A DNA stretch of 64,000 nucleotides from a virus. The DNA lies in IMG/VR virus record IMGVR_UViG_3300032267_001142, positions 96,001 through 160,000 of that record. One strand, 5' to 3'. Positions 1-64,000 of the stretch are shown in pieces. Positions within the stretch are counted from its first letter, which is position 1; each line of letters begins with the position of its first letter. A program made the position numbers and the translations under genes. Under the pieces are notes generated by a model. It was given only the letters and a program-made list of their open reading frames with translations. It did no database searches and was not told where the DNA came from.

Positions 1-388
1 AGCCGCAGGAAACAAACTTTATGTCAAGGCCGGTCTTTTGAATCGTTTCAAGGATTTTTGAAGGCAACCCCAAGTTACAGTCGAGCATTGTTGCCGCGTC
101 CCCGTAGTTTGGGCGGCTTTTGCCAGCAAAATTTATAAAGCAAAAGGGGCGATAACGTAGCAATAACTCTGCTATCCTTGCAGAGAATTCAGAACTGTGA
201 GGTTTCGTTAGCGTTGAAACCCCAACGACTACGACTCGTCCCTTCCGACACTCTGGAGGAACCCATCCGTTTTTCAAATCTTTTGGCCTCATCAATAATA
301 CAACGGTGAGACCTTCTGACAGAAGCTTCTCCGTCATCAGAATCCCGTCTTGGCCAGCGCCACCAGTGATGAAGACTACATCGTTCAT
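1..388 (-). CDS. gmd: GDP-mannose 4,6-dehydratase-like NAD-dependent epimerase/dehydratase (runs off window start)
   Basis: Hand translation, not in the ORF track: MNDVVFITGGAGQDG...FINFAGKS...NLGLPSKILETIQKTGLDIKFVSCG; the TGxxGQDG Rossmann motif is typical of Gmd. Confidence 0.7.
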   Translation of the reverse strand, partial: MNDVVFITGGAGQDGILMTEKLLSEGLTVVLLMRPKDLKNGWVPPECRKGRVVVVGVSTLTKPHSSEFSARIAELLLRYRPFCFINFAGKSRPNYGDAATMLDCNLGLPSKILETIQKTGLDIKFVSCG

Positions 389-1143
389 TGCTCTTTGTGG
401 ACGGTTGGTAATGGTATGGCGTTCAGCAGAAAATAGTTAAAATCGAATTCGAGAGATTGGGTTTCTTCGTTCCATTGAAACGAACAGCGACCGAAGTGTT
501 TCTTCTGATATTCTACTTTGTCTTTCCCAACGCTATTAATCCAGCTTAGATGCTTTACATGGGCTATCGCTTTGGGGACTACCACAGTCGGAAGAGACTG
601 ATACGAAACCTTTTCGCCGAATCTATTCAAATAGTTGACGTCATTATCCCAATAGAACTCGTCAATATTATGGTTGACTACCTCGGTTTTGAAGATTCTC
701 GGAGGACAAAATCCGTCAATCCATTGCTTCTCATCAAAGACGCAGTTTTTGAAATTTATGGAAAGCCAAACCGCGAAAGGTTCGTTTTTCAAAAAGCTGA
801 TTATACCCTTTATCTGTTCTAGCGTATAAAGCTCGTCCGCGTCGACTAGCCAGACGTAATCTACGCCGATTTCTTTGAAATAATGCAACGGTATGTTCCT
901 CGCCTCGTGCTCTGACAGCGGCTTCGGAGAGTTTATTACTGTGGCCTTCGAGCTGGCTAGCATTTCTGAAACTTTTCTCAAAGTCGGGCCGTTATCTTTC
1001 TCGGGGAACCCCACAAACTGCGAGCTTATCACGCAGATTTCTTCGATTTCTTCAAGTTCGTCGCTTGCCTGCCGCCAAGCGGGCAAAGACCTCTCCAAGA
1101 AAGTTTCACAGTTATACGCGCAAAAAATGATACCAATTTTCAT
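385..1143 (-). CDS. GT-A fold (GT2-like) glycosyltransferase
   Basis: IIFCAYN N-terminus and WLVDADE DxD motif. Confidence 0.75.
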   Translation of the reverse strand: MKIGIIFCAYNCETFLERSLPAWRQASDELEEIEEICVISSQFVGFPEKDNGPTLRKVSEMLASSKATVINSPKPLSEHEARNIPLHYFKEIGVDYVWLVDADELYTLEQIKGIISFLKNEPFAVWLSINFKNCVFDEKQWIDGFCPPRIFKTEVVNHNIDEFYWDNDVNYLNRFGEKVSYQSLPTVVVPKAIAHVKHLSWINSVGKDKVEYQKKHFGRCSFQWNEETQSLEFDFNYFLLNAIPLPTVHKEQ

Positions 1144-1832
1144 CTGTTTGTATTATTTATGTCAAAGGCTGAGATTTCACCTGAATGTACGACGTAGTCT
1201 TTACCTACCGTAGCAACTCTATATCCCATATCATACATTCTGTCTCCAAAGCTATTTTCTGTGTCGTAGCTTCTGAAAGAATGAAAATTAGAACGAAAGA
1301 ACTCGAAATCTTGTAAAGATGGATTGAGAGAATAGCCGTGCCCGCGTCTGTGACCGATACGGTCGATGCCGCGCTCGCATATAAAATATTCCGTGCCATC
1401 GCTTAAGGTTCTCGGAGTATACATCTCCAACCGGCGCGACAGTACGGATTTTATTACGCCTTCGGATTCGTTAATAATTCTGAACGATTCGGCAAGGATA
1501 TTGCCTTTTCTGACGTATTCCCAATCGTCTTCTAGATGATAAATATATCGTGTCTTGACATTGTCCCAAATGCGATTAAGGCTAGCGGCCAACCCTTTCT
1601 CCGCGTCGTTTTTTGCTGTAAGAACCTCGATAGTCGCGAAATTTCCAAATAAAACATCAAGCTCGCGTTTCATAATCCGAACCTCTTCCTCGCTAGAGCT
1701 ATCGTCAGACAGGATGACGGAGCCAATACTCGTGACATCTAAACACGCTTGAGAGAACGCGCGCATCGTCTTAAGAAATAGCTCCAACCTCTTGCAAGAG
1801 GTTATCGTCAGGGTTACGTCGCCGCTAGTCAT
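1140..1832 (-). CDS. GT2-like glycosyltransferase
   Basis: LTITSCKR start, ILSDDSS and YHLEDDW motifs. Confidence 0.75.
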   Translation of the reverse strand: MTSGDVTLTITSCKRLELFLKTMRAFSQACLDVTSIGSVILSDDSSSEEEVRIMKRELDVLFGNFATIEVLTAKNDAEKGLAASLNRIWDNVKTRYIYHLEDDWEYVRKGNILAESFRIINESEGVIKSVLSRRLEMYTPRTLSDGTEYFICERGIDRIGHRRGHGYSLNPSLQDFEFFRSNFHSFRSYDTENSFGDRMYDMGYRVATVGKDYVVHSGEISAFDINNTNR

Positions 1833-2631
1833 TGCACTCTTCCCCGCGATGTAATACGTTATGAACGAACTTGCCTATACTCATTCCGTGTATGCGCTCA
1901 AAAGTTGCGTCGCCGTTATTATGCACAAAATTTTTGACCTTTGTAGTTTTGCAAATAAAGTGGTAAACTAAACTTCGACCAACCCCAACGAATTTTCTTA
2001 TTCCTACATCATAGAGCTTCTTTGCTAAGTCGGGGTCGCTACCGAAGCCTGGCGAGAATTCTGTAGAGTATCCTCCTACTTTTATCCAGTTATCCCTACT
2101 GACGATGCAAGGGGGCCAAGTCGAACCTTTCCTATTTGGAGATTGCTCTCTCAGGGCGGTCAGGTCTTTTATTAAGTCCGATTCTCTGAAAGTCTCGATG
2201 CTTTGACCATAATCTCTTGGAGCCAGACAACAAGGGTTATCACCCCGTGGCTCTATCATTGTAGAAGAAATAAACGCCTCGTTAGTGCCGATGTCTCTTG
2301 CACTAGCAAATAAAGCTAGCTCCACGTCCCAGCTTGGCAGGGCAAACATATCATCGTTAAAATAGATTGTTTGTTTTCTAGACGAAATCGAGAACGCGGC
2401 GTTCATAGATTCACAAACCCCGACGTTATTTTTGGTGTATGTGAACTTAAGACCTTCGGATTGAGCCCATTCTAAAGTCCCGTCAGTCCCCTCGTTAATG
2501 TGTAGCACAATTTCATGAGGGAATCGGCTATAATCTCTGATGCTCCTTACGCAAGCTTGAACGTATTTCAGGTTGTTCCAAGTAGGAATCAATACACTAA
2601 ACCCGTCCTGTATATCGTGATGCAAACTCAT
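1825..2631 (-). CDS. GT2 family glycosyltransferase
   Basis: FSVLIPTWNN, YFNDDM, GGYSTEF...SDPDL; start moved to ATG 2631 to avoid overlapping the upstream gene. Confidence 0.85.
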   Translation of the reverse strand: MSLHHDIQDGFSVLIPTWNNLKYVQACVRSIRDYSRFPHEIVLHINEGTDGTLEWAQSEGLKFTYTKNNVGVCESMNAAFSISSRKQTIYFNDDMFALPSWDVELALFASARDIGTNEAFISSTMIEPRGDNPCCLAPRDYGQSIETFRESDLIKDLTALREQSPNRKGSTWPPCIVSRDNWIKVGGYSTEFSPGFGSDPDLAKKLYDVGIRKFVGVGRSLVYHFICKTTKVKNFVHNNGDATFERIHGMSIGKFVHNVLHRGEECND

Positions 2632-2633
2632 AT

Positions 2634-3434
2634 CTAATCGCGGAGACTTAGGCGGTGGTTCACCGTCGTTTTCTTTGTCAACTCTTCCAGTTTTGTCGGC
2701 ACTGATACCTCTTCTCCACACTCAGTTTTCCAGTGGCTATTCCAAAATGACCTATTTAATTCAGCCCTTCTTTCTAGATTGACGTAGCCGGTGTGGACGA
2801 CGAAAGGCAAACGCTTCCTAGCGAGAATCTCTAGCCTCTCTTCCGTAGATAGAGACTGAATAATGTTCGGGAGCGTGTGAGCTAAATCCCCTTTGCCGTC
2901 TAGCAATTCGCAGCCGTCAGATTTGGTGATATCGTGCGTTCCGTCGGGCTTCTTCGCAAAATTTACTACCCCTCTATGATAGCCAGAGCGATGAATATAC
3001 CATTTCTGACCCACATCAGAAACATGATACTCGTCGCCATAAAGATTGACAACCGGAACGAAAGCCGCTGGGAAACCAAAAGTCAGCATTTTCTCGGCCA
3101 AAGTGTCCCAAAGTCCATTAGCTATTTGCCAATAGGGAATATACTCGTCAAGGTCTAGACCTATTTTGAATAGACTAGAGGTTCTTTGTAAGGCGGCGTC
3201 TTTTAGCATCCCATCCATTTCAGGATGCGTATAAGGAATGTTTTCGCTTACGATTTTGAGCTTGCCACCGCAATACAGACGACCACACTCCTCTACCCTT
3301 GCTAAGGTGTCGTCTTCGCTTTTATTGACGGCAATAACTACTTCATCTGCTATCCGCGCAAACCGGCGAAGAGCCTGTCCGAAATTGAAACCGCCCTTGA
3401 TGAGGTTGAAGCCTGATGTATAAATCGAGAACAT
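2634..3434 (-). CDS. GT2-like glycosyltransferase
   Basis: VNKSEDDT and LDLDEYI DxD motif; lies in the glycosylation cluster. Confidence 0.65.
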   Translation of the reverse strand: MFSIYTSGFNLIKGGFNFGQALRRFARIADEVVIAVNKSEDDTLARVEECGRLYCGGKLKIVSENIPYTHPEMDGMLKDAALQRTSSLFKIGLDLDEYIPYWQIANGLWDTLAEKMLTFGFPAAFVPVVNLYGDEYHVSDVGQKWYIHRSGYHRGVVNFAKKPDGTHDITKSDGCELLDGKGDLAHTLPNIIQSLSTEERLEILARKRLPFVVHTGYVNLERRAELNRSFWNSHWKTECGEEVSVPTKLEELTKKTTVNHRLSLRD

Positions 3435-3443
3435 GAAATAGTC

Positions 3444-3472
3444 ATACTACCTTTCTATGACCGAGCAGTCAA
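3444..3472 (-). promoter_or_regulatory. sigma70-type promoter
   Basis: TTGACT-17-TAGTAT, 9 nt before ATG 3434. Confidence 0.6.
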
Positions 3473-3481
3473 GAAAAGATT

Positions 3482-5635
3482 TTAAGCTTCACATGATTTA
3501 CAGGCCAAAATGCTTCTTCCTAGCTCTTGGGCGGGAGACGTGCTTCTCTGATAATACAAAGTTTTTACTCCTAATTTCCAAGCCTCAATCAGCAACGCGT
3601 TGACTTCTTTTACTGAAGCTTTTGGATGAATCATTAGATTGATTGACTGAGACTGGTCAATATATTTTTGGCGTTGAGCGGCTTGAATGATGATTTCTTT
3701 TTGGCTAATCTCTCCGAAGGTTTTGAAGACATCCCTCTCGTTGTCAGTCAAGAAATCGAGATGCTGCACTGAGCCGTCGTGAATGAGGATGTTTTGCCAT
3801 ACTTCCTGAGTATCCTTGCTGTGCTTTTTAAGCACTTCTTTCAAATATGGGTTTTTGTATGTGAATTTGCCTTTGGCCAAGTCTTTGACGAAGTAGTTAG
3901 AGTTAAGCGGTTCGATTGATGGGGAGACCTGCCCCAGAATGAACGAGGATGACGTTGTAGGGGCTATCGCCATCGTCGTGACGTTACGCAGCCCATAACC
4001 CTTCAAAAGCGGTGGCTCGCCAAATAGAACGGCCCTAACTTTATTAGCTTCGTGGTTTCTTTCGGCCAAGAACTTGCTGATTTTCACGTTCCACATTTTT
4101 GCGTCGAATGACTCAAAAGCAATGCTTTTTGATTGAAGGAACGAGTGCCAGCCTAATGTTCCCATTCCTAGGGCGCGTTGATTGACGGCAAAGCGGTATG
4201 CAGCTTCCATGAAGCGGATGCCTTTAACTTTGTCGATGTATTCCGACATGACCGCGTCCAAAAAGAGCGCGAAGACTTCTACCGCATCCGTCTGCATCCA
4301 TTCTTCTGCATGCAATAGGTTCATTGAACCTAAATCGCAAACAAAAGACTCGTCCCTATCTGAAGCTAGGGCTATCTCAGAACAGTTATGAACTAGGATG
4401 TTGTTCGCGAAGAAATTTTCAGTCTTTTCTACTGTGATATCGTAAACGGCTTCGACGTGAGTGTATCTTTTAATTTTTAGCGTATTAATGAACCGCTCAG
4501 ATAGTCCCGAAGCATTACCGTTAGCACTTTGTCTAAGAATATCGTCTTCTTTTAAGTCCTGCGCTTCAACGTATCCTCGGTTTTGTGTGTAGATTTTATG
4601 TTCAGGCGTGCATTTTATGACGTTGCCTTGCTCGTCCTCAATTTCAATAATTTCCGTCGACTCTCCCGTTTGCGAGAAGAGCTTAACCGAAGAATAAACG
4701 TCCTTGCCGGTTTCGATGTCAAAGGATTTTACTTCTACTGGTTTATCCATGTAAAAATCCAAATCCTTCATTCGGACAGTTAGTTCTTCACCTTCTACAC
4801 GAATTTGGACTAATGTATCGCCGGTCAGACACAGGTTGGAGGCGTGAATCTTCATTCCTTTATCTTTGTAGACTTGCGGGGCGTTGTTGTTCACCGTGTC
4901 CGAGAACATGATGTAAGGATAGCCAGACTCAAATCTCTTCTTGATGATTTTCGCCCAAAGCTCGCGCTTGTCTTTGTCGCCTGAAATCATGGACTCCATC
5001 CACGCATCGGAAACCGTGACGCCGATGCTCATATGTTGGATAGCGTGACCCTCGTTGCGAATCTGTAGAAACTCGGCAATATCTGGGTGTTCGACGGGAA
5101 GATACGCCGCAAAGTTGCCACGACGAACTCCAGACTGCGATACGACTTCAGTAATTACGTCATATATCTCCATGAAATGAACGGGACCGCTAGAGCGTCC
5201 ACCACCAGAAACTTTAGCGCCGCGCTCACGCAATGCCCCGAAATATCCAGAAGTGCCGCTGCCGTGCTTCGACATCATTCCTATCTCGGAGGCTTTATAG
5301 AGAATCTCCCCCATATCATCTCCGATATAAGAGCCATTACAACTAATCGGAAGTCCTCTTTTGAGGCCGAAGTTCGCCCACACCGGAGAGGCTAAAGAGT
5401 AGTAACCTTTCTTCATGTATCCGACGAACTTCTCCGCGAAGCCTTTTAGCGCTTCGTAGTCGGTGTCGCCGCTTTCGACTTTTCCATTACGGAAGTCTTC
5501 ATAGTCTTTCAGTAGAATCGCTTGGGCAGCGTCAGCTATCTCCTGAATGCGGACTTCTGGAGACTGTCCATTTTGCAAATATCCGCGCTCAAGAAATGTG
5601 CGGGATTTTTCGTTAAGCCAATAAAAATCTTTCAT
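3482..5635 (-). CDS. nrdA: Class Ia ribonucleotide reductase alpha subunit, intein-containing
   Basis: GLPISC, RRGNFAAY, SNL/CSEI, AIAPTTSSS, C-terminal CKSCEA; adjacent to nrdB. Confidence 0.95.
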   Translation of the reverse strand: MKDFYWLNEKSRTFLERGYLQNGQSPEVRIQEIADAAQAILLKDYEDFRNGKVESGDTDYEALKGFAEKFVGYMKKGYYSLASPVWANFGLKRGLPISCNGSYIGDDMGEILYKASEIGMMSKHGSGTSGYFGALRERGAKVSGGGRSSGPVHFMEIYDVITEVVSQSGVRRGNFAAYLPVEHPDIAEFLQIRNEGHAIQHMSIGVTVSDAWMESMISGDKDKRELWAKIIKKRFESGYPYIMFSDTVNNNAPQVYKDKGMKIHASNLCLTGDTLVQIRVEGEELTVRMKDLDFYMDKPVEVKSFDIETGKDVYSSVKLFSQTGESTEIIEIEDEQGNVIKCTPEHKIYTQNRGYVEAQDLKEDDILRQSANGNASGLSERFINTLKIKRYTHVEAVYDITVEKTENFFANNILVHNCSEIALASDRDESFVCDLGSMNLLHAEEWMQTDAVEVFALFLDAVMSEYIDKVKGIRFMEAAYRFAVNQRALGMGTLGWHSFLQSKSIAFESFDAKMWNVKISKFLAERNHEANKVRAVLFGEPPLLKGYGLRNVTTMAIAPTTSSSFILGQVSPSIEPLNSNYFVKDLAKGKFTYKNPYLKEVLKKHSKDTQEVWQNILIHDGSVQHLDFLTDNERDVFKTFGEISQKEIIIQAAQRQKYIDQSQSINLMIHPKASVKEVNALLIEAWKLGVKTLYYQRSTSPAQELGRSILACKSCEA
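4385..4831 (-). mobile_element. Mini-intein (149 aa, no endonuclease domain) in NrdA
   Basis: Starts CLTGDT, block B CTPEHKIY, block F VYDITVEKTENFFANNILVHN, followed by Cys; removal restores the SNLCSEI active-site motif. Confidence 0.93.
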
Positions 5636-5641
5636 ATAAGT

Positions 5642-6613
5642 TTAGAACAAATCGTCTGCCGTAAATGCTTTTGCTTTTTTAGCATAATCCACGGGGCGCT
5701 TGAAAAAGAAGTCGGTCGCGTTATTGCCGAGCACCTCTTCGTCCATCCATTCAAAATCACGAGCAAGCTCAGGGTTGATTTCGTAAATCTTGGAGTAGCC
5801 AATCTGCTGAAGCGAATCGTTGATTCGCGACTTGACATACTCTTTCAGCACGTCGGGATTCATTCGGGGTCCGACGTAATCTCCAATCATCCAATCAATT
5901 ATCTTCGATTCGGCTTTGAAAGCGTCCGCCGCCTCGGCCTTGATTCGCTCTTCCAGCTCCGCGTCGAATAGCTCAGGATACTCTTCTCGAAGCACGTTGA
6001 CCAGCTTGATACCGACCTGAGCGTGAATAAGCTCCTCGTTTTTTGTATAAAGGACTTGTTGGTTTGTATCTTTAAGAAGATTTTTGAATCTTCCGAACCA
6101 CAAAACCGTATAAAACTGGCTGAACAGAGACACATTCTCGATAAAGAGCGTGAACAAAATCAACGCATAGATGTAATTCTTCTTCGAGTTATCGTAAAAC
6201 CGGTGTGTGTATTTGCGTAGATAGTTTACGCGGCCAGATATGACGGCTTCTTTTAGATTTTCCTCGAAAATATCTTCTAGCTCAAGCTCCTTCAGAAGCC
6301 TTTCGTAAGCGTTATTATGAATGACTTCTACGTTAGCCATAACGTAGCCCAAGTCGGTGATGGACGGGTGCGGAAGATTGTCTCCAAGTTTCGCCCAAAA
6401 CTTTTTCACCGCGACCTCGATTTGCCCAATCGCAGAAAGCGTCCTAACTATCACCTGCTTTTCAAGTGGAGTAAGGGCGGTCTTAAAGTCTTGCTTGTCG
6501 CTCTGAAAATTGAACTCTTTATCGGTCCAAAAGCCGTTATGCATCGCCTCAATAAACTGCTCTGTCCAAGGGTAGAGATTCGGCTTGCGAGATACCTGTT
6601 CTTCAAATAGCAT
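5642..6613 (-). CDS. nrdB: Ribonucleotide reductase beta subunit
   Basis: FWTDKEF, EVIHNNAY, ENVSLFSQF, NEELIH di-iron ligands. Confidence 0.95.
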   Translation of the reverse strand: MLFEEQVSRKPNLYPWTEQFIEAMHNGFWTDKEFNFQSDKQDFKTALTPLEKQVIVRTLSAIGQIEVAVKKFWAKLGDNLPHPSITDLGYVMANVEVIHNNAYERLLKELELEDIFEENLKEAVISGRVNYLRKYTHRFYDNSKKNYIYALILFTLFIENVSLFSQFYTVLWFGRFKNLLKDTNQQVLYTKNEELIHAQVGIKLVNVLREEYPELFDAELEERIKAEAADAFKAESKIIDWMIGDYVGPRMNPDVLKEYVKSRINDSLQQIGYSKIYEINPELARDFEWMDEEVLGNNATDFFFKRPVDYAKKAKAFTADDLF

Positions 6614-6621
6614 ATCGAGAA

Positions 6622-7200
6622 TTAGGCTGAAGCTCCCTCTTTTTGAGAGAGGATAATCGGAGCAATATTCGCTTCGCTATATGAAGGAGACTTCATAATC
6701 TTTCCGTCGAGCCTTTTCACCAAAAACTTATCCGGCCCTACTTCGGTAATGACGCAGCTCGGGCTACCGGAAAGGACGGGTAGCCGTGTTTCGACGTCTT
6801 TGCCACTCCATAGTTTCGACATATTGGAGCGATGTATTTCGTCCTGAATAGGTTCGAGGTCAATCCCTGCGGCTACCGCAGTCCCAAATTCGGCCACATA
6901 AGCCAAATCTCCCAAACCGTCCGCCAGTTGCACCAAATCTGGCTCTTTCTCTTTTTTGAAATCAAAGGTTAGGCAATTCAGGGAGCCTTCCTTTACCGTG
7001 AAGTCTGAAGAGTGGTTTTCATAGCTATCGACCAACCTGACGCTTAATCCTAACCCCTTTGTGATAGTTTCAAAAGCCTCTTCAAGAATAAGAGCAGCTC
7101 TCAGCTTGGCTGTTTTTTCGTCTAATTGAATGGGACTTTTCGGAACCTCTTGTCCGAATTTAGTCATGAATTCCGCTACCTGTGTCTGTCCTTTTGTCAT
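6622..7200 (-). CDS. MazG-like / all-alpha NTP pyrophosphohydrolase (PRA-PH-like)
   Basis: LILEEAFE, DGLGDLAYV, IHRSNMSK, DGKIMKS motifs. Confidence 0.8.
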   Translation of the reverse strand: MTKGQTQVAEFMTKFGQEVPKSPIQLDEKTAKLRAALILEEAFETITKGLGLSVRLVDSYENHSSDFTVKEGSLNCLTFDFKKEKEPDLVQLADGLGDLAYVAEFGTAVAAGIDLEPIQDEIHRSNMSKLWSGKDVETRLPVLSGSPSCVITEVGPDKFLVKRLDGKIMKSPSYSEANIAPIILSQKEGASA

Positions 7201-7296
7201 ATGCCTTCTATATTACAGCCTATAGAACGGCAAGTCCAGAAAAATCAGGAGGCTGGTCTTTTTTTATAGCGACTCGTCGCTATTTCGTGTAGGAGG

Positions 7297-7458
7297 CTAC
7301 GCTGACGCCTGCGTCAGCAATTCAATAGCTTTCAGGTAAGACTGCGCGTTAGCGCGCTCAAGCTCGGCCTGCTCGATATTCCCTCTGGATTCATTGATTG
7401 GGGCGTTGTTGAGCATCGTTTCTAGGTTGATTTGTAGTAGTGTGATGGCTTCGTTCAT
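7297..7458 (-). CDS. Small hypothetical protein (53 aa)
   Basis: Hand-translated MNEAITLLQINLE...ELLTQASA*; fills the operon gap. Confidence 0.55.
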   Translation of the reverse strand: MNEAITLLQINLETMLNNAPINESRGNIEQAELERANAQSYLKAIELLTQASA

Positions 7459-7471
7459 ATTCGGTTGTATG

Positions 7472-7852
7472 TTACAAGGTGGCCGAAGCTGATTCGGCTC
7501 GCTTTTTGAGTTCTAGAAAGCTCGGCTTGCCTTTTCTTTTTTCGCGGGCTTTCTTAAAATAGCTTTCTTGAACTGGGTCGACTCCATCCCTTTTCTCGGC
7601 TCTTTTCCTAGACATTTCTGCCGAGCGGTCCCAAAGGTCTCCGATACTTCCTTTGTCTTTGCCGGTTTTATCGACAAACGCGTTCGCGTTAAATGGGTCG
7701 ATGGCCGCATCTACTGAGGCTTGCGGCACGAACCATACTCTGTCCCATTCTACACCGTTTTTATCTACAAAGCGGTGCTCATCATTCATACCTAAATGAA
7801 TGTCAACAGTCTTTTTTTCGTTTTTTGGATGCGAAAAGCGATAGATTGGCAT
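7472..7852 (-). CDS. Hypothetical protein (MPxY start, FmdB-like N-terminus without Zn Cys)
   Basis: ORF in operon. Confidence 0.6.
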   Translation of the reverse strand: MPIYRFSHPKNEKKTVDIHLGMNDEHRFVDKNGVEWDRVWFVPQASVDAAIDPFNANAFVDKTGKDKGSIGDLWDRSAEMSRKRAEKRDGVDPVQESYFKKAREKRKGKPSFLELKKRAESASATL

Positions 7853-7853
7853 A

Positions 7854-8945
7854 TTAGTTGGCGATGATGCTGGTCAGAGAGTCCGCTGTCTTTTCCCAAG
7901 AAAACTCGCTCTGGAGCTTTTTACCAGCAGCGTTTTCCTTATTGTTCAGCTTTCTTGCTAGGGCTTTTTCACAAGCTTCGATGAATGCCTCTTCTTCCCA
8001 GTCAAAGATGTTGCCTTGGTTGAAAGGCGCTCCTTGCTGAAAAAACACACCGTCGTACGCAGGAATCTTCTTGCTCGGCTGTACAAGAACGGCGTTTTCG
8101 TCATTTGCCCAGTCCTTCATTGCGGTGCAATTATGAATGACACCGTGCTTTCCTAGGGCAAGACAGTGAAAAGACGGAAGAGAGAATCCCTCTGCGCCAG
8201 ACATATCAATAACGATGTCCGTTGCGTTGTAAGCCTCGTTAAGTTCTCCCAGAGTCCTTGAAAAAGGAAGAACATTCACATTGAACGGCTTAGCGCCGCC
8301 AAATAAATCGGCATAAATCATCTGATGGTTCTCTGCCGAGAAATGAGGGTTCGCAACGTGGGTATGTAGGATTACATCTCTACGGTTTTTGTATTTCTTA
8401 ATCCAAGCCTTGATTGCTTTCGCGTGACGCTTTCGATACTCGAATTTTCCAAATATAGAGAACACCGTTACCTCTTTTGGATAGTAGTCTTTTCCAGTCT
8501 CGAAAAAATGTTTATTGTCGAAGCCTAGAGGAACGTAATTGATGTTTTTCAGACCAAATTCCTCGAATTTAGACTTAGCCGAGCGCGAGGTTACTACAAC
8601 ATTATCGTATGACGATAAGATAGCCAGCTCTTGCTGTGTCGGGGAGTCCAACTCGTAAAACGTAATCAGGTTTGAGTGCTTGCTGATTCGAGCTTCGCTT
8701 CCCGCGATATGCCAGAGACGCAACTCCGGTATATCTCGGTCTATTTTTGATGCTCCTCTCGCTATTCCGTCAGATAGCTTCTGGCGAAAATCCCCAGTTA
8801 GCTTATTGTAAGCAGACAAATCGGCTTGACCGCCAATAGGGTAGACGGACAACAGATTGTCGCGCTCCATTAGGACTCTGGCGATGTTATACGCGCAGAA
8901 CCCGAAGCTTACGGTATTGAATGGGGCTGAGAAGTTGAGCTTCAT
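7854..8945 (-). CDS. GT-B fold (GT4-like) glycosyltransferase
   Basis: GKFEYRKRH, SGAEGFSLPSFHCLALG, FSWEKTA motifs. Confidence 0.85.
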   Translation of the reverse strand: MKLNFSAPFNTVSFGFCAYNIARVLMERDNLLSVYPIGGQADLSAYNKLTGDFRQKLSDGIARGASKIDRDIPELRLWHIAGSEARISKHSNLITFYELDSPTQQELAILSSYDNVVVTSRSAKSKFEEFGLKNINYVPLGFDNKHFFETGKDYYPKEVTVFSIFGKFEYRKRHAKAIKAWIKKYKNRRDVILHTHVANPHFSAENHQMIYADLFGGAKPFNVNVLPFSRTLGELNEAYNATDIVIDMSGAEGFSLPSFHCLALGKHGVIHNCTAMKDWANDENAVLVQPSKKIPAYDGVFFQQGAPFNQGNIFDWEEEAFIEACEKALARKLNNKENAAGKKLQSEFSWEKTADSLTSIIAN

Positions 8946-8950
8946 TCTTC

Positions 8951-9292
8951 TTAGAAGCCTGTGTCAAAGGGGTCTTCCTCAGAAGTGACGGGAGCTTTTG
9001 AACGCGGCTGAGCGGGTTTCTTTGCTGCCGCTTTCGGAGCCTGAGTTCTTGGTCTTTCCGAAGACTCCTGCTTAGGCTTGTAAGTATTCAGAATTCCATA
9101 ATGGGTCTTATCTTCTGTAGGCTCCCTGCGCTCAAGGATGTCTACGCGGACGTATCCCCTCTCGTCCTTATGCTCGTTGAGAAATTCAATGAATTTATCG
9201 ACGCTGATTGCGAGCTTGCCGATTTTTCCATAAGAGTTTTCCTTTTCAGTATAGAAAAGGCCATCTGCGAATACGCGGTCTGATTGTGACAT
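8951..9292 (-). CDS. Hypothetical protein, possible ssDNA-binding protein
   Basis: Small beta domain, Pro/Ala/Lys linker and acidic-aromatic tail EEDPFDTGF. Confidence 0.45.
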   Translation of the reverse strand: MSQSDRVFADGLFYTEKENSYGKIGKLAISVDKFIEFLNEHKDERGYVRVDILERREPTEDKTHYGILNTYKPKQESSERPRTQAPKAAAKKPAQPRSKAPVTSEEDPFDTGF

Positions 9293-9314
9293 AGCTTATG
9301 TTTATCTTTTTTTG

Positions 9315-9902
9315 TTAGGATTGCAAGCCTTTTTTCACTTTATCTTTGAGGACTTCCAAAGCTTTGTTATGAACAATTACCGTCCCCCATATGGAAAGGC
9401 CGACGTTTTTTGCTATTTTCTCGAAGGTCATCGGCTTCTTTCCGCCAGAGAGATATCTCAGCTTGAGAACTTTATTAGCTCGCCTAGTTAAGCGGTTATC
9501 ACTTTCAGCCGAAAGCTCTTTTTTCACAATAGCTAGAGCTTCTTCGTGAGCTTCTTCGCTTCTTTCTAATGGGACGCCTCCCAAGAAATCGTCGTCAACG
9601 TGAACTAAATTATGAGTTCTAGACTCGAATTTCTTGAAGGAGGTCATTCTCGCAAATTTAGTCTGCGCAAACAACCAAGTTGAAAACTTAACCTTCCTAT
9701 CGGGCCTGAACGAATCGCAAGATTTCCAAATAATAAGATAGAAGTCTTCGTCTAGTATATCTCGCTGAAGTTCGTCAGGGAGCTTCCTTCTCTCTGAGCG
9801 GAATATGGCTAAATGCCTAGTATAAAGCTCTTTAATAGCGCTGTTATCGCCTTCAAGTCTGACCTTTTCGGCCAGTTCCTCATCAGAAACAGTGCTATTC
9901 AT
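9315..9902 (-). CDS. sigma70-family RNA polymerase sigma factor
   Basis: SDEEL...AIKELY, FRPDRKVKFSTW region 2, LKLRY...TFEKIA region 4 HTH. Confidence 0.85.
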   Translation of the reverse strand: MNSTVSDEELAEKVRLEGDNSAIKELYTRHLAIFRSERRKLPDELQRDILDEDFYLIIWKSCDSFRPDRKVKFSTWLFAQTKFARMTSFKKFESRTHNLVHVDDDFLGGVPLERSEEAHEEALAIVKKELSAESDNRLTRRANKVLKLRYLSGGKKPMTFEKIAKNVGLSIWGTVIVHNKALEVLKDKVKKGLQS

Positions 9903-10515
9903 GTGATAGGTAGTAATCGACGATTCTGTTTACTTGCGGAGACAGCTCCGCGAGATTCATTCTTTCGTCAGTGTTTACGTTTTGAGCGACGATTCTTATA
10001 TCGGCGGCTGAGATGACTTTAGGATTGTTCAGTTCTTCGGACTGATTGGCTGGTGGAACCAAGTTCCCGTCACAATCAAATCTGGAAATATGGACAAGCA
10101 ATCCGCCTTGGCTTTTGACCCACGAAACTTCATCGTTTTCGTATTCATCGAATCTTACGTCAGTGATGACTGGAACGAATGGCTGGTCGGCTTCGTTCGC
10201 CGCCTTCTGTATTTGCTTGCTGACGAGGCTCGTCCAATACTGGCCTTGAGAAACGGCGCGTTTAATCTTACCTACAGCTACCATTAAGTCTCTAACGAGT
10301 TCTTTTTGTTCAGCCGTGCAGTTGAAGATATCAAATGAACAAAGCTCAGAAATGAATGGCGCGGTTTTCTTTTTTAGTTCGTCGGCTAGAGCGAATCTTT
10401 TCGCAACGATTCCGCGAGAGGCAAACTCTCTAATCAGGAGTCGGCAAAATGTGTCTTTGCCTGCGGTAGCTACGCCAGAAAGCGCAAGTGGTTTATAGTG
10501 TTTGGTTTTTAGCAT
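9895..10515 (-). CDS. Deoxynucleoside monophosphate kinase
   Basis: SGVATAGKDT P-loop, FADELK, ITDVRFDE. Confidence 0.8.
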   Translation of the reverse strand: MLKTKHYKPLALSGVATAGKDTFCRLLIREFASRGIVAKRFALADELKKKTAPFISELCSFDIFNCTAEQKELVRDLMVAVGKIKRAVSQGQYWTSLVSKQIQKAANEADQPFVPVITDVRFDEYENDEVSWVKSQGGLLVHISRFDCDGNLVPPANQSEELNNPKVISAADIRIVAQNVNTDERMNLAELSPQVNRIVDYYLSHE

Positions 10516-10973
10516 GTCTTTTGTAAAATGATGGACTCAAGCTCGGGTGAGTTTACCTGAATTAGTTTAATTTTGAATTCTTTGGCCAATTCCAAAGAGA
10601 GTGGATTCCTTTTGTAAATCTCATCATATACCACCAATGGTATTCTGTATTTCGCGATTTCCGTGAGGCAATCTGGGCACGGAAGCATCGTGCAGGCGAT
10701 GAGCTTGATTTCCCCTATTCTTGCGTAACCTAGAGCGTTACGCTCAGCGTGGATAACCCTTGCTAACCTCTTGTCCCTATCGGACCAGTCGACTTCTACA
10801 CCGCTTGGCGGTCCATTGTAACCTACTCCTGCCACGGAATAGTCCCAACGCAGCGCGCATGCGCCAACTTTAACGTATGGGTCTTCTGACCTGAACGTCG
10901 CGGCGACTGCTAGATTCATAGCGTGTCTTCCCCATCCAATTCTTTTTTTCTCGGCTAAAAATACTTTCATCAA
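10509..10973 (-). CDS. dCMP deaminase
   Basis: RSEDPYVKVGA, GYNG, HAERNA, PCPDC zinc motifs. Confidence 0.9.
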   Translation of the reverse strand: MMKVFLAEKKRIGWGRHAMNLAVAATFRSEDPYVKVGACALRWDYSVAGVGYNGPPSGVEVDWSDRDKRLARVIHAERNALGYARIGEIKLIACTMLPCPDCLTEIAKYRIPLVVYDEIYKRNPLSLELAKEFKIKLIQVNSPELESIILQKTC

Positions 10974-11209
10974 GTTAGTTTTTCTTCTTTTGGCGTTTTC
11001 CGGTATAAAGTCGGAGGGCGTCCGTTCTCTACTATCGGCACAATTCCTGCGAACTCTATTGCTTTGCTTTTAATTCCTGTTTTAATTCTATACCTAGCGG
11101 CGGTCTCGCTGAATCCGTTTAATGACATCAGTTGTTCAATGGTGAACGTTTCTGCTGGCCATTTGATTCGTCGAGAGGGTCTTCCCCTTTTTGAGGCTGC
11201 GCTGGGCAT
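10970..11209 (-). CDS. Small basic winged-helix-like hypothetical protein
   Basis: FTIEQL...GRPPTLY pattern. Confidence 0.5.
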   Translation of the reverse strand: MPSAASKRGRPSRRIKWPAETFTIEQLMSLNGFSETAARYRIKTGIKSKAIEFAGIVPIVENGRPPTLYRKTPKEEKLT

Positions 11210-11279
11210 TCTTATTAGAATCTTCTACGAATTTCTTCACGAAGCAAGAGAAAAAGCTTGATTGTCGAAAAAATAAGCG

Positions 11280-11436
11280 TACTTGTACAGTACACCAGTT
11301 GTTATCTGTGTACACTAGAGCTGCCGCTCGTACAATTAGTACAAATAAGAAGCCGATAGGCTTCTAGCTGTCGCTAGACAGCTTCCGCTTCGGCGGTGAG
11401 CGACCACTTAAGCGGAGAGCGGCAGCTAGAGCGTAC
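11280..11436 (-). ncRNA. Candidate multibranched structured RNA / leader, or origin-like element
   Basis: 11-bp closing inverted repeat 11319-11329/11417-11427 enclosing several hairpins; directly downstream of a consensus leftward promoter. Confidence 0.4.
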
Positions 11437-11439
11437 TCT

Positions 11440-11468
11440 ATTTTATGAGTTTTGCCGAGGTCTGTCAA
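11440..11468 (-). promoter_or_regulatory. sigma70 promoter, leftward
   Basis: TTGACA-17-TAAAAT. Confidence 0.75.
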
Positions 11469-11482
11469 GCTATTTTTTCTGC

Positions 11483-11510
11483 TTGATGTTCGCGAAAAAC
11501 GGAGTAGCAT
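11483..11510 (+). promoter_or_regulatory. sigma70-like promoter, rightward, probably leaderless
   Basis: TTGATG-16-TAGCAT, 6 nt before ATG 11517. Confidence 0.5.
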
Positions 11511-11516
11511 CCAATT

Positions 11517-12692
11517 ATGACAATTAGCTTGCCTATTAACAATGAAAATTTCAATGTCGTCGCTGGCAGAATAGCCGGAGACGAGGTATTTCTTGTGACT
11601 CCAAAGGGTATCGGCGCGAAGTTCACAAAAGACGACTTGATTTTTAGGTCTTCAGTCTGGACTAAAGACGGAAAACCCGTCTCGTTGTCATTGAAGAAAT
11701 TCTTTAACCTAGGCGAACGTCCTGATATTTATGACGCATCTGAAGATTTGCGTTTTTGCGAGATTATTGAAAAAATTGACGGTTCCTTACTGTGTGTATC
11801 GAAGTATAAAGGTGAAACGATTATTCGTACACGAGGAACATTATCCGCATTCGGCATGCCGAACGCGGCGGACATCTCAGCTTTGCAGCTTCGATATCCG
11901 AAAGCTTTTGAAATGGCCGCTTACCCAAGTGGGACTTGCGACTATTCCTTGATTTTTGAGTGGTATTCTCCGTCCAACAAAATCGTCATATCCTACGGCG
12001 ATGAACCTGAGCTATTCCTGATTGGTTGCGTTTCTCACGAAGATTACAGCCTATACACTCAATCCCAGTTAGACGCTATAGCCGCAGAGCTAGGAGTGAG
12101 GAGGCCCAAAAGATACAAGTTCGACACGCTGGCCGAAATGAAAAGGGCCATCGGAGCTTTGGACTATCAGCAAACTCAGGCGATGAGGTCCACGAAAGAC
12201 GCGGAAGCCCCTCCTGACGCGGCTCCTCTGGAAGGCTTCGCGGGAATGGAAGGCTTCTGTGTTTACTCACGAAATGGCCAGAAAATAGCCAAAGTAAAGA
12301 GCGCCACGTACTTGTGCCTGCACCGCATGAAGTCGGAACTGTCGTCGTTTGACAAGGTTTTGGATTTGTGGTTGATAAGCGATAGCAAGAACTTCAACGA
12401 TTTCTATTCTTACGTCTGCACGAATCTTGACTTTGAGATTGCCGAAATGGCCAAACCAGACATGAGCAAGGTGGCTGACGCGGCCAAGCAGGTAGATGGT
12501 ATCATCGCAGGGATGTCTCGCTTCGTCGAGACACGCCTTCGCCATCTGTCTTCTAGAAAGGAGCAGGCTCTAGCTATCCAAAGCGCCTACTCAAACACAA
12601 ACCGAGCCAGCTTCGTGTTCGCTATACTTGACGGAAAAGACTTAACAATCGACCAAAAGAGAAAGCTCTATTGGCAAGTCATTAAAAAGTAA
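11517..12692 (+). CDS. T4 Rnl1-like RNA ligase
   Basis: EKIDGSL motif I, IFEWYSP, LFLIG, EGFCV, KVKS motifs plus helical C-domain. Confidence 0.85.
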   Translation: MTISLPINNENFNVVAGRIAGDEVFLVTPKGIGAKFTKDDLIFRSSVWTKDGKPVSLSLKKFFNLGERPDIYDASEDLRFCEIIEKIDGSLLCVSKYKGETIIRTRGTLSAFGMPNAADISALQLRYPKAFEMAAYPSGTCDYSLIFEWYSPSNKIVISYGDEPELFLIGCVSHEDYSLYTQSQLDAIAAELGVRRPKRYKFDTLAEMKRAIGALDYQQTQAMRSTKDAEAPPDAAPLEGFAGMEGFCVYSRNGQKIAKVKSATYLCLHRMKSELSSFDKVLDLWLISDSKNFNDFYSYVCTNLDFEIAEMAKPDMSKVADAAKQVDGIIAGMSRFVETRLRHLSSRKEQALAIQSAYSNTNRASFVFAILDGKDLTIDQKRKLYWQVIKK

Positions 12693-12710
12693 TCCGGTGT
12701 AATCTTCTTG

Positions 12711-13364
12711 ATGAAGACTATTATCATCTCTGATATCCATTTGGGCAGTCCCGTCTGTCGGGCCGACAAGGTTCTGGACATTTTGAACTCCGATATGGAT
12801 GAATTAATCATTAATGGTGATTTAATAGACAGCAAGAACCTCACACGGTTTCGCTCTAAGCATTGGGAGATTTTGTCAAAGTTGAGAAAGTTGACGAAGA
12901 AGATTCCAACGCACCTTATCGGAGGGAACCATGACGGAGACTTAGGGCAGGTTTCTGATATGCTCGGTTTGGATTTCCGTCAGAGTATGGATATCAAAAC
13001 CGATAACTTTAATGCCTATGTTACTCACGGAGATAAGTTTGACCTCTGGATGAGCCTCCGAGGCGTGTCCGATTTCTTTTCTGGGCTTTACTATTACGTC
13101 CAAAGAATTGACAGTAAGAGTCGCCGGATGTCGAGGTTTATTAAACGCCTGAGCAAGAAGCTCATAAAGACAGACTCAAATATGGCAAATAAAGCGTGTC
13201 GCTACGCTAGCAAGCACGGTTACGATACCGCTATTTTGGGCCATAGTCATTTTGCAGACGATAAGATGATAGATGGCGTGCGTTACCTCAATAGTGGCTC
13301 TTTCTGTGAAGACCCGTGCCATTTTATTGAAGTTTCAGATTGCATTACTCTAAAAGAATGCTAG
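12711..13364 (+). CDS. Metallophosphoesterase (LpxH-like calcineurin family)
   Basis: SDIHLG, NGDLID, GNHD, THGD, GHSH, NSGS. Confidence 0.85.
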   Translation: MKTIIISDIHLGSPVCRADKVLDILNSDMDELIINGDLIDSKNLTRFRSKHWEILSKLRKLTKKIPTHLIGGNHDGDLGQVSDMLGLDFRQSMDIKTDNFNAYVTHGDKFDLWMSLRGVSDFFSGLYYYVQRIDSKSRRMSRFIKRLSKKLIKTDSNMANKACRYASKHGYDTAILGHSHFADDKMIDGVRYLNSGSFCEDPCHFIEVSDCITLKEC

Positions 13365-13377
13365 CATCTGAATATAG

Positions 13378-13551
13378 ATGCACTACCTTTATTTAAGCCT
13401 TCTGAAAGAGTCTACTCTCACCGAGCTTGAGAGTATGAAGAGAAACTTGGAGCAAAGTGTTGCGGCTGTAGAGGAAGTTATAAAAGCTAAAAAAGAAAGC
13501 TCGGCACAAAAGCCTCCAGAGCCAAAACGAGAGCTTCTCGTTACATCGTGA
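13378..13551 (+). CDS. Small hypothetical protein (57 aa)
   Basis: Hand-translated MHYLYLSLLKES...LLVTS*; fills the gap. Confidence 0.55.
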   Translation: MHYLYLSLLKESTLTELESMKRNLEQSVAAVEEVIKAKKESSAQKPPEPKRELLVTS

Positions 13552-13552
13552 T

Positions 13553-14092
13553 ATGCCTACGGACTCAATAAAAAAGCTAGAAAACGTCCTTCGCCACATC
13601 AAGCTAGTGCAAGATGCGACCCAGCTCTTAGGAAAGAGACTGATAGAGTCCGGTGAGGAGGAATTCGGAAGGGCGCTAATTGCTAGAGGGCTGATGCACG
13701 ATGTATCGAAACTCAGAGGCATCGAATGGAAGTTTCTGCACTCTTCCGAGCCTGCCACTACGGACGACGACAAAAAGAATCTGTCGTTAGCCATAGAGCA
13801 GCACCACGCAAGTAACGAGCATCATATTGAATTCTGGGGCGACCCCGAGTTTATGCCGAGATTATCCGTGGCCGAAATGATTTGCGACCTATACGCAAGG
13901 GCGCAGGAATTTGGTAGCGATGTCAAGGAATACATTTTTACTGACTTTTTCCGTCATCATAAGATTGGGCCTAATACCAAGACCGCGAAAAGGATGAAGT
14001 TTTTTCTCGACGTACTTCTAAATAAGCCCTTCAAAAAGGTTAAAGTCTGCGATAAGCAAGACGACAGCCGCGAACACAAAGAATCCAAATAA
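13553..14092 (+). CDS. HD-like hypothetical protein (DUF5662-like)
   Basis: RHI..V, HDVSK, HH..N.HH.EFW, EMICD. Confidence 0.7.
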   Translation: MPTDSIKKLENVLRHIKLVQDATQLLGKRLIESGEEEFGRALIARGLMHDVSKLRGIEWKFLHSSEPATTDDDKKNLSLAIEQHHASNEHHIEFWGDPEFMPRLSVAEMICDLYARAQEFGSDVKEYIFTDFFRHHKIGPNTKTAKRMKFFLDVLLNKPFKKVKVCDKQDDSREHKESK

Positions 14093-14108
14093 GTTAGCGC
14101 ACAATATC

Positions 14109-14480
14109 ATGAAAATAATTACAAGGTTCGTTAGATGGCTAACGAGATGGGCATGGAAGAAAGAGCTTGAGGCTACAGAAAACATCGCGACGCTAGAAAA
14201 GCTAGCCATGTCAGGAAATTACGCCGAGCTTGAGTTAAAGGCGAAATCTCCGGCGCTTCATCGTCATCTTTGTCGCTCTTTAGCGGCAATCGTCGCGGAA
14301 TCTCCGAATTACACAGAAATGAAATTCGATGTTGTCTCCGACCACGAGGACGGAAAGATATGGGTCACTGTCTTAGTTCAGAAAGGCTCAGGTCTTACTC
14401 CTCACGAATTGAGACGTGAAGCCGAGGCGCGGATAGCGGAGCTGCAAAAAGAGCTGGATTCTTTTAACAAGAGCAGTTAG
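14109..14480 (+). CDS. Hypothetical protein
   Basis: ORF in operon. Confidence 0.65.
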   Translation: MKIITRFVRWLTRWAWKKELEATENIATLEKLAMSGNYAELELKAKSPALHRHLCRSLAAIVAESPNYTEMKFDVVSDHEDGKIWVTVLVQKGSGLTPHELRREAEARIAELQKELDSFNKSS

Positions 14481-14489
14481 TATCGCTCA

Positions 14490-15623
14490 ATGACACCGTC
14501 ACTTTCTGATAGAGCGGACCTAATCGTATTGCGGCATCCGATAGTTCACGATAAATATACACAGGCCGCGCAGCAGATGTTTGACGTGCCTCACGCCGAG
14601 GAAAGCGTTACAGTTATTCAAAACGAGCTGACGATGCCGACTTCCGATTGGAACATCGGGCTTATTCATGGTCCGAGCGGTGCAGGAAAGTCTACTCTTC
14701 TTCGCCAATTCGGGAATCCCAAGACTTTCGCGTGGGACGCTCAGAAATCCGTGATAAGCCACTTTGACAACGTGTCTCCAGAAGAAGCAGCGGCGCTGCT
14801 TTCTTCGGTAGGATTTTCTACGGTTCCTGCTTGGCTCCGTCCGTATCATTGCTTGAGTGTCGGGGAAAGGTTCAGGTGCGATTTGGCTAGAGCCGTGGCA
14901 AGCGATGATACTATCATTTTAGTCGATGAGTTTACTTCTGTAGTCGATAGGAACGTCGCTCGCTCAGCCTGCGTGGCGCTTTCAAAACTAATACGCAAGA
15001 CCGGCAAAAAAATTATTCTGGCCTCGTGTCATTCGGATATAATTCCTTGGCTTTGCCCTGACTGGAGCTATGACCCTTCGGAGGCTGTGACCCACGAGTA
15101 TGCTCGTGGGAGCCTTCAACGCCCCGACGTTCATCTCAAAGTATTCAGAACAAAATATGAGGCGTGGCACCTATTCAGCAAATATCACTATCTGAGTGGA
15201 GACCTAAACAAGGCCGCTCGATGTTTCATGGCTACGTGGAATGACGTGCCGGTAGCTTTTTGTGCTATCCTCGCAATGCCTAATCCATACAAGAAGAATT
15301 GCTGGAGAGCCTCACGCACAGTAGTATTACCTGACTATCAAGGTTTGGGCATCGGAGTTAAGTTGTCAGACTATATGGGTTCATTAGTCAAAGCTGGCGG
15401 TGGAGTATATTATTCAAAGACTATTCATCCAGCCCTCATCGCTCACCGTTTGAAATCTGGTAAATGGAAAGAGACCTCCCATAGCCGTCAAGCTCGTAAT
15501 CCTTCCAACGAGTCAATGCAAAAAAGAAATTGGTTCGTTAGCCCTAGATTCTGCTACGCTTTTGAATATACTGGAGAGCCCGCTACAGAAGGGGCTGATA
15601 ATATCTTCTGGCAGAAATGCTGA
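14490..15623 (+). CDS. ABC-type ATPase fused to a GNAT-like acyltransferase
   Basis: GPSGAGKS Walker A, LSVGERFR signature, ILVDEFTS Walker B, then RTVVLPDYQGLGIG acyl-CoA motif. Confidence 0.85.
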   Translation: MTPSLSDRADLIVLRHPIVHDKYTQAAQQMFDVPHAEESVTVIQNELTMPTSDWNIGLIHGPSGAGKSTLLRQFGNPKTFAWDAQKSVISHFDNVSPEEAAALLSSVGFSTVPAWLRPYHCLSVGERFRCDLARAVASDDTIILVDEFTSVVDRNVARSACVALSKLIRKTGKKIILASCHSDIIPWLCPDWSYDPSEAVTHEYARGSLQRPDVHLKVFRTKYEAWHLFSKYHYLSGDLNKAARCFMATWNDVPVAFCAILAMPNPYKKNCWRASRTVVLPDYQGLGIGVKLSDYMGSLVKAGGGVYYSKTIHPALIAHRLKSGKWKETSHSRQARNPSNESMQKRNWFVSPRFCYAFEYTGEPATEGADNIFWQKC

Positions 15624-15877
15624 CCGCTAAGATTATGGGATATCATCGAAGAAAAATACCTAAAGGCAAACTAGGAGAAGCGTCCAAAATAACAGAAGAG
15701 TATCAAGAGATGCTCGATGGATTAGAGCAAGGAAATAAGGTGCTTGTTATCTGCGAGTTAGCTGATATGCTAGGAGCTATAGAAGCTTACGCTCTCAAGA
15801 CTTTCAATTTAACACTTGAGGATTTGCACAAAATGTCTAAAGCTACCGCAAGAGCTTTCAAAAAAGGAGACCGGTAA
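15617..15877 (+). CDS. MazG-like nucleotide pyrophosphohydrolase
   Basis: KITEEYQE...ELADMLGA. Confidence 0.7.
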   Translation: MLTAKIMGYHRRKIPKGKLGEASKITEEYQEMLDGLEQGNKVLVICELADMLGAIEAYALKTFNLTLEDLHKMSKATARAFKKGDR

Positions 15878-16458
15878 TGATAAACTTTAAGGTAATAGAT
15901 GATTCGATTAAGCACTATGAAAAACGCGGATTTCAGAGAATAGAGAGTCCGTGGACAGTGACTCAAGAAGTGCTGGATATCACTAAGCCTGATAGTGCCG
16001 TTGACTCGTTCCGGCTATTACATAAGAACGGTAAGGGTCTTGTAGCCTCTGGAGAGCAATCGTTTCTATATCTTTACTTGAAGGGTTTCCTACCGCTTGG
16101 AAGGTTCCAGACTGTGACGCCGTGTTTTAGGTTTGAGAATTTTGACTCCCTGCATACGAAATACTTCATAAAAAACGAACTAATAGAAACGAAAGCCGTC
16201 TCCGAGGCGACTCTAAATGATATTCTCGCGAACGCTCACGCTTTCTTCTCTTCGTATTTTTCAGACGCGGAGGAGCAGCTTAAAATAATAAAGACAAATA
16301 AAGAAGGCTCGCCAACGTCTTACGACATTTGTTATAGAGGCGTCGAGTTAGGAAGCTACGGTATTCGTAGTTGCGACTTTCTGGAATGGATTTATGGGAC
16401 TGGCGTTGCCGAGCCGAGGCTATCCCAAGTAATAAGGAAATTCAAAGACAAGCGATAA
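15877..16458 (+). CDS. Stand-alone class II aminoacyl-tRNA synthetase-like catalytic core
   Basis: Motif-2-like TPCFRFE, ELGSYG, motif-3-like GTGVAEPRL; no anticodon-binding domain. Confidence 0.7.
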   Translation: MINFKVIDDSIKHYEKRGFQRIESPWTVTQEVLDITKPDSAVDSFRLLHKNGKGLVASGEQSFLYLYLKGFLPLGRFQTVTPCFRFENFDSLHTKYFIKNELIETKAVSEATLNDILANAHAFFSSYFSDAEEQLKIIKTNKEGSPTSYDICYRGVELGSYGIRSCDFLEWIYGTGVAEPRLSQVIRKFKDKR

Positions 16459-16896
16459 TGAAACAACCGATACTTGGATTCTTTGGAGACTTCCGTGTCC
16501 TATCTAACTTTTGGCCGTGCGTAATAGAATACTGCGGCTATTCTTACCAGAATACGGAGGCGGCTTTTCAGGGCAATAAAAGCAACTCACAAGAGGATAA
16601 AGAAAGGTTTTCTTCCATGACCGCCGCCGAAGCGAAGAGAGAAAGTAAGAAACTTCGGCTTCGCGATGACTGGCTCGCCGTTAGGGACCAAATAATGCTG
16701 GACCTTATTAGGATAAAGTTCTCTAGTGCGAACCCCCGACTTGGTAGATAAACTCGAAGCTACAGGGGACGCATATCTCGAAGAGACTAACACTTGGGGA
16801 GACATCTATTGGGGAGTTTGCAAAGGCGTCGGCCAGAATAAACTCGGGAAAATAATCGCGCAGGTCCGAGAAGAAAACAGAAGCTCTTTTTGTTAA
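16458..16896 (+). pseudogene. NADAR (YbiA-like) protein split by a +1 frameshift at CCCCC 16733-16737
   Basis: Frame 1 LSNFWP...TEAAFQ...DDW..VRDQIM...KF stops at 16751; the shifted frame continues LVDKLEATGDAYLEETNTWGDIYWGVCKGVGQNKLGKII. Confidence 0.85.
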
Positions 16897-16966
16897 ATAT
16901 TAGAGACAGGCTTATGGTGGCAACAATTTTTATTGATTCTTCTCGAAAAACGTAGATAATCGCGCT

Positions 16967-17998
16967 ATGAAAAGAAAACTGGCCTCAGTAAATGTCCTGA
17001 CGAATCTTCAAAAAATCGAGGGTGCCGACACCCTACAGAAGGGCAACATTCTGGGGTGGTCAGTAGTAACAAAAGCCGGAGCCTTCTCAGAGGGAGAAGA
17101 GGTCGTATACATCGAAGCGGATGCGGTTCTTCCAGAGGTTACGGAGTTCGAGTTTCTTCGCAAGAATAAGTTTAGGATTAAGCCGTGCAGGCTGCGCGGT
17201 CAGGTGTCTTTGGGACTCTGTATCCCTCTAAGCGAGGCGAAACAGGTCGCCGCAAATCTCGGCAACACAAACGTCAACTGGTCTGTCGGTGAAGATGTGA
17301 CAGAAGCGCTAGGAATCAAGAAGTTCGAGCCGTATGTTAGCCTATCCCTTTCTTCCGATATCAAGGGGCTATTTCCTTCATTCATTCCTCAGACCGATGA
17401 AATGAGAATCCAGTCAGTGCCAGAGCTTCTTAACAGGCACGAAAACCGTGAAGTCTATGTGTCTGAAAAATTGGAAGGAAGTTCCGCGACGTATTACTTG
17501 AATGATGGCGTCTTTGGGGTCTGTTCAAGGACGAGAGAACTTAAAGAGAGCGAATCTAACGCCTTCTGGTCCGTAGCGAAAAAGAACTCCATAGAACAGG
17601 GACTCAATACACTTGCTAAGTTCAGCAAGAATACCAAAAATATTGCTATCCAAGGCGAGCTGATTGGCCCTAAAATTCAGGGCAATCACTATGGATTAAC
17701 GGCTCCAGAATTTCGTCTTTTCAATGTTTGGGATATTGACAAACAGTGTCCGGTCGATTATGGTGACTTGTGCCTCGCCAGCTCAGTTCTTGAGCTGTAT
17801 TTGGTGCCAATCGTATATCACCGTATAAATCTGTCCGACAAAACTCTGGAAGAGTGGGTTTCTTTTGCTAACGGAAGAAGTCAGCTTGCCGATGTTCTCC
17901 GCGAAGGAATCGTCGTCAGGGCGATTTCTCCAGTCAGAGACGAAGACGTAGGCTGGATGTCCTTCAAGGCGATTTCTTCCGAATACCTTCTGCGATAA
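16967..17998 (+). CDS. RNA ligase, DRB0094/Rnl2-like with N-terminal OB-like domain
   Basis: RKLASV...IEGAD, KTDEMRIQ-like segment, EKLEGSS, QGELIGPKIQGN, REGIV, SFKAIS.EYL. Confidence 0.88.
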   Translation: MKRKLASVNVLTNLQKIEGADTLQKGNILGWSVVTKAGAFSEGEEVVYIEADAVLPEVTEFEFLRKNKFRIKPCRLRGQVSLGLCIPLSEAKQVAANLGNTNVNWSVGEDVTEALGIKKFEPYVSLSLSSDIKGLFPSFIPQTDEMRIQSVPELLNRHENREVYVSEKLEGSSATYYLNDGVFGVCSRTRELKESESNAFWSVAKKNSIEQGLNTLAKFSKNTKNIAIQGELIGPKIQGNHYGLTAPEFRLFNVWDIDKQCPVDYGDLCLASSVLELYLVPIVYHRINLSDKTLEEWVSFANGRSQLADVLREGIVVRAISPVRDEDVGWMSFKAISSEYLLR

Positions 17999-19119
17999 TG
18001 AACAACCTGCCCACATTATACTCCCGTAATCAAGACGGCTCCGTCCAGCAGTGGACTATCTTTTATGATGAAGATGGGTATTGGACGGAAAGCGGAAGAG
18101 TTGACGGCGTCATAACGCAGCACGGCAAGGTCGCGTGCGTAGGTAAAAATCTCGGGAAAAAGAACGAGACCACCGCAGCCCAACAAGCCGCGAGCGAGGC
18201 GCGTAGTAAGTTTGATAAGAAACTCAAGACCGGCCACTTCGAGGATGTGGCGCACATTGATAACTTCTACTTTGTAGAGCCCCAATTAGCAGTAGCGCTT
18301 GATAAAGTTAAGGCTGGTCTAGTTACACCGTGTTTGGTGCAGTGTAAGTATAACGGCGGCTGCGTTATTGCGACCCGTAAAGGTCTGTTTTCTCGCAAAG
18401 GCGAAGAGTATCTGTCGATACCTCACATTCAGCAGGCATTGAAGCCTATATTCGACAAATATCCAAACGCGGTCCTTCACGGCGAGGCGTTTAACGAAGG
18501 GTTACGCCAGCATCTTAATGAGATAATGAAGATTCTACGCAGAACTGTGAATGTCACCTCGGAAGTGTTACAGCGTAGCGAACAGCTCGTCCGTTTTTAT
18601 ATTTATGACGGTTATGGGTTTGAGGGAATGGAAGAGGAGACGCCATACAAGGACCGCAAGGCTGCGATTGACAACATTATCGCTGGGCATCCTAAATATT
18701 TATTTCAAGTTCCTACAGCGAAATGCTTGACGCAAAAAGAAGTTTGGGCGCTTTATCAAAGTTACATAGACGATGGGCACGAAGGGGCTATCGTCCGCTA
18801 CGAAGACAACATCTACGAACACAAACGCACACAGAAGCTTATCAAGCTCAAGCCTACGGACGATGATGAATTTTTGGTTGTAGCCTTACATGAAGGCACC
18901 GGAGACTGGGCTGGCACGGCTAGGCGCGTTGATTTCAAAATGAAGAACGGCGAAGTGTTCGGCGGCAACTTTAAGGGAAAGTTTGAGCAGGCGAAAGACG
19001 CTTGGGAGCACCCAGAGAAATATGTCGGCAAAGTCGTAACAGTGAGCTACAACGGACTCACTGGGCTGAATACTCCCAATTTCGCGCAGCTTGACCCCGA
19101 CAATTGTTTCAAATCGTAA
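17998..19119 (+). CDS. ATP-dependent DNA ligase
   Basis: QCKYNG (KxDG variant), HGE, YIYD, EGAIVR, KLKP and C-terminal OB fold. Confidence 0.85.
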   Translation: MNNLPTLYSRNQDGSVQQWTIFYDEDGYWTESGRVDGVITQHGKVACVGKNLGKKNETTAAQQAASEARSKFDKKLKTGHFEDVAHIDNFYFVEPQLAVALDKVKAGLVTPCLVQCKYNGGCVIATRKGLFSRKGEEYLSIPHIQQALKPIFDKYPNAVLHGEAFNEGLRQHLNEIMKILRRTVNVTSEVLQRSEQLVRFYIYDGYGFEGMEEETPYKDRKAAIDNIIAGHPKYLFQVPTAKCLTQKEVWALYQSYIDDGHEGAIVRYEDNIYEHKRTQKLIKLKPTDDDEFLVVALHEGTGDWAGTARRVDFKMKNGEVFGGNFKGKFEQAKDAWEHPEKYVGKVVTVSYNGLTGLNTPNFAQLDPDNCFKS

Positions 19120-19526
19120 TGCCGGAAGCAAAAACAACAAAAGTTGGCAAAGTTTTCATTTTTCCGTCAAGCAAGTTCTATTATTCGATAGAATTTGTAG
19201 ACAACCTGACTGAACTGGAATCGTTTTTATCTGGTCCTTGTGAAATAAAGCCCGAAGCTTTATGTATCTCTGGGCAAATAACTCCAAGGGCTACTAATTC
19301 TGTGGGCCGGATTATCTTTAGAAGAGACTTATTCAATGTGCGTCTGGTCGTTCATGAAGCGTGCCACGCTGCACATTATATCGTTCATGGGGGCTACTTT
19401 GAATTCAAAGGCGATGCCTTTGATAAAGAAGAGCTTGTCGCGACTTTCACTGAAATGATTTTCGCGAAGACCTGCCGAGTAGTTTCTCGATTTGAAGATT
19501 TGACTGATTCCAAAAAGCGAAGATAA
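19119..19526 (+). CDS. Hypothetical protein with HExxH motif
   Basis: VVHEACHAAH...EELVA. Confidence 0.6.
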   Translation: MPEAKTTKVGKVFIFPSSKFYYSIEFVDNLTELESFLSGPCEIKPEALCISGQITPRATNSVGRIIFRRDLFNVRLVVHEACHAAHYIVHGGYFEFKGDAFDKEELVATFTEMIFAKTCRVVSRFEDLTDSKKRR

Positions 19527-19990
19527 TGGCAGAAATGAAAGCGAACGCAAACAGTTTGTATTTAATGGTCGGGGCTCCAGCTTCAGGAAAGAGCACTTTT
19601 TCCATTCTCGATGCCGAGAAGAAAAGAGCCATCCGACTCAGCAGCGACGAGCTGCGTGCCACGATTGGTAAAAACGAAGAAGACCAAACCGTTACGGGCA
19701 AAGTTTTTGACTTTATTAAGGCCGCTGTCAAATACTTTCTGCGCGGAGGGTTTTCCGTCATCGTAGACGCCACGAACATCAATAAGAAAAACAGAGCGGA
19801 CTATCTCCGCATAGCCACGGAACTTAATGTGTCAGCGGTCGCTGTATGCTTTGAGGTGCCCGTCGAAGAGCTGAAGAAACGAAATTCCGAAAGGGCGCGC
19901 CAAGTGCCCGAATGGGTTATCGACAGATTTGTCAACTCGTACGAGCGCCCCACCCTATCTGAGGGCTTTTCGCGCATAGAAATGAGATAA
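19526..19990 (+). CDS. Polynucleotide kinase-like P-loop kinase (AAA_33)
   Basis: GAPASGKST, SSDELR, IVDATN, RN..R.R.VP. Confidence 0.85.
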   Translation: MAEMKANANSLYLMVGAPASGKSTFSILDAEKKRAIRLSSDELRATIGKNEEDQTVTGKVFDFIKAAVKYFLRGGFSVIVDATNINKKNRADYLRIATELNVSAVAVCFEVPVEELKKRNSERARQVPEWVIDRFVNSYERPTLSEGFSRIEMR

Positions 19991-19992
19991 CA

Positions 19993-20649
19993 ATGTTAAA
20001 AAATATCCACTTAACCACAAAAAACGGCAGCAACGTCTGGTTCTGCTCTGATACCCACTTCGGGCATGATAAGGAATTCATTATCAAGCCAAGGGGTTTC
20101 AATTCCATTCAGGAACACGATGCCGCTATCATAAAAGCTTGGAACGAGCGCGTGAAACCCTCCGACGCTGTCGTATTCCTAGGGGACTTCAGCCTGCGTT
20201 CGAGTGTAGAGCGGACAAAAGAGCTTCTGAATCTTCTGCATGGAACGATTTACTACATTTGGGGAAATCACGAAAGCTACGCTACGAGGATTTACAAAGA
20301 GGAACTCAACAAAGAGTTCGGCCACGCGAATTTCGAGATTTATCCCTTGAAGTGGAACAATAAAGTTGTATTCTTGGGCTCTGTAGCGAATGTTGTTGTC
20401 GATGGTCAGTTCATCGTGTGCTCTCATTTCCCATTTAGAATCTGGGAACACTGTCACCACGGGTCTTGGAATCTGAGCGGTCATAGCCACAGCAACGACA
20501 AAGAAAGAAACCCTGACCACACCGAGGGCAAGTGCCTCGATTGCGGCATTGATAACTTCTCCGGCCCGATAAGCTTCGCGGAAGTTTCTGAGAAACTCAA
20601 AAACCGAACGGTGGTCGCGTTAGACCATCACAATAGAAAAACCACATAA
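19993..20649 (+). CDS. Calcineurin-like phosphoesterase (RNA-repair-type)
   Basis: SDTHFGH, LGDF, GNHE, SHFP, GHSH; adjacent to the kinase. Confidence 0.85.
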   Translation: MLKNIHLTTKNGSNVWFCSDTHFGHDKEFIIKPRGFNSIQEHDAAIIKAWNERVKPSDAVVFLGDFSLRSSVERTKELLNLLHGTIYYIWGNHESYATRIYKEELNKEFGHANFEIYPLKWNNKVVFLGSVANVVVDGQFIVCSHFPFRIWEHCHHGSWNLSGHSHSNDKERNPDHTEGKCLDCGIDNFSGPISFAEVSEKLKNRTVVALDHHNRKTT

Positions 20650-20650
20650 C

Positions 20651-21595
20651 ATGAGTACTAATAAAGACCTATCTGTCGGAGTTATCGTCGGGCGCTTTCA
20701 ATGCGTGAATTTACACGCTGGGCACCGTTTCATTTTCGATGAGGTTATACGAAAACATAGCCGCGTCATTGTCTTCCTCGCTACAGGAGTACTGAAGGCG
20801 ACCGGAAATAATACGCTCTCCTATGCGGAACGCGAAAAGATGATACGCGAAGTATATCCTGACTTGGAAATTCATGAGTTGGAGAATCATCAGTCTGACC
20901 ACGAGTGGAGTCTGAACTTGGATAGGAAAATAGCTAGAGCAATACCTTTCGGAGTAAAGGCGCTGTTGTATTGTGGCAGAGAAGGTTTTAACAAGTACTA
21001 TTCGGGGAGTATAAGCGTGAACGTATTAAAAGCTCCAGAAGAGATTCTTGATTCTGCAACCGACCAAAGAAGAGAGGCTATATTCACTCCCATTTCGGAG
21101 AGAAATGCGTCGTTCCGAGCTGGCGCAATTTCGGCGGCTAATTCGCGCCCACCTACAGCCTATCAGACAGTAGACGTGGCGATACTTGATAAGAGCGGAC
21201 AAATCTTGTTGGCCGGAAAGCCGACGGACCCGCCGCATCTGTGGAGATTTGTGGGGGGTTTTTCCGAGCCTAGCTCACCGTCGCTAGAGCACGACGCTCT
21301 GAAAGAGGCGCGTGAAGAAGCGGGGCTTGAGGTCGCAAATCCCAAATATGTAGGTAGCCTTCTAACTGGCGACTGGAGATATCGTTGGGAAAAGGACAAA
21401 ATCAAGACCGCGCTATTTACGGTAGATTACGTCTTTGGAGCTGCGGTAGCGGGCGATGACGTTAGCCGCGTGCGGTGGTTTAACATCAAGGACGTGACAC
21501 TCGACATGATTGTTGAAGGCCATAGGCCGCTATGGGAAATGCTCAAAAGACATCTCGAAGATAAGAGTTGTCGTCCTGCACAAAGCGTAGTATAA
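20651..21595 (+). CDS. nadM: Bifunctional NMN adenylyltransferase / Nudix ADP-ribose pyrophosphatase
   Basis: GRFQ..HAGH nucleotidyltransferase motif, GGF...ALKEAREEAG Nudix box. Confidence 0.9.
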   Translation: MSTNKDLSVGVIVGRFQCVNLHAGHRFIFDEVIRKHSRVIVFLATGVLKATGNNTLSYAEREKMIREVYPDLEIHELENHQSDHEWSLNLDRKIARAIPFGVKALLYCGREGFNKYYSGSISVNVLKAPEEILDSATDQRREAIFTPISERNASFRAGAISAANSRPPTAYQTVDVAILDKSGQILLAGKPTDPPHLWRFVGGFSEPSSPSLEHDALKEAREEAGLEVANPKYVGSLLTGDWRYRWEKDKIKTALFTVDYVFGAAVAGDDVSRVRWFNIKDVTLDMIVEGHRPLWEMLKRHLEDKSCRPAQSVV

Positions 21596-21605
21596 AAGAC
21601 CCATC

Positions 21606-23036
21606 ATGAAGCCAAAAATGAAAGACAACACGGTATTCCTACTTGATTCTTACAAAATCGCGCATCCTAAAATGTTGCCCGAAGGAACAACTGGCGCATT
21701 TTCTTATGGCGAATCGCGTAAAGGCGCTCGTTACCCCTATACTGCGCTTTTCGGTCTTAGATATATCCTGCAAACTCATTTGGCTGGGCCGCGAGTTACT
21801 CCTGAAAAAATCGCTCAAGCGAACGAGCTTCTGACTGAGCATTTCAAATTCTGCGGTGATGTTTATGACGCCCGCATCTGGGAATACATTCTGAGAGAGT
21901 ATAACGGGCGACTTCCGTTGACAATTCGCGCCGTTCGTGAAGGAACGAAAGTGCCTACCGCTAACATGATGGTCAGTGTAGAGACTAGCGACAAAAACTG
22001 CGCGTGGCTCGTCGGTGGCGTTGAAACGGTATTGCAGCAAATGTGGTATCCTTCTACGGTTGCGACGCGTAGTCGATGCATCATCGACATCATCAAGGCT
22101 TACTTCAAGAGAACTGTTGATGACGATTTGCAGTGGCTTGCGGATTATTATTTGCACGACTTCGGGCAGAGGGCCGCGACGTGTATGGAGGCGGCTGGCC
22201 TAGGGGGAATGTCGCATCTACTCAACAGCAAGGGCACGGACACTCTTATGGGTATGGCTTATGCTATTGACGAATATGACGCAAGCCCTAAAGATTTGGC
22301 ATATTCGGTTCCTGCTAGTGAGCACCTGATTGCCACGTCGCTAGGTAAAGCTGGAGAATTTGCGGTAGCCAAGAGGCTCTTGCAGCTTTTTCCGAAGGGC
22401 ATATTGTCGCATGTTTCGGATAGCTATAACATCACTGAGGCAATCAGGATGTATAACGAAGACCCCGAGTTCCGCCGACTTATCTTGGCGAGGGATGGTA
22501 AATTCGTAGCTAGACCCGATAGTCCACGCTTTGAGCAGGACACGCCGCAAGACCAGATTCTTTGGATTACCCAACAGTGGGACAAGGGTTACGGCCACCG
22601 CGTAAACACTAAGGGCTATAAAGATTTGGACCCTCATGTCGGAACTATCTACGGAGATAGCCTTACAGAGGACAATATTGAGGACACGCTTAGTCTGCTA
22701 GAACAAAACGGTTATAGCGCGTTGGCGAGCGTTTTCGGATGTGGTGGTTATTTAATCCAGCGGATGCACCGCGATACTCAGCGTCAAGCTTTCAAGTGCA
22801 GCGCCCTCATGCACGACGGCGAGTGGCGCGATATCTGTAAAGAGCCGCTGGATAAGACGAAGGTTTCCAAGAAAGGGCGGCTCAAGCTCATCAAGAACGA
22901 ATATGGAGACTTTGAAACGGTTCCGTTTGAAGTGGACAAGCCCGACCAGATGGTTACGGTGTTCAAGAACGGCAACATGATGAACGTGGAAAACTTCGCG
23001 CAAATCAGACGCCGCATCAACGGAGAAATAGAATGA
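21606..23036 (+). CDS. nadV: Nicotinamide phosphoribosyltransferase
   Basis: DSYK..H, LHDFGQR, SVPASEH, VSDSY, RPDS, YGDS, FGCGG.L. Confidence 0.93.
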   Translation: MKPKMKDNTVFLLDSYKIAHPKMLPEGTTGAFSYGESRKGARYPYTALFGLRYILQTHLAGPRVTPEKIAQANELLTEHFKFCGDVYDARIWEYILREYNGRLPLTIRAVREGTKVPTANMMVSVETSDKNCAWLVGGVETVLQQMWYPSTVATRSRCIIDIIKAYFKRTVDDDLQWLADYYLHDFGQRAATCMEAAGLGGMSHLLNSKGTDTLMGMAYAIDEYDASPKDLAYSVPASEHLIATSLGKAGEFAVAKRLLQLFPKGILSHVSDSYNITEAIRMYNEDPEFRRLILARDGKFVARPDSPRFEQDTPQDQILWITQQWDKGYGHRVNTKGYKDLDPHVGTIYGDSLTEDNIEDTLSLLEQNGYSALASVFGCGGYLIQRMHRDTQRQAFKCSALMHDGEWRDICKEPLDKTKVSKKGRLKLIKNEYGDFETVPFEVDKPDQMVTVFKNGNMMNVENFAQIRRRINGEIE

Positions 23037-23212
23037 GCGCCGGAAAGGGAGACAAGCCTAGAAATCTAGGCCCGAACTTCAAGAAGAACTACGACTTGAT
23101 TAAATGGAAAAAGACCTCGCAAACAGACCACAAGAGTCGATGTGGCAAGCCTTCAACAGAATTGAAGAAGAACTCGAAAAAGAAATCACCGAGTGGGAAC
23201 GAGCCAACCTAG
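23033..23212 (+). CDS. Small basic hypothetical protein (59 aa)
   Basis: Hand-translated MSAGKGDKPRNLGPNFKKNYDLIKW..., ATGA-coupled to nadV; overlaps the 5' part of the thyA ORF. Confidence 0.45.
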   Translation: MSAGKGDKPRNLGPNFKKNYDLIKWKKTSQTDHKSRCGKPSTELKKNSKKKSPSGNEPT

Positions 23213-24072
23213 TGCAAAACAACGCCGATAAAAGATATTTCGAGCTAGTCAATAAAATACTAGCCGAAGGAGAATGGAAAGGCAACAGGACGGGTGTAGA
23301 TTGTCTAGCGATTGCGGGATTCATGTTTGAACATGATATGAGCGAGGGCTTCCCTCTACTCACCAGCCGTAAGTTGCCGTTCAAAAGCACTACGGTCGAG
23401 CTAGAGTTCTTCATTAAGGGCCTCAGAAGCAAGAAGTGGCTTCAGGACCGAGGGTGTCATTATTGGGACGGGTGGTGCAATCCACAAAAAGTGGCATACG
23501 CCCATGACGAAGAGACTAAGCGCAGGATGGCAGAAGAGGACGATTTAGGTCTTATTTACGGAACGCAATGGAGAGATTTCCGTGACCCAAGCATGCCAGA
23601 CGGAAGTGGTATCGACCAACTCAAAGAAGCCGTTAATAAACTCAAAACTAATCCGCTCGACAGGAGAATGCTTGTCTCGGCTTGGAACCCGCTAGCTATA
23701 CCTCATGCGGCGCTTCCTAGCTGTCATGATGGGTTCAGAATCTCCGTCGTGAATAACAAGCTAAACTTAGCTTGGACACAGCGCTCAGTTGATGTTTGTT
23801 GCAATCAGAGCATTACAACTTACGGTCTCCTGTTGCATCTTTTAGCTAAAGAAGCGAATCTGCAAGAAGGAAAGTTGATAGGATTTTTGATGGATTGTCA
23901 TATCTACAAAAACCATTTAGACGGTATACAAAAACAACTATCTCAAAAAACTCACAACCTTCCGAGAGTTCAGACAAAGAATTTTAGTTCGATATTCGAC
24001 TGGACATATAGCGATACGTCGCTATTAGATTATCAACATAGCGAGCCGATTAGATACGAGGTTGCAATATAA
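23104..24072 (+). CDS. thyA: Thymidylate synthase (true start may be downstream)
   Basis: NRTG, FPLLT, DLG.IYG.QWR, DQL, RR..VSAWNP, LPSCH, QRSVD, DCHIYKNH. Confidence 0.95.
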   Translation: MEKDLANRPQESMWQAFNRIEEELEKEITEWERANLVQNNADKRYFELVNKILAEGEWKGNRTGVDCLAIAGFMFEHDMSEGFPLLTSRKLPFKSTTVELEFFIKGLRSKKWLQDRGCHYWDGWCNPQKVAYAHDEETKRRMAEEDDLGLIYGTQWRDFRDPSMPDGSGIDQLKEAVNKLKTNPLDRRMLVSAWNPLAIPHAALPSCHDGFRISVVNNKLNLAWTQRSVDVCCNQSITTYGLLLHLLAKEANLQEGKLIGFLMDCHIYKNHLDGIQKQLSQKTHNLPRVQTKNFSSIFDWTYSDTSLLDYQHSEPIRYEVAI

Positions 24073-24111
24073 GCCGTTGCGATTCTTAAAAACATATCGT
24101 ATAACATCAAG

Positions 24112-24579
24112 ATGAACCTCTTTTTTTTAGACCCTGACTTGCAACGCTGCGCGGAAGCCCACGTTGACCGACACGTTGTCAAAATCATCACTGAGGCTAA
24201 TCAGTGTATGGCGTGCGCCTATCCCAAAGGCGTCGCACCTTACCGCCACTCTTACACTAACCACCCGATGACCGTTTGGGTCCGCACGAACCTTGCGAAT
24301 TTTAACTGGACGGTTGAATACTGCCTAGCTCTCTGTTACGAATACACTTACCGATATGGCCGCGTCCATGCCGGAGAAAGGGTCGCCAACTGGTATAAAC
24401 AAAATCCTCCCACAATTCCTAACGGAGAATTGACAGAGCCACCGCGTTGTTTTGGGGCATTCAAAGACCAAATCAATATCACTACCAGCGTCTACGACGA
24501 TTACCGCTCATATTACAAGGTCGGCAAGAGCCATCTATTCAATTGGAAAAACCGCGCAACACCGAGTTGGCTACTATGA
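24112..24579 (+). CDS. Pyrimidine-dimer DNA glycosylase (DenV-like)
   Basis: MNLFFLD.D...A..H.D.HVVK...E..Q, HPMTVW. Confidence 0.85.
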   Translation: MNLFFLDPDLQRCAEAHVDRHVVKIITEANQCMACAYPKGVAPYRHSYTNHPMTVWVRTNLANFNWTVEYCLALCYEYTYRYGRVHAGERVANWYKQNPPTIPNGELTEPPRCFGAFKDQINITTSVYDDYRSYYKVGKSHLFNWKNRATPSWLL

Positions 24580-24758
24580 GCGATAAAAACAAAGTCAGAG
24601 CATTGATTAAGAAGACTCAGCATGTCGCTGACGCGAGAGACGCCGCCTACAGGCGAGAAGCGGCTAAAGACGCGGCAGAGCAGGAATCTACAGTCGAAGG
24701 AGCAATGCTGGCATTAAGCATACTGCTAGCAGGTTATCCCAAGGGCAGACGCTCATAA
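24576..24758 (+). CDS. Small hypothetical protein
   Basis: ATGA-coupled start at 24576. Confidence 0.55.
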   Translation: MSDKNKVRALIKKTQHVADARDAAYRREAAKDAAEQESTVEGAMLALSILLAGYPKGRRS

Positions 24759-25583
24759 ATGACAAGAGTAGTTAATAAGAAATTCACCAAAGACTTCGAC
24801 GTATTCATCGGTCGTCCGTCTTTGTTTGGCAATCCTGATGTAATCGGTATTCACGGAACCCGTGAGCAGGTAATCGCCGCTTACAAAGCCGCGTTTTACG
24901 AAAGGGTCGGCTCAGATTTGAAATTCAGAGAAGAGGTCAAAGCCTTAAAAGGCAAAACCCTTGGATGCTTTTGCAAAGACCCAAATAAGGAAGTACCGTG
25001 CCACGGCGATGTCTTCGTTGAGTTCTTGGAAGAGTGTCCAAAATTTCGAGTGGCGTGCGTGGGCAGTCGGGAGATTTCAGAAGAGAAGCGGCTTTTGCTT
25101 TCACGAGTTGGAAAGCATATCGCAGCGAGGAATTGGTGGCTGTCTTCTGGGAATGCGTTGGGAAGCGATATAGCTTATGCCTCTGGCGCGAATGAGGTAG
25201 ACCCTACCCGCGTTGTGCTTTATCTTCCTTGGCTAGCTTACAACGAGGAACATATAGTAAAAGGTAACTGGAAATCGGCGGTGATAAAGCCTGAATGGCT
25301 CGAAATAGCGAAAGAACACCACGGCAAATGGGACGCTTTAGGCCAAGGTGGTAAGAAAATGATGGGAAGAAACGTGGGAATTGTCTCTCGTGCCAATGTG
25401 GTCTTGGCAGTGCTGAATCACAACAAAGTCGGCTTTGGCGGAACCGGACAGGCGTGGAGGGTAAGCGAAAGTTTAGGATTGCCGTGTTTAGACCTTTCCT
25501 TGGATTACAAATACGAGTATATTGTTTCATTCCTAGAGGAACACTATGAGTCTACACGTCAGAAAAACATCCAGTTGTCCTAA
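24759..25583 (+). CDS. DUF4326 domain fused to a DprA/SLOG-like domain
   Basis: DVFIGRPS.FGNP...LGCFC...CHGD, then CVGSR...SGNA.GSD.A...RN. Confidence 0.8.
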   Translation: MTRVVNKKFTKDFDVFIGRPSLFGNPDVIGIHGTREQVIAAYKAAFYERVGSDLKFREEVKALKGKTLGCFCKDPNKEVPCHGDVFVEFLEECPKFRVACVGSREISEEKRLLLSRVGKHIAARNWWLSSGNALGSDIAYASGANEVDPTRVVLYLPWLAYNEEHIVKGNWKSAVIKPEWLEIAKEHHGKWDALGQGGKKMMGRNVGIVSRANVVLAVLNHNKVGFGGTGQAWRVSESLGLPCLDLSLDYKYEYIVSFLEEHYESTRQKNIQLS

Positions 25584-25767
25584 CTGCGGCGCTTCATCCG
25601 CGCCGAGCGATGCGCGGTGCGGGTATTGTGGTTCGTTTTTTATCGACTCGTATAACCGCCCAAAACAGCCACATCCAATTATGACCACGGGCTGTTACTC
25701 TAGGGCATATCCCGTTTTCACTGGAGAAATCTTTTGTTGTTCAGGTATAGCCCATCCATACGTTTAA
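25546..25767 (+). CDS. Small zinc-ribbon protein
   Basis: CPNCGA...CGYCGS. Confidence 0.5.
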   Translation: MSLHVRKTSSCPNCGASSAPSDARCGYCGSFFIDSYNRPKQPHPIMTTGCYSRAYPVFTGEIFCCSGIAHPYV

Positions 25768-26888
25768 TGAAGAGGAGGCTTGTCATATTTTGCACAGGAG
25801 GAATGGGCGACATCATCATGGCATCTCCGATGATTCGTCAGCTCACCAAAACGTATTCCGTGACGCTTGTGGCTAAGCGCTGGCATCATCCCGCGATAAT
25901 GCTGCGCGATGTTAGCACTATCTATTACGAGGAAATTAAGGGGCAAAACGTAATAAGCAAAAACCCTCAAGGTAAGACCGACTTAAACATATCCGAGTCT
26001 TTTTTCGAGGCTACCGTCCGAGGCGACTTGTGGATAGTCCCGCTGTTAGACGGTGATGTAATAGCTGGAGGGCAAATAAAGAAAAGTTCATTCCCAGTCA
26101 GTATCGTGGACGGAAAGAATATGTGCCGCAGCGATTTGCTGCTTTTGAAATATACAGATTGGGACGGAGGTAGATACGAGTTTGAATGTTCCACGACAGA
26201 AGACACGGAAGGCTACCGAATTACGCCGAGTATCGCGCTGTGCTCGTCAGCGGAAAAATTAAGGACTCTGCCGGTCGGCGCTGTTCAAAAAATACTTTCT
26301 AGGTATTCACACATAAACGCCGCAGTAATAGGAGCGGAGAAAGATTATCCTAGATTGCCTATACAAGAGATATGTGCGAGCCGAGACATAAATCTTGATT
26401 ATCGCTGCGACTCCAGAAAAGACTACGCGTCGATTCAGTGGAAATTCAAGGCTGTCGCAGATTCGGATTTGGTAATAGCGACCGATTGTGGTTGGGCGTG
26501 GATTGCGATGGCGCTCAAAATACCTGTAGTGTGGCTGGAGAGTAGGGTCTCTTACGAGCGCTTAATACCTAAGCATTATTGGGATGCCGTAAAACTCTAC
26601 AAGTCCTACAAAATAAGCTGCGATAGGATGTGTCAGGCCGGAAGGGAAGAGATGCTCGCAAGAATATATGGCGACAGCGCCAATCGCCCGAGAGAGAATT
26701 GGCAGTTCTTTAATGGTGGTCCGAAAGAATTTTCACTCAGATTGCCTGACGCACAGTCTCACTTTGATTTGGCGTGTAGGCAAAAAGAAAACGTCCCCTG
26801 CCTAGATTATAGCGAGGCTGACGTTTCACAAATACTAAGCTTAGCAGAGGAATTGGCTCCCGCGCTGAAAGGATGCAGAATACGTTGA
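25767..26888 (+). CDS. GT9-like (heptosyltransferase-type) glycosyltransferase
   Basis: GGMGDIIMASP, DLVIATDCGWAWIA.AL.IPVV. Confidence 0.75.
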   Translation: MKRRLVIFCTGGMGDIIMASPMIRQLTKTYSVTLVAKRWHHPAIMLRDVSTIYYEEIKGQNVISKNPQGKTDLNISESFFEATVRGDLWIVPLLDGDVIAGGQIKKSSFPVSIVDGKNMCRSDLLLLKYTDWDGGRYEFECSTTEDTEGYRITPSIALCSSAEKLRTLPVGAVQKILSRYSHINAAVIGAEKDYPRLPIQEICASRDINLDYRCDSRKDYASIQWKFKAVADSDLVIATDCGWAWIAMALKIPVVWLESRVSYERLIPKHYWDAVKLYKSYKISCDRMCQAGREEMLARIYGDSANRPRENWQFFNGGPKEFSLRLPDAQSHFDLACRQKENVPCLDYSEADVSQILSLAEELAPALKGCRIR

Positions 26889-26921
26889 CTCTACTGGCAT
26901 AAAGAGTAACATACAGAGAAT

Positions 26922-27212
26922 ATGGATAAGACCCAACACCTATTGACAATTCTCATGGAAGAATGCGCGGAAGTCTCGCAGCGGGCTAGTAAAGCGCTCC
27001 GCTTTGGTCTAAAAGAGCAGCAGAGCGAGCTTCACCCGCCAAACGATGAGAGGCTCACTTACGAGTTTGCCGACCTATTGGCCGTGTATCGCTGTTTGGT
27101 GGATTTGGGACTACTGAAGACGCCATCACCAGAAGATTTGGAAAAGAAGAGGATGAAGCTGGAGGAGTATACAAAGTATTCTCAATCGCTAGGAATCGTT
27201 GACCCTGATTAA
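26922..27212 (+). CDS. MazG-like protein
   Basis: LMEECAEV.Q..SKALRFG...EFADL. Confidence 0.7.
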   Translation: MDKTQHLLTILMEECAEVSQRASKALRFGLKEQQSELHPPNDERLTYEFADLLAVYRCLVDLGLLKTPSPEDLEKKRMKLEEYTKYSQSLGIVDPD

Positions 27213-27214
27213 AA

Positions 27215-27463
27215 ATGCGCCCAGCCAAAACTCATGAATTAAAAATCCTTCCGAAATACTTCGTAGCGGTAATCTCAGGCGCGAAAACGTTTGAGATTCG
27301 CGAGAAGAGGGATAGAGACTTTCAAGTAGGCGACATTCTTTGGCTAAGGCAGTATTTGCCGTACCCAGAGAACAGATTCACGGGTCTTGGCGTGTACAAG
27401 CGTGTCTCTTATATTTCCGAGTTCTTTGAAAAAGAGGGGTTCGTAGTGATGTCGATAGTATGA
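27215..27463 (+). CDS. ASCH/DUF3850 domain protein
   Basis: HELKILP.YF.AV..G.KTFEIR...RDFQVGD. Confidence 0.85.
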   Translation: MRPAKTHELKILPKYFVAVISGAKTFEIREKRDRDFQVGDILWLRQYLPYPENRFTGLGVYKRVSYISEFFEKEGFVVMSIV

Positions 27464-27864
27464 ACAATATCAGATATCGAGTTTGGGACATCAAGAATAA
27501 ATCGTTCACAAACGATGATTCTATTTGCGTGTCGCCGCTAGGCAAGGTTTTCTCTATTCGTGATTATACGAGAGACGTATCGGACAGATTCATTATTCAG
27601 CGGTTTACTGGCGTCAAAGATAGCGTCGGCGTGGATATTTACGAAGGTGACATTGTTAAAACAGACCCGAAGCATATCACCGTCTCTTTGTGTGACGTTT
27701 CTGAATATACGCATGGGGAAGTCCGTTGGTTTAACTCCTCGTTCAAAGTCTGTCAAGAGTTTATAGGCGCGGCGTATCTTAACGATTATGTCACTTGTAA
27801 CTGCTGCGGCTGTGGCTTGACGATAATTGGAAACGTATTCAATACACCTTACCCTTGTGAATAA
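27460..27864 (+). CDS. YopX family protein
   Basis: RYRVWD...Q.FTG.KD..G.DIYEGDIV...IIGNVF. Confidence 0.85.
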   Translation: MNNIRYRVWDIKNKSFTNDDSICVSPLGKVFSIRDYTRDVSDRFIIQRFTGVKDSVGVDIYEGDIVKTDPKHITVSLCDVSEYTHGEVRWFNSSFKVCQEFIGAAYLNDYVTCNCCGCGLTIIGNVFNTPYPCE

Positions 27865-27870
27865 CAAAAG

Positions 27871-28476
27871 ATGAGCGACAAATACAAGATTAACGAAGTC
27901 TATACTCTACGAGTTTTTTCTGAGCCGGAAGAAATGGAATACCTAGGAAAGATTCAAAACTCTAAAACTAACGGCGCGGACACTTCAATTGTTTTTGAAG
28001 TGTTTCGTCGCATGTCTTTCGGAAGATTAGATTTGATGGCGCTAGCCAGTAATAAGTTCATCGCTAGGTCATACGACGGGACTATAGAGGGATTGTTGGC
28101 GGAGATTAGGAAAGGATTGACATTCTTCGGAAGTGGTCACGACTCCATCACAGTCGGCGACAAGAAACTACAAATAGGAGAGTTCAAAGCTCAGGTCGCC
28201 GGTTTATTAACCGACGAGCAGATTGAAGAGAGTGTTTTACGAGGTCGTTACGACGCAATAAATAACGGACATGGTGAAGTGAAGTGGTGCCCATCTTGCG
28301 GAAGGGTATCGCAGACTAGCTGCGCTGCCTGTGGTTGCGGTAATTGTAAGACTTGCGGACATCGTTGGACGTGCCAAACACCATTTATGCAAGTTGTAAA
28401 TCTTCTCTCTCCTTTCTCCAAGTTTTTTATTGACAAATCTGAAAATCAGTGTAATATAACAGCGCCTAGGAATTAG
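27871..28476 (+). CDS. Hypothetical protein with C-terminal Cys-rich Zn finger
   Basis: CPSCG...CAACGCGNCKTCG. Confidence 0.65.
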   Translation: MSDKYKINEVYTLRVFSEPEEMEYLGKIQNSKTNGADTSIVFEVFRRMSFGRLDLMALASNKFIARSYDGTIEGLLAEIRKGLTFFGSGHDSITVGDKKLQIGEFKAQVAGLLTDEQIEESVLRGRYDAINNGHGEVKWCPSCGRVSQTSCAACGCGNCKTCGHRWTCQTPFMQVVNLLSPFSKFFIDKSENQCNITAPRN

Positions 28477-28520
28477 CCTCGGCAGAACAAGTCCTCATTA
28501 GTGGGGCGAAAACAAAAAAA

Positions 28521-29252
28521 ATGTCAAATAAAGCAAACGCTTTGTCCGTTCTAGTAAACGGTCGTAACTGCAAGACCTATGGAAAAGATGGAAGGGTCTT
28601 CATTGAAGGCCGCAAAGGGTCCGAATACTCTATCAGGATTACCAATGACCGTATCCGCAGGGTTTTGGCCGTCATTACGGTAGACGGAATCAACGTCATC
28701 AGCGGCAATCTCGGCGGCGATGGTGATGAGGGTTACGTGATTGAGCCGTTCTCCAAGGCTGAGATTAAAGGGTTCCGCACTTCGGAAAGCGAAGTCCACC
28801 CGTTCCTGTTCAGCGACAAGGATAAAAGCTACGCCGCGAAAACCGATACCGAAGGTTCCAGTGACCGTAATTGTGGAGTTATTGCGGTTAAGCTATTTCA
28901 GGAATATCGTCCCGAACCGACTTACATGATGCGCAAGAAATCTCTGTCGCCAGACTGGGATTTATCAACAATGAGAGGCGCGCACGATGCACAGTATAGG
29001 TCTTGTCTGACCTCCTGCGCCTCGCTTAATGAGGTAGGCTCTTTTGATTTGGGCACCAAGTTTGCCGATGAGGCAATTACCGACACCGTTACCACAGTGT
29101 CCTTTACTAAGGGGTCGCTCATTGGAATTGATGAGATTTACTACGCGTCTTTCTCCGAGCTAGAGAAGATGGGCGTCATTGATAAGTCCCCGAAGGTAGC
29201 TTTCCCTCAAGCTTTCCCTGAAAGGAAATTCTGCAAGCCTCCGAAAAAGTAA
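28521..29252 (+). CDS. Hypothetical protein
   Basis: 243-aa ORF downstream of a TTGACA promoter-like site at 28430. Confidence 0.75.
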   Translation: MSNKANALSVLVNGRNCKTYGKDGRVFIEGRKGSEYSIRITNDRIRRVLAVITVDGINVISGNLGGDGDEGYVIEPFSKAEIKGFRTSESEVHPFLFSDKDKSYAAKTDTEGSSDRNCGVIAVKLFQEYRPEPTYMMRKKSLSPDWDLSTMRGAHDAQYRSCLTSCASLNEVGSFDLGTKFADEAITDTVTTVSFTKGSLIGIDEIYYASFSELEKMGVIDKSPKVAFPQAFPERKFCKPPKK

Positions 29253-29294
29253 AAAGCTCTTGCAAAGGCGAAAAAGAGAGCTAGTATAGGATAT

Positions 29295-29585
29295 ATGCAA
29301 ATTCCCACATCTGACGAACTCCAGCGCAATATCGTAACAGGAGCGCCTCGATATGATTCTCCTAGCCATAAGCAACAGGAGACAGCCGAGACAGCCGAGA
29401 CAGCCGAGACAGTCCTAGCCGTAGGCGCAGCTCTAGGTGGCTCGTTGTCTTACGGGTTCGATGGTCCGTGCGAGCCAGCTCTCCGTGCCGAACTAGAGGC
29501 TAAAGGATATGAAGTAGAGGATGAGTGGTATCCAGCCGATGAGCGCGGGCCTAAATCTTGTTACGTTTTTGTCAGCCCGAAGTAA
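29295..29585 (+). CDS. Hypothetical protein with ETA repeats
   Basis: TAGTAT box 7 nt upstream of ATG. Confidence 0.6.
   Translation: MQIPTSDELQRNIVTGAPRYDSPSHKQQETAETAETAETVLAVGAALGGSLSYGFDGPCEPALRAELEAKGYEVEDEWYPADERGPKSCYVFVSPK
29379..29412 (+). repeat. In-frame 9-bp tandem repeat (GAGACAGCC) x3.8
   Basis: Directly visible; encodes ETAETAETAET. Confidence 0.95.
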
Positions 29586-29689
29586 TTCGGAAATCGTTCC
29601 CTCAAAAAAAAAACGAAAAAGTTCTGGACAATCCGAAGAAAGTAGTGTAAACATCATCAGTAATGAAAGCAGTCACCTTTAGTATTAAA

Positions 29690-29960
29690 CACGGTTCCGC
29701 CGATTTGGTGGGGTATAATCTCCCCACGAATCAGCGTCTACAGGCAACCTGTGCCTCAGAACCGAAAGAAACATAGAACTGCGAGCGATAAAAGAAAACA
29801 GGTCAGAAGACAACCCGCCGCTCGCAGAAAACGAAGGCGGGTTTTCAATTTTAGCAGAAAAGTTTAAGGGATAGCCAATGTCCCCGAAAAAATTGGTAAA
29901 CTCCGGTGAGGACGCGGCAGAAATTCCGGCTCTGTTTAACGACAGATGACTTAACTCGCG
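29690..29960 (+). ncRNA. Candidate structured leader/ncRNA with two pseudoknots
   Basis: Stems 29692-29697/29759-29764, 29779-29786/29820-29827, 29812-29819/29836-29843, and an H-type knot at 29868-29897. Confidence 0.4.
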
Positions 29961-29976
29961 CATGTAAAAGACGATT

Positions 29977-30828
29977 ATGGAAAAAATCCATTATTCACGC
30001 AATGAATACCGACAGGACTACCTTGCTTCCGACGATTGGAAGCAGAAAAGCCGTTTAATTTTAGATAGAGACAAGGTTTGTCGAGTTTGCGAAAGAAAAG
30101 AGAGTTGCGACACTCATCATCTGACCTACGAAAGAGTAGGTTTCGAGAACCTAGAAACAGATTTGATAGGTGTGTGCCGCAATTGTCATAATCGTATTCA
30201 CCGCCACGAAGAGTTGGTGAAGATTTCTGATTTGTCAGTATTAAAGATGGAGTTTGAGCGCTCGAAGAAACCCTTTTTGGTGAAAGAAGGTGTCGTCAAT
30301 CAAATTCTAGATTGTAACGTCGCGACTCAAAGAGCTATCGCAGGTATCCTAAGAATCAGACCGGAAGACATTTGTTTTCAAAAAAACAGAAAATGGCACT
30401 ATTTCAGTGCGCAGAAAATCCTGTTCTTAATGAGAAACAATTTGCCTGACGGAAAGAGGCTCATGGACGTTAATAAGCACTCCGTAGCTAGTTTTAGAGA
30501 CTTCGATACTGAGGACTGGCTAAACTATAAAGAATCCTTATTGCGAAATCTCGGTGATAAAATCAAGAAGATGTCGCGGCGCGAAATTCTTAGGTTTTTT
30601 GCTAGAGAAAAAACGATTTGGGGACAAAAAAGACAAAACGACCTCAATAAAGAACGCCAAGTTTATCTCGACAAACGAGCTAAAACAAGGCAACTCAGAA
30701 AGAGTCAGGACGCGATTTTGAAGCGTCTAGCCCGAGAAGTCCTCACTCCAGAGTGCAGGAGTGAATTAGAGAAAGAACTAGGAATTTTGAACGCGGAAGC
30801 GAAAAGAAATTCTCCCACGGCGGGTTAG
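29977..30828 (+). CDS. HNH endonuclease with C-terminal extension
   Basis: YL.S..W...C.VC...HHLTY.R.G.E...L..VC..CH..IH. Confidence 0.85.
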   Translation: MEKIHYSRNEYRQDYLASDDWKQKSRLILDRDKVCRVCERKESCDTHHLTYERVGFENLETDLIGVCRNCHNRIHRHEELVKISDLSVLKMEFERSKKPFLVKEGVVNQILDCNVATQRAIAGILRIRPEDICFQKNRKWHYFSAQKILFLMRNNLPDGKRLMDVNKHSVASFRDFDTEDWLNYKESLLRNLGDKIKKMSRREILRFFAREKTIWGQKRQNDLNKERQVYLDKRAKTRQLRKSQDAILKRLAREVLTPECRSELEKELGILNAEAKRNSPTAG

Positions 30829-30834
30829 CCGAAT

Positions 30835-30908
30835 GCGCGCATCGTATATGAGTATTACTCCTGATTGCCATTCAGGGAAAGCGGTTGCAAGTCCCGCTGC
30901 GCGCTCCA
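30835..30908 (+). tRNA. tRNA-Gly(GCC)
   Basis: GCGCGCA/TGCGCGC, loop TTGCCAT, T-loop TGCAAGT (irregular T stem), CCA. Confidence 0.8.
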
Positions 30909-31098
30909 AGTTTTTCAAAAACCTGTTGACCTTTTCAAAAAAGGCAGTAGAGTGAGTGAAGTAAAGGGAAGCCGCCCTAAACGCAAACGGCGAAAACGAC
31001 CATAGAGAGTCTAGCATTAAAATCGGCCAGCTAGCGCCCCTGTCGGATAGCTTGTAAAAAGCTTAAAGATGTTTGTTATTTGCAGTGGTAGTTATTAT

Positions 31099-31176
31099 GC
31101 GGTATTCGCCTAGTTAGTTATGGCACCTGTCTTCCAAATAGGAATAACGTCGGAGCAAAGCCGACATACCGCACCA
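31099..31176 (+). tRNA. tRNA-Gly(TCC)
   Basis: GCGGTAT/ATACCGC, loop CTTCCAA, T-loop AGCAAAG, CCA. Confidence 0.85.
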
Positions 31177-31185
31177 TTCTTTACT

Positions 31186-31279
31186 TCCAAAGTACACTAA
31201 CTGGAAAGTGGCGAAGCTGTTAACTTCGTGCATCCCACCCCTGCGTGGTATCTAGGTCCGAATCCTAGCTTTGGAGCCA
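31186..31279 (+). tRNA. tRNA-Asn(GTT) with long variable arm
   Basis: TCCAAAG/CTTTGGA, loop CTGTTAA, 23-nt variable region, T-loop TCCGAAT, CCA. Confidence 0.85.
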
Positions 31280-31280
31280 C

Positions 31281-31847
31281 TTAACATTTGGAAGTAATAA
31301 TACCAAGTTTTTTAGCTCTTTTGCGAATTCCTGTTGGGCTAATGTTTATTAATTCCGATATCGAATTCGGGCTGAGTTTTTGCACGACCATCATATCATA
31401 CAGGTCTATTGACGACCAATCAAACTTCTCCCGAAGTTTGCACGCACAAGACCTCGAACAAACTTTGTAACCTACTGGTTTATCTGCGCCGCAGATAGGG
31501 CACGAATTCATTTCTATCACTGTTTCCGGTCTATAGTTGACGAACGACTCATTAAACGCCCGAAAGGTTTCGGGAACATTTGCAACTCCGTTATGCACTT
31601 CTCGATGACAGTTGGAACATAACAAAATACACTTTTTTAGTTCGGCACAAATCTTGCTCCAAGCTTTAGGTGACGACATAGTTTTACCAAACGAAAACTC
31701 TTTAATAGATGGGTCTAAATGATGAAGTTCGAGCGCCGCGTTACATTTTTTGTAATTGCAGATTTGGCAGCATCCTCCCATAGATTCGATGATACGGATT
31801 TTGGTATTTTTGCGCCACATTTTGACATGATTAGAATTTTTGCTCAT
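31281..31847 (-). CDS. HNH endonuclease, antisense to the tRNA array
   Basis: GGCCQIC.Y.KC..ALELHHLDP..KEF...C.LLC.NCHREVH, second Zn finger and C-terminal HTH. Confidence 0.88.
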   Translation of the reverse strand: MSKNSNHVKMWRKNTKIRIIESMGGCCQICNYKKCNAALELHHLDPSIKEFSFGKTMSSPKAWSKICAELKKCILLCSNCHREVHNGVANVPETFRAFNESFVNYRPETVIEMNSCPICGADKPVGYKVCSRSCACKLREKFDWSSIDLYDMMVVQKLSPNSISELINISPTGIRKRAKKLGIITSKC

Positions 31848-32009
31848 ATATTAACAGATTATGTTAATTTACACCATTAGTGGTGTGATGTGAGGGTTAT
31901 CTTGGAATTAGAGCCTATTTCTAGTAGCGACACTGCCAAAGCGTTGAACGTGGCCCGTCATAGTAACGGGATAAAGAAATGCGTTTCTCAACCGCTAGAA
32001 TTCAATTTC

Positions 32010-32085
32010 GGGGCATTAGTGAGAGAAGTTAGCACAGGAAGCTTGCACCTTCCAAGAGACGGCGCGATACCGTCATGCTCCACCA
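32010..32085 (+). tRNA. tRNA-Ala(TGC)
   Basis: GGGGCAT/ATGCTCC with G3:U70, loop CTTGCAC, T-loop CGCGATA. Confidence 0.88.
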
Positions 32086-32097
32086 TTAGTTGAACAT

Positions 32098-32173
32098 CGG
32101 AACGTAGCCTAGCAGTTCAGGCACCTGTTTTGGGAACAGGACGAGGCGGGGGCAGCACCTGCCGTTCCGACCA
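32098..32173 (+). tRNA. tRNA-Pro(TGG)
   Basis: CGGAACG/CGTTCCG, loop TTTGGGA, T-loop GGCAGCA. Confidence 0.88.
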
Positions 32174-32176
32174 TTT

Positions 32177-32263
32177 GGGTAGTTAGACTCGTAGAGTGCG
32201 AGGGCGGATTGTAAACCCGCCTCTGTAATGGACTGGTAGGTGCGACTCCTACATTGCCCACCA
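32177..32263 (+). tRNA. tRNA-Tyr(GTA)
   Basis: GGGTAGT/ATTGCCC, loop TTGTAAA, long variable arm, T-loop TGCGACT. Confidence 0.85.
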
Positions 32264-32269
32264 TTTTAT

Positions 32270-32344
32270 GTCCCATTCGTCCATAAGTTAAGACCGCAGC
32301 CTTTCAAGTTGCAGAACGCGGAGCGTTACCGCGATGGGATACCA
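32270..32344 (+). tRNA. tRNA-Glu(TTC)
   Basis: GTCCCAT/ATGGGAT, loop CTTTCAA, T-loop AGCGTTA. Confidence 0.88.
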
Positions 32345-32470
32345 TTTATAAACGGTAGCTGATAACCTTGGCCGAGGTTTAGGCACGACCGAAACGAGAG
32401 AGACACAGTAGCATATCTAGTAATGCAGGCCCCTAATTCGGGCCTTAACGTGGTGCAAATCCCGCGAGTT

Positions 32471-32488
32471 GGAACGTCCGTGAAATCC
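32471..32488 (+). repeat. 18-nt motif GGAACGTCCGTGAAATCC, copy 1
   Basis: Identical copy at 34926-34943. Confidence 0.9.
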
Positions 32489-32502
32489 TCGATAATTTTG
32501 AT

Positions 32503-32576
32503 ACCTCATTGGTGAATGAATATCACACAACCCTGTCACGGTTGAGTAACGGGTGTAAGTCCCGTATGGGGTGCCA
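32503..32576 (+). tRNA. tRNA-Asp(GTC)
   Basis: ACCTCAT/ATGGGGT, loop CTGTCAC, T-loop TGTAAGT, G73. Confidence 0.85.
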
Positions 32577-32686
32577 TTTTCAATAAAACAGAGGCTATAC
32601 TGTATTAGCGACGAAATCGGAGCCGAAACATAGCGGAGGTTGCAAACTCCGTGGAATAACCCGTCGCTCATTGAAGAATTTTTAAT

Positions 32687-32763
32687 CGTAGTGAGGCTCG
32701 AACAGCATCGACACCCGCTTGATAGGCGGACCAAAGCAAGGGCAGCACTTGCCACTACGACCA
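32687..32763 (+). tRNA. tRNA-Ile(GAT)
   Basis: CGTAGTG/CACTACG, loop TTGATAG, T-loop GGCAGCA. Confidence 0.82.
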
Positions 32764-32837
32764 GCGGGATAGTGTAAGAGTAGCATATCAGTCTCATAAG
32801 CTGAAGACGCCGTTGCAATTTACGGCTCCTGCAACCA
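32763..32837 (+). tRNA. tRNA-Met(CAT); position 1 overlaps the upstream CCA
   Basis: AGCGGGA/TCCTGCA with 1:72 mismatch, loop CTCATAA, 8-nt T-loop TGCAATTT. Confidence 0.8.
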
Positions 32838-32888
32838 TACAGTCCGTCGGCTATTCCTCTGCGCGAGCATGAACCGATGGTTAGTTTC

Positions 32889-32963
32889 GCTGACGTAGCC
32901 CAATGCAGAGGCATGAGGTCGAGAACTTCATTAGTGTAGGTGCGAGTCCTATCGTCAGCACCA
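32889..32963 (+). tRNA. tRNA-Leu(GAG), short variable loop
   Basis: GCTGACG/CGTCAGC, loop TCGAGAA, T-loop TGCGAGT. Confidence 0.82.
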
Positions 32964-32975
32964 ATTTCAAATACT

Positions 32976-33050
32976 CCGCTCAGAGTGTGAAAGATAGCAC
33001 GATACTCTGTCACAGTATTAGAACGAGAGCGTTACTCGTTGGGCGGGCCA
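32976..33050 (+). tRNA. tRNA-Asp(GTC), second copy
   Basis: CCGCTCA/TGGGCGG, loop CTGTCAC, T-loop AGCGTTA. Confidence 0.82.
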
Positions 33051-33094
33051 AAAATTAAATTGTCTAAATCCGGGTTTCTTGTGTAAACTATTGT

Positions 33095-33622
33095 ATGACA
33101 ATCCAGATAGGACATCTCTACAATTCTCTAAAAGTTTTAGAGTTTTCTCACACAGATAAACTAGGCCACAAGATTTGGAAATGCGAGTGCTGCTGCGGCA
33201 AGCTGTGCCTTCAGCCCTCTCGATATCTAGGGAAAACAAAAAGTTGCGGATGTCAAAGGAGAAGCAAAAACATCAAAGGAGAAGGAGAGATATATGGTTC
33301 GTTATTCTCTGGTATGAGATTCGCCGCCAAGCGGCGGCGCATAGTTTTCGATGTCTCTCCGAAATTTTTGTGGCAGCTTTTCCTAAAACAGGAAAGAAAA
33401 TGCGCGCTTAGCGACCTACCATTAGATTTCGGCAGGGGTAAAAGAGGACTGTTCAGAACGGCCTCCCTAGATAGAATAGACTCCAGCAAGGGATACACGG
33501 AGGACAACGTTCAATGGGTTCATCGCCAAGTAAACGTAATGAAGCATGAGCTTTCTTATCAGGAATTTCAGGATTTAGTAGAGAGGGTTTTTAATAAAGC
33601 CCGAAAGGATAAAAAACATTGA
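33095..33622 (+). CDS. HNH-type homing endonuclease
   Basis: WKCECCCG...SCGC, A..R.I.F, SLDRIDSSKGY..DNVQWV...VN.MK. Confidence 0.88.
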   Translation: MTIQIGHLYNSLKVLEFSHTDKLGHKIWKCECCCGKLCLQPSRYLGKTKSCGCQRRSKNIKGEGEIYGSLFSGMRFAAKRRRIVFDVSPKFLWQLFLKQERKCALSDLPLDFGRGKRGLFRTASLDRIDSSKGYTEDNVQWVHRQVNVMKHELSYQEFQDLVERVFNKARKDKKH

Positions 33623-33656
33623 CGTTCGCTGTAAAACGCGCTACTGTCTAAAACAT

Positions 33657-33732
33657 CGCTGTTTAGCAAATCAAGAGATTGCGACCCGCTGAAGACGGGA
33701 TGAGGTCGGCGCGATACCGACAACAGCGGCCA
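33657..33732 (+). tRNA. tRNA-Phe(GAA)
   Basis: CGCTGTT/AACAGCG, loop CTGAAGA, T-loop CGCGATA; TTGACG-17-TACTGT promoter at 33619-33647. Confidence 0.85.
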
Positions 33733-33739
33733 TCTTAAA

Positions 33740-33910
33740 ATGAGAAAGTCTCACCTAGTCGAAAAATTGTTATCGCTCTCAATGAGCGAAGTTTTGAGTC
33801 CGAGAAATTCAAAATACGCAAAAGTAGGCGCATGGATAAGTAAACTCTCCAGCGAAGAAAAAGAAAAATTAAAGACTCTTGAGTCGAAAGACTTTAATCA
33901 TCGAATTTAA
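33740..33910 (+). CDS. Small hypothetical protein (56 aa)
   Basis: Hand-translated MRKSHLVEKLL...DFNHRI*. Confidence 0.45.
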   Translation: MRKSHLVEKLLSLSMSEVLSPRNSKYAKVGAWISKLSSEEKEKLKTLESKDFNHRI

Positions 33911-33915
33911 GAAAT

Positions 33916-33989
33916 GTCTCATTAGCATAACAGTAATGCCTCTGCCTTCCAAGCAGAACATGTCGGGGCGGCACCGACATGGGACTCCA
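33916..33989 (+). tRNA. tRNA-Gly(TCC), second copy
   Basis: GTCTCAT/ATGGGAC, loop CTTCCAA, T-loop GGCGGCA, U73. Confidence 0.87.
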
Positions 33990-33998
33990 ATTTCAAAT

Positions 33999-34072
33999 GG
34001 GTTGCTAGCTTAAAAGTAAAGCCGTGGATTTTTACCCCACCTAACACGGAGCATTACCGTGGCGACTCTCCA
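33999..34072 (+). tRNA. tRNA-Lys(TTT)
   Basis: GGGTTGC/GCGACTC, loop TTTTTAC, T-loop AGCATTA. Confidence 0.83.
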
Positions 34073-34120
34073 CTTCAAAGTTTTTCTGGAAACTTTTAAT
34101 CCAGACGTGTAATATACAGT

Positions 34121-34537
34121 ATGACTAAAATCTGTTATATGTGTAAGCTTCCGAAACCAGTCGAAAAGTTCGCCAAGAAGAAAGCGGCTAAAGACGGGTT
34201 GCAGAGTCGCTGCAACGAGTGTATGTCGAAAACGATGATACAAGTCTATAGGGATGACGTTTCAGCATGGAACGATAAAACTAAGTTGCAAAAAGGACGG
34301 AAAAGAGTTTGGGTTGACGAGCTTAAACAATCTGTTGGCTGTATAGTTTGTGGCGAAGAAAATCCTAGCTGTTTAGAGTTTCATCACGTAAGCGCCTCCA
34401 ATAAAGAACACGACATATCACAAATGATAGTCAATAAAGCTTCCGACGAAAGGATTCGCGAAGAGATAGACAAGTGTTTGATTCTGTGTGCTAATTGCCA
34501 CAGAAAAGTTCATAGAGGATACATCCTGATAGTATAA
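34121..34537 (+). CDS. HNH endonuclease with N-terminal Zn finger
   Basis: C.MCK..KP...F......DGL..RC.EC; GC.VCGE....LEFHH...K...C..LCANCHRKVH. Confidence 0.88.
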   Translation: MTKICYMCKLPKPVEKFAKKKAAKDGLQSRCNECMSKTMIQVYRDDVSAWNDKTKLQKGRKRVWVDELKQSVGCIVCGEENPSCLEFHHVSASNKEHDISQMIVNKASDERIREEIDKCLILCANCHRKVHRGYILIV

Positions 34538-34540
34538 ATC

Positions 34541-34614
34541 GGACTACTAGCATAAAAGTAATGCGTTCGGCCCTTACCCGAATAAATACGGAGCGTTACC
34601 GTGGTTGTCCTCCA
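34541..34614 (+). tRNA. tRNA-Lys(CTT)
   Basis: GGACTAC/GTTGTCC, loop CCCTTAC, T-loop AGCGTTA. Confidence 0.8.
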
Positions 34615-34625
34615 TTTAACAAATT

Positions 34626-34710
34626 CGCTCTGTGATGAAATCAGAATACATGCAGGCTTTAGATACCTGTGCCGAAAGGCGTGCAAGTGCAAATCTTGTC
34701 GGAGCGACCA
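34626..34710 (+). tRNA. tRNA-Leu(TAG), long variable arm
   Basis: CGCTCTG/CGGAGCG, loop TTTAGAT, T-loop TGCAAAT. Confidence 0.85.
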
Positions 34711-34718
34711 TTTTATAT

Positions 34719-34792
34719 TGCCCCTTAGCATAGAAGCAATGCCGTGGACTTTGAACCCACATAAGTCGGAGCGTTACCGACAGGGGCGACCA
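34719..34792 (+). tRNA. tRNA-Gln(TTG)
   Basis: TGCCCCT/AGGGGCG, loop CTTTGAA, T-loop AGCGTTA. Confidence 0.87.
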
Positions 34793-34925
34793 ATTAAATA
34801 ACCTACAGAATATCGCCGCGCCCTCGAAAGCACGGCTGGTCTAACCAAAAGATGCGGCATCTGGCCGCGATGATAGATAGCGGGGTAAGCTCGATAGACG
34901 GCTGAACATACGCGTTAAGTAGGCC

Positions 34926-34943
34926 GGAACGTCCGTGAAATCC
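34926..34943 (+). repeat. 18-nt motif GGAACGTCCGTGAAATCC, copy 2
   Basis: Identical to 32471-32488. Confidence 0.9.
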
Positions 34944-35000
34944 GAGAGTTTAATTTCATAAGGTTCTCTTCGTAAGTATCCTTTCAAAATACTTTCCGTG

Positions 35001-35074
35001 CGGTGCGTGAGTGTAAGTAACCTTCTCGCCTTGGAAGTGAGATATTGGGAGTGCGAATCTCCCCGCGCCGACCA
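35001..35074 (+). tRNA. tRNA-Pro(TGG), second copy (A37)
   Basis: CGGTGCG/CGCGCCG, loop CTTGGAA, T-loop TGCGAAT. Confidence 0.82.
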
Positions 35075-35209
35075 GATTCGACGTAATGGACAGCCTACCC
35101 ACCAAGGGGCGCGTTTGAATAGTCCTGAAAATTTATTGACGCCGCCACAAATCGGCATACACTTAGGTCATAAGGAAATCATGTGAGTTTCCTCGAACAA
35201 AGTAAAAAT

Positions 35210-35285
35210 GGCCGCTTAGCCCAACAGCAGAGGCGACGAACTCAAAATCCGTAAAGCGAGAGTGCGAATCTCTCAGCGGCTACCA
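35210..35285 (+). tRNA. tRNA-Leu(CAA), short variable loop
   Basis: GGCCGCT/AGCGGCT, loop CTCAAAA, T-loop TGCGAAT. Confidence 0.83.
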
Positions 35286-35495
35286 TTTGCCCCTCGGAGG
35301 GATAAGTCCGAGACGAACCAACTAGACGCCGTAGTCACGTTACAATTAAGGACGTGATGGAGGCTATAAAGGTTTGATTACCAACAAAAAGATAGGGAGA
35401 ATACGTCAAATATCTCAAGCCTAGTGTTGGAATAGTGCTGCGGAATCACCAGCAAGTTGAATGCATTGTTCGCGACGATGTTACTAGACCGAAAT

Positions 35496-35563
35496 GCCCC
35501 ATGTAAGCACCTAGACCTCCCTTGTAACGAGGCATGACGATTGCGATATCGTATGGGGCTCCA
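35496..35563 (+). tRNA. tRNA-Thr(TGT)-like, 68 nt, no D stem
   Basis: GCCCCAT/ATGGGGC plus TCCA, loop CTTGTAA, 13-nt unpaired D replacement, 6-nt T-loop TGCGAT. Confidence 0.6.
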
Positions 35564-35568
35564 TTTTT

Positions 35569-35678
35569 TATGCAGCGGCGTGGAACATTGACACGCGGTA
35601 TATCCTAACGGTGATGCCGGAATAGAAACGATATCGTTTTACGACGATATTCGAGCCAGCCTTAACTGGTCTGCGTAA
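35569..35678 (+). ncRNA. Aberrant tRNA-like cloverleaf without CCA
   Basis: TATGCAG/CTGCGTA acceptor-like stem, 5-bp D-like stem, extended anticodon-like arm, ~36-nt variable region. Confidence 0.35.
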
Positions 35679-35686
35679 AGAATTTT

Positions 35687-35761
35687 GGTTTGTTGGGAAA
35701 CCGTCAATCCGCCCGCCTGCAAAGCGGGAGATGCCACGTTGGATTCGTGGACAAACCTCCA
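35687..35761 (+). tRNA. tRNA-Cys(GCA)
   Basis: GGTTTGT/ACAAACC, U73, loop CTGCAAA, T-loop TTGGATT. Confidence 0.85.
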
Positions 35762-35799
35762 TTATGAATACATAGCAAAAACAAAACTGCAAAGAAGTA

Positions 35800-36027
35800 G
35801 TGTTCCACTTCAACAAAGGACACCTCGCGAATCCCAACATCCCCATGTGGGTCGTGAAAGCGAAAGGCCAGTCATACTACGTGTCCCACGTAGTCAGCAA
35901 CGCGCCTTTCTCCACCAAAGAGACGCCAGAAAATGAGCACACAAAAGGCTCGCTAAAGTTCAAAAACGTCTCTATAGTGCTTGAGAACGGAGTAATCACA
36001 ATCTCCCCAATCGAAGGAGGTGATTAA
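35800..36027 (+). CDS. Small hypothetical protein (GTG start, or ATG 35764 with an in-frame TAG at codon 4)
   Basis: FHFNKGHL.NP.IPMWVVK.KGQSYYV. Confidence 0.65.
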   Translation: MFHFNKGHLANPNIPMWVVKAKGQSYYVSHVVSNAPFSTKETPENEHTKGSLKFKNVSIVLENGVITISPIEGGD

Positions 36028-36080
36028 AATGCGTTAGACTTAGTAAACAATTCCCCGAGGGCCGTAAAAAGCCCTCAACT

Positions 36081-36154
36081 GCTCGGCTAGCTTAATGATA
36101 AAGCAAGCCTCTCTAAAAGGTCGTATCTCGGTTTGAGTCCGAGGTCGAGCACCA
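36081..36154 (+). tRNA. Amber suppressor tRNA (anticodon CTA)
   Basis: GCTCGGC/GTCGAGC, D arm GCTT/AAGC, loop CTCTAAA, T arm CTCGG-TTTGAGT-CCGAG, ACCA. Confidence 0.82.
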
Positions 36155-36158
36155 ATTT

Positions 36159-36246
36159 GGGTTAATAGACGACTAAAGAGGTCGGCCAAGCTGTAACCTT
36201 GGTTGCTTAAATGCACATTTCGGCGCAATACCGGATTAGCCCACCA
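36159..36246 (+). tRNA. tRNA-Tyr(GTA), second copy
   Basis: GGGTTAA/TTAGCCC, loop CTGTAAC, long variable arm, T-loop CGCAATA. Confidence 0.85.
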
Positions 36247-36251
36247 TACAT

Positions 36252-36326
36252 GGCCTATTAGTGTAAAAGTAAGCACGACTGATTCTCAATCAGTAAACCT
36301 CGGAGCGTTACCGAGATAGGCTACCA
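36252..36326 (+). tRNA. tRNA-Glu(CTC)
   Basis: GGCCTAT/ATAGGCT, loop TTCTCAA, T-loop AGCGTTA. Confidence 0.87.
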
Positions 36327-36331
36327 ATTTT

Positions 36332-36407
36332 GTTCCTATGGTGAAATCAGAAATCATAGAGGCTTGCGAAGCCCCTGTTCCAGATGCGAGTTCTGGTAGG
36401 AACACCA
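36332..36407 (+). tRNA. tRNA-Arg(GCG)
   Basis: GTTCCTA/TAGGAAC, loop TTGCGAA, T-loop TGCGAGT. Confidence 0.85.
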
Positions 36408-36412
36408 TTTAT

Positions 36413-36504
36413 GGCTAGTTAAGTGGTCGAGTGGCCACCTTCAATTGCTAATTGAAAGGCACCCTTAAACAAGGTGTAGCGGGCGGGACGTTAGCTAGCC
36501 GCCA
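36413..36504 (+). tRNA. tRNA-Ser(GCT)
   Basis: GGCTAGT/GCTAGCC, G73, loop TTGCTAA, long variable arm, T-loop GGCGGGA. Confidence 0.83.
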
Positions 36505-36511
36505 TATAATA

Positions 36512-36700
36512 ATGAACATCCTGAAATGGTTTAGGCGCTGTCAGTGCTGTAAAAAGCGAGGAGCGACCAGACGCCACCAAATGACTCAATACGCGGACGA
36601 AGAGCGCAACTTTGCGACGCTCTGCCCGCCTTGCCAAATCGGAAACGATAAGTATTGGGAGGATATGTGGGCCGAGTATCGTTCAAGTCAAGGTATCTGA
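36512..36700 (+). CDS. Small Cys-rich hypothetical protein
   Basis: CQCC...CPPC; start placed at the ATG after tRNA-Ser. Confidence 0.6.
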   Translation: MNILKWFRRCQCCKKRGATRRHQMTQYADEERNFATLCPPCQIGNDKYWEDMWAEYRSSQGI

Positions 36701-36771
36701 TTTTGCAGTGCAGAAAACCCGTTAATGGAGTCACGAGATGTTCGTCGGCAATAGAACTCCTTACTGCTTAT

Positions 36772-36847
36772 GTTCGCCTAGCTCAATAGATAGAGCACTA
36801 CTTTGCGAAGGTAGAGGTTCCCGATGCAAGTTCGGGGGTGAACTCCA
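36772..36847 (+). tRNA. tRNA-Arg(GCG), second copy
   Basis: GTTCGCC/GGTGAAC, loop TTGCGAA, T-loop TGCAAGT. Confidence 0.87.
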
Positions 36848-36853
36848 TTTAAT

Positions 36854-36927
36854 CGGAGGTTGATGAAACAGTATCATATTTGGCCTACACCCAAAATTCG
36901 CAAGGGCAGCACTTGCACTTCCGACCA
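36854..36927 (+). tRNA. tRNA-Val(TAC)
   Basis: CGGAGGT/ACTTCCG, loop CCTACAC, T-loop GGCAGCA. Confidence 0.83.
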
Positions 36928-36980
36928 ATTAGAGCCTTGACGCCTCTTGAAAAAAGCGTAATCTCAGGGCTGTTCTTTAC

Positions 36981-37055
36981 GCCGCCGTGGCAGAATAGAT
37001 ATGCGCCAGTCTCCTAAACTGGTTTATGAAAGTGCAACTCTTTCCGGCAGCACCA
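36981..37055 (+). tRNA. tRNA-Arg(CCT)
   Basis: GCCGCCG/CGGCAGC, loop CTCCTAA, T-loop TGCAACT. Confidence 0.85.
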
Positions 37056-37121
37056 GTTCTCTTGAAACAAGCGCCGAGAAATTGCAAAGGCACAAAGTCT
37101 TGGAGTAGGGAGAAAATTTTT

Positions 37122-37198
37122 CGAGTAGTAGTTTATCCTAGAAAAACAGCCCTTCACAAGAGGGCGAAGGTGAGGCATAGGAACTCCCCTCTCGACCA
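37122..37198 (+). pseudogene. Degenerate tRNA (Val(CAC)-like)
   Basis: D arm, GCCCT/AGGGC stem and CCA are present, but the acceptor has mismatches, the T arm is broken and the loop TCACAAG is off register. Confidence 0.5.
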
Positions 37199-37202
37199 TT
37201 TT

Positions 37203-37277
37203 GCCGCATAAACATAGTCAGCGATGTGCTAGTTTCGTAAACTAGATAGTAGGGTGCGTCTCCCTAATGTGGCTCCA
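37203..37277 (+). tRNA. tRNA-Thr(CGT)
   Basis: GCCGCAT/ATGTGGC, loop TTCGTAA, T-loop TGCGTCT. Confidence 0.86.
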
Positions 37278-37388
37278 TTTTGCAAAAAGAAAACTGATGC
37301 ACCTATGGTCAAAGGGGTGTTGTGAAAATCAGGGTGCGGCTTGCCGTGCGAAACACAGGGGTAAAAGTCCCAACTAGACCATCATTTT

Positions 37389-37463
37389 GTCCCATTAGTG
37401 AAACAGATATAACAATGCGTTTCGACCGCATAATTCCGAGTGCAAATCTTGGGTGGGACACCA
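37389..37463 (+). tRNA. tRNA-Arg(TCG)
   Basis: GTCCCAT/GTGGGAC, loop TTTCGAC, T-loop TGCAAAT. Confidence 0.85.
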
Positions 37464-37600
37464 ATCGCTACGACCATTGCAACCAAACCCAAGTCTCACC
37501 GAGGGCGCAGCCAAGCAGGTATGGTGCAAATCTCCCTGTGCTGTGAGAGACTTGGGAAGGGTGCAAGTGCAACTCCCGCCTTGGCGTCCAATTTTTAGAT

Positions 37601-37675
37601 GGTTACGTGAGTGTGATAGCCGCACTGAATTTTGTGAAAATTCCAGAATGGGAGCGAAACCCATACGTGACCCCA
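37601..37675 (+). tRNA. tRNA-His(GTG) with G-1:C73
   Basis: GGTTACGT/ACGTGACC, loop TTGTGAA, T-loop AGCGAAA. Confidence 0.86.
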
Positions 37676-37739
37676 TCTTTTCTTTCTCAAATTGGAGTTT
37701 AATCTTGCCGCCGCTTGAAAAGTGGGTATGATTATCGAA

Positions 37740-37815
37740 TCAGGTGATGATGTAGCACTCAGCATTCGATTCTGTGAAAATCGCCGGATACGTGGAACTC
37801 GTATGCACCTGACCA
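37740..37815 (+). tRNA. tRNA-His(GTG), atypical (U-1:A73)
   Basis: TCAGGTG/CACCTGA, loop CTGTGAA, T-loop TGGAACT. Confidence 0.72.
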
Positions 37816-37819
37816 CTTT

Positions 37820-38374
37820 ATGAGCAACTTTAAGTTAGATAGACGGTATTGTTTTAACTGCCAGACTGATACAGAACAAATCGTGAGAGACTCGACGCAC
37901 GAGCGGGACGCCTCAAATGATTATTACATCTGTCGGATGTGCCACCATCATTATTCAGGTCGCTCAGGCGAGTATGAAAAACCTTCGGCTTTCGATTTAG
38001 AATACGAAGAGTCTCTCGCAAAGCAACTATCAACACGACCACAATACGAAAAACTCTTCAGAAGAGAGTTTAGAGCGTTAGACTCAGACTCTCAGCAATT
38101 AGCCGCAGTCACTCTTATCGACACATACAGCCATCGTGTCAACGTCCTCGCGAAGGCTTTTGAGAGTCTAGCCCTCCAGATGATTAAGTCTGGAAGCATT
38201 TCGCGTTTTCGTCGTATCGTAGGACGAGATTTCGTAATTAAACCCCTGCAAAGTTCCCCCTTTTTGAGCGAAAGAGAGCGAGCGTTAAAATCGCAACTGG
38301 CCACCCCGCCAACAGAACGGCAAGTGGAGACGAAAAGCGCATTTTTACGCTCGCTGAACGAAGAGAGTTGTTGA
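37820..38374 (+). CDS. Hypothetical protein with N-terminal Zn ribbon
   Basis: CFNC...CRMC. Confidence 0.65.
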   Translation: MSNFKLDRRYCFNCQTDTEQIVRDSTHERDASNDYYICRMCHHHYSGRSGEYEKPSAFDLEYEESLAKQLSTRPQYEKLFRREFRALDSDSQQLAAVTLIDTYSHRVNVLAKAFESLALQMIKSGSISRFRRIVGRDFVIKPLQSSPFLSERERALKSQLATPPTERQVETKSAFLRSLNEESC

Positions 38375-38407
38375 CTTTGGGTCAAAAAAGCCATATTCTT
38401 AATTCAC

Positions 38408-38478
38408 GTCCTCGGTAATAGATACTTCTGGAGCTTCTAACTCTGAGAAACGCGGCGCGATACCGTGCGGGGACACCA
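38408..38478 (+). tRNA. tRNA-Arg(TCT), shortened D arm
   Basis: GTCCTCG/CGGGGAC, loop CTTCTAA, T-loop CGCGATA; 71 nt. Confidence 0.72.
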
Positions 38479-38485
38479 CTCTAAA

Positions 38486-38887
38486 ATGAAAATCAGAACC
38501 GAAAAAGTAATCGACTGCAACGATTGGGACAAGCTGGTCAAAGAGACTTACGGCAAGCCTTACACGCTTCAACAACAGAGAGGCTGTCACGACCGAGGCT
38601 TTTTTCGCTTCACAGTTCCAGAGGAAACTGACGAAGATGACTACGCGCACGACGAGATACCGGAAGTCGTCAACGACGAAAAGATGTGCGTCAAATTCGA
38701 TAAGTGGTTAGCGAGAGACCCGAAGCAGGAACTCAATGCCGAAGACGGCTCTTGCCGAAAAGAGGACTGGGCCATTGATTTGTGGTGGTCGCGCAATTTC
38801 TATCCAGCGTTTCAGGTTGTTGCTAATGATTTGCACAAACGCGGCAAAATTGAGGCGGGAGACTATACCATAGATATTAACTGGTAA
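38486..38887 (+). CDS. Hypothetical protein
   Basis: Start moved to the ATG after the tRNA (MKIRTEKVID...). Confidence 0.75.
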   Translation: MKIRTEKVIDCNDWDKLVKETYGKPYTLQQQRGCHDRGFFRFTVPEETDEDDYAHDEIPEVVNDEKMCVKFDKWLARDPKQELNAEDGSCRKEDWAIDLWWSRNFYPAFQVVANDLHKRGKIEAGDYTIDINW

Positions 38888-39078
38888 TGACAGCCGAAGA
38901 AGAGTCCTCAATTAGAAACGCTATATCTCTGCTGCGGCGCTCATTGTGTTGTGACTACAATAACGAGACTTACATTAAAGTTTCGGAGGGTTACTTGGAC
39001 TACGTTTTCAGACAGCTCAGAGCGGGACAAAAAGTTCAGCCCCACAAAGAGGCGGGTTTTGCGCTGGCAGGATTTTAG
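38887..39078 (+). CDS. Small hypothetical protein
   Basis: TAATG-coupled. Confidence 0.55.
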   Translation: MTAEEESSIRNAISLLRRSLCCDYNNETYIKVSEGYLDYVFRQLRAGQKVQPHKEAGFALAGF

Positions 39079-39101
39079 TAATTACGGTGTTGATAGCGCG
39101 T

Positions 39102-39596
39102 CTAATTACCATGAATAGACACAACACTACGGCACAATTTTAAGAAGTCGTCTAACGCCAAATCATTTTTAGCAACGTTTGCGTTTTTGGTAGTCAAACC
39201 CATATTAGACAAGTCACAAGCGCCGCCTTTACTTCTTGGTACTTTATGGTCTAGTGAGTAGCTATCCGCTTTTAATAAGTCAATCTTTTCGCCTGTTAGG
39301 TAGCAGGTCGGATTTTCGCCAATAAACGCTAACGCATCCTTGAAGGAGATTGCAGGTTCCGCCTGCCCTTTCAATTTTCCGCCCATACTGAAAAATTTAC
39401 CATAAAATCTTTGCAGCTTCCGTCTTAAAGGATGGGCTTTAGAATCGTACTCTTTGGCTTTCCTTAACGCGTAATCTCTAGCAGTTGGGCTAAGATAATA
39501 TCGAACACAAGCAATAGAAACCGATAGATGTTTAGCGATTTTTCTGTAACCCCAAGTTGGGTTTTGTAGTTTACAGTCAAGGACTTTTTGTTTCAT
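39102..39596 (-). CDS. HTH-HNH endonuclease, antisense
   Basis: N-terminal HTH (WGYRKIAKHL); CYLTG...SLDHKVPRSKGG...NMGL....N..K. Confidence 0.88.
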   Translation of the reverse strand: MKQKVLDCKLQNPTWGYRKIAKHLSVSIACVRYYLSPTARDYALRKAKEYDSKAHPLRRKLQRFYGKFFSMGGKLKGQAEPAISFKDALAFIGENPTCYLTGEKIDLLKADSYSLDHKVPRSKGGACDLSNMGLTTKNANVAKNDLALDDFLKLCRSVVSIHGN

Positions 39597-39642
39597 GTGA
39601 TTGTTTACACGTTGCTAAGAATTTTGGGAAATTTAGATACAT

Positions 39643-39734
39643 GGTTCTGTAATGTAAAGTAGCATCGCACGTCTTATAAACGTGGCGCACTTGATTGGTG
39701 CCGGGTCTCAGTGCAAGTCTGAGCAGAACTACCA
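39643..39734 (+). tRNA. tRNA-Ile(TAT) with long variable arm
   Basis: GGTTCTG/CAGAACT, CACGT-CTTATAA-ACGTG, ~22-nt variable arm, T-loop TGCAAGT. Confidence 0.83.
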
Positions 39735-39737
39735 TTT

Positions 39738-39813
39738 CGCTCCTTACTCCAATGCAGAGAGCGTGGTCTCAGAAACCGCGAAAGTGTCGTTGCAAGTACG
39801 ACAGGAGCGACCA
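39738..39813 (+). tRNA. tRNA-Leu(CAG), short variable loop
   Basis: CGCTCCT/AGGAGCG, loop CTCAGAA, T-loop TGCAAGT. Confidence 0.84.
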
Positions 39814-39823
39814 GAATTTAGAT

Positions 39824-39905
39824 TCCTAGTAAGGAAACGAGTGTAACCGGCGGTCTGTTAAACCGTGAAATAACGAGCTTCGTGCGACTCGAAGACTAGG
39901 AGCCA
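39824..39905 (+). tRNA. tRNA-Asn(GTT), second copy, enlarged variable region
   Basis: TCCTAGT/ACTAGGA, loop CTGTTAA, T-loop TGCGACT. Confidence 0.82.
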
Positions 39906-40052
39906 TTTCAACCCTATTGAGAACCAATAGGGGACGGCACCCTGACAGCAACTTAATCAGGGCGCAGTAAGCGGAAGTTTAAGTTCTAACCGCGTAGCCG
40001 TTGAAAATTTTCTTCTTGCGTTTAGCGAGAAAGACTGTAAGATATAACACAT

Positions 40053-40136
40053 ACACCCTCTCCCAAGAAGGATTGGAACTCGTCTCCAAAACGAGAGTCA
40101 TCAGACTAAGCCGAGCGTTACGGCAAGGGTGTGCCA
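40053..40136 (+). tRNA. tRNA-Trp(CCA) with variable-arm hairpin
   Basis: ACACCCT/AGGGTGT, G73, loop CTCCAAA, AGTC-ATCA-GACT arm, T-loop AGCGTTA. Confidence 0.78.
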
Positions 40137-40140
40137 CTTT

Positions 40141-40214
40141 GGGCTGTTCGACTAAAATTAAGTCACGAGTCTCTTAAACTCAGGAACACGGAGAATTACC
40201 GTGACGGCTCACCA
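40141..40214 (+). tRNA. tRNA-Lys(CTT), second copy
   Basis: GGGCTGT/ACGGCTC, loop CTCTTAA, T-loop AGAATTA. Confidence 0.86.
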
Positions 40215-40289
40215 GCGGGATAGACAAGTAGTTAAGTCAGGGGTTTCATAAGCCTCCATGCATGGGTGCAAATCCCATTTCCGCAACCA
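40214..40289 (+). tRNA. tRNA-Met(CAT), initiator-like; position 1 overlaps the upstream CCA
   Basis: AGCGGGA/TTCCGCA with 1:72 mismatch, G-rich anticodon stem, loop TTCATAA, T-loop TGCAAAT. Confidence 0.84.
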
Positions 40290-40299
40290 TTGTAAATAT

Positions 40300-40374
40300 G
40301 GGCCATTGATGAAATAGTATCATGCAATTCTGGCAGAATTGATTTTCGGGTGCGAATCCCGAATGTGTCCACCA
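40300..40374 (+). tRNA. tRNA-Ala(GGC), bulged acceptor stem
   Basis: GGGCCAT/ATG(T)GTCC with G3:U70, loop CTGGCAG, T-loop TGCGAAT. Confidence 0.82.
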
Positions 40375-40376
40375 TT

Positions 40377-40468
40377 GGAAGCTAGGCGAATATAAGTTGG
40401 TCGCGCTAGTCTTGAAAACTAGTTCACTGTAACAGGTGAGGTCGGGGCAGTACCGACAGCTTCCGCCA
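40377..40468 (+). tRNA. tRNA-Ser(TGA)
   Basis: GGAAGCT/AGCTTCC, loop CTTGAAA, long variable arm, T-loop GGCAGTA. Confidence 0.87.
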
Positions 40469-40991
40469 TTTTGGATACTGAGTATCCACGGTGTATCAAA
40501 ACTAACTTACAGATTTCCTCGAACTCTTCTAATGTGGAGTCTGATTTTGCGCGATTTACCGCTTTTAGCGTCAAGCCGCAATTTGAAAGAGAATTATCTC
40601 CTCCTTTCGCAATAGGTTGAATATGGTCAAGCTCATAGGTTTTCGGCTCTAGTAGATTTATCGGTAGTCCCGTAAGATAGCAGATAGGCTGAGACAAGAG
40701 CTTGTCTTTAAGTTCTTGAGCAGAGAACAGAGAAGCTGCACGATTTCGTCCGCCCGCTAATCCGGCCTTAGTGCATCGCCGCCCCGCTATACATTGGAAA
40801 TTATCCTTTTTGCGTTTCAAAATTCCGTTGAAATTCGCCCGATGCTTTCTCGTTCGTGCGAAGCTTCGTTTTTTACCTTCAGGATTCAAATAGTAAGCGA
40901 CAGTACTATAAGCGCAACCTAAAAATTTCGCTATGTTTTTATACCCCCATGTTGGGTTGGAGGTTTTACAATCAAGGATTTTTTGTTTCAT
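40419..40991 (-). CDS. HTH-HNH endonuclease, paralog of 39102..39596; 3' end overlaps tRNA-Ser(TGA) antisense
   Basis: MKQKILDCK..NPTWGY..IA; CYLTG...ELDHIQPIAKGGDN.L.NCGL....N.AK. Confidence 0.88.
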   Translation of the reverse strand: MKQKILDCKTSNPTWGYKNIAKFLGCAYSTVAYYLNPEGKKRSFARTRKHRANFNGILKRKKDNFQCIAGRRCTKAGLAGGRNRAASLFSAQELKDKLLSQPICYLTGLPINLLEPKTYELDHIQPIAKGGDNSLSNCGLTLKAVNRAKSDSTLEEFEEICKLVLIHRGYSVSKMAEAVGTAPTSPVTVN

Positions 40992-41043
40992 ACATGATTT
41001 TACACGTCGCGTCACATTTTTTCTAGTATTTGTATCGCTGCTT

Positions 41044-41132
41044 AGCAGATTACCCGAATAAGATTCGGCCTCGCCTCGAAAGCGAAGGGCACCCCAAAAG
41101 GGTGTGGGGCGCGCTACCTCAATCTGCTGCCA
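41044..41132 (+). tRNA. tRNA-Ser(CGA)
   Basis: AGCAGAT/ATCTGCT, G73, loop CTCGAAA, long variable arm, T-loop CGCGCTA. Confidence 0.83.
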
Positions 41133-41135
41133 TTT

Positions 41136-41226
41136 GGTAAGTAAATCATCAAAGTGATGACCTAAGCTGGAAACTTAGTGGCACCCTTAAAAAAGGTGTG
41201 GGATGCGAGTTCTCTGCTTACCGCCA
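41136..41226 (+). tRNA. tRNA-Ser(GGA)
   Basis: GGTAAGT/GCTTACC, loop CTGGAAA, long variable arm, T-loop TGCGAGT. Confidence 0.83.
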
Positions 41227-41250
41227 CGCAGCTCAAAATGAGCTGCTTTT

Positions 41251-41325
41251 AGCCCTGTGGTGTAATAGAAACATATCTGGTTCTGACCCAGCAGACTCAA
41301 CGTGCAAGTCGTTGCGGGGCTTCCA
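41251..41325 (+). tRNA. tRNA-Gln(CTG)
   Basis: AGCCCTG/CGGGGCT, loop TTCTGAC, T-loop TGCAAGT. Confidence 0.85.
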
Positions 41326-41328
41326 ATT

Positions 41329-41535
41329 ATGCCTAGTATCAAAGAAAAGAAAGTCGCGTTCCTACTCGAAAGAGGCGCGGCGGTCGCCTTAGACCAGTTC
41401 AATAGGACTGTGTTGAAGCAAGGTGGCGCGTTTTGTCTCGTTGACGACTATGGCCGCGTCACTTGGTATACGAATAAGACTCTGGAAGAAATGCGAGTCA
41501 TAAGAAACGATGCGAGAGTCGAGATTGAATTATGA
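41329..41535 (+). CDS. Small hypothetical protein
   Basis: Start placed at the ATG after tRNA-Gln. Confidence 0.55.
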   Translation: MPSIKEKKVAFLLERGAAVALDQFNRTVLKQGGAFCLVDDYGRVTWYTNKTLEEMRVIRNDARVEIEL

Positions 41536-41789
41536 AAAGCATGCTCCGCAGTGTCATAAAGGCGAACAAGCAGATAGAAGAGGCTAGAAGCATAATTGCC
41601 AAGGTTCAAGCGAAATGCTCACACCCTGACGCGACGCTCGATAAAGTTTACAAAGCGGACACTGGCAACTGGTGCGAGCAGGACAACTCGTATTGGGCAG
41701 AACTGACGTGTAACCGATGCGGCAAATTTTGGTACGCAGACAGCGTAAAGAATCCAGAAGACTACCGCAGGGGCACAGTAAAAGTTTGA
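41532..41789 (+). CDS. Small Zn-binding hypothetical protein
   Basis: CSH...CNRCGK. Confidence 0.65.
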   Translation: MKSMLRSVIKANKQIEEARSIIAKVQAKCSHPDATLDKVYKADTGNWCEQDNSYWAELTCNRCGKFWYADSVKNPEDYRRGTVKV

Positions 41790-41819
41790 CAGCTCAGAAA
41801 GTTTCGATATCATAAAAGC

Positions 41820-42236
41820 ATGAAACCAATCTCCCGTAAGTCCTTCTTTGCTATTTTTGTCGCCCCGCTTTTGGCTCCGTTTTTACCAAAAGCCGTTGCA
41901 AAAATCGTTAATCCAACTAGCGAGCCAACCGCTTCAAAGGTTTTCCTTACAGCGACAGAGGTAACGACAAACAAGAGAATCGGAAGCGTGAGCTTTTACA
42001 GTAAGTATCTTGCTAACGGACGAACGGAAGTCGCCGATAGAGCGCTGGCTCTCTTAGTTAGGCGGGCCGTCGATAGTGGCGCGTCGCACTATGTCGTCAC
42101 ATGGTCAGATGCGAACGCTCAGCGGGCATATTTCCATGAAAAATTTAACATACCGCTGAAAAACCTAGACTCTATGTTAGGAAAGTCCGAGCACTGGCTG
42201 AGCCGAGCTGAATTCGAGACACAATATCCTCTTTGA
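41820..42236 (+). CDS. Hypothetical protein with Tat-like/hydrophobic N-terminus
   Basis: ISRKSFFAIFVAPLLAPFL. Confidence 0.65.
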   Translation: MKPISRKSFFAIFVAPLLAPFLPKAVAKIVNPTSEPTASKVFLTATEVTTNKRIGSVSFYSKYLANGRTEVADRALALLVRRAVDSGASHYVVTWSDANAQRAYFHEKFNIPLKNLDSMLGKSEHWLSRAEFETQYPL

Positions 42237-42378
42237 TGCTCTTTATACCTTATTCCAACGATTTTTTACTTCAGTCTCGATGCCGCCTCGGCGGAGGATG
42301 TAAATATGGGAAAATAATCGAGTTGGATGCTCGTTTTGAAAACGAGATAGGAATTATAGTAATTCGATAACGAATTAT

Positions 42379-42455
42379 GTCCTGTGAGGGAGCAAGTTGA
42401 ACCCCACAATCTGCAAAATTGTTGTTGCACGGCGCGATACCGTGACAGGACTCCA
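42379..42455 (+). tRNA. tRNA-Cys(GCA), second copy
   Basis: GTCCTGT/ACAGGAC, U73, loop CTGCAAA, T-loop CGCGATA. Confidence 0.85.
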
Positions 42456-42457
42456 AT

Positions 42458-42802
42458 ATGAAACCCGAAGCGCAAAGAAAAGCTATCATTAAGTTCTGTG
42501 GCTGGAAAGACATCTCCGATAGCTGCCGCTATCGTTTAATGACTTTAGCAGTGATTCGAGACGAGCGGATGTTTAACGTCCACGACCCTTTGACGGATTT
42601 GAACGCGATGCGCGAGGCGGAGAGGATGTTGTCAGTAAAGCAAGCGAAACTTTATGTCGAGCTTTTGGGTGAGATAGTTCTGGACAACGGGGGCTGTTAC
42701 TTCAATAAGAACAAATATATGGCATTCGTGGCTCTAAATTCCACGGCTGCGCAGCGCGCCGAAGCTTTTCTAAAAGCTCTTGGACTTTGGACAGAAGATT
42801 AA
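42458..42802 (+). CDS. Hypothetical protein (ABA-sandwich-like), similar to 53579..53944
   Basis: GW...DP..DLNAM.EAE..L...A.AAQRAEAFL. Confidence 0.7.
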   Translation: MKPEAQRKAIIKFCGWKDISDSCRYRLMTLAVIRDERMFNVHDPLTDLNAMREAERMLSVKQAKLYVELLGEIVLDNGGCYFNKNKYMAFVALNSTAAQRAEAFLKALGLWTED

Positions 42803-42807
42803 AAGTG

Positions 42808-42835
42808 TTGACGTTTTAGCAAAAGAGCCTAGAAT
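42808..42835 (+). promoter_or_regulatory. sigma70-type promoter for the large ncRNA
   Basis: TTGACG-16-TAGAAT. Confidence 0.7.
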
Positions 42836-42841
42836 GTAACC

Positions 42842-43815
42842 ATGCGATTGAGACAGGAAACTCTCTCGAAAGCAACAAAAGGGGGCATGACCTCTTAGAT
42901 AACGCGCCGCAAGGCGAAGAAAGGCTGAAAGCCCTACATTTTCAGCCGCCGTTTACGGTCACTTATGCAACCGTAGTTCCTCGGTTTACAATGCCAAACA
43001 TTGTGGACTAGACTATCGAGGTTCCGGCGTCCCGAAAGGGGCGTTTCCAGACGTGAAACTCTGGTAAACGGGTTCAAACTTAAATAGTCGAGAACGAAGC
43101 GTAGTTGTTTATGTCGAGCCTAGCAAGCAAGACGCGAACAGCAGCCCAAACGGGAGTGGACTCGTGAGAGTTTATGACCGAGAAAGCCGTCGAAATCGCC
43201 GCTGGCGAAAGATATCATGTTGTGTTGTATTGGGTGGTCGAAAGGTCATCTAGCGACTGGACAGACGCAACATAATAGGGATAAGTATTTGGAACTTACA
43301 AGAAAAAGTTCTGTCCACGTTAGCGCGATAAGCAGATTAAGTCGCTGGCCTTCGGGCAACAGCGAGCGTTAAACCTCTCAAGGGAATAACGTTTGGCGTC
43401 AGAGTAAGATTGGTTGGCCTTTAGCGGGGTTAGCTGAGACGAAAAAACGCTGAGTAGCGCGACGGTTAATGGATATGCTACCATTCAAAAGCATCTGTGA
43501 GAAATAGCGGTCGAAAGGTCGCTGGATAACAAGATAACACATACGTCTTGTAAAGGTTCTCGAATCGAAGCATAGTCTCAGCTTTGATAATTTGGTCAGC
43601 GGGCGAGCTATTTGAACGCAGTCGTTTGCAAAACTTCTATAGCAAGGTGAGATTCCTTGGCTGACCTCCATCTCATCAGTAGCGTATTACGCTAGTTTGG
43701 CTGCGGCCCATTGGGTCGCGAATTAAAGAGTTCGGGTTGCTCTGAGCTTAGTAGATTGGCAGGACGGAGGTAATAATATCCGCGCTTGTTAGTTGCTGGA
43801 CGGGGAGTTAGCCCC
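42842..43815 (+). ncRNA. Large (~970 nt) highly structured non-coding RNA, GOLLD/ROOL-like or novel
   Basis: No + strand ORF of 60 aa or more; own promoter; many GNRA/UUCG hairpins and long-range helices; ends just before tRNA-Ala(CGC). Confidence 0.7.
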
Positions 43816-43824
43816 TTGAGAAAT

Positions 43825-43899
43825 GGGTCATTGGTGAAATAGAATCACGACGCACTCGCAATGCGTAGTCGAGGGTGCGACTCCCTCATGTATCCACCA
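43825..43899 (+). tRNA. tRNA-Ala(CGC), bulged acceptor stem
   Basis: GGGTCAT/ATG(T)ATCC with G3:U70, loop CTCGCAA, T-loop TGCGACT. Confidence 0.83.
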
Positions 43900-43933
43900 C
43901 AATTTTTACGTCGGAAACACAAAGAAAACATAA

Positions 43934-44008
43934 ATGCCACTCAATATCTTAACTCTTTCGGTAGTGATGTCCGCGTTACTAATCTTAACTAGCCGCCGTA
44001 TTCGATGA
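43934..44008 (+). CDS. Tiny hydrophobic peptide (24 aa)
   Basis: MPLNILTLSVVMSALLILTSRRIR*, ATGA-coupled to the next gene. Confidence 0.35.
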   Translation: MPLNILTLSVVMSALLILTSRRIR

Positions 44009-44505
44009 AATTTTTCAAGAAAGTCAAAACCATTACCTCCAAAGAGGGCGAGCTGCACTTCGAGCGCTGGGCGATTTTCGAGTCAAAGTGGCTCTCGTGG
44101 TATATCCACAGAATACACAAGGCAGACAGGGACCATTTACATTCCTATCCTTGGAATTTTCTGTCACTAATCTTGAAGGGCTGTTATCTCGAAGAGAACG
44201 CTTACGATACAGCAGATGGAAGTTTCTGCACAGGCTTAAAGATAAAGAGCCCGTTCACAGTCACTTACTGTAACAAATCTAAATTTCATAAAATCAACAC
44301 CATCATCTCTGGTCCGGTTTACACGACGATGTTTGTGTGGGGCGACACCCAGAAGTGGTTTTATCGGGTAGGAAAGAAGAGAATTCCTTTTGAGGAATAT
44401 CGCGAAATCAAAGCCGCAGCCAAAGAGGCGGGGCTTTCTATCGAGGAGTATATCTTCAAATATGAGATTGGGCTCTTGACTCCGTCGCAAAAACGAGTAG
44501 ACTAG
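44005..44505 (+). CDS. Cupin-like hypothetical protein
   Basis: YIHRIH..D.DHLHSYPWNF.S.IL.G.Y.E. Confidence 0.7.
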   Translation: MKFFKKVKTITSKEGELHFERWAIFESKWLSWYIHRIHKADRDHLHSYPWNFLSLILKGCYLEENAYDTADGSFCTGLKIKSPFTVTYCNKSKFHKINTIISGPVYTTMFVWGDTQKWFYRVGKKRIPFEEYREIKAAAKEAGLSIEEYIFKYEIGLLTPSQKRVD

Positions 44506-44517
44506 TAAAAATCAAAC

Positions 44518-44904
44518 ATGAAATCATTCCTAAAACTTGCAATCATCGCCGTCGCGTCACTATCAATCGCTGGGTGCCAGCCAGAATCAGACGTAGCCGC
44601 CTATAATGTTTCGCAGGCCGCGCATAATTTTGAAGTCAACAGACGAGTCGTGTTCTACAACGGCATCACAGGAGATTACATACTCACCATCGAGGGTCTT
44701 CTATCTGTGACGCCAGAAGATAAGCGCCTCTCGGTTATCGTAAAGACTGGGCCGAATCAGTATAAGAAGCACTATCTTGGTGTTTCTGATAACGTGACTT
44801 GGTTCTGCGAACAAATCGAATCCGTTCCAGCGTCGCCTTTTCATTATCGTGTCATCTTCCGTCCTACCACGATTATCCCAGATGTCGAAGTTAGGACGCG
44901 CTAA
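44518..44904 (+). CDS. Putative lipoprotein
   Basis: Lipobox SIAGC; NFEV.RRVVFYNGITG.Y...IEG. Confidence 0.8.
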   Translation: MKSFLKLAIIAVASLSIAGCQPESDVAAYNVSQAAHNFEVNRRVVFYNGITGDYILTIEGLLSVTPEDKRLSVIVKTGPNQYKKHYLGVSDNVTWFCEQIESVPASPFHYRVIFRPTTIIPDVEVRTR

Positions 44905-44922
44905 GAGAAGTTTAGTCAAAAT

Positions 44923-45006
44923 GTCGGTGTGAGTTAATGGCGAATAGCACAGCCTCTCCGCTTAAAACGGATACTTTTGCAGGTGCAAGTCCTGTCACCG
45001 ATACCA
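44923..45006 (+). tRNA. tRNA-Leu(TAA), enlarged D region, short variable loop
   Basis: GTCGGTG/CACCGAT, loop CTTAAAA, T-loop TGCAAGT. Confidence 0.75.
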
Positions 45007-45013
45007 AATTACA

Positions 45014-45238
45014 ATGAATGGAACATATCTTGACGCTCTCAATGTCACACTACACTGGTTTGGAGGCTCAATCAATCGAATGGATATTTTCGTGGCCTCT
45101 ATCGAAGGACGCGTTATGAGAGATTTGGTTGATTCGGGACATTTGAGAAAAAGATTTTTTGGATGGGAAATCACTAGTAAAGGGCGCGAAGCTCTCGAAG
45201 AAGCTGACATCCATTGTTTCGAGGACACGCGTTCATAA
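45014..45238 (+). CDS. Small hypothetical protein (wHTH-like)
   Basis: LV..G.L......WEIT.KG.EAL. Confidence 0.55.
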   Translation: MNGTYLDALNVTLHWFGGSINRMDIFVASIEGRVMRDLVDSGHLRKRFFGWEITSKGREALEEADIHCFEDTRS

Positions 45239-45244
45239 TTTTAT

Positions 45245-45318
45245 CGCTAATTCGTTCAAAAGCAGGACTCGCGTTTCATAAGCGCAGGACGCTGGAGCGT
45301 TACCAGCATTAGCGACCA
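45245..45318 (+). tRNA. tRNA with CAT anticodon (elongator Met or Ile2)
   Basis: CGCTAAT/ATTAGCG, loop TTCATAA, T-loop AGCGTTA. Confidence 0.82.
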
Positions 45319-45409
45319 TGTTAGTAAAACCCCGTCTCCCTCGGTTAAGGGGAGGTTGCCAGCGATGGCGATAATATCTGGGGCCGTAAAGTCGGAATCC
45401 GAACCTCCA

Positions 45410-45489
45410 CGCGGTCGGGCATAGGAGAAGTTTCTTCTGGTCTGTCTCATAAGCAGATAAATTACGTGCGATTCGTAACGCCGCAACCA
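45410..45489 (+). tRNA. Atypical tRNA-Met(CAT), initiator-like C1:A72
   Basis: TCTGT-CTCATAA-GCAGA, T arm TTACG-TGCGATT-CGTAA, 3' CGCCGCAACCA; irregular acceptor and D arm. Confidence 0.6.
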
Positions 45490-45536
45490 ACAGACTGTGC
45501 AAGCCTATACACAAAACTCAAATCGCGCAGTCATTT

Positions 45537-45610
45537 CGAGACATAGTTCAATAGTAGAATTTTTGATTGACATTCAAAAGACGAAGGAGCGTAACCTTCT
45601 GTTTCGACCA
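45537..45610 (+). tRNA. tRNA-Val(GAC)
   Basis: CGAGACA/TGTTTCG, loop TTGACAT, T-loop AGCGTAA. Confidence 0.84.
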
Positions 45611-45619
45611 AATTTTAAC

Positions 45620-45693
45620 GCCTCGTTAATTTAATAGTAAACCGCCTTTTTGGTAAAAAGGGTTCGCTGGAGCGTAACCAGCACGAGGCTCCA
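45620..45693 (+). tRNA. tRNA-Thr(GGT)
   Basis: GCCTCGT/ACGAGGC, loop TTGGTAA, T-loop AGCGTAA. Confidence 0.84.
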
Positions 45694-45731
45694 TCCATCT
45701 GAATTAATGTCTCCATACAACGCACTTCTCT

Positions 45732-46367
45732 ATGATAGAATATCCATCAATTATCAGTGCATCAAAAGCTCCACGAGCACCATGCGTAGCCTTCGATAAG
45801 CTAGATGGCTCAAATATCAGAGCAAAGTGGACACAAAAACGGGGTTTTGAGCTATTCGGCAGTCGCCATACCCTCATTGAAGAAACGCACCCGCATTTAG
45901 GGGACGCCGTGTCGATTTTTAAGTCAACGCATGCAAAGCCGCTGGACGACTTCTTCAGGAAGGATAAAGAGTTCAGAAACGAAAGAGAAATTGTTGTATT
46001 CTCTGAGTTTTTCGGCGCTAAAAGTTTCGCTGGATGGCACGAGCCCGAAGACCCAAAGAAGTTGGTCGTATTCGATATTCTCGTAGGCCACAAAAATAAA
46101 TGGTTTGTCAAACCTTTCGATTTCCACAATACGTTTAACAAAATCGTTCCGACTCCTGCGGTGATTTACGTCGGGAACATGAACGACCAACTCATTGAGG
46201 ACGTTCGTGCAGGCAAATATAACGTCAATGAGGGTGTTATATGCAAGGGCACCCTAACTAGAGGCGATTGTGTCGGGAAAATCTGGATGTGCAAAATAAA
46301 GACGCACGACTATTTCGAGAGATTGCGCTCGCGTTTCAAGGAAAAGTGGGAACAATATGCTGAATGA
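45732..46367 (+). CDS. Rnl2-like RNA ligase (adenylation domain only)
   Basis: KLDGSNIR motif I, FSEFFG, VVFDI, EGVICK, MCKIK. Confidence 0.8.
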   Translation: MIEYPSIISASKAPRAPCVAFDKLDGSNIRAKWTQKRGFELFGSRHTLIEETHPHLGDAVSIFKSTHAKPLDDFFRKDKEFRNEREIVVFSEFFGAKSFAGWHEPEDPKKLVVFDILVGHKNKWFVKPFDFHNTFNKIVPTPAVIYVGNMNDQLIEDVRAGKYNVNEGVICKGTLTRGDCVGKIWMCKIKTHDYFERLRSRFKEKWEQYAE

Positions 46368-46864
46368 GTGAATCACCAGCGGTAGTCCATGTCTTCGGCG
46401 CGAACCTCGACGGTTTTCACGGAGGGGGGAACGCGGGCCGGTTGTGGAAATCCGCGATGCGGAGTTGGCGCGACGACAAAGACTTCTCGCTAGCTTTAAG
46501 GGAGTTGAACAGGAAGACGAAAGGTCTGCCGTATATCAGGCAGGGTCTTATCGGAGAGTATTGTACGCTAGGAACCATCGGCCTACAGTCGGGCTCGCTA
46601 GGGTTCTCCTATGGGATAGTCACTACAGAGCGCCCCGCTCATCAGGGCATCGTAACCACCGATGTTCTTAGATATGAAATCGCAAAGCTTTTCAAATGCG
46701 CCCGCCAATATCCAGACAAGGAATTTCGGTGTTTGAATTTCGGGCTAAAGCGCCCTAACGGATTTTCGTGGTGGACACCGCAAGAAATCTGTGATATTTG
46801 GACATCACTCGGCACCGCTCCAGAAAATCTCATTCCACCTCAATACTTAATCGGACTAATCTAA
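46364..46864 (+). CDS. A1S_2505-like (macro/SLOG-like) phage protein
   Basis: VHVFGANL.G.HGGG.A...G.SYGI.T...F...AR.YPDKEF. Confidence 0.6.
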   Translation: MSESPAVVHVFGANLDGFHGGGNAGRLWKSAMRSWRDDKDFSLALRELNRKTKGLPYIRQGLIGEYCTLGTIGLQSGSLGFSYGIVTTERPAHQGIVTTDVLRYEIAKLFKCARQYPDKEFRCLNFGLKRPNGFSWWTPQEICDIWTSLGTAPENLIPPQYLIGLI

Positions 46865-47076
46865 TGCACCATCCATACGCCAAATGCCCCTTTTGTGGGG
46901 TCACGAAAGCGTTATTGACTTGGAAGGCGTGCAGCCGTTGGTGTCGCGATTATATGGAATCAGTTCCGAAGGAGCGCTGGGCGTCGCCTGACGCTCCTAT
47001 TGGCGAAGAAGAGCCCTTTACAGAGTTCGGCCTTGCTATTGACAAGGAGAGAATAAACACTGGACTCGGCCAGTAA
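46864..47076 (+). CDS. Small hypothetical protein
   Basis: TAATG-coupled; CPFC...CSRWC. Confidence 0.55.
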   Translation: MHHPYAKCPFCGVTKALLTWKACSRWCRDYMESVPKERWASPDAPIGEEEPFTEFGLAIDKERINTGLGQ

Positions 47077-47095
47077 ACTCTACTAGTATTACAAC

Positions 47096-47590
47096 ATGAT
47101 AACCTACCTGTTTTTGCTACTACTCATTATAGTAGCTATGCAACGAGACTTTCTTTTTTTCTTTTTTAGCTTTATTTTTTTACTTTTAGTATACGGGGTG
47201 GTAGGTGGCATCGCTTCTGCACGCTTTATGAAGGAGACTCATCGAGACGATATAAAGCTCCCGATTTACTCATTCGCTAACTCTTCCGGCTTCAAAGGAG
47301 AGTTTACATTGGGGCTTTTTACAGGCTTAGGACAAATGGGAACGTATGAAGAGTATCGTTACTACTTCATGAACGATAAAGGAGCGCTTCAGCTAGGAAA
47401 GACGCCAGTAAATTTAGCGCAGATTTATCTAAGGGATGAGCCGCCCTATTTGTTTAGGCAGGTTGTCCACTACAGATATCCTAAATGGTTCTGCGCTCCG
47501 CCTTTTGATTTCGCGAGAGAGACGAGGGAGACGACAACGGACTTCATTATCCCTAACGGCTCGCTAATCCAAAAATACGAGCTACGATAG
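47096..47590 (+). CDS. Membrane-anchored hypothetical protein
   Basis: Two N-terminal hydrophobic segments. Confidence 0.7.
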   Translation: MITYLFLLLLIIVAMQRDFLFFFFSFIFLLLVYGVVGGIASARFMKETHRDDIKLPIYSFANSSGFKGEFTLGLFTGLGQMGTYEEYRYYFMNDKGALQLGKTPVNLAQIYLRDEPPYLFRQVVHYRYPKWFCAPPFDFARETRETTTDFIIPNGSLIQKYELR

Positions 47591-47626
47591 GCTTGACTTT
47601 TCTAAATTGGCGGCTATAGTCGAAAT

Positions 47627-47914
47627 ATGAACCTAATGACTCAAGAAGACGCCGCCCTACTCAAAGATGGAGACCTAGTGGATGTTTGGTGGTTTTCCCC
47701 CCGCAAAGACAAGCATAACCCCGACGCCAAAACCCGCGAATATGGTGGGCGCACGGAGTATCTTGAATTAGTATGGCGCAACGTGCCGGTTAAGGGCGAG
47801 CCGTATATGACCGCTTCCGACGGGTATTTAGTGCCCGTTTTGGACCCCAACGACAAGACAGTGAAGCACTTTCTAGCTAGTCGCATGAGTTTTGCTGAAA
47901 AAGTGCAGACCTAG
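47627..47914 (+). CDS. Hypothetical protein
   Basis: TATAGT box 7 nt before ATG. Confidence 0.65.
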   Translation: MNLMTQEDAALLKDGDLVDVWWFSPRKDKHNPDAKTREYGGRTEYLELVWRNVPVKGEPYMTASDGYLVPVLDPNDKTVKHFLASRMSFAEKVQT

Positions 47915-47936
47915 AATTGCTAGTGTAAACTAATGA

Positions 47937-48665
47937 GTGCCTATTCTATTGGTCATACTTTCTATGTTCGGGTGGATGCTCTCGTCTGAGCATCTCGTAT
48001 GGAATGACGAATTTAGCGGCGAAAAGCTTAACCAAGATAAATGGGTCGCGTGGGTTGATGAAAAGCGACACGATGCGACGAACCTCCTTGATTTAGCGAA
48101 GGTCTCAGGAGGAAAGTTGTCAATATCCCCGATAACCTCGGAAAAAGTCCACCATTCTTCAATGGTATGCACAGATTCAAAGTTCGACATGCTATATGGG
48201 CGAGTCGAAATAAGAGTTAAGCTTAGCACAGAATCGGGCGCGTGGTCTAACTTTTGGCTGTATACTCACGAAATGCTAAAAGACAAAGGTTCAGAAATAG
48301 ACCTTTTCGAGCATCGCGCCGCGTATGAGAGCACTGACCTTAGCGGTATTGTGGCTCACTCGCTTCACTACAACGGCTACGGCAGCAATCACCTGTGTAA
48401 CGGCAAGGACGCCAAGATAAGCTCAAAGGACTGGAATGTCATATCTTTGACGCGCACAAAAGACTATAATCTGTTTACCGTTAATGGCGTCGAAACGTGG
48501 AAGACTTACGAGGCCGTCAATGACGAAAGGCTATTTTTTGTTCTTAGTGTCGAGATAGCCGATAAGTTTTGGGCTGGTGATATTCCGAAAGGCGGATATT
48601 CTGGTAAACCGATGTTGGAAGTTGACTATATCCGCGTTTTTTCTTTGCCGTCGCTGGCAAAGTAA
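47937..48665 (+). CDS. GH16 family glycoside hydrolase with signal peptide
   Basis: LVWNDEF.G..L...KW, YGRVEIR.KL, W..FWL, EIDLFE catalytic motif, VDYIRVF. Confidence 0.88.
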   Translation: MPILLVILSMFGWMLSSEHLVWNDEFSGEKLNQDKWVAWVDEKRHDATNLLDLAKVSGGKLSISPITSEKVHHSSMVCTDSKFDMLYGRVEIRVKLSTESGAWSNFWLYTHEMLKDKGSEIDLFEHRAAYESTDLSGIVAHSLHYNGYGSNHLCNGKDAKISSKDWNVISLTRTKDYNLFTVNGVETWKTYEAVNDERLFFVLSVEIADKFWAGDIPKGGYSGKPMLEVDYIRVFSLPSLAK

Positions 48666-48681
48666 GGGATACTCCCGACAG

Positions 48682-48912
48682 ATGATTAAGAAAGAAACGT
48701 CACACAGCAGGAAGCATCACGCAAGGTTCCAAAATTATGACACGATTAACGTTGACGGGGTAGAGCGCGGCGATTTAGTTTCGTTCGCGTTTGTGGCGGG
48801 CGCTGCTTATCTAAAGTCCTCGTTCGGAGATATCGAAAAATTTCCTGTTGGAGAATTTAGCGTAACGCGGTCTACCTCTGGTTGGGGGCTGCGTATTACT
48901 TCGCGTTCATAA
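48682..48912 (+). CDS. Small hypothetical protein
   Basis: ATG 48682 within the tracked ORF. Confidence 0.5.
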   Translation: MIKKETSHSRKHHARFQNYDTINVDGVERGDLVSFAFVAGAAYLKSSFGDIEKFPVGEFSVTRSTSGWGLRITSRS

Positions 48913-48920
48913 AGAGTAAT

Positions 48921-49601
48921 ATGCGAGCCTTAGTCTCTATCGCCGATTTCGGAGGGCGAGCCACCTTGCCGAAAGTTAAGGCGTGTTTCGCCGACAACGC
49001 TTTTACCGTCGTTACTTTCTCTACCAAATCAGGCGAATACCTTTTCGACGAGAGCATAGGCGAAGACTTGCCGTTTGCGCACCGGCAGCTTTTTGCAAAC
49101 GAAGTAGATAACTATGACTATTTCTTTTTCACAGAGAACGATATATTCTACCCAGAGTCATCCTTAAAGCACCTTTTTCATAATTTTGACCAGTTCGGCG
49201 AGCGCCGACCTCTAGGTTTCTTACGATACGAGGAAGACCAACTAATAGATTTCGCCGCCACTCCTAAAGGAACAGTCATCGTAACTAGGGACAGCGAAAG
49301 CTTCGTTCCGACTAATGTTCATCAGGCGTCTTACATAGTCTCGCAGGCGCAGTTAAGAATCGCGATAGACAGCGGAAACTATTTGATTTCGCCGTGCCGA
49401 AAGCACGGTTACGGTAAGCTAGAAACCGGCGCATCGAGTGTCTATATGGACTGCGGGCTCACCAAAGCCTATCCTGTCAAGAATTTGGAGTCTTTGTCGG
49501 CGAAGCACTTAGATTTGAAGTGGAAGCCACGACAACACAAATATACACTCCCGATGCTAAACGAAGAAATACGCTTGTTTCCTGAGCAAAAGCAGGGATA
49601 A
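48921..49601 (+). CDS. Glycosyltransferase-like hypothetical protein
   Basis: YDYFFFTENDI..P; GFLRYE. Confidence 0.55.
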   Translation: MRALVSIADFGGRATLPKVKACFADNAFTVVTFSTKSGEYLFDESIGEDLPFAHRQLFANEVDNYDYFFFTENDIFYPESSLKHLFHNFDQFGERRPLGFLRYEEDQLIDFAATPKGTVIVTRDSESFVPTNVHQASYIVSQAQLRIAIDSGNYLISPCRKHGYGKLETGASSVYMDCGLTKAYPVKNLESLSAKHLDLKWKPRQHKYTLPMLNEEIRLFPEQKQG

Positions 49602-49610
49602 TAGTGGGGA

Positions 49611-50270
49611 ATGAAAGCAAAACGCATTTTTATCGTCCGCCACGGCCAGAGCGCGGCAAACGTGGACAAGCAAGTTTATACGCACACGCCGGATTACGCT
49701 GTAAGGTTGACCGAGGTTGGCAAAAGACAGGCGTTTGAGGTTGGCGAAAAGATAAAAGGAATCATCGGCGATGAGACTGTGCAATTTTACGTTTCTCCGT
49801 TTTATAGGACCAGAGAGACAGCCATCGAGATGCGTAAGAGTATTCTCGCGCACGGATTTCGCGAGGATGTAAGACTGAGAGAGCAGGAGTGGCAGACTAG
49901 GTTCATGGCCGAACAGGGGTTCCACCAGCAGGTTCACGAAGAGCGTGCTGCCTACGGCTATTACTACTACCGCTTCAACGGAGGCGAGTCGCCTGCGGAC
50001 TGTTACGATAGGCTCAGCGGTTTTTTGGACACCCTGCATCGAGACATGGAGAAAGAGGACTTTCCCGAGAACGTAATTATCGTAAGCCACGGTATCGCGA
50101 TGCGAGTTTTTCTTCAGCGTTGGTTTCATTTGTCTGTGGAAAGTTTTGAAGAGTTGAAGACTCCGAAGAACTGCGAATTTTATCTGCTAGAAATACAGGA
50201 AAATAACAAATACAAGCTCGCCACTGAGCCAGAAAAGTACGAACATCACGCTCCTGCGTTTTCTTTTTAG
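49611..50270 (+). CDS. Histidine phosphatase (PGM) family
   Basis: IVRHGQS..N, SPF.RT.ET, LREQ, GES, VSHG. Confidence 0.9.
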   Translation: MKAKRIFIVRHGQSAANVDKQVYTHTPDYAVRLTEVGKRQAFEVGEKIKGIIGDETVQFYVSPFYRTRETAIEMRKSILAHGFREDVRLREQEWQTRFMAEQGFHQQVHEERAAYGYYYYRFNGGESPADCYDRLSGFLDTLHRDMEKEDFPENVIIVSHGIAMRVFLQRWFHLSVESFEELKTPKNCEFYLLEIQENNKYKLATEPEKYEHHAPAFSF

Positions 50271-50282
50271 CCTTATCACGAA

Positions 50283-51098
50283 ATGAAGACTACTTGGATT
50301 ATCGAAAACCTAACACGAGAAGAAAGTTACGTTGAGTTAGCGAAAGCCGTCGAAGAAGCTGGGCTTGAGCTAATTAGGCTAGATGGGGACTTTTCAAAAT
50401 CTGAGTTTTTGCAAACGCTAGGAAACGAGCCGAAACCTACGGTCGTTTGCGCTAGCATACAGATGAACAGTCTCATTAGGGACTGCCTGCCTAAGTGGGC
50501 GACGCCGCCGTATTGCACGCCTGCGAATTATCTATGCTCGCGGTATTACCCTATTTTTGACAAATATTTATTCAATGACAAATACATAATGATGCCCGCG
50601 AGAATGGCTAGGAAAATGTATTGGGACATTTATGGTCGCTTCGCTAAGGAAGCTCAGGTTTTTTGCCGCCCCAATTCAGGAGAGAAGCCTTTCAAAGCGG
50701 GGCTGGTTGATTTGCAAGAATTTGAGCGGTTCTTGGATGGATATACAGAAGAGGGCCAACTTTTACTGTTTTCGTCGCCTAAAAACATCCTCGGGGAATG
50801 GCGCTTCGTAGTCTCGAAAGACGCAGACATCATCGCTCAATCGAGTTACAAATATCAAGGCTTGCTTACAAAAGTCCCGTCCGCGCCAAAAGCGGCAACA
50901 GATTTTGTGAATGAGATATTAGCGGTCGGGTATTATCCAGATGATGTGTTTTGTGTGGACGTTGCCCTTGATGGGGACTCTAAACCTTGGCTGATGGAAT
51001 TGACGAGCTTTTCTTCCGCAGGACTTTATGCTTGCGATAAAAACAGAATCGTAGAAGGAGTGAGTAAGATAGCGAGCAAAAGCTCGTCTCCTCTATAA
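50283..51098 (+). CDS. ATP-grasp protein (DUF4343/R2K-like)
   Basis: FCRPNSG.K.F, EWRF.V, F.VDVA, MEL..FSSAGLY. Confidence 0.8.
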   Translation: MKTTWIIENLTREESYVELAKAVEEAGLELIRLDGDFSKSEFLQTLGNEPKPTVVCASIQMNSLIRDCLPKWATPPYCTPANYLCSRYYPIFDKYLFNDKYIMMPARMARKMYWDIYGRFAKEAQVFCRPNSGEKPFKAGLVDLQEFERFLDGYTEEGQLLLFSSPKNILGEWRFVVSKDADIIAQSSYKYQGLLTKVPSAPKAATDFVNEILAVGYYPDDVFCVDVALDGDSKPWLMELTSFSSAGLYACDKNRIVEGVSKIASKSSSPL

Positions 51099-51117
51099 AA
51101 ATAGATACAATGCGGTG

Positions 51118-51915
51118 ATGCCACAGGTTATACACATTTTTGGAGACGTTCACGAATACGTCGAGAACGCTCAATACCTATTAAAGAAGCACAGCGTCGA
51201 ACGCGCTATTTGGCTAGGCGACTTTTTTGACCGTAAGCGGCGCGATGGACTTGAAGATGGCGATGGAGGACTTCGTCGGGCCTGCGCGTTTCTTAACGAC
51301 ATAGCCGAAAATCGCCCCGAGGATATCGTTCTTGCGGGCAATCACGATATTCCCTATCTCTCTGGATACAAGAAGTATTTTCGGTATGGCTGCGACCCGT
51401 GGAGGTATGCAACTTTTAATAGTGAAATCAGCGCTGCGGCCAAGAGGAATTTCCGAATTTTTCACAAGATTAACTGGAATGGCAGAACTGTCGTATTCTC
51501 TCATGCGGGGTTTGATGACAGGTTTTCTGCAAATTTTGGAGGATGGAAAGACCCCGAGGCGGTGGAAAGATATGTTCGCAGCTCTTGTCAACTCCTACGA
51601 AGGAGTGACGCGGATAATGACCTGTTCGATAGCGAGTTCGGACCTCAGTGGATACGCTGGAACGCCCTCACTCTATCAAAAGAAATCAGCAACATCGTTG
51701 GGCATACCCCTCAAAAAGAAGCCCAAATACTTCAACAAAGTCAAGGTAAGCGAAACTTCAATATCTGTATAGATGTGCTATGGCGCGGTCAATTCCTCGA
51801 AATTACTGAGAACGCGATTTATCTTATAGATGATAAAGAAGATACCAGAACTATGCTTGTAGGCGTCGAGATGGTAGGACGGAAGAAAAAGAGGGTGGTG
51901 AATTTTGACGAATAG
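51118..51915 (+). CDS. Metallophosphoesterase
   Basis: GDVHE, LGDFFD, GNHD, SHAG, VGHTP. Confidence 0.85.
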   Translation: MPQVIHIFGDVHEYVENAQYLLKKHSVERAIWLGDFFDRKRRDGLEDGDGGLRRACAFLNDIAENRPEDIVLAGNHDIPYLSGYKKYFRYGCDPWRYATFNSEISAAAKRNFRIFHKINWNGRTVVFSHAGFDDRFSANFGGWKDPEAVERYVRSSCQLLRRSDADNDLFDSEFGPQWIRWNALTLSKEISNIVGHTPQKEAQILQQSQGKRNFNICIDVLWRGQFLEITENAIYLIDDKEDTRTMLVGVEMVGRKKKRVVNFDE

Positions 51916-52098
51916 GCTGAAGTTTCGTAAGAAATCAAATAAAAATGTAGAATTCCGCAGAGTGTCGTGTAAAATGTTACGACCGCTGACTAACAGATTA
52001 GGCCGCAAATAAAAGGCCGGTAGCCACTTGATTGTGGTGAATCGTATCTTTAGGCAGCGGTCAACTATTCGCGAAACCTGACTTTTACATTTTTTACC

Positions 52099-52374
52099 AT
52101 GCCTCCAGTCGATATGCAAGATGAGATGAACAAAGAGTGGCGCAGCTTGTTGATTCAAAAAATCGACGAGTTGAACAGCGATATCAAGGCTATGCGTCAC
52201 GAAATCGACCAGAAAATCGAAAGAATATCAGAATGGAAGGGTGGGCTTGACGAAAAATACGTTTCCCAAAAGGAATTTGCGCCAGTAAAACAGTTGATTT
52301 ATGGAGCGGTCGGCACGATACTTCTAGCACTGCTCGGTTCTGTTATCGCGTTAGTTACACACGCACCCAAATAA
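52099..52374 (+). CDS. Coiled-coil protein with C-terminal TM helix (holin/XhlA-like)
   Basis: Coiled-coil segment then LIYGAVGTILLALLGSVIALV. Confidence 0.6.
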   Translation: MPPVDMQDEMNKEWRSLLIQKIDELNSDIKAMRHEIDQKIERISEWKGGLDEKYVSQKEFAPVKQLIYGAVGTILLALLGSVIALVTHAPK

Positions 52375-52976
52375 TGAGTCCCAGACAAATATCATCGACC
52401 CTTTTCTCTGGTCGAATCGTGGGGGTTTTGCTGGTGTTGATTGCTCTTTTTGACTTTTCTATCCAAGTCGCGTCGGCAGAGACGTATAAGTCATTTTTTC
52501 TCAAATATAGCCACCTAACTTTCTCTCCTATAGATTGTTTGTCAATGATAGTGGCGGGACTTATTCTGATGGTCGGAATAATCGACAGGGATTGGAAAAT
52601 GTGGGTCCATACGATAGGAGGCGCGGCCCTAATCTCATTTAATTCAGCGCGAGTAATTTGGGAATTGTTAGTTGAAGGAGGAAATAATGGTGCGGTGCCG
52701 ATAGCGATATTCGGCACGTTCGGAACTTGGGTCGTGATAAGGTTGATGTTTCCAAAAAGACCCCTTACACTGATGCTTCCTTATGTGATGATGTTCACTT
52801 CTTTGGTCATCTTCTTTATCGACTTTGCTCATTACGCGTCTATAGCTTTGGTATCCGGTTATAGCGCTACGGCACCGCATTCTTTGTTTGTATGTATTCT
52901 TCTCTTCTGTATAGGTTTGGTGGCCAAACACTATAATGAGACGCTTTTGAGCGACGGAAGAGTGAATGCGGCTTAA
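52374..52976 (+). CDS. Multi-pass membrane protein
   Basis: 5-6 hydrophobic segments; TAATG-coupled. Confidence 0.75.
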   Translation: MSPRQISSTLFSGRIVGVLLVLIALFDFSIQVASAETYKSFFLKYSHLTFSPIDCLSMIVAGLILMVGIIDRDWKMWVHTIGGAALISFNSARVIWELLVEGGNNGAVPIAIFGTFGTWVVIRLMFPKRPLTLMLPYVMMFTSLVIFFIDFAHYASIALVSGYSATAPHSLFVCILLFCIGLVAKHYNETLLSDGRVNAA

Positions 52977-53022
52977 CGGATAAGTGTTGACCTTTTTCTA
53001 AAAGGGGATACAGTGGTTAGTA

Positions 53023-53312
53023 ACGCAATCGCTAAGCGACTCTACGCGCAATGCCGTAACCAGTGCGGTAAAGTGAGGAAAGTTCTTGGCAGCCGAGAGA
53101 ACGACAGGAGAGCGCCCGCTAGCAATAGCGGCGTTCGTTAATACTGCAAGTTAGCTGCAACCCGAACAGTCCGATGGTAGCTCTCCCAAATGAGGACGGG
53201 TCGGGGCGGTAGGATTCACACCCTACGGGCGCTGTAAAGCGTTCAGTCAAATGTAGAGTTGAAGTCCCGCAAGGGACCAGACCAGAACCGAGGCTATAGC
53301 TAGCGATTGCGT
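53023..53312 (+). ncRNA. rnpB: RNase P RNA (290 nt, reduced specificity domain)
   Basis: P1 ACGCAATCGCTA/TAGCGATTGCGT; P2 CGACTCTAC/GTAGAGTTG; GAGGAAAGTTC and CAGAACCGAGGCTAT with covarying P4 (TCTTGG/CCGAGG); P6-, P15-, P18- and P19-like helices. Confidence 0.9.
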
Positions 53313-53354
53313 ATCTTTTCTTACAAATAATGATTATTAAGACTAACAGGTGAT

Positions 53355-53579
53355 ATGGCAGCTAAAAGAAAGCCCGCACGAGGCAAGAAAAAGCTAAATA
53401 AGTCCGCTCTTAAAGAAGGGCTTGAGGCGGCACGCTCATTGACTAGAGAGCGATGGATGCATGAAGTAACGAGCGCCCTTACTTTCCTTCTGACAGGTAA
53501 AGACGACGAAAGAATCGTCCGACTATGTGGGGCTCTTCAAGACGCTATACGCTGGAGCAACTTCAGCGACGATAAATAA
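53355..53579 (+). CDS. Small hypothetical protein
   Basis: ORF with basic N-terminus. Confidence 0.6.
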   Translation: MAAKRKPARGKKKLNKSALKEGLEAARSLTRERWMHEVTSALTFLLTGKDDERIVRLCGALQDAIRWSNFSDDK

Positions 53580-53944
53580 TGACTGTCAATAATACGAAAC
53601 TCAATCTCTTGATTGCGGAGCTAGGAGGATGGAAGGAACTGCCCCAACATGAATTTGTAAAAGTGTATCAACCTTGGCAAGCGAAAGTTTATAGCAGCAA
53701 ATATAAGCACATCCGAAACTATGGAGCTTCACTTGACGCGTGTGCCGAATTTGAGAAAAGCTTGACCGCTTTACAAAAACTGAAATTCGCTTTCGTTCTT
53801 TGCAGCGTTGTGGGTAGTCAAGGAATGCAACACGGTATGCTAGTAGAAGATGTGAACCGAATCGCGTTTGCAACGCCAATCCAACGCTGCCTAGCATATA
53901 TCCGCACTGTCGCGCCAGAACGAGAGAAGGAGATTTACGATTAA
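53579..53944 (+). CDS. Hypothetical protein (ABA-sandwich-like), similar to 42458..42802
   Basis: GW...NY..SLDAC.EFE..L...ATP.QRC.AY. Confidence 0.7.
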   Translation: MTVNNTKLNLLIAELGGWKELPQHEFVKVYQPWQAKVYSSKYKHIRNYGASLDACAEFEKSLTALQKLKFAFVLCSVVGSQGMQHGMLVEDVNRIAFATPIQRCLAYIRTVAPEREKEIYD

Positions 53945-53987
53945 ACTCTGCTCTTGTGCCTTTTGTAAAACTAAGTAAAGTCTGATA

Positions 53988-54443
53988 ATGCTAACTGTCT
54001 ATCCGCCCGATTACGGGCCGCACCACGATTATCCGAGCGAGCCAATCGGGGAAGGAAACCCGTATTATCAATGTTGCTCGTGTGGAGCCTCAGACCCGCA
54101 AATAAACGGCACCCTTAGTGGTCATAAGGGCGGTTGCGGCTGGGTTGCCGGTTTCCAAAAAGGATGGCAAGAGCGCTACTACGATTCGATGATTGACTGC
54201 GCCGCTATTCGTGGTCCCGATGGGCGGGTCTGGACCGGCAAGCGGCATTACCACTGTATCAATACAATTATCCAAGCTACCGGCGTAAAACAGGTTGCCG
54301 AAGGATACGAACAGGGGTTCGTTACCATGTCTGGGCGATTTGTTACGCGCAGAGAGGCAGGACAACTTGTGCAAAAAACTGGACAGGTAAAAGTGACACC
54401 ATACAACCCAAAGCTTGAACTTTTCAGTGAAAATTTATATTAG
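53988..54443 (+). CDS. Hypothetical protein
   Basis: AAI.G.DG.V.TG.RH...QGFVT..G.FV.R.EA...LFSENLY. Confidence 0.7.
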   Translation: MLTVYPPDYGPHHDYPSEPIGEGNPYYQCCSCGASDPQINGTLSGHKGGCGWVAGFQKGWQERYYDSMIDCAAIRGPDGRVWTGKRHYHCINTIIQATGVKQVAEGYEQGFVTMSGRFVTRREAGQLVQKTGQVKVTPYNPKLELFSENLY

Positions 54444-54514
54444 TGAGTTTCTGATTCAAAAGCCCCGTTGCTTTATAGTCTTGCGTCTTCGGTAAAACCC
54501 GCCAATCTTCCGTC

Positions 54515-55018
54515 ATGACTTTTTCTCTCGACATGACTCTCAAGTATGACCCTACTGATGCCCGCGCTACTCGCAAGGGTTTTCAGAAGTGGTGGGCTAT
54601 GGCGCTAGCGCCAAAGGGCTTACACGACTACTACGCGCACTGGTTGATGAAGACCCACGGCGTCAAGCTTACGCTTCCGCTATGGGGCGTGCATCTTACG
54701 GTTATCCGTGGAGAGTTGCCTCGTCATCTGCGTAATTGGCGTAAGTATGATGGGCAGACCTTCCGAGTGTATTACGACGGCTCTGACCTTCAGTATTCGG
54801 ATAAGTATGCGTGGCTACCCGCGCATTCTCCTGATTTGGAGGCGGTTCGTCGTGAACTTGGGCTTCGCTCGCAGCCGAAGGTAGCTTTTCACGTTACTTT
54901 GGGTAATCGTAAAAATCTGGAACTTCCGAAGAAGAGGGTTTTTAATCCAGTCGTTTTCCCTTGGGAAAAGCACAACTTCGAGTCCTACGAATATCGAGAG
55001 TTCTCCCCCGCGAAATAG
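54515..55018 (+). CDS. 2H phosphoesterase family protein
   Basis: Two HxT motifs: GVHLTVIRGE and FHVTLG. Confidence 0.75.
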   Translation: MTFSLDMTLKYDPTDARATRKGFQKWWAMALAPKGLHDYYAHWLMKTHGVKLTLPLWGVHLTVIRGELPRHLRNWRKYDGQTFRVYYDGSDLQYSDKYAWLPAHSPDLEAVRRELGLRSQPKVAFHVTLGNRKNLELPKKRVFNPVVFPWEKHNFESYEYREFSPAK

Positions 55019-55106
55019 CGCCGACGAAAGTTCGTGCTATTTTCGCTTTTAATGCGAGAAAAAGTTAGACGCGCTATAAAAACGCGCTAGATTCTTAATT
55101 CACAAT

Positions 55107-55958
55107 ATGGGCTGCTTAAACTCTACAGGACAATTCACTCACTGGTTCGGAAACATTCACCTATCGGGACCGTGCAATCGCTCTTGCTATTTTTGTATCG
55201 GGCAGCACATGATGGCGCTTGACCCGCTCAATAATTTAGATGAATGGCCTTTAAGGAACTTCGATAAATTCATAGTGCTTTGTGGAGAGCGCTGCGTTTC
55301 CGAGGTTAATTTGACAGGCAGCAATACTGACCCCTTGATGTATAAACATCACGCTAGTTTGACCGCCGCGCTAAAGGAACAGATTCCTAACTGTAAACTT
55401 GGGCTGCGCACGAACGGCGCTATGGCGGAAAGTCACCCTGAGATATGGAGTCTTTACGATAAGGCGAGTATCTCCATTACTTCGTTTGACGCTGACATTT
55501 ACAAAGCGACTATGGGGTGCGGCGCTCCGCCGAACATTTCTGCCCTCTTGAAGTTAAAACCAGAAATGCCAGTCAAGGTGAACGTCGTCCTCTGTCCAGA
55601 GGTAATGGGCGAGGATATCAAAAGGACGCTGGACATTCTTACGGACGCTGGAATAAAAACGGTGAACCTTCGGGAACCTTACGGCCAACCGCATCTAGGA
55701 AGTCCGTTGAAAAATCCCACTGGCAGTCGGTTGGGTATGCCTCGCTACGATTGGAAAGGAATGGACGTTACTTATTGGGACGTGCATTACGTGGAAGTTG
55801 AAAGTGTCAACCTATACGCTAACGGAATCGTTAGTGAGACCTACCCTATCACTAAGGGTCACGCTCCTAACGGAGAGGTCATTGCGCAACAGAACTGGAC
55901 GCGTAGCGGCAGGCAGCGCCCTCAGTGGTTGAAGTATGATAAAGAGTTGACTGCCTAA
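55107..55958 (+). CDS. Radical SAM protein
   Basis: CNRSCYFC; LTG..TDP; RTNG. Confidence 0.88.
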   Translation: MGCLNSTGQFTHWFGNIHLSGPCNRSCYFCIGQHMMALDPLNNLDEWPLRNFDKFIVLCGERCVSEVNLTGSNTDPLMYKHHASLTAALKEQIPNCKLGLRTNGAMAESHPEIWSLYDKASISITSFDADIYKATMGCGAPPNISALLKLKPEMPVKVNVVLCPEVMGEDIKRTLDILTDAGIKTVNLREPYGQPHLGSPLKNPTGSRLGMPRYDWKGMDVTYWDVHYVEVESVNLYANGIVSETYPITKGHAPNGEVIAQQNWTRSGRQRPQWLKYDKELTA

Positions 55959-55983
55959 CAAAATAGCAGTATACATCGCCTAC

Positions 55984-56433
55984 ATGAATCACGAAATCTT
56001 CCCGACTCTTTTGTTTGGTCATTTGCTTGGTGACTATCTGTTCCAAAATCGGAAGATGGCGGTGAATAAGTCGAAAAGCACGCCAATATGCTTGCTGCAT
56101 TGCACAATTTATACGCTATGCGTGACTGCGACGGCGTGGCCCATCGTTCACTCATGGAGTTGGTCAATCTTTATCTTTCTCACCCACTTTCCTATCGACA
56201 GGTTTTCTTTGGCAGGTCATTGGATGAAGATGTTGGGGTCGCCGACTTTGGAGGATTTCGTAACGAAATCCGACGATAGTATCCCGAATAATGTCATTGT
56301 CAGCAAATACCTCGCGCTGCAAGGAGGGTTCGCGGCGCTCGTTTACGCCGTTTGTGACAACGCGATGCATCTGATGTTGATGTATTATGGTTATTTCTTT
56401 TTCTTCGATGACGGACTGGCGTTTTCTTACTGA
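55984..56433 (+). CDS. DUF3307-like membrane protein
   Basis: GHLLGDYLFQ..MA..K...HC..Y...TH..ID...DN..H. Confidence 0.85.
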   Translation: MNHEIFPTLLFGHLLGDYLFQNRKMAVNKSKSTPICLLHCTIYTLCVTATAWPIVHSWSWSIFIFLTHFPIDRFSLAGHWMKMLGSPTLEDFVTKSDDSIPNNVIVSKYLALQGGFAALVYAVCDNAMHLMLMYYGYFFFFDDGLAFSY

Positions 56434-56474
56434 ACTCTCTTGCCAGCATCACAAAAACCTATAATATCAAAAAC

Positions 56475-57014
56475 ATGAACATCACACTGTCCCTATCCGA
56501 AGTCGTCAATTTCGTCATTTTTATGCGAACGCTGAACAAGCAACCTTTTAGCGCCCACGACGTGACACAGGCGGTTCGCTCAGCCGTTCAACAGGGCATC
56601 GTCCTGTCGGACGCGGCTGTGGTGCGTCATTATGGTTCCGGTGGTGTCCGCGAGCTTGTCAAAGCTTATGTGGAGAAGTTTCCTGACGCTTTTGATAAAT
56701 CCTTTGCCGCTGGAGGTTGGTTTGTCTATACCTACCGTGGCGACGACAAGGCACCCGTGAGCGCTGCGGTAGCTGTTCCGATGCCTCAGTCGGCTACGAC
56801 GCTCGAAATGGCGGTGAAGCGTCATCTTGTCGCCAAGGGAACGGGAAAGCAAGTCACCATCAAGGGCATCCAGAGCGCTCTCAAGAGTTTCAGCGTCAAG
56901 TGCAGTGAAATCCACGACGCTCTCGTCTCTCTCTCGAAAGCCGGTCACAAAATCGTCATCTGGAACGACCCCGACGGTAATATCAGCAAAACTACGGTCA
57001 AAATCATTGACTAA
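56475..57014 (+). CDS. Hypothetical protein
   Basis: TATAAT box upstream; two-domain ORF. Confidence 0.7.
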   Translation: MNITLSLSEVVNFVIFMRTLNKQPFSAHDVTQAVRSAVQQGIVLSDAAVVRHYGSGGVRELVKAYVEKFPDAFDKSFAAGGWFVYTYRGDDKAPVSAAVAVPMPQSATTLEMAVKRHLVAKGTGKQVTIKGIQSALKSFSVKCSEIHDALVSLSKAGHKIVIWNDPDGNISKTTVKIID

Positions 57015-57041
57015 AAACCAAAAACGAGTGTAATTCATTTT

Positions 57042-57272
57042 ATGAGCAAGGACAACGATATCTTCGAGTGCGAAAACTGCGGAAACGAGTTTTGCTGGGA
57101 CGACGACTGCGCCGAACTTACGGAAGACGAAAAGGGTAAGGTCACGGACTTGATTTTGGTCTGCGCTCCATGTCGCAGGGCAGACCTCGGAGCGAAATTG
57201 AAGAAGTCAGGTGACTCAGGAAATGGTATGGCGGCAGCAATCGCAGTGCCATGTCGAACCGATGGAAAGTAA
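57042..57272 (+). CDS. Small Zn-finger protein
   Basis: CENCG...CAPC; GTGTAA motif 8 nt upstream. Confidence 0.6.
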   Translation: MSKDNDIFECENCGNEFCWDDDCAELTEDEKGKVTDLILVCAPCRRADLGAKLKKSGDSGNGMAAAIAVPCRTDGK

Positions 57273-57514
57273 CGATTGAGGATTGGAAAGTCGAGAACTT
57301 CGGCGAATCGACGCCAGTTTTCGTTCTTAGCGGCAAGGTTTTCGGCCACCCTAAAATCAAGGATGGTGAAGAGTATTTCACTTCCAGAATCATTGGTTGG
57401 TATCCATGCTCTCACAAGGTTGTCTCTAGCGCCGGAATGACTTATTCGTTGGGCGAACCTGACAAAAAGTGGGCCGCACTCAACGCAAAGACTTGCGCTT
57501 TACTGAAAAAGTAA
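57251..57514 (+). CDS. Small hypothetical protein
   Basis: G.V.GHP...DG....TS.I...Y.LG. Confidence 0.65.
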   Translation: MSNRWKVTIEDWKVENFGESTPVFVLSGKVFGHPKIKDGEEYFTSRIIGWYPCSHKVVSSAGMTYSLGEPDKKWAALNAKTCALLKK

Positions 57515-57527
57515 CTATAAGTAGGTA

Positions 57528-57905
57528 GTGAATCACGCCGCGCTTATATCGGAAATCCAAAAGTCGCTTTCTCCAGACCTCCTAAAAGGCAGGTGGAAAT
57601 ATCATCAGACGCACCCCCTTTCAGGACATTGTTATGTAGCCTCTGAGGCTTTGTGGCATCTGATAGACGATAAAAGCACTTGGGCCGTAATGTGTGCGTC
57701 GTATAACGACGCGAACGGAAAGGCGACCCATTGGTGGCTAAAAAACAAAAACACCAAAGAAATACTTGACCCCACCGCCGCTCAGTTTCAAGTATCGCCG
57801 CCTTATCACCTTGGCAAAGGGTGTGGGTTCTTGACAAAACTACCATCGAAAAGGGCGCAGACTTTGATAGACAGAGTTGTCGCCCGCACTGAATACACGC
57901 CATGA
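57528..57905 (+). CDS. Hypothetical protein
   Basis: GHCYVASEA.WH...THWWL...ILDPT..QF. Confidence 0.75.
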   Translation: MNHAALISEIQKSLSPDLLKGRWKYHQTHPLSGHCYVASEALWHLIDDKSTWAVMCASYNDANGKATHWWLKNKNTKEILDPTAAQFQVSPPYHLGKGCGFLTKLPSKRAQTLIDRVVARTEYTP

Positions 57906-58093
57906 ACCTCCCAAAGACGGACAAACCTTGCCGTTCACTGCTAGCGGCAGTCGTGAGGCTTTATCGCCGCGCTAGACTTGAGTTTGTTTTATGGCGATAT
58001 GGGATGACGGGGACCCGAATGCAGGTAAGACTTTTGAGGACGCGTGGCTATAAAAATGTTGCAGAGTGGCGAAAGCCGTGTAAGATAAGGTAG
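57902..58093 (+). CDS. Small hypothetical protein
   Basis: ATGA-coupled. Confidence 0.45.
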   Translation: MNLPKTDKPCRSLLAAVVRLYRRARLEFVLWRYGMTGTRMQVRLLRTRGYKNVAEWRKPCKIR

Positions 58094-58108
58094 TTCTTTG
58101 ATAGTAAT

Positions 58109-58522
58109 GGGGTAGCAAGGATTCGACAAATAAGACGAGTCTAAACCCGCAAGCCGCTTATGGTAGTTAGACTGCGTCAAATCTCTACCAAGCATAAACG
58201 TCTCAAACGTAATTGCAAAAGTGAAGACCGCTTGGAGCGCCTTCCGTAATAACCTTACGGTTGCCTTCGGGAGCTTTTCGCCCGTCGTGGCCTAATCACG
58301 GCCACCCGTATCATTTCCGATTTCTGCTAGGACTTAGATGCGACATTAGCAGGATTTACGAAATAAGTTCGCATATTCTTATTCGTCACATACGATATAC
58401 GCTGTGGTCAGTTAGGTTTTGTCATTTTAGACAACTGGCCGAAAGCAAAAAAGAAACTAAGCTTGTAGAAGGTCTGATAAAAATTGTTTGGACAGGGGCT
58501 TCGATGCCCCTCTACTCCACCA
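58109..58522 (+). ncRNA. ssrA: tmRNA (414 nt); tag ORF 58215-58295, AKVKTAWSAFRNNLTVAFGSFSPVVA*
   Basis: GGGGTAG/CTACTCC acceptor with G3:U70, 5' GGATTCGAC, 3' GACAGGGGCTTCGATGCCCC...ACCA; GCA resume codon after TAATT. Confidence 0.92.
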
Positions 58523-58535
58523 TTAGCCTTGATTT

Positions 58536-59405
58536 TTGAGCAAAGAGCACTATCATAAAACAATGAACTCTCTTCTTGCTTTATTCGAGGCTACTAAAAA
58601 TGACCGGCGCTGCGAAGACATTGGGCAACATTTGCCCACCTTGCGGCGTGTTGCTGGTGAATGCAACACCGCGCTAGAGATTGGCGTCCGAGGCGGATGC
58701 TCAACAATAGGTATCGCCGCTGGTCTTTACGATGGAATCGTAACGCGTTACCGCAGCCAAGCGGTGTTCGTCCGTTATACGTGCCCCAAGTGCCGACTGG
58801 ATTGCGTAGTGATGCATAGTCACCGAGGGCAACGGGCGTGTGGGTATTGCGAAAATACCATAGTGAGCGCTTTTTTTGAAAAGGTTATGGTTAGGGACGC
58901 CGACGAAGACGTATGGAAGGTTCTCACCAATTGTCCATTTGAGTCGGAGAGGATTTTCAATAGCCTTCCGACGTTTCCCGTTTTGGATTCATTGGATATT
59001 TCGGACTGCGAGAACACCGGCATCAGGTCTCTCGTTAATGCCCAAGGGATATCAGGGAAGTTCACTCGTGCCGACTCACTCACTTTCACGCCTAGCCAGA
59101 GTTACGATTTGGTGTTTATCGACACCCTTCATACCTATTTGCAACTAAAGGCTGAGCTTGATAGATACTCAAACTTCGCTAACAAATACATCGCGCTTCA
59201 CGATACCGAGCCGCCCTTCAAGTATCAGGACGAGACGGAGAACCCCGACTCACCTCACACTGGCCTGCGCTGGGCCGTGAAGGACTTCATTCAAGAGAAT
59301 GCTGGCAAGTGGTATGTAAAAGAGCACCACGCCTATTGTCACGGCATGACGATTCTAGCGAAAGGCTCCGGCGAAGATTGCGGGGAATGGATTAATGCCG
59401 AATGA
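58536..59405 (+). CDS. Class I SAM methyltransferase (Methyltransf_24-like) with a Cys-rich insertion
   Basis: LEIGVRGG.S, DLVFIDT.H.Y, ALHDT; CPKC...CGYC insert. Confidence 0.8.
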   Translation: MSKEHYHKTMNSLLALFEATKNDRRCEDIGQHLPTLRRVAGECNTALEIGVRGGCSTIGIAAGLYDGIVTRYRSQAVFVRYTCPKCRLDCVVMHSHRGQRACGYCENTIVSAFFEKVMVRDADEDVWKVLTNCPFESERIFNSLPTFPVLDSLDISDCENTGIRSLVNAQGISGKFTRADSLTFTPSQSYDLVFIDTLHTYLQLKAELDRYSNFANKYIALHDTEPPFKYQDETENPDSPHTGLRWAVKDFIQENAGKWYVKEHHAYCHGMTILAKGSGEDCGEWINAE

Positions 59406-60172
59406 TAGCTAGACTGTTTAATCAGGATTGCCGAGAAGGATTAAAGCGAATAGCTCCGCTGTCTGTTGACACTATCGTTACGTCACCGCCGTATAATATC
59501 GGGGCCGATTACGCGTCTTACGACGACAATAAAGACGAGAACCTGTATTTGTCCTTTTTAGCGGACGTATTCGTTGAGATACGAAATAAGATGACAGAGG
59601 GAGCGTCTTTGTTCCTAAACGTAGGCTCGAAGCCCACGAACCCTATATTCCCTCATAGGGTGGCTTCGGTAGTGTCTGATATTTTGTGTTTGCAGAATAC
59701 TTTCCATTGGATAAAGTCAGTGACCATCGACAAATCGGGAACACAAATATCTGCGGGGCATTTCAAACCGATAAACAGCAAAAGATTCGTGAACGATTGT
59801 CACGAATACATCTTTCATTTCAGCAAAAATGGTAGCGCTGAACTTGACCGTTTGGCCGTAGGCGTTGAATATGCGGACATCTCAAACACTAAGAGATGGA
59901 AGGCGGGAAACACTAAACGGTGCCGAGGAAATAATTGGTTTATTCCGTATTCGACAGTGCAGGCGAAAAAGTTTCATCCGGCGACATTCCCCGAAGCTTT
60001 AGTAGAAAGATGCCTCGCGGTCTCAGGCGGCGCGACAAATAAGGTAATCATGGACCCTTTTATGGGAGTTGGCACCACCGGCATAGTCGCAAAGCGCTTA
60101 GGTGCGCGAGAGTTTGTAGGGTTTGAAATAGACAAAATTTACTTTGATATCGCACAAAACGGGTTAAAGTAG
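59402..60172 (+). CDS. Beta-class N4C/N6A DNA methyltransferase
   Basis: TSPPYN motif IV precedes HPATFP and DPFMGVGTT motif I. Confidence 0.92.
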   Translation: MIARLFNQDCREGLKRIAPLSVDTIVTSPPYNIGADYASYDDNKDENLYLSFLADVFVEIRNKMTEGASLFLNVGSKPTNPIFPHRVASVVSDILCLQNTFHWIKSVTIDKSGTQISAGHFKPINSKRFVNDCHEYIFHFSKNGSAELDRLAVGVEYADISNTKRWKAGNTKRCRGNNWFIPYSTVQAKKFHPATFPEALVERCLAVSGGATNKVIMDPFMGVGTTGIVAKRLGAREFVGFEIDKIYFDIAQNGLK

Positions 60173-60181
60173 CAATTCAAG

Positions 60182-60607
60182 ATGAACAACCAAGAAGACA
60201 TCAACGTCGGTGATAAGGTCGTGTGTATCGCTGGACACTATTTCAAATTTCAACTGCTGAAATCGACGGTAGCTTACTCTGTAAAAAGTGTTTCAGAAGA
60301 GGGAAATATCACCCTAGAAGAGACAGGAAACTTCCTGTTCCCTAAGAAATGCTTCAAAAAATTCAAAGCTCGACTCGCGAAGGGTGTAAAGAGAGGAACA
60401 CCCGAAGAGTTCGCCGATAACCTCGCTAAGCAAAAAGAAGAGACGCTAGCGCGCCTCTCTGAGCTAGGAATAGAGTGGGAAGTCGCGAGCGATGAAGGTG
60501 ATAAGCAGGAAGCGGAGCGTCTTATGTCCCATATCGACTTCCTTCTTGAGAAACTTCACGTAATCAATTCCTCTCCTAATGGCACTAGCACCGACCAAGA
60601 AGGCTAA
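60182..60607 (+). CDS. Hypothetical protein
   Basis: GDKVVCI SH3-like start, helical tail. Confidence 0.65.
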   Translation: MNNQEDINVGDKVVCIAGHYFKFQLLKSTVAYSVKSVSEEGNITLEETGNFLFPKKCFKKFKARLAKGVKRGTPEEFADNLAKQKEETLARLSELGIEWEVASDEGDKQEAERLMSHIDFLLEKLHVINSSPNGTSTDQEG

Positions 60608-61067
60608 ATTTTTAGTTGACCTCGCCAGAGGTAAAGCGGGCGAAGAGTTGGTTGCCAAAACGCTATTACCTTTCTATGGTGCTAAAGAAGCCGTTACTGA
60701 TTCTTCGGCGACGCATGATTTGACTTTTATTCTCGCTGACGATGCTCGGCATAAAGTTGAGGTCAAGGTTGACTTTTTGGCCGGTAAGACAGGCAATGTC
60801 TTTATCGAATACCTTTGTTCCAAAAAGCAATCAGGCATTCTTGCTACCACAGCGCAGGATTGGGCGATTGTGGTCCCCGATAAGAATGCAATTTATGTTT
60901 TCTGCCCAAAGCTTTTAGTTCAGGCGATTGAGAAATCTTCGGTCAAGTTTCGTCAAGTATCAGGAGGCGATAGGTATGCAACGCGTGGTTGGTTAGTGCC
61001 TCTGGAGGAACTTGAGAAAATGCAGTTTTGTACGAAACTTCCTGCGGAATGCTCTGCTCAGGTGTAG
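60579..61067 (+). CDS. PD-(D/E)xK-like nuclease-fold protein
   Basis: G..GE, D...EVK.D....TGNVFIEY...SG...T.A..W. Confidence 0.7.
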   Translation: MALAPTKKAKFLVDLARGKAGEELVAKTLLPFYGAKEAVTDSSATHDLTFILADDARHKVEVKVDFLAGKTGNVFIEYLCSKKQSGILATTAQDWAIVVPDKNAIYVFCPKLLVQAIEKSSVKFRQVSGGDRYATRGWLVPLEELEKMQFCTKLPAECSAQV

Positions 61068-61159
61068 TAGAGTGAAAGCTTCGTCAATCGCAGGTTTCAA
61101 GGTCAAAATCGTCGCCGATAAAGCTGGACGACGCAGCAAAGCCTGTCATATTCACTTAC

Positions 61160-63310
61160 ATGATTCCTACCACTTCCGACGTGCCGAAAGTCTCTAGCTT
61201 CGGTCTCGCTTCTGCTCCGGTATCTTTCTCGATTCAGGCGAACAAAGCGGCATTCAAGATTTTGTCTAGCAATGTCTATACTGACAAAATCCTTGCCGTG
61301 TGCCGAGAGCTGTTCACTAATGGCTGGGACGCGCACATCGTAGCAGGAAACACAGACAAGGCTATCAAAGTCCATTTGCCTAATGCTCTGGAGCCTTTCT
61401 TTAGCATTCGCGACTTTGGAACCGGCCTTAGTCACGAGAACATGGAGGTTTTGTATAGCACTTATTTTTCTTCGACTAAGCGAGACAACAACTCCCAAAC
61501 TGGATGCCTCGGCATCGGAAGCAAAAGCCCATTCGCTTATACTGATTCATTTGAGGTAGTCTCCTATTATGATGGAAGAAAGCGTGTGTATGTGGCTTTT
61601 ACCGGCGACGACGGAGCACCAAAACTAAACCTTCTTAACGACGAAGACACGGAGGAAGATAATGGATTGGAAATTATCATCAGTGTCAACGCAACTGACT
61701 ATTCTTCATTTTCTGAAAAGCTCGCACAGGCTACGCGGTTCTTTCCTCTGCCTCCCGAAGTCGTCGGTGCCGCGAACTGGACTCCAGCGAGGTTGCCCGA
61801 CAAGACAATTGCGAGCGGCGAAGGGTGGGCAATTTACCCACACTATTTGAACAACATCAGGGGCGCGACGGTAGTGATGGGCAACATCGGCTATCCGATT
61901 AGCAATCTATACAGTCAGTCCGCAATTTCCCATACGCGGGGCGTCGATGATGTAATCAAAGCTCTTCTTGCCTCACCGTTGGTAGTCCGTGCCCCGCTCG
62001 GTTCCTTGGATATTGCGGCATCTCGTGAAGAGTTGTCTTTTGACCCAAAGACAGTCGCGACCCTGCGCGAGCTTCTATTGAAGGTCGCAGAGGACTTTAA
62101 GGTTCAGCTAGTTAAGGGGTTGAATTTGCTGCCGTGTCTTTGGGACGTAAGGAGCGAGATTTTGAAAATTACACGAGGTAATTGGTCACTTCGTACGGTT
62201 ATTGAGCACGAAGTAGTGAAAGGCACAACGATTAAAGACCTTTTGAATGCTTACTTTTCCTGTAATGGCACCCAGCACGTAACGCATTCGACGCGAAACC
62301 AATCAGGAATCAAAATCACTAAACGCTCTTCTTATGTCGGCGCGAATGATGGCACGGTCTTTCTCTATAGGAAGCCTACTGATACTAAAGTTATGTCGCG
62401 TATTGGCGCTTTCTTTAGCAAATCTTCGGAAAACGCCGCCAAGAGCATCATTCTAATCAACGGCGATGAAGTTAGCGAACAAGAAGCTATCAACGCATTC
62501 AAAATCACGCCCGCGCACATAATTCAAGTATCTTCACTGGATGTTCCCGCCCGCGCAATTCATTCCTATACCGGCGTCACGCCCACCGTCAGGTCCGTTG
62601 GCAATAATTTCTTTCAGTTCAGCGTTACTAATAACGTAGCTCATCAAAAAATGAGTAAAGCCGTCATTGACAAGTCTGTTCCTGAATTTTTCGTAATACA
62701 CGAGGGCGGTCGGTGTCTCGGTTCGAGAGGTTGGTGGGCTGATACGCTTCGTTTGGTTCCTTGGACTTCCGCCATCCGTGATTTCGGACTTGACGAACTG
62801 CTGACTAAGCGGGTGTTTTTAGTCACGAAGACTCAAGCAGAATCACTAAAAGAAGAAAACCCTGCGTGGACTAGCTTTGGCGAGTATGTCGTTACAAAAC
62901 TTGACACCTTCGCAAAGACTCAGCCCGATTACGAGCCGCGACTTGCGATTGCGAAACGTATCCCAAGTGGTCGTGGATTAGTCATCTCAATTTTCCAATC
63001 GTTCAAGAAAGCTGGGATTCCTCTTCCGTCCGCTTATGCTGGACTTGAGGATAAGATACTTGACTATTACGGAACTAGCTCTTCTCCAGCTTGGAAGAAC
63101 CTTGTCCTGTGTTATCAGCGACTATCAAATTCCGACTATTCTTATGCGCCGAAGCTATGGGCAGATGCCAATAGAGATGTCTATTCTCGTTTGTTTAACG
63201 ATTATCCGTTGCTGAGCGTCATGGAAGGATATCGTCTATCTGAAAAGGCTATCGACGATATTCGTGATTACATGATAGCCTTGGACAAAATGCGCTCGAC
63301 AAAATCCTAA
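61160..63310 (+). CDS. rIIA: RIIA-like protein with N-terminal GHKL/HATPase domain
   Basis: AF.ILS..VYTDK..A.CREL.TN..DAH, IRDFG.GL, STK...G.LG.GSK.PFAY. Confidence 0.85.
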   Translation: MIPTTSDVPKVSSFGLASAPVSFSIQANKAAFKILSSNVYTDKILAVCRELFTNGWDAHIVAGNTDKAIKVHLPNALEPFFSIRDFGTGLSHENMEVLYSTYFSSTKRDNNSQTGCLGIGSKSPFAYTDSFEVVSYYDGRKRVYVAFTGDDGAPKLNLLNDEDTEEDNGLEIIISVNATDYSSFSEKLAQATRFFPLPPEVVGAANWTPARLPDKTIASGEGWAIYPHYLNNIRGATVVMGNIGYPISNLYSQSAISHTRGVDDVIKALLASPLVVRAPLGSLDIAASREELSFDPKTVATLRELLLKVAEDFKVQLVKGLNLLPCLWDVRSEILKITRGNWSLRTVIEHEVVKGTTIKDLLNAYFSCNGTQHVTHSTRNQSGIKITKRSSYVGANDGTVFLYRKPTDTKVMSRIGAFFSKSSENAAKSIILINGDEVSEQEAINAFKITPAHIIQVSSLDVPARAIHSYTGVTPTVRSVGNNFFQFSVTNNVAHQKMSKAVIDKSVPEFFVIHEGGRCLGSRGWWADTLRLVPWTSAIRDFGLDELLTKRVFLVTKTQAESLKEENPAWTSFGEYVVTKLDTFAKTQPDYEPRLAIAKRIPSGRGLVISIFQSFKKAGIPLPSAYAGLEDKILDYYGTSSSPAWKNLVLCYQRLSNSDYSYAPKLWADANRDVYSRLFNDYPLLSVMEGYRLSEKAIDDIRDYMIALDKMRSTKS

Positions 63311-63331
63311 AAGCTGAGAAACTAGAAAAAC

Positions 63332-63841
63332 ATGCACCTACTCCCTACTATTGTTGGCGACATCCTCGACCCGTCTTTGAATATCGACTGCATTTTGCAT
63401 CAAGCGAATATCTACCACAGGTTCGGCGGCGGATTGGCGGCGCAAATCGCCAAGCGCTATCCAGAGGCACTGGAAGCAGACCGTGCGACGGGCTATGGAG
63501 ACGAATCCAAACTAGGCTCTTTCTCTGTGGCACGCGTGCCGGTCGCCGATGAAGTTTCGGGCGCGACTGTAAGCGAGCTTCGTATCTTCAACATTTACTC
63601 CCAAATTGGGATGAGCGAAACTTCCTACGACTACATGCGTATGGCCCTTGTCAAGGTCTCCGAACACTTGGAAGGTCTGAGGCTCGGCGAGTGGCGTGGG
63701 CAAAAATATCGGGTCGCCATTCCTTACAATCTCGGATGCGGTATCGCCGATGGTAATTTCAATGTAGTGCAAGCTATCGTAAAAGAATATCTTGGGCATG
63801 ACGGTTCGGTGTTTATCGTCAGGCGTCCGTGCGACTTTTAA
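63332..63841 (+). CDS. Macro domain protein
   Basis: GDIL...I.HQAN....FGGG.A.QI...YP, N.YSQ, IPY..GCG.A.G. Confidence 0.88.
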   Translation: MHLLPTIVGDILDPSLNIDCILHQANIYHRFGGGLAAQIAKRYPEALEADRATGYGDESKLGSFSVARVPVADEVSGATVSELRIFNIYSQIGMSETSYDYMRMALVKVSEHLEGLRLGEWRGQKYRVAIPYNLGCGIADGNFNVVQAIVKEYLGHDGSVFIVRRPCDF

Positions 63842-63880
63842 TGCGTTGACTTCCGTTGCAAAACTCGATAAAATAACAAA

Positions 63881-64000
63881 ATGACCAACCCGACAAATCT
63901 AGCTTACATCGTTTCCGGTAGCGGAATCATCTCAGGAACAGCAAAAGGCAAGCGCTTCTCCGTAGGTAAGGAGCACGCGAACTATTCGGTAATCATCGAA
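63881..64000 (+). CDS. Probable RIIB N-terminus (runs off window end)
   Basis: MTNPTNLAYIVSGSGII...GKRFSVGKEHANYSVII; follows rIIA. Confidence 0.5.
   Translation, partial: MTNPTNLAYIVSGSGIISGTAKGKRFSVGKEHANYSVIIE

Follow-up and report, generated by a model that had tools for sequence, protein, structure and literature searches.

A MazG-like and class II synthetase-like gene pair inserted in an RNA-repair and NAD-salvage island of a 186-kb phage: a probable mosaic rather than a single four-gene pathway

The window, that is, the whole stretch of 64,000 nucleotides analysed here, is part of a complete 186-kb phage. Four consecutive genes were located on the + strand at 14490-16896 from the list of open reading frames and profile searches (Table 1): an ABC-type ATPase fused to a GNAT acyltransferase (ATPase-GNAT), a MazG-like gene, a gene for a small class II aminoacyl-tRNA synthetase-like protein (aaRS-like) and a NADAR gene. 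Pfam and phrog profiles bear out these identities, which the initial annotation of the window had already assigned. The four genes lie in a densely packed island of RNA-repair and NAD-salvage genes (11.5-23 kb), with the order Rnl1, phosphoesterase, DUF5662, ATPase-GNAT and, after the two inner genes, NADAR, RNA and DNA ligases, kinase, NMNAT-Nudix and NAMPT.

Table 1. Genes and features of the island in the window.
Feature	Position	Strand	Evidence or remark
T4 Rnl1-like RNA ligase	11517-12692	+	upstream island backbone; Pfam
Calcineurin-like phosphoesterase	12708-13364	+	upstream island backbone; Pfam
DUF5662	13553-14092	+	upstream island backbone; Pfam
Hypothetical gene	14109-14480	+	upstream island backbone (11517..14480)
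ABC-type ATPase fused to GNAT acyltransferase, 377 aa	14490..15623	+	Pfam, phrog_11143
MazG/HisE-like all-alpha NTP pyrophosphohydrolase, 80 aa	15635..15877 (probable start)	+	phrog_6408
Minimal class II aaRS catalytic core, 193 aa, closest to SerRS	15877..16458	+	phrog_4806
NADAR, N-terminal part, 97 aa	16458..16751	+	Pfam NADAR, phrog_1017
C5 homopolymer, +1 shift of the NADAR frame	16733..16737	+	frame overlap
NADAR, C-terminal part, +1 frame, DLVDKLEATGDAYLEE...	16738..16896	+	Pfam NADAR, phrog_1017
RNA ligase (PHA02142 type), ATP-dependent DNA ligase, hypothetical, AAA_33 kinase, calcineurin-like phosphoesterase, NMNAT-Nudix, NAMPT	16967..23036	+	downstream backbone; Pfam

The four genes had been described as overlapping or start-stop-coupled. 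All of them are present at this place, but the NADAR is not a single open reading frame and the MazG-like gene probably starts further downstream, at 15635. The coupling had also been read as the mark of a unit, and this reading fails: the gaps between + strand open reading frames are mostly -16 to +16 nt all the way from 11517 to about 24000, so coupling is the norm of the block and tight packing does not set these four genes apart. A scan of the block for promoters and terminators gave no signal above the shuffled expectation, and a megablast comparison of the region with the phage collection found no near relative. PADLOC returned no match for the MazG-like, aaRS-like and NADAR proteins, and generic ATPase matches only for the ATPase-GNAT.

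Both domains of the ATPase-GNAT are recognized by Pfam (ABC_tran, 1e-8; Acetyltransf_1, 4.7e-6), the whole protein matches phrog_11143 (2e-114), and no permease gene is found nearby, in agreement with its description as a fusion lacking a permease. The protein carries Walker A (GPSGAGKST), signature (LSVGE), Walker B (ILVDE) and GNAT (YQGLGIG) motifs, and the residues invariant in its family, which counts more than 4800 homologues, are G61-K67, S123/G125/E126, D146/E147, H181 and Q284/G285. Cultured carriers of the gene include pT24, PX29 and Gordonia phage Jace. Iyer et al. (2013, NAR 41:7635; cited after PMC7824862) described a phage family of ABC ATPase-GNAT proteins predicted to acylate DNA bases. 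PMC7824862 names the gene of Tenacibaculum phage pT24, to which the window gene is 44% identical, as a member of this ABC-GNAT predicted DNA-modification family. Judged by its sequence, the window protein is a member of this previously described family and a predicted DNA-base acyltransferase. Following the prediction of Iyer et al., it would be an ATP-driven acyl-CoA transferase acting on a nucleic-acid base. The window protein and the family share the ABC ATPase plus GNAT architecture and differ in setting: in most phages of the family the gene lies within a replication/recombination module (DnaA_C HTH, DnaB-like, PDDEXK, terminase), whereas in the lineage of the window it lies within the RNA-repair island.

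The NADAR gene begins with an ATG that overlaps the stop of the aaRS-like gene (TAATG). Its frame 0 ends at a TAA past the shift site and homology resumes in the +1 frame; the two frames are joined at AAC CCC C|GAC, and the C5 run is their sole overlap. Both halves match contiguous parts of PF08719, the family of YbiA-type N-glycosidases and ADP-ribose-removal enzymes, at profile positions 11-104 (E 2e-6) and 104-161 (E 5.5e-5), and the C-terminal part matches positions 101-154 of phrog_1017. The match is interrupted at the C5 run, so that the gene, split by the +1 shift, gives two fragments of 28.5 and 23.9 bits, both under the gathering threshold of 35.1, instead of one intact domain above it. 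When read with an X at the break, the protein aligns from end to end with the intact homologue of a related phage (L065), and the closest relatives have intact genes of 173-178 aa. As assembled, the NADAR of the window is broken, misassembled or frameshift-dependent. Its product would be an enzyme that removes ADP-ribose; NADARs of jumbo phages are discussed alongside NAD/ADPr and RNA repair systems in PMC7824862.

The MazG-like protein matches phrog_6408 (3e-28). Its matches to other families are weak: PRA-PH in Pfam (E 0.0095; 16.8 bits, under the cut-off of 21.3), MazG in Pfam (E 0.094) and TIGR03188 (E 0.0088), while a profile search of the PDB returned only SSO3215 and HisE at E 0.19-0.8. 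The EExxE...ExxD metal-binding motif of MazG/HisE enzymes is present and invariant in 25 sequences; the invariant residues among the 25 homologues are Y3, H4, K18, E21, E22, E25, E41, D44 and R80. The start of the gene is probably the ATG at 15635, 11 nt past the stop of the ATPase-GNAT, because the N-terminus of the family reads MGYH. The in-frame upstream ATG at 15617, which overlaps the ATPase-GNAT, would give 86 aa and is the less likely start.

The aaRS-like protein (phrog_4806, 1e-39) begins at the motif 1 helix and carries neither a tRNA-binding arm nor a domain for anticodon recognition or editing, so it was rightly called a stand-alone class II core coupled to the MazG-like gene. Its class II active-site signature and its fold were upheld by sequence conservation and structure prediction. 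Motifs 1-3 are invariant in 21 homologues (P25, R85 and R181, respectively) and the AF2 model has a pLDDT of 90.9. Foldseek matched it to PylRS and SerRS at E 1e-9, VIA placed SerRS at the top (Z 19.4, rmsd 2.7 over 189 residues), and hhalign against SerRS gave E 6e-5; when the PDB was searched with its sequence alone, chance matches came up. All 40 matches listed by Foldseek are class II aaRSs or their paralogues (HisZ, AsnA, GenX, Bll0957), as are 48 of the 50 listed by VIA; the remaining two are entries of DNA polymerase gamma, an enzyme with an aaRS-like accessory subunit. By its motifs and its model, the protein is a true class II core. The indications of its subclass diverge: SerRS is closest by structure, with HisRS/HisZ and PylRS within about 1-2 Z units in VIA, and Pfam favours tRNA-synt_2 (D/K/N), found in 16 of the 21 members against 4 of 21 for tRNA-synt_2b (PF00587, best E 0.021).

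The four genes had been proposed to form one undescribed pathway, an aminoacyl- or acyl-transfer system modifying DNA, tRNA or a translation factor, or a counter-defence module. In the window they do follow one another directly on one strand, with start-stop coupling, and all four have nucleotide- or nucleic-acid-related chemistry. Their co-conservation, which that proposal had named as its own test, was found neither for the ATPase-GNAT nor for the NADAR: both are absent from all 60 loci around aaRS-like homologues, and among 80 loci around ATPase-GNAT homologues the MazG/aaRS pair was found in none and a NADAR in one. The closest relatives of each part also have different neighbours. The nearest relative of the aaRS-like protein (64% identity) has neither ATPase-GNAT nor NADAR nearby; on the P0002 contig the pair stands beside CTP_transf-CoaE; and in the nearest relatives of the ATPase-GNAT other genes occupy the slot before the NADAR, namely an RNA ligase and a 214-aa gene in L065, and a TylF methyltransferase, an RNA ligase and a 253-aa gene on the P0122 contig. 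NADAR has no link to the pair in other genomes. Together with the packing of the whole 11.5-24 kb block and the frameshift in the NADAR, these results make the single pathway highly improbable.

The comparison of gene orders reveals instead what is constant and what is exchanged. The order Rnl1-DUF5662-x-ATPase-GNAT is common to the window, L065/L066 and the P0122 contig, and the order NADAR-DNA ligase-kinase-phosphoesterase is common to the window and L065. The ATPase-GNAT and the NADAR belong to this syntenic RNA-repair and NAD-salvage island of the lineage; the former is part of its backbone and stands outside the pair. The MazG/HisE-like gene and the minimal SerRS-like core form a mobile two-gene cassette between them, in a slot that is filled by other genes in related phages. 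We thus read the stretch as a mosaic, an island backbone with an inserted MazG/mini-SerRS pair that would act as a two-part enzyme, and give this reading a probability of about 0.7.

Among the four genes, only the MazG-like and aaRS-like genes are a conserved unit. They are close to each other in 60 of 60 related loci (59 by tblastn and phi92 by annotation), with the aaRS-like gene first in 42 and the MazG-like gene first in 18. Among 1985 representatives at 50% identity (E<=1e-3), both domains lie in one stretch in 47 of the best 150. Natural fusions with a linker of 4-5 residues occur in L049, L056 and ORF129L of the cultured Microcystis phage MaMV-DC; the model of a natural fusion has a pLDDT of 90.2 and a pTM of 0.80, and its MazG-like domain is made up of three helices (215-276). 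When longer fused forms were sought, one protein of 443 aa with an additional C-terminal part was found. Being close, found in both orders and often fused, the two genes constitute one functional unit. No third conserved neighbour was found in the 60 loci, where the next clusters reach at most 13/60; of seven such clusters scanned with Pfam, three had no hit, the others were GIY-YIG/T5orf172 nuclease, RNA ligase and thymidylate synthase, and a carrier protein was not among them. A literature search for studies of the pair returned annotation mentions only.

The pair is carried by large tRNA-rich phages and is found in cultured coliphages (phi92-like) and in Acinetobacter, Caulobacter and Microcystis phages. 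tRNA genes occur within 8 kb in 22 of 58 pair loci against 0 of 80 ATPase-GNAT loci, a weak contrast, as the control loci are mostly from small phages without tRNAs; the other 36 pair loci have no tRNA within this distance. RNA ligase-like genes were found in 11 of 60 pair loci. In phi92 a YqeY gene lies directly downstream of the pair, in CR9 an RlaP gene lies upstream, and the MazG neighbourhood of rV5 has been read as RNA-end repair (PMC9503650). The pair is also present in a Saccharibacteria chromosome without phage context. Replacement of SerRS by the pair in CPR bacteria was considered and rejected, as all three carrier genomes have a full-length SerRS; in the CPR phylum concerned, the pair occurs in only 1 of 301 sampled genomes.

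The resemblance of the core to SerRS may extend to its active site. The residues E60, E101 and T175 are invariant; E60 (the Glu of TxE) and E101 (that of FxKxE) align to their SerRS equivalents in hhalign, and T175, which stands six residues ahead of the motif 3 arginine, is placed by spacing only. We tentatively take the three to be the counterparts of the serine contacts of Thermus thermophilus SerRS. The S-x-E (ASGEQ), CFRxE and FxKxE motifs align with TAE, CFRxE and FxKxE of SerRS. A zinc site as in methanogen-type SerRS was rejected, as C166 is not conserved in more distant members. The pair could be supposed to be a real minimal seryl-tRNA synthetase that charges phage or host tRNA-Ser late in infection, with the MazG-like protein only removing inhibitory nucleotides. 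SerRS as the top structural match with the invariant presumed serine-contact equivalents, the presence of the pair in tRNA-rich phages inside arrays that include tRNA-Ser (e.g., L013, L041, L044 and L052), and YqeY, a tRNA-binding-type helper gene, next to it in phi92 speak for such a function. The core lacks, though, the coiled-coil arm with which SerRS recognizes the extended variable arm of tRNA-Ser, as the VIA alignments begin only at SerRS residue 161-231, past this coiled coil, and it reaches 11.8 bits with the SerRS family model TIGR00414, whose cut-off is 301.65. Plain tRNA charging would also not explain the constant proximity of MazG and the frequent fusion, and a CPR genome with the pair also has a normal SerRS. 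We therefore consider a minimal SerRS unlikely.

Returning to the two-part enzyme, we propose the following chemistry. The aaRS-like core, probably a dimer by analogy with other class II enzymes, would bind ATP and a small amino acid and form an aminoacyl-adenylate. Serine is the best guess for the amino acid, because E60, E101 and T175 would correspond to the serine contacts of SerRS. Since the core has no tRNA-recognition arm, the aminoacyl group would be passed to an acceptor that is recognized only at its end. An RNA or tRNA 3' end is tentatively rated the most likely acceptor, given that the phages with the pair are rich in tRNAs and that tRNA arrays and RNA ligase genes often surround or adjoin it. 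With its predicted Mg-binding EExxE/ExxD residues intact, the MazG-like protein may serve in the same reaction sequence by cleaving an alpha-beta phosphoanhydride of a substrate or product that bears a triphosphate. In its most specific form, the pair would be a single enzyme that acts independently of tRNA and makes an aminoacylated nucleotide or attaches the aminoacyl group to a bare RNA 3' end, in one version by seryl transfer to the ribose of ATP or to a CCA end followed by trimming of the triphosphate, and perhaps recruited to a tRNA repair or re-tooling island (RNA ligases, kinase, phosphoesterases, ATPase-GNAT and NADAR) servicing the phage's 54 non-canonical tRNAs; taken with all its parts, this is very unlikely.

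The weak HisE/PRA-PH matches of the partner, enzymes that trim a modified ATP, have suggested a small nucleotide as the product, either an aminoacylated free nucleotide or ApnN whose triphosphate is trimmed by the MazG-like protein in a HisE-like manner, to supply nucleotide metabolism, DNA hypermodification or signalling. The genes around the pair are often ones of nucleotide metabolism (thymidylate synthase, dCMP deaminase, Nrd, NAMPT, CTP_transf-CoaE, kinases), and class II synthetases are able to make Ap4A. To our knowledge, however, none of the truncated aaRS paralogues studied so far attaches an amino acid to a free nucleotide, and the pair is not consistently joined by a third enzyme, for instance a kinase or the product of a polymerase-linked gene, which leaves this explanation with little credit.

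The core might also transfer nothing, but sense an amino acid, an adenylate or uncharged tRNA and switch the MazG-like hydrolase, as in the precedents of HisZ and the HisRS-like domain of GCN2, with (p)ppGpp or another alarmone as a possible target. Atd1 reportedly depletes (p)ppGpp. The best structural matches include HisZ and HisRS (Z 17-18.3), a sensor fused to its effector is a common architecture, and the description of Atd1 as a phage MazG-like enzyme (bioRxiv 10.1101/2022.06.09.495361) counts for such a switch as well. The residues needed for adenylate chemistry, that is, the arginines of motifs 2 and 3 and the TxE-like and FxKxE residues, are nevertheless invariant, which argues for catalysis and makes a pure sensor quite unlikely.

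For the annotation of the window, these results mean that the four genes are not one system, that the ATPase-GNAT family is known and that the NADAR is interrupted. Beyond the window, each of the truncated aaRS paralogues AsnA, EpmA, HisZ and the carrier-protein ligases has brought to light a further way of using aminoacyl-adenylates, and the pair is another such paralogue, with about 2000 clusters at 50% identity and an obligate pyrophosphohydrolase partner. It is easily testable, with small genes, natural fusions and tractable host phages.

Several known systems resemble the pair in part. The catalytic domain of SerRS (human mt-SerRS, 7u2a; T. thermophilus SerRS, 1ser) and the core share motifs 1-3 and a fold that spans all 193 residues (Z 19.4-17.8; rmsd of 2.7-2.8 for 188-189 residues). 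In contrast to SerRS, the core has no N-terminal coiled-coil arm, is about 100 residues shorter, shows only 14-18% identity and invariably comes with a MazG-like protein, as a neighbour or in a fusion. The amino acid:[carrier protein] ligases (Bradyrhizobium Bll0957, PDB 3mey; Z 16.6) are likewise stand-alone SerRS-like cores without a tRNA-binding domain, and an Atlas search found a cluster of 280-aa bacterial stand-alone class II cores with a TM of 0.85 to the aaRS-like protein. Unlike the carrier-protein ligases, the core is about 100 residues shorter, has no conserved carrier gene alongside and is partnered by a pyrophosphohydrolase. HisZ, the HisRS paralogue that serves as the regulatory subunit of ATP phosphoribosyltransferase, is likewise a class II paralogue that does not act on tRNA (Z 17.2-18.3), and HisE, the phosphoribosyl-ATP pyrophosphatase, belongs to HisE/PRA-PH, to which the partner has its only family-level matches, below threshold. 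The pair differs from HisZ and HisE in that it comes without HisG and retains the catalytic arginines in its aaRS-like core.

The MazG-like gene and the aaRS-like gene form one unit, and the catalytic residues are conserved in both parts. Each of the 60 loci compared around aaRS-like homologues (58 viral loci, phage phi92 and one 642-kb uncultured phage) has a MazG-like gene near the aaRS-like one, as found by tblastn in 59 and by annotation in phi92. The genes are mostly adjacent, with a gap of 0.3–1.2 kb in a few loci; the aaRS-like gene comes first in 42 loci and the MazG-like gene in 18. Natural fusions occur in the viral loci L049 and L056, and another is ORF129L of MaMV-DC, a cultured phage of Microcystis. 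The L049 fusion served as query for an exhaustive search that returned 1985 representatives at E<=1e-3; 47 of the 150 top-ranking ones align with both domains in a single stretch. The fusion linker has only 4–5 residues, and the fold of the fusion is predicted with a pLDDT of 90.2 and a pTM of 0.80. No third conserved gene was found in the 60 loci, where the next clusters reach at most 13 loci and the biggest is an antisense ORF.

The initial annotation had inferred that this pair shares one pathway, or a counter-defence module, with the flanking ATPase-GNAT and NADAR genes. ORF calls and Pfam or profile matches confirm four genes of these kinds at 14490–16896. Their co-conservation was not borne out by gene neighbourhoods: ATPase-GNAT and NADAR are absent from all 60 pair loci, and the 80 top-ranking viral loci for ATPase-GNAT homologues contain a NADAR once (L065) and the pair not at all. 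The loci L065 and L066 and the contig of the homologue P0122 (ATPase-GNAT 66% identical) have in common Rnl1-(x)-DUF5662-(x)-ATPase-GNAT ... NADAR. The interval from ATPase-GNAT to NADAR holds an RNA ligase and a 214-aa gene in L065, and a TylF-like methyltransferase, an RNA ligase and a 253-aa gene in the P0122 contig. On the contig of P0002, the aaRS-like homologue nearest to that of the window (64% identical), the pair stands in reverse order relative to the window beside a CTP_transf-CoaE fusion, and neither ATPase-GNAT nor NADAR was found near it. Since the closest relatives have differing neighbours, the pair is a cassette dropped in a variable island slot, and the apparent four-gene pathway is an accident of its having landed in a packed island.

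The source record is a complete phage of 186,105 bp with direct terminal repeats; the window covers its bases 96001–160000 and alone carries 24 tRNA genes and one tmRNA. From 11517 to ~24000 all genes are closely packed on one strand, and this block is an RNA-repair and NAD-salvage island. Promoter or terminator signals delimiting the four genes did not rise above shuffled sequence.

Features of the window, with the island genes in order as assigned by Pfam
Feature	Coordinates	Strand	Remark
T4 Rnl1-like RNA ligase	from 11517	+	
Calcineurin-like phosphoesterase		+	
DUF5662	13553–14092	+	E 1e-20
Hypothetical gene		+	
ABC-ATPase-GNAT	from 14490	+	
MazG-like	15635–15877	+	likely start
aaRS-like	15877–16458	+	193 aa
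NADAR	16458–16751, 16738–16896	+	frame 0, +1 frame
RNA ligase		+	PHA02142 type
ATP-dependent DNA ligase		+	
Hypothetical gene		+	
AAA_33 kinase		+	
Phosphoesterase		+	
NMNAT-Nudix		+	
NAMPT		+	
Thymidylate synthase		+	
tRNA, CUA (amber-reading) anticodon	36081–36154		within tRNA array
tmRNA	58109–58522		tag of 26 residues

In this lineage (window 11517–14092 and 16967–23036; L065; P0122 contig) the island Rnl1-DUF5662-ATPase-GNAT...NADAR-ligases-kinase-phosphoesterase is conserved, with cassettes exchanged in its middle slot, where the MazG/aaRS pair, an RNA ligase or a TylF methyltransferase is found. DUF5662, conserved beside ATPase-GNAT in this lineage, has H..HD-like motifs (MHDVSK, EQHHASNEHH), and the repair island may thereby include an HD-type phosphohydrolase.

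The window's ATPase-GNAT belongs to a family of more than 4800 proteins at E<=1e-10 and shares 44% identity with the pT24 gene product, which PMC7824862 names among the ABC-GNAT proteins predicted to modify DNA. Frequent neighbours in the 80 loci are a DnaA_C-type HTH protein (30 loci), a DnaB-like helicase, a PDDEXK nuclease, terminase and an ASCH/DUF3850 protein; the usual setting is a small-phage replication module. In the present lineage this protein, elsewhere predicted to act on DNA, is surrounded by RNA-repair genes. An ASCH/DUF3850 gene lies immediately 3' of ATPase-GNAT in 13/80 loci (L065–L144; e.g., L137:1196–1453). Because the ASCH proteins include an N4-acetylcytidine amidohydrolase, the two are candidates for writing and erasing, or reading, an acyl mark on a base.

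The gene identities of the initial annotation stand, but two of its gene models do not. The NADAR is split: frame 0 stops at 16751, the homologous C-terminal portion continues in the +1 frame, and the sole possible junction is a C5 run at 16733–16737 (AAC CCC C|GAC). With X at the break, it aligns end to end to its intact homologue (173 aa) in L065, a syntenic relative, and the portion 3' of the shift is otherwise undamaged. Three origins of the shift are conceivable: misassembly, inactivation of the gene in the recent past (fresh pseudogene) and +1 recoding at this site. The location in this island is consistent with the treatment of jumbo-phage NADARs alongside ADP-ribose processing and NAD-dependent RNA repair (PMC7824862). 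The MazG-like gene likely starts at ATG 15635, rather than at ATG 15617 overlapping the ATPase-GNAT stop, because MGYH begins every relative.

The EExxE/ExxD metal site of all-alpha NTP pyrophosphohydrolases is retained in the MazG-like protein (E21, E22, E25, E41 and D44), in which Y3, H4, K18 and R80 are invariant as well. Its family-level matches, to HisE/PRA-PH, are sub-threshold. Some partners (L146:2357–2980, which is Acinetobacter phage AM101 orf118, and L045/L047) have an N-terminal extension of 120–145 residues, which gave no match in a Pfam scan.

The aaRS-like family comprises 1848 proteins at E<=1e-5 in a word-indexed search. Its invariant residues include P25 of motif 1, R85 of motif 2 (TPCFRxE) and R181 of motif 3 (GTGxAEPR), together with S58/E60 (ASGEQ), K99/E101 (FxKxE) and T175, and the AF2 model (pLDDT 90.9) matches class II cores only. 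Foldseek returned PylRS and SerRS (E ~1e-9, TM ~0.7). An independent structural search placed SerRS at the top (Z 19.4; further entries 18.1–17.6, rmsd ~2.8 over ~188 residues), followed 1–3 Z units below by HisRS/HisZ (18.3–16.6), PylRS (17.6) and the carrier-protein ligase Bll0957 (16.6); the class IIb paralogues AsnA, LysRS and GenX scored 13–14. Profile alignment to SerRS pairs motif 1, ASGEQ with TAE, CFRxE and FxKxE (PDB profile E 0.047; hhalign E 6e-5). In Pfam, single members match tRNA-synt_2 (16/21) more often than tRNA-synt_2b (4/21). The subclass assignment is probable but not settled. GenBank names the gene "putative seryl-" or "histidyl tRNA synthetase" and its partner "MazG-like" or "phosphoribosyl-ATP pyrophosphatase". 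Membership of the SerRS family proper was rejected, and a plain mini-SerRS is an unlikely identity for the pair, as the coiled-coil arm is absent and TIGR00414 scores 11.8 bits, far under its cut-off of 301.65. A metagenomic homologue (P0242, 443 aa) joins the core to a ~260-residue C-terminal region of no recognised family, in which a GYH motif is present and the MazG metal motifs are absent.

A literature search found no paper on the function of the pair. We propose that the aaRS-like core would make an aminoacyl-adenylate, with serine as the best guess, and pass the aminoacyl group to an acceptor recognised without a tRNA-body-binding domain. The putative acceptor is most likely an RNA or tRNA 3' end, to which we give a probability of about 0.35. 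The MazG-like part would cleave an alpha-beta phosphoanhydride within the same series of steps. It is improbable that the pair instead yields a nucleotide-level product, and a sensor-effector switch has an equally small chance.

Large phages carry the pair, with 276 records in the phage collection, including phi92-like and Vequintavirinae coliphages, Acinetobacter T4-like phages, Caulobacter/Brevundimonas jumbo phages, Microcystis phages and XacN1. It also occurs on a Saccharibacteria chromosome, beside NUDIX, PRK-family kinase and TrmB genes, in a genome that has a normal SerRS as well; sampling of 301 genomes of the same phylum yielded the pair in only one. The 178-kb relative with the closest aaRS-like gene (L152:16285–16570 and 12791–15237) has Ro60/TROVE, RNA ligase and HAD_SAK_2 phosphatase genes a few kb from the pair. 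Within 8 kb of the pair, tRNA genes were present in 22/58 loci (182 tRNAs) and RNA ligase-like genes in 11/60, and the pair lies inside a tRNA array in L041, L044 and L052/L053. No tRNA genes were found at the 80 ATPase-GNAT loci, a weak control because these come mostly from small phages. A YqeY-domain gene immediately follows the pair in phi92, and an RlaP nucleotidyltransferase lies upstream of it in CR9. The rV5-type neighbourhood, including a MazG-superfamily pyrophosphatase, has been interpreted as RNA-end clean-up (Iyer et al., 2022; PMC9503650).

Follow-up and report, generated by a model that had tools for sequence, protein, structure and literature searches.

The T-loop sequence T54-U55-C56 is near-universal in tRNAs, where the usual corner contact is G18-U55 and where the 19:56 pair offers a flat face for stacking by RNase P, the ribosome and other partners. 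TrmA and TruB read the U54-U55 site, their products being m5U54 and Psi55, respectively. T-loops are also found in other RNAs; those of riboswitches follow the consensus YGNRA and are intercalated almost exclusively by adenosine, while one rRNA T-loop has the sequence GGAAG (bioRxiv 10.1101/2022.12.26.521914). The T-loop can also be attacked, since the Cash Schlafen nuclease CbCash cleaves 5' of U55, an activity abolished by a single mutation of either U54 or U55 (PMC13462974). Among accessory tRNA arrays, the L-array of Anabaena is induced by translational stress (PMC8421152).

We analysed a window of 64,000 nucleotides from a 186 kb phage genome (IMG/VR record IMGVR_UViG_3300032267_001142, positions 96,001 to 160,000), in which a tRNA array occupies positions 30835-45693. 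Scanner, covariance model and hand parse together defined 54 tRNA genes, all on the + strand and each ending in N73 followed by an encoded CCA (Table 1). The first-pass annotation had recognised this array, though its count of 53 has to be raised by one, and the complete 20-amino-acid set that it described was recovered, with 41 anticodons and an additional amber suppressor. It had also foreseen that tRNA finders would under-call these genes, and standard tools indeed gave 16-24 of the 54: ARAGORN called 24 with default settings (34 when relaxed), and Rfam detected 16 at the gathering score over the whole window and 24 when the region alone was searched in E-value mode, with scores of 33-55 bits as against 66 for the canonical tRNA-Met of the phage. 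Our own cloverleaf scanner, which left the T-loop unconstrained, found 38, a covariance model trained on 31 array tRNAs gave approximately 54 matches, and the genes remaining beyond the automated calls were parsed by hand. Three tRNA-like elements on the + strand were kept outside the 54: a doubtful, degenerate one at 37122..37198 (14.4 bits with the covariance model), another doubtful one at 37509..37590 with a CCA and a duplicated T-loop (TGCAAGTGCAACT; 7.8 bits), and a core at 32408..32465 with anticodon AAT and loop TGCAAATC, which is devoid of a normal acceptor stem or CCA. Rfam also located a GOLLD RNA within the array, and the Cys-like tRNA at 43594 starts 10 nt past this match. A copy of tRNA-Thr 35496 is present at 85% identity in viral contig L099.

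Table 1. tRNA genes of the array, in window coordinates. Detection: A, ARAGORN; Ar, ARAGORN relaxed; Rg, Rfam gathering; Re, Rfam E-value; S, scanner; C, covariance model; H, hand parse.
tRNA	Position	Strand	18-19	T-loop	Remarks	Detection
Gly(GCC)	30835..30908	+	AG	TGCAAGT	53:61 U-C mismatch	A, Re, S, C
Gly(TCC)	31099..31176	+	AG	AGCAAAG		A, Re, S, C
Asn(GTT)	31186..31279	+	GG	TCCGAAT	exception (C55 C56); long variable arm	A, S
Ala(TGC)	32010..32085	+	AG	CGCGATA	G3-U70	A, S, C
Pro(TGG)	32098..32173	+	AG	GGCAGCA		Re, S, C
Tyr(GTA)	32177..32263	+	AG	TGCGACT	long variable arm	C, H
Glu(TTC)	32270..32344	+	AG	AGCGTTA		A, S, C
Asp(GTC)	32503..32576	+	AA	TGTAAGT	exception (G55 U56)	A, Re, S
Ile(GAT)	32687..32763	+	AG	GGCAGCA	final CCA A common to next gene	C, H
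(CAT)	32763..32837	+	AG	TGCAATTT	8-nt T-loop; A1xA72 mismatch (initiator-like)	Rg, C, H
Leu(GAG)	32889..32963	+	AG	TGCGAGT	short variable arm; A73	A, Rg, S
Asp(GTC)	32976..33050	+	AG	AGCGTTA		S, C
Phe(GAA)	33657..33732	+	AG	CGCGATA		A, S, C
Gly(TCC)	33916..33989	+	AG	GGCGGCA		Rg, S, C
Lys(TTT)	33999..34072	+	AG	AGCATTA		Re, S, C
Lys(CTT)	34541..34614	+	AG	AGCGTTA		Ar, S, C
Leu(TAG)	34626..34710	+	AG	TGCAAAT	13-nt variable arm	Re, S, C
Gln(TTG)	34719..34792	+	AG	AGCGTTA		Rg, S, C
Pro(TGG)	34996..35074	+	AG	TGCGAAT	weak D stem	Rg, Ar, S, C
Leu(CAA)	35210..35285	+	AG	TGCGAAT	short variable arm	A, Rg, S
Thr(TGT)	35496..35563	+		TGCGAT	6-nt T-loop; reduced D arm	C, H
Cys(GCA)	35687..35761	+	GU	TTGGATT	exception (U55 G56)	A, S
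Amber suppressor (CTA)	36081..36154	+	GA	TTTGAGT	exception (U55 U56)	A, Rg, S
Tyr(GTA)	36159..36246	+	AG	CGCAATA	long variable arm	C, H
Glu(CTC)	36252..36326	+	AG	AGCGTTA		A, Rg, S, C
Arg(GCG)	36332..36407	+	AG	TGCGAGT	A20	A, Rg, S
Ser(GCT)	36411..36504	+		GGCGGGA	long variable arm	H
Arg(GCG)	36772..36847	+	AG	TGCAAGT	A20	A, Rg, S
Val(TAC)	36854..36927	+	AG	GGCAGCA		S, C
Arg(CCT)	36981..37055	+	AG	TGCAACT	A20	A, Rg, S
Thr(CGT)	37203..37277	+	AG	TGCGTCT	A8	S, C
Arg(TCG)	37389..37463	+	AG	TGCAAAT	A20	A, Rg, S
His(GTG)	37602..37675	+	AG	AGCGAAA	G-1 (37601) opposite C73	S, C
His(GTG)	37741..37815	+	AC	TGGAACT	exception (G55 G56); U-1 (37740) opposite A73	Ar, S, C
Arg(TCT)	38408..38478	+	AG-A	CGCGATA	reduced D arm	C, H
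(TAT)	39643..39734	+	AG	TGCAAGT	long variable arm	A, C, H
Leu(CAG)	39738..39813	+	AG	TGCAAGT	short variable arm	A, S, C
Asn(GTT)	39824..39905	+	AG	TGCGACT	11-nt variable region	Ar, C, H
Trp(CCA)	40053..40136	+	AG	AGCGTTA	13-nt variable region	S, C
Lys(CTT)	40141..40214	+	AU	AGAATTA	exception (G55 A56); last A common to next gene	S, C
(CAT)	40214..40289	+	AG	TGCAAAT	A1xA72 mismatch (initiator-like)	A, Rg, S
Ala(GGC)	40300..40374	+	AG	TGCGAAT	G3-U70; bulged acceptor	Re, Ar, C, H
Ser(TGA)	40377..40468	+	AG	GGCAGTA	long variable arm	S, C
Ser(CGA)	41044..41132	+	AG	CGCGCTA	long variable arm	S, C
Ser(GGA)	41136..41226	+	AG	TGCGAGT	long variable arm; repeat D10 with Ser 36411	H
Gln(CTG)	41251..41325	+	AG	TGCAAGT		A, Rg, S
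Cys(GCA)	42379..42455	+	AG	CGCGATA		A, S, C
Cys-like (GCA)	43594..43670	+	AU	TGAGATT	G55 A56; poor anticodon stem	A, C, H
Ala(CGC)	43825..43899	+	AG	TGCGACT	G3-U70; bulged acceptor	A, Rg, C, H
Leu(TAA)	44923..45006	+		TGCAAGT	enlarged D region	C, H
(CAT)	45245..45318	+	AG	AGCGTTA		Ar, S, C
(CAT)	45410..45489	+		TGCGATT	long hairpin replacing D arm	C, H
Val(GAC)	45537..45610	+	AG	AGCGTAA		A, Rg, S
Thr(GGT)	45620..45693	+	AG	AGCGTAA	weak D stem	Re, C, H

The T-loop register was fixed by the G53-C61 closing pair, with loop length deviating in 32763 (8 nt) and 35496 (6 nt). As originally reported, T54-T55-C56 occurred in none of the 54 array tRNAs and G55-C56 in 47, while G55 alone, previously counted in 50, was present in 51. 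Positions 54-56 fell largely into the classes TGC (23), AGC (12), CGC (6) and GGC (6), and 47/54 D-loops carried A18-G19 where GG would be expected. Seven tRNAs depart from G55-C56, and all obey two rules: positions 19 and 56 are complementary, in Watson-Crick fashion apart from one G-U, and A18 accompanies G55, while G18 accompanies U55 or C55. Five of them (Asn 31186, Asp 32503, suppressor 36081, Lys 40141 and the His gene at 37741, listed earlier at 37740) had been named before and matched our re-parse; Cys 35687 and the GOLLD-linked Cys-like 43594 are additional. The array elbow is not a matter of chance: beyond the array, the phage tmRNA and three tRNA-like genes retain TTCGA, and the dispersed tRNAs of one array-bearing bacterium were GG/TTCRA in 20/20.

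To assess covariation, 129 array tRNAs from phages and bacteria were aligned without gaps in a fixed register; pairing cells reached 97.9% compared with 54% in shuffles, and all stems displayed compensatory changes. The coupling proposed at 19-56 and 18/55 was clearly evident: 19:56 formed a standard pair in 129/129, with five identities (GC 118, UA 4, AU 3, GU 3, CG 1), and 18:55 was A:G in 69, G:U in 58 and C:G in 2 (Fisher 7e-35), a strict dichotomy from which intermediates are almost absent. In arrays holding both types, a GG D-loop was found in 309/334 U55 tRNAs as opposed to 16/180 G55 tRNAs. Position 54:58 was U:A in 630/633 canonical tRNAs, whereas 1057 alternative tRNAs included U:A (545), A:U (248), G:G (127) and C:A (72), and A8 replaced U8 in approximately 20% of the alternative class versus approximately 5% of the canonical one. 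Judged from these sequences, A18-G55 is well supported as a matched replacement of the G18-U55 corner contact, giving a second design of tRNA elbow. The array T-loop matches the generic YGNRA T-loop with intercalating adenosine of riboswitches and rRNA, and is of the type (U/C/G/A)-G-N-R-N and not the tRNA-specific U-U-C-R-A. In the structure that the covariation supports, the intercalating D-loop base at position 18 is adenosine in place of guanosine, the outer 19:56 pair stays Watson-Crick whichever bases compose it, and 54:58 varies in matched sets (U:A, A:U, G:G, C:A).

This elbow is not unique to the phage analysed here. It was present in more than 100 IMG/VR contigs, comprising hundreds of further tRNAs with contig tRNA GC contents from 0.36 to 0.71, and in dense accessory arrays on Verrucomicrobiota chromosomes, where the housekeeping tRNAs are canonical; the Anabaena L-array also holds one such tRNA. 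The module appears to be mobile, and in bacterial chromosomes it forms a spare-tRNA array. The first-pass annotation had considered that the elbow might already be common in described phage arrays or shared by the host's own tRNAs: it is common in phage and bacterial accessory arrays, host housekeeping tRNAs are without it, and a published description of the A18-G55 elbow was not found in the literature searched. Phage arrays with both elbow types are common, and the alternative share per array was bimodal (at least 90% in 15 and below 40% in 34 of 51 loci), although these loci were selected for containing one particular T-arm, which may bias the distribution; such bimodality fits an all-or-none benefit. 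The closest relative found, G001, has fully canonical tRNAs, in contrast to the 54/54 converted here.

The array genes are apparently working, real tRNA genes, with which the phage carries a full decoding set. All three tRNA-Ala genes possess G3-U70 (32010, 40300, 43825), tRNA-His 37602 has G-1:C73, A20 directly follows AG in 5/5 tRNA-Arg, tRNA-Leu keeps A73, two CAT tRNAs carry an A1xA72 mismatch, and U33 is retained, as is a purine at position 37. It is hardly credible that the array members are instead tRNA-like elements or pseudogenes serving as processing signals, decoys or primers; while their low Rfam scores, the reduced D arms, odd loop lengths and bulged acceptors of several members and the GOLLD RNA in their midst would suit such a role, the complete anticodon coverage, the retained U33 and purine 37, the amino-acid-specific identity elements and the compensatory changes in all stems speak against it. 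All computational evidence obtained favours the earlier proposal that these tRNAs are functional and under selection, their altered elbow preserving the 19-56 platform: the covariation in every stem and at 19:56, the strict 18:55 coupling, the identity elements and the conservation elsewhere.

What such an elbow is for could be envisaged in several ways. A self-sufficient G55/A18 loop might fold faster or independently of m5U54, Psi55 and TruB chaperoning, no nuclease being involved, which would suit bulk tRNA production late in infection or from an array that is silent until stress sets in. In riboswitches, YGNRA T-loops intercalated by adenosine do fold unmodified, the design also occurs in bacterial spare arrays, with one such tRNA in the stress-induced L-array of Anabaena (PMC8421152), and replacement is more frequent in the alternative class at U8 too, which is likewise a modified position. 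We regard this as rather unlikely, however, as it leaves the diversity of isosteric 54:58 and 19:56 versions within one genome unexplained, and canonical phage arrays, that of G001 included, thrive unchanged. Relaxed constraint, whereby accessory tRNAs freed from host modification enzymes acquired one viable elbow that spread by descent and horizontal transfer with no specific advantage, would account for the common mixed arrays and for the clustering of the design in related mobile arrays, many from Verrucomicrobiota; the near absence of 18:55 intermediates, the complete conversion here beside a fully canonical relative and the wide span of GC content make it improbable.

The elbow might also mark self from non-self, if the phage or mobile array carried or aided a factor that destroys or blocks canonical-elbow tRNAs, shutting off the host while exempting its own. 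A complete 20-amino-acid set would permit replacement of the full host pool, and there are many small ORFs of unassigned function in and around the array, yet the Schlafen-type domain PF04326 was absent from the phage, no recognisable tRNase was found among 20 phage ORFs scanned, and such a factor would also hit the tmRNA and tRNA-Met of the phage itself, so that this seems very improbable.

The most likely purpose, on our analysis, would be a supply of tRNAs without the U54-U55 site of TruB, TrmA and T-loop nucleases such as Cash. An escape from modification enzymes or T-loop tRNases had been suggested in the first-pass annotation, and CbCash offers a concrete precedent for it (PMC13462974). 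On established enzymology, the array RNAs, lacking U54-U55, cannot receive m5U54 or Psi55 from TrmA and TruB, and factors that read or cut the T-loop UUC lose their site on them. Genes for an RNA ligase, a histidine phosphatase, an R2K ATP-grasp protein, a metallophosphoesterase and a 2H phosphoesterase follow just downstream of the array, a context in keeping with this purpose, although such RNA-repair functions are no hallmark of the altered elbow, since a homologous ligase adjoins the canonical array of G001. Not all elbows in the genome would be protected, since the tmRNA and the three tRNA-like genes keep TTCGA. Against escape from nucleases stand the many mixed-elbow phage arrays, for which a broad T-loop nuclease would not be a sufficient explanation, and the bacterial chromosomal arrays, which need a story other than phage counter-defence. 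On balance we lean towards the combined reading, namely a real phage decoding set built on a second elbow design and spared from T-loop attack. As identity elements are kept, host synthetases would still charge the array tRNAs, and the phage pool may sustain translation once the T-loops of host tRNAs have been cleaved or the tRNAs otherwise inactivated there, for instance by Cash-type Schlafen nucleases.

The array lies in a virus record of 186,105 bp that has direct terminal repeats, is estimated to be complete, has a GC content of about 46% and carries its genes mostly on the plus strand beyond 12 kb. ARAGORN returned 24 tRNAs and one tmRNA from the window at default settings and 34 tRNAs when the settings were relaxed, and a search of the whole window with Rfam at the gathering score (29 bits for RF00005) yielded 16 tRNAs, a GOLLD RNA and the tmRNA. 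Rfam in E-value mode reported 24 tRNAs in the array region, all at 33-55 bits, and left the remainder of the 54 catalogued here unreported. A cloverleaf scanner of our own, which uses stems, loop lengths and N73-CCA as criteria and leaves the T-loop unconstrained, recovered 38 of the 54 as high-scoring hits, all on the plus strand at 30835-45610; the best hits elsewhere, whether beyond the array or on the opposite strand, had far lower scores. A covariance model built from 31 scanner hits (R1) gave about 54 hits within the array, and its extra hits were parsed by hand into the final catalogue of 54. With 41 anticodons it covers all 20 amino acids and includes an amber suppressor as well as four CAT tRNAs, and CCA terminates every gene; 54 genes in 14.9 kb correspond to a density of 3.6 per kb, with neighbours overlapping by a single base (the A of CCA) at 32763 and 40214. 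Three more tRNA-like elements in the array were too degenerate to be counted. The expectation of the first-pass annotation that standard finders may under-call these tRNAs was thus borne out. Routine annotation misses at least half of such genes, and if the finding is confirmed, metagenome-based counts of phage tRNAs would be too low.

No T-loop among the 54 starts with TTC. G55 is present in 51 and G55-C56 in 47, the loops falling into the classes TGCRANT (23), AGCRTNA (12), CGCRNTA (6) and GGCRGNA (6), and all but two are 7 nt long. The D-loop carries AG in place of GG in 47/54, with G19 and C56 mostly retained, and the conserved elbow bases of RF00005 (G18, G19, T54, Psi55, C56) are not found as a set in the array. 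As the 53:61 closing pair is G-C, as in ordinary tRNAs, the register of these assignments is secure. The 54:58 combination in the window is U:A in 26 tRNAs, A:U in 11, G:G in 6 and C:A in 5. Seven tRNAs are exceptions to the prevailing elbow, their 19:56 pair being A-U (two), U-A (two), C-G, G-C or a U-G wobble (one each), and all seven obey the same 18/55 rule, in which A18 goes with G55, and G18 with U55 or C55. The first-pass annotation had counted 53 tRNAs, 50 with G55 and 47 with G55-C56, and had named five exceptions; each of these five proved correct, two further exceptions were found, and the counts were off by one gene only. The elbow observation itself is real and exact.

Several identity features could be read from the genes. 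G3-U70 is present in 3/3 tRNA-Ala, A73 in the tRNA-Leu genes and an initiator-type 1x72 mismatch in two of the CAT tRNAs, and one tRNA-His has G-1 opposite C73, the other having an extra U-1:A73 pair. A20 is a determinant for bacterial ArgRS, and an A stands immediately 3' of AG in all five tRNA-Arg, which supports the placement of AG at positions 18-19. The anticodon loops of the array have 7 nt, with U33 and a purine at position 37; in the pooled alternative class (A18 with G55), U33 is found in 87% and R37 in 98%. Class I and class II architecture is shuffled, with short variable arms in tRNA-Leu at 32889, 35210 and 39738, as also in the relative phage IMGVR_UViG_3300042197_004918 (G001), and long variable regions in Asn 31186 and 39824, Trp 40053 and a TAT tRNA at 39643. 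The amber suppressor (CTA) lies at 36081-36154, and a CTA tRNA also occurs in G001 and in Rhizobium phage RHph_I1_18. There was no sign of TAG recoding as its reason, as readthrough of each of the three stops extends ORFs similarly across the genome.

Covariation was assessed on a gapless alignment of 129 distinct tRNAs (A3) whose D stem has 4 bp, D-loop 7 nt and variable loop 4 nt, chosen to avoid register fitting. It contains every such tRNA of the window (11), every such non-C56 tRNA from other loci (8) and a random draw from each elbow type. Pairing cells reach 97.9% in A3, against 54% in shuffles and 38-46% with partners slid, and all 21 stem pairs vary on both sides, so that the cloverleaf is supported by compensation. 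A standard 19:56 pair is present in 129/129, with eight double changes. The 18:55 combination is A:G in 69, G:U in 58 and C:G in 2 (Fisher 7e-35), with A18 in 69 of the 71 G55 tRNAs and G18 in all 58 U55 tRNAs. In arrays with both types, a GG D-loop is found in 309/334 U55 tRNAs and in 16/180 G55 tRNAs, and because both types share these arrays, relatedness and composition are common to the two sets. Among non-C56 tRNAs, the matching 18-19 dinucleotide was present in 50/71, against 24/142 when the wrong identity was tested, the failures being mostly low-scoring or mis-registered folds. Position 54:58 is U:A in 545, A:U in 248, G:G in 127 and C:A in 72 of 1057 pooled alternative tRNAs, as against U:A in 630/633 canonical tRNAs, and without exception the 1057 have A or G at position 57. 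The best reading of the array is a set of functional tRNAs whose elbow follows a second, covarying design. A GNRA tetraloop with 54:59 as its closing pair was considered for the loop and rejected, since 54:59 pairs only partly, whereas 54:58, 19:56 and 18:55 covary cleanly.

The altered loop resembles T-loops found in other RNAs. According to bioRxiv 10.1101/2022.12.26.521914, FMN and cobalamin riboswitch T-loops follow YGNRA (UGNRA 88.7%, CGNRA 10.9%) and then two bulged bases, the intercalating base outside tRNA is almost always adenosine, one rRNA T-loop is GGAAG, and the tRNA T-loop is the exception, with U at position 2. Like this generic T-loop of riboswitches, rRNA and RNase P RNA, the array loops have G at position 2, a purine at position 4 and two bulged bases thereafter, and would appear to combine U or C with A, or G with G, at positions 1 and 5 and to take an adenosine (A18) as partner. 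Given the YGNRA consensus with adenosine outside tRNA, the array swaps the tRNA flavour (U55 with G18) for the generic one (G55 with A18). We infer from sequence a generic-type T-loop geometry with an intercalating A18 and the 19:56 contact kept. Unlike in the generic case, the motif here lies in a tRNA, and its position 3 (56) keeps the tRNA-specific Watson-Crick pair with 19; a frequent A1:U5 version (AGCGU; 54:58 A:U) is absent from the motifs listed in bioRxiv 10.1101/2022.12.26.521914. The array shares the cloverleaf, the 7-nt anticodon loop, an encoded CCA and synthetase identity elements with canonical bacterial and phage tRNAs (RF00005; jumbo-phage clusters, PMC6409571), and differs from RF00005 in that G18, U54 and U55 are replaced throughout. 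Animal mitochondrial tRNAs (e.g. PMC2777451) likewise do without G18-G19 and T-Psi-C, but their elbows are degenerate and size-variable, whereas the array keeps a defined 7-nt loop and a specific covarying contact.

Other RNAs of the same phage are canonical, namely the tmRNA and three tRNA-like genes outside the window, and the rewiring is thus a property of the array and not of genome composition. The three tRNA-like genes may act as decoys or serve in some other way. The nearest relative found, G001, whose RNA ligase is 63% identical, carries 25 tRNAs, each of them GG/GTTCRA. In a comparison of in-place conversion with whole-array swap, the similarity of same-anticodon tRNAs of the phage and G001 (0.62) only slightly exceeded that of different-anticodon pairs (0.57).

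A search of IMG/VR with one alternative T-arm plus CCA matched at least 117 contigs, with tRNA arrays at almost all loci, and the elbow is therefore not unique to this phage. From the matches listed, the cloverleaf scanner identified 1066 distinct tRNAs, 391 with G55 and 650 with U55. Some contigs among these matches are near- or wholly alternative (for instance L011, 19/20; L044, 19/19; L051, 22/22; L108, 30/30), and many others are mixed. Among listed loci with at least 8 tRNAs the alternative share is bimodal (90% or more in 15, below 40% in 34, between in two), a distribution that may be biased because the loci were picked for carrying one alternative T-arm. When the array and two all-alternative arrays were compared by BLAST with GenBank phages, no cultured phage with the alternative elbow came up, the only arrays reached being canonical ones in four cultured phages (CcrColossus, RHph_I1_18, CcrRogue and Moab) and the published huge phage LR745206. 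In the latter, an uncultured phage (LR745206.1, 380404-396476), several tRNAs combine GG and U55 with the loops ATCGTAA or ATCGTTA; A54:U58 with U55 kept indicates that the 54:58 swap is possible without the 18:55 swap. Hints of a host are weak, the best tRNA matches being Verrucomicrobiota array contigs at 76-81% identity.

The same T-arm pattern was found in at least 120 bacterial contigs, about half of them, among the matches listed, being Verrucomicrobiota MAGs or chromosomes. The bacterial matches sit in dense arrays of 10-31 tRNAs, nearly all alternative, and Verrucomicrobiota chromosomal arrays hold 25-32 tRNAs with the same elbow in 4-6 kb. In two closed or near-closed genomes (G002 and G003, the latter a Nibricoccus) the arrays are flanked by ordinary chromosomal genes (LacI, LysR, TonB receptor), then by an HNH endonuclease and a sigma factor. 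In G003, a TROVE/Ro60-like gene (L245:12772-14265) interrupts one of two near-identical alternative arrays 36 kb apart, with HNH endonuclease and sigma-70 factor genes after each array. The dispersed tRNAs of one array-bearing bacterium were GG/TTCRA in 20/20 fetched, most without an encoded CCA. R1 proved unsuitable for detecting the alternative elbow: canonical tRNAs also score 60-70 bits with it and matches were obtained in all 151 Verrucomicrobiota genomes, so that it is uninformative on prevalence.

The Verrucomicrobiota alternative arrays are L-arrays (long spare tRNA arrays acquired by horizontal transfer) in the sense of Santamaria-Gomez et al. (PMC8421152), who place Verrucomicrobia among the phyla that have them. 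A term search of PMC8421152 returned no mention of T-loop, T-arm, D-loop, G18 or the word tertiary. The Anabaena trn operon is canonical but for one tRNA-Ile(GAT), which has the alternative elbow (AAAAGTG / GGCAGTA). The tRNA array unit is defined, in Tran 2016 (PMC4758250), as at least 20 tRNA genes at no fewer than 2 per kb, and the phage array exceeds both values. It is also dense, supernumerary and near-complete, with CCA encoded, as in L-arrays (PMC8421152, PMC4758250), but unlike these it lies in a phage and is split by ORFs, and is not a spare set beside a housekeeping set in a bacterial replicon, a feature that the G002 and G003 arrays do have. The alternative elbow is widespread in mobile tRNA arrays, and no description of A18/G55 tRNAs in phages or arrays was found in the full-text literature searched, subscription journals lying outside its coverage.

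RNA end-healing and sealing genes, assigned by Pfam, form a cluster at 45732-55018 directly downstream of the array, and the two HNH genes inside the array are probably homing endonucleases; in jumbo-phage tRNA clusters (PMC6409571), too, HNH homing endonucleases and small ORFs lie between the tRNA genes. The Cys-like tRNA next to the GOLLD RNA resembles the GOLLD-linked tRNAs described in bioRxiv 10.1101/2024.12.08.627333. An exact 18-nt repeat, GGAACGTCCGTGAAATCC, occurs at 32471-32488 and 34926-34943, both in ORF-free array spacers, the first copy following a tRNA-like core with anticodon AAT in an 8-nt loop, TGCAAATC, and without a normal acceptor stem or CCA. The ORF-free stretch 53023-53312 shows by eye the motifs GAGGAAAG and CAGAAC..GGCTATA and a 12-14-bp terminal helix; Rfam gave no RNase P RNA match in a 351-nt slice at E values as high as 10, and the other viral loci yielded no homologue. 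The Schlafen domain (PF04326) and the CCA-adding enzyme (PF01743) are absent from the phage.

Features in and near the tRNA array and canonical tRNA-like genes of the same phage (window positions, except those prefixed G000:C1, which refer to the phage genome and lie outside the window)
Feature	Position	Strand	Evidence and remarks
HNH endonuclease gene, inside array	39102-39596	minus	related to the next; 5' ends share a 66-nt stretch, 77% identical
HNH endonuclease gene, inside array	40419-41015	minus	related to the preceding
GOLLD RNA (RF02032), inside array	43215-43584 (and 42842-43815)		Rfam, 150.6 bits (cut-off 150)
Cys-like tRNA	43594-43670		poor anticodon stem; 10 nt after GOLLD RNA
RNA ligase (PF09414)	45732-46367		Pfam; directly after last array tRNA
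GH16 domain protein	47937-48665		downstream of array
Histidine phosphatase	49611-50270		Pfam
R2K ATP-grasp protein	50283-51098		Pfam
Metallophosphoesterase	51115-51915		Pfam
2H phosphoesterase	54515-55018		Pfam, weak match
tmRNA	58109-58522		95 bits; tag peptide AKVKTAWSAFRNNLTVAFGSFSPVVA; canonical T-loop (UUCGA)
tRNA-Met	G000:C1 5538-5612	minus	66.5 bits; GG, TTCGAGT; CCA not encoded
tRNA scaffold with 77-nt middle replacing anticodon arm	G000:C1 14186-14312	minus	GG/TTCGA; CCA not encoded
58-nt mini-tRNA without anticodon arm	G000:C1 14900-14957	minus	GG/TTCGA; CCA not encoded

With regard to purpose, evasion of factors that read the T-loop is the leading idea. TrmA methylates U54 and TruB isomerises U55, and it follows from established enzymology that neither can act on array tRNAs, from which these bases are absent. 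Independence from modification could be envisaged as the purpose in itself, although we consider this unlikely. The T-loop is also a nuclease target: in PMC13462974, CbCash is a cA4-activated Schlafen protein whose T-loop cut falls 5' of U55 in many tRNAs, a single U54 or U55 substitution abolishes cleavage, and the targeting of phage tRNAs is presented as an open question. The U54 and U55 that Cash needs are exactly the bases missing from the array T-loops. Phage tRNAs reportedly escape anticodon nucleases through anticodon-loop changes, a finding of van den Berg in 2023 that is an accepted precedent, and the array may be a comparable case of phage-supplied tRNA variants that lack a nuclease recognition site. 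Unlike in anticodon-loop escape, the altered site would be the T-loop, where a compensating D-loop change is needed.

A nuclease-proof tRNA supply is favoured because TrmA and TruB are excluded, the CbCash site is lost, anticodon escape provides a precedent and RNA-repair genes are adjacent; we put it at roughly even odds. Against it, RNA-repair genes also stand beside the canonical array of G001, the tmRNA and the other tRNA-like RNAs of the phage remain canonical, mixed arrays are common, and the same arrays occur in bacterial chromosomes. Neutral spread of one viable alternative would be an improbable account of the elbow, a self/non-self mark for a phage tRNase more improbable again, and non-decoding roles are very hard to credit. 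It is also doubtful, though conceivable, that the A18-G55 set is a second mobile, functionally separate and complete decoder system, common to phages and the spare arrays of bacteria and invisible to readers of the UUC T-loop (TruB, TrmA and T-loop nucleases), to which the phage may add canonical-elbow decoys from its early region (the anticodon-less mini-tRNA and the tRNA with an expanded anticodon arm) and a reduced RNase P-like RNA of its own (53023-53312).

Few nucleotides in biology are as conserved as U55 and G18, which count as textbook determinants of the tRNA L-shape. In this phage they give way to a matched A18-G55 across a complete tRNA set that looks functional, and the swap recurs in hundreds of tRNAs from phages and from spare arrays of bacteria. 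Confirmation would mean that at least two viable natural solutions exist for the tRNA elbow, and would provide a natural test bed for the T-loop needs of TruB, TrmA, RNase P, EF-Tu and the ribosome. Such tRNAs could also be used as nuclease-resistant or modification-independent scaffolds, and would represent a concrete candidate counter-measure to the recently discovered T-loop-cleaving defence nucleases.

Follow-up and report, generated by a model that had tools for sequence, protein, structure and literature searches.

A divergent member of the GOLLD family of large RNAs in the tRNA array of a phage genome

The locus, its promoter-like site and its coding potential

The window examined here, a stretch of 64,000 nt, comprises bases 96001-160000 of a complete virus record of 186,105 bp with direct terminal repeats. 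The genome codes for rIIA, an intein-containing ribonucleotide reductase, NAMPT and an RNA ligase, and in the window ARAGORN identified a + strand array of 24 tRNA genes plus a tmRNA (30835-58522). The intein lies inside the large subunit of the reductase (3482-5635, minus strand; Intein_splicing, E = 5.8e-15), and the tmRNA (58109-58522; Rfam 95.3 bits) has a predicted tag peptide that is unusually long, at 26 residues, and ends in VVA. No RNase P family matched 52700-53600 at E <= 1 (cmscan with permissive filters, a search that a strongly reduced form could escape). Among the tRNA genes of the array sits a GOLLD RNA gene, flanked by genes and tRNAs that all lie on the + strand. The features of the locus are as follows.

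42458-42802, + strand: ORF upstream of the promoter-like site, a real gene with 158 tblastn relatives
42808-42835, + strand: sigma-70-type promoter-like site, TTGACG-16 nt-TAGAAT, with a predicted start near 42842
42842-43214, + strand: presumed GOLLD 5' domain with several hairpins capped by GNRA loops, filling the 373 nt between predicted start and Rfam match
43215-43584, + strand: GOLLD conserved 3' domain (Rfam RF02032)
43215-43275, + strand: P13/P14, within the GOLLD 3' domain
43276-43320, + strand: J13/15 linker of about 45 nt, without a tRNA
43432-43440, + strand: 5' strand of the provisionally assigned L27 pseudoknot, pairing with 43575-43583 (loop L27 and part of P27)
43594-43670, + strand: tRNA-Cys(GCA)-like element (ARAGORN), 77 nt, with U73 and an encoded CCA
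43671-43824, + strand: structured spacer of 154 nt between the tRNA-like element and tRNA-Ala
43825-43895, + strand: tRNA-Ala(CGC), the next array gene (ARAGORN; Rfam tRNA 44.6 bits)
11440-11468 (minus strand), 42808-42835 (+ strand) and 63846-63874 (+ strand): sites of an extended promoter-like motif, all between ORFs

The initial annotation, made from the letters alone, had described positions 42842-43815 as one promoter-driven, ORF-free and highly structured RNA of about 970 nt. The promoter-like site is present where it had been placed, in the 40-nt gap that follows the stop codon of ORF 42458-42802. A sigma-70-like match is by itself weak evidence for a promoter, with eight such matches in a 3.5-kb region vs 4.1 +/- 2.0 in shuffles. 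An extended form of the motif, TTGAC-N6-8-GCAAAA-N4-6-TANAAT, occurs at exactly three sites in the 186-kb genome, while a reversed control gave none, and it may be the mark of a small promoter class.

The absence of + strand ORFs of 60 aa or more from 42842-43815 also held up, the longest being 51 aa, with 14-20 stop codons in each + frame. An ATG ORF of 90 aa is present on the minus strand (43399-43671), and one might suppose that it, or a set of small peptides, is what the locus encodes. This ORF, however, overlaps the tRNA-like element as well as the stretch in which the GOLLD model is best conserved, it runs against the orientation of every flanking gene and tRNA, and neither it nor three other local ORFs had a Pfam match at E <= 0.1. 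We give a protein-coding role next to no probability.

Identity and extent of the GOLLD RNA

When the whole window was compared with Rfam 15 using cmscan, GOLLD was the sole match apart from tRNAs and the tmRNA. The match to RF02032 at 43215-43584 covers model positions 1-416 of 416, is not truncated, and scores 150.6 bits (gathering score 150) with an E-value of 3.5e-40. It was reproduced by a permissive search of 42500-44200 and by a search of the whole genome, in which GOLLD is present in one copy. The margin over the gathering score is thin, yet judged by the E-value of this sequence match homology is beyond doubt, and the locus is almost certainly a member of the GOLLD family. Besides GOLLD and tRNA, the permissive search of 42500-44200 gave just a weak Tymo_tRNA-like match on tRNA-Ala, while the models for ROOL, OLE and group I/II introns gave no match at E <= 1. 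Of the initial proposal of a GOLLD/ROOL-like RNA, the GOLLD half thus stands on a full-length match above gathering and the ROOL half falls; OLE and the introns, which had been named as further candidates for comparison, fall with it. That annotation had also reasoned that a strong full-length GOLLD match would make this a known class, which is the outcome here.

The alignment bears out this assignment in detail. A manual count along its NC line found 78 of the 89 consensus pairs (88%) to be canonical. The 11 non-canonical pairs comprise three in one small helix, three in the long-range [[ ]] helix and five that are scattered; the small consensus helix in which three pairs are flagged is missing from this copy. 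The invariant motifs GAGTAG (43452), TGGATAA (43523) and TCTCAG (43576) are separated by gaps of 65 and 46 nt, which is the spacing of the Rfam consensus, and the deviation of 43215-43584 from the model is concentrated in the Rfam insert region. The linker J13/15 varies among GOLLDs, some of which carry a tRNA there. Several elements picked out by eye in the initial annotation have a place in this scheme. Its four tetraloop hairpins are all present (starting at 42905, 43031, 43348 and 43159), with GCC-TTCG-GGC corresponding to a further helix of the GOLLD model, and its duplicated motif, GGTCGAAAGGTC, is found at both 43236 and 43509, where the model has its two conserved hairpins of the GAAA type.

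Two long-range helices had also been proposed, and both are perfectly complementary. The first, 43432-43440 with 43575-43583, is a 9-nt complementarity whose 5' strand Infernal places on the consensus GAGAG segment. The cryo-EM structure of GOLLD env-38 shows loop L27 paired with the P23 and J24/26 region (PMC12286853), and on sequence we provisionally equate the two as the family's L27 contact. The second, 43594-43600 with 43660-43666, proved to be something other than a long-range helix of the RNA, namely the 7-bp acceptor stem of the tRNA-like element.

The Rfam GOLLD model spans the conserved 3' region only. In env-38 this region comprises residues 421-833; the first 420 residues make up a 5' domain of their own, which is poorly conserved (PMC12286853). 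The corresponding interval here, 42842-43214, is comparable in length (373 nt vs the 420-nt 5' region of env-38; PMC12286853) and folds with a minimum free energy of -128.2 kcal/mol, a z-score of -4.07; none of 100 shuffles folded equally well. The earlier description of the stretch as highly structured is borne out throughout, since 42842-43584 as a whole (z = -3.74) and 43671-43824 (z = -3.44) likewise fold better than dinucleotide shuffles. As 373 well-folded, non-coding nucleotides lie between the predicted start and the match, with a protein gene upstream, we take 42842-43584 as the GOLLD RNA, which makes it about 743 nt long. The reading of the whole stretch as one RNA of about 970 nt does not survive this division: GOLLD extends to about 43584, and the last ~230 nt lie outside it as separate elements, the tRNA-like element and the spacer.

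Searches with blastn, nhmmer and lineage profile HMMs, a test of low power, found no sequence similarity between 42842-43214 and other GOLLD 5' domains. GOLLD 5' domains are lineage-specific (PMC12286853), and in our hands profiles of one GOLLD lineage mostly missed the 5' domains of the others. Because such profiles mostly fail between lineages, the fact that 42842-43214 cannot be aligned says little. Its homology to GOLLD 5' domains is presumed. The alifold consensus of the 5' domain from the available lineages was too weak for a powerful covariance model, and the supplementary GOLLD alignment of PMC12286853 contains the 3' end only.

To place this copy among other GOLLDs, we collected 116 IMG/VR loci with a three-part GOLLD motif and searched 114 of them with the Rfam model. 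GOLLD was confirmed in 75 of the 114: 72 matched at full length with 172-335 bits, two scored 181-183 bits, and one was truncated with 60 bits. RF02032 was specific in this setting, with no match in the 39 IMG/VR records where the motif occurred by chance nor in 14 control genomes. Among the 76 copies compared, the score of 150.6 bits here falls below all 72 full-length matches, the truncated copy standing at 60 bits, and the 3' domain is the shortest (370 nt vs 382-492). Of its nucleotide sequence, blastn, nhmmer and the lineage profile HMMs recognized the last 100-150 nt only, a limitation not confined to this copy.

The truncated copy comes from a provirus contig in IMG/VR (L167; 82,618 bp) and covers model positions 307-415. 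A tRNA-Met ends 20 nt 5' of its GAGTAG motif and a tRNA-Ile lies 50 nt 3' of the GOLLD end, so that it looks like a remnant left by a deletion or an insertion.

The low score, the short 3' domain and the missing consensus helix would also be expected if the RNA studied here were a decaying remnant, recognizable in its 3' domain only and no longer of use to the phage, and the phage relatives reached through neighbouring proteins have no GOLLD in the DNA recovered. Against decay, the match runs from end to end with 88% of consensus pairs canonical, whereas the genuinely truncated provirus copy matches only a fragment of the model; no invariant motif has been lost, and the L27 pseudoknot complementarity is preserved; and the upstream part folds far better than shuffles, with a matched promoter motif directly in front of it. 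We consider decay improbable.

The search for close relatives of the GOLLD locus, by flanking proteins, phage markers, a protein collection and DNA patterns in IMG/VR and JGI metagenomes, returned none. In blastn against GenBank phages only the tRNA-Ala matched, and megablast of 20 kb of the window had no match. The IMG/VR loci around homologues of two flanking proteins showed neither synteny nor GOLLD. Homologues of the 166-aa downstream protein in a set of 5.8 billion proteins reach at most 64% identity, and their contigs have no GOLLD; rIIA has no relatives in IMG/VR and at most 27% identity to those of cultured phages. GOLLD was absent from the available DNA of the nearest phages recovered, and one lineage-specific pattern in IMG/VR and two patterns in JGI metagenomes gave chance matches only.

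Two observations were made in the course of these searches. The pattern CTGAGAC..GAGTAG..GTCTCAG occurs in at least 120 JGI/ENA metagenome contigs (L289-L368 and further ones), many of them from the human gut and many with a nearly constant spacing of about 145 nt; the TGGATAA motif of GOLLD is absent from all of those listed, and an unrelated repeated element may be among them. The second is a Pistol ribozyme match (L286:8881-8945, 39.2 bits vs a gathering score of 34.5) in a Logan contig; this contig comes from a distantly related phage and also bears genes for NAMPT, R2K, macro-domain and histidine-phosphatase proteins.

The lack of nucleotide-level relatives in IMG/VR and JGI metagenomes could be read in favour of what the initial annotation held out as an option, a new class of structured RNA that is unrelated to GOLLD and extends some 970 nt from the promoter to tRNA-Ala. 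So could the 373 nt at the 5' end and the 154 nt at the 3' end, which have no Rfam match and both fold better than shuffles. The central 370 nt, however, fit all 416 positions of the GOLLD model, the stretch is split at 43594-43670 by a CCA-bearing, tRNA-shaped element, and 5' domains that differ between lineages (PMC12286853), to the point of being mutually undetectable in our own test, are what a GOLLD would have. An unrelated class is highly improbable, and the option of a new large class was wrong for 43215-43584: the RNA belongs to a class already described, of which it is an unusually divergent representative, and does not constitute a new kind.

The tRNA-Cys-like element and the spacer

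The tRNA-Cys-like element begins 10 nt 3' of the GOLLD match and 13 nt 3' of TCTCAG. Its U73 is the discriminator base of cysteine tRNAs. Its acceptor stem is complete (7/7 bp), as is the T stem (5/5), and the D stem has 3 bp, but the anticodon stem forms only four of its six pairs, being interrupted internally by U.U and C.U. The T loop has the sequence UGAGAUU, and GG is absent from the D loop. The element therefore departs from a canonical elongator tRNA in its anticodon stem, its T-psi-C loop and its D loop, and also in having no match to the Rfam tRNA model at E <= 1.

Part of this oddity is shared. The element is paralogous to the tRNA-Cys gene at 42379-42455, with which it has the odd D loop and the G55 T loop in common, and where the acceptor and D stems of the two differ, the changes are compensatory. 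The GG-less D loop that the two 77-nt paralogues have in common is AGCNANTTGAA. ARAGORN calls three tRNA-Cys(GCA) genes in all (42379-42455, 43594-43670 and 35687-35761), each with an encoded UCCA end and each below the Rfam gathering score for tRNA. Since the odd loops are common to other tRNAs of the same phage, they do not prove the element at 43594-43670 to be non-functional. The anticodon stem of the paralogue at 42379-42455 is perfect.

The 154 nt between the element and tRNA-Ala fold into a closed multi-hairpin structure with a minimum free energy of -58.4 kcal/mol. This spacer has no match in Rfam at E <= 1, contains no tRNA by ARAGORN, and yielded no homologue.

The simplest alternative for this region is that 43594-43670 is a third functional tRNA-Cys gene and 43671-43824 plain spacer, neither having a functional link to GOLLD. 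The ARAGORN call, the U73 and CCA, the D and T loops matching those of the paralogue, and the frequency with which tRNA arrays are the setting of GOLLD (PMC12286853) all agree with it. The two internal mismatches in the anticodon stem, set against the perfect paralogue, and the missing Rfam tRNA match speak the other way, as do the two other tRNA-Cys(GCA) genes that the phage already has and a spacer that folds better than shuffles. This alternative is a real possibility, though a somewhat doubtful one. It would in any case leave one point untouched, since RNase P would set the 3' end of GOLLD just as well if the tRNA at +13 were an ordinary one.

tRNAs adjoin GOLLD elsewhere as well. In 22 of the 75 confirmed loci a same-strand tRNA starts 11-50 nt 3' of TCTCAG, and these downstream tRNAs are of five identities (Ala-CGC, Ile-UAU, Met, Leu-UAA and Pro). 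A tRNA is flush with the 5' end in 15 of the 75, and tRNAs adjoin both ends in 12. These counts suggest that tRNA-processing enzymes often set the ends of GOLLD. Forty-one of the 75 loci have a U-tract after the 3' motif; none is found here. The idea that GOLLD ends in either a U-tract or a tRNA was tried and found unsupported (Fisher p = 0.14, with lineages that are not independent). Another 11 loci have a tRNA-Ala(CGC) after GOLLD, but it is unrelated to the copy at 43825, with only about 40 of 70 positions identical.

Proposed expression and comparison with known systems

The explanation that we favour overall, and hold to be quite probable, is a GOLLD RNA of about 743 nt with its own promoter, a 3' end made by RNase P and, by homology, a cage as its assembled form. 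Its parts are not equally firm. The RNA would start near 42842 from its own sigma-70-type promoter. No terminator-like site was found on the + strand in 41500-45000, and because no intrinsic terminator follows GOLLD, transcription would continue into the tRNA-Cys-like element and tRNA-Ala. RNase P would then cut at 43593/43594, the 5' end of the tRNA-like element, and so release the GOLLD 3' end. The nearest tRNA-shaped substrate lies just 10 nt past the GOLLD match, and tRNA-Ala 240 nt farther. The suggestion in the initial annotation that RNase P frees the RNA by cutting at a tRNA 3' of it is plausible when moved to this nearer site; for co-transcription and RNase P end formation taken together we see the chances as evenly balanced.

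GOLLD env-38 forms an RNA-only cage, a homo-14-mer with kissing loops L20-J13/15, L21a and L21b (PMC12286853). After this model, the mature RNA would self-assemble, protein-free, into a homo-oligomeric cage, a ring of 3' domains capped by the lineage-specific 5' domains. That so divergent a copy forms such a cage is, by homology with env-38, somewhat more likely than not. In lytic growth the GOLLD of a Lactobacillus brevis prophage builds up, and the phage can be produced without it (PMC7567579, citing Weinberg et al., 2009).

A bolder version of the favoured explanation would make this a distinct, compact GOLLD subtype, in which a 5' cap that cannot be aligned gives a different cage geometry or stoichiometry and the 3' end is coupled to a non-decoding tRNA-Cys mimic and a 154-nt module as one processing or cargo unit. 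We regard this as speculative and unlikely.

The proposed 3' end has a functional analogue in the MALAT1/mascRNA processing of eukaryotes, where RNase P, by cleaving an adjoining tRNA-like structure, generates the mature 3' terminus of the long RNA. Here too a long non-coding RNA lies directly 5' of a tRNA-like structure, but the likeness is one of function only, with no homology, and cleavage at our locus is proposed from the 10-nt geometry and the absence of a terminator. With ROOL and OLE the GOLLD described here shares its large size, its freedom from ORFs and its high degree of structure, and ROOL is moreover phage-borne, found near tRNA genes and cage-forming; by the model searches of 42500-44200 (E <= 1) the RNA described here nevertheless belongs to neither family.

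A setting in a phage tRNA array is typical of GOLLD (PMC12286853, PMC6582537). The GOLLD of Mycobacterium likewise lies in a tRNA array, which there has some 30 tRNA genes and is horizontally mobile (Behra et al., 2019, PMC6582537; Morgado et al., 2020, cited in PMC12286853). That locus resembles ours in that GOLLD is flanked by tRNA genes on either side and accompanied by a pseudo-tRNA. The pseudo-tRNA of Mycobacterium is inside the GOLLD gene, whereas here the tRNA-like element lies past the 3' end and the linker is without one, and the mycobacterial array was acquired by a bacterium, while that described here is part of a free phage genome.

Few natural RNAs are known to form cages free of protein, GOLLD being one of them. 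The copy reported here widens the sequence range of the family and, at a compact 743 nt, is a variant that structural studies could use. Compared with env-38 (Kretsch et al., 2025, PMC12286853), it is shorter (about 743 vs 833 nt), with a 3' domain of 370 nt and a linker of 45 nt, one small helix in the P20-P23 region is unformed, and its presumed 5' domain cannot be aligned to those of env-38-like copies. Like env-38, it has the full conserved 3' domain: the helices, the hairpins of the GAAA and CAAAA types, the motifs GAGUAG, UGGAUAA and UCUCAG, and the complementarity provisionally assigned to the L27 pseudoknot. A structured region of about 400 nt, presumed to be the 5' domain, lies in front of it, and the gene is phage-encoded and adjoins tRNA genes.
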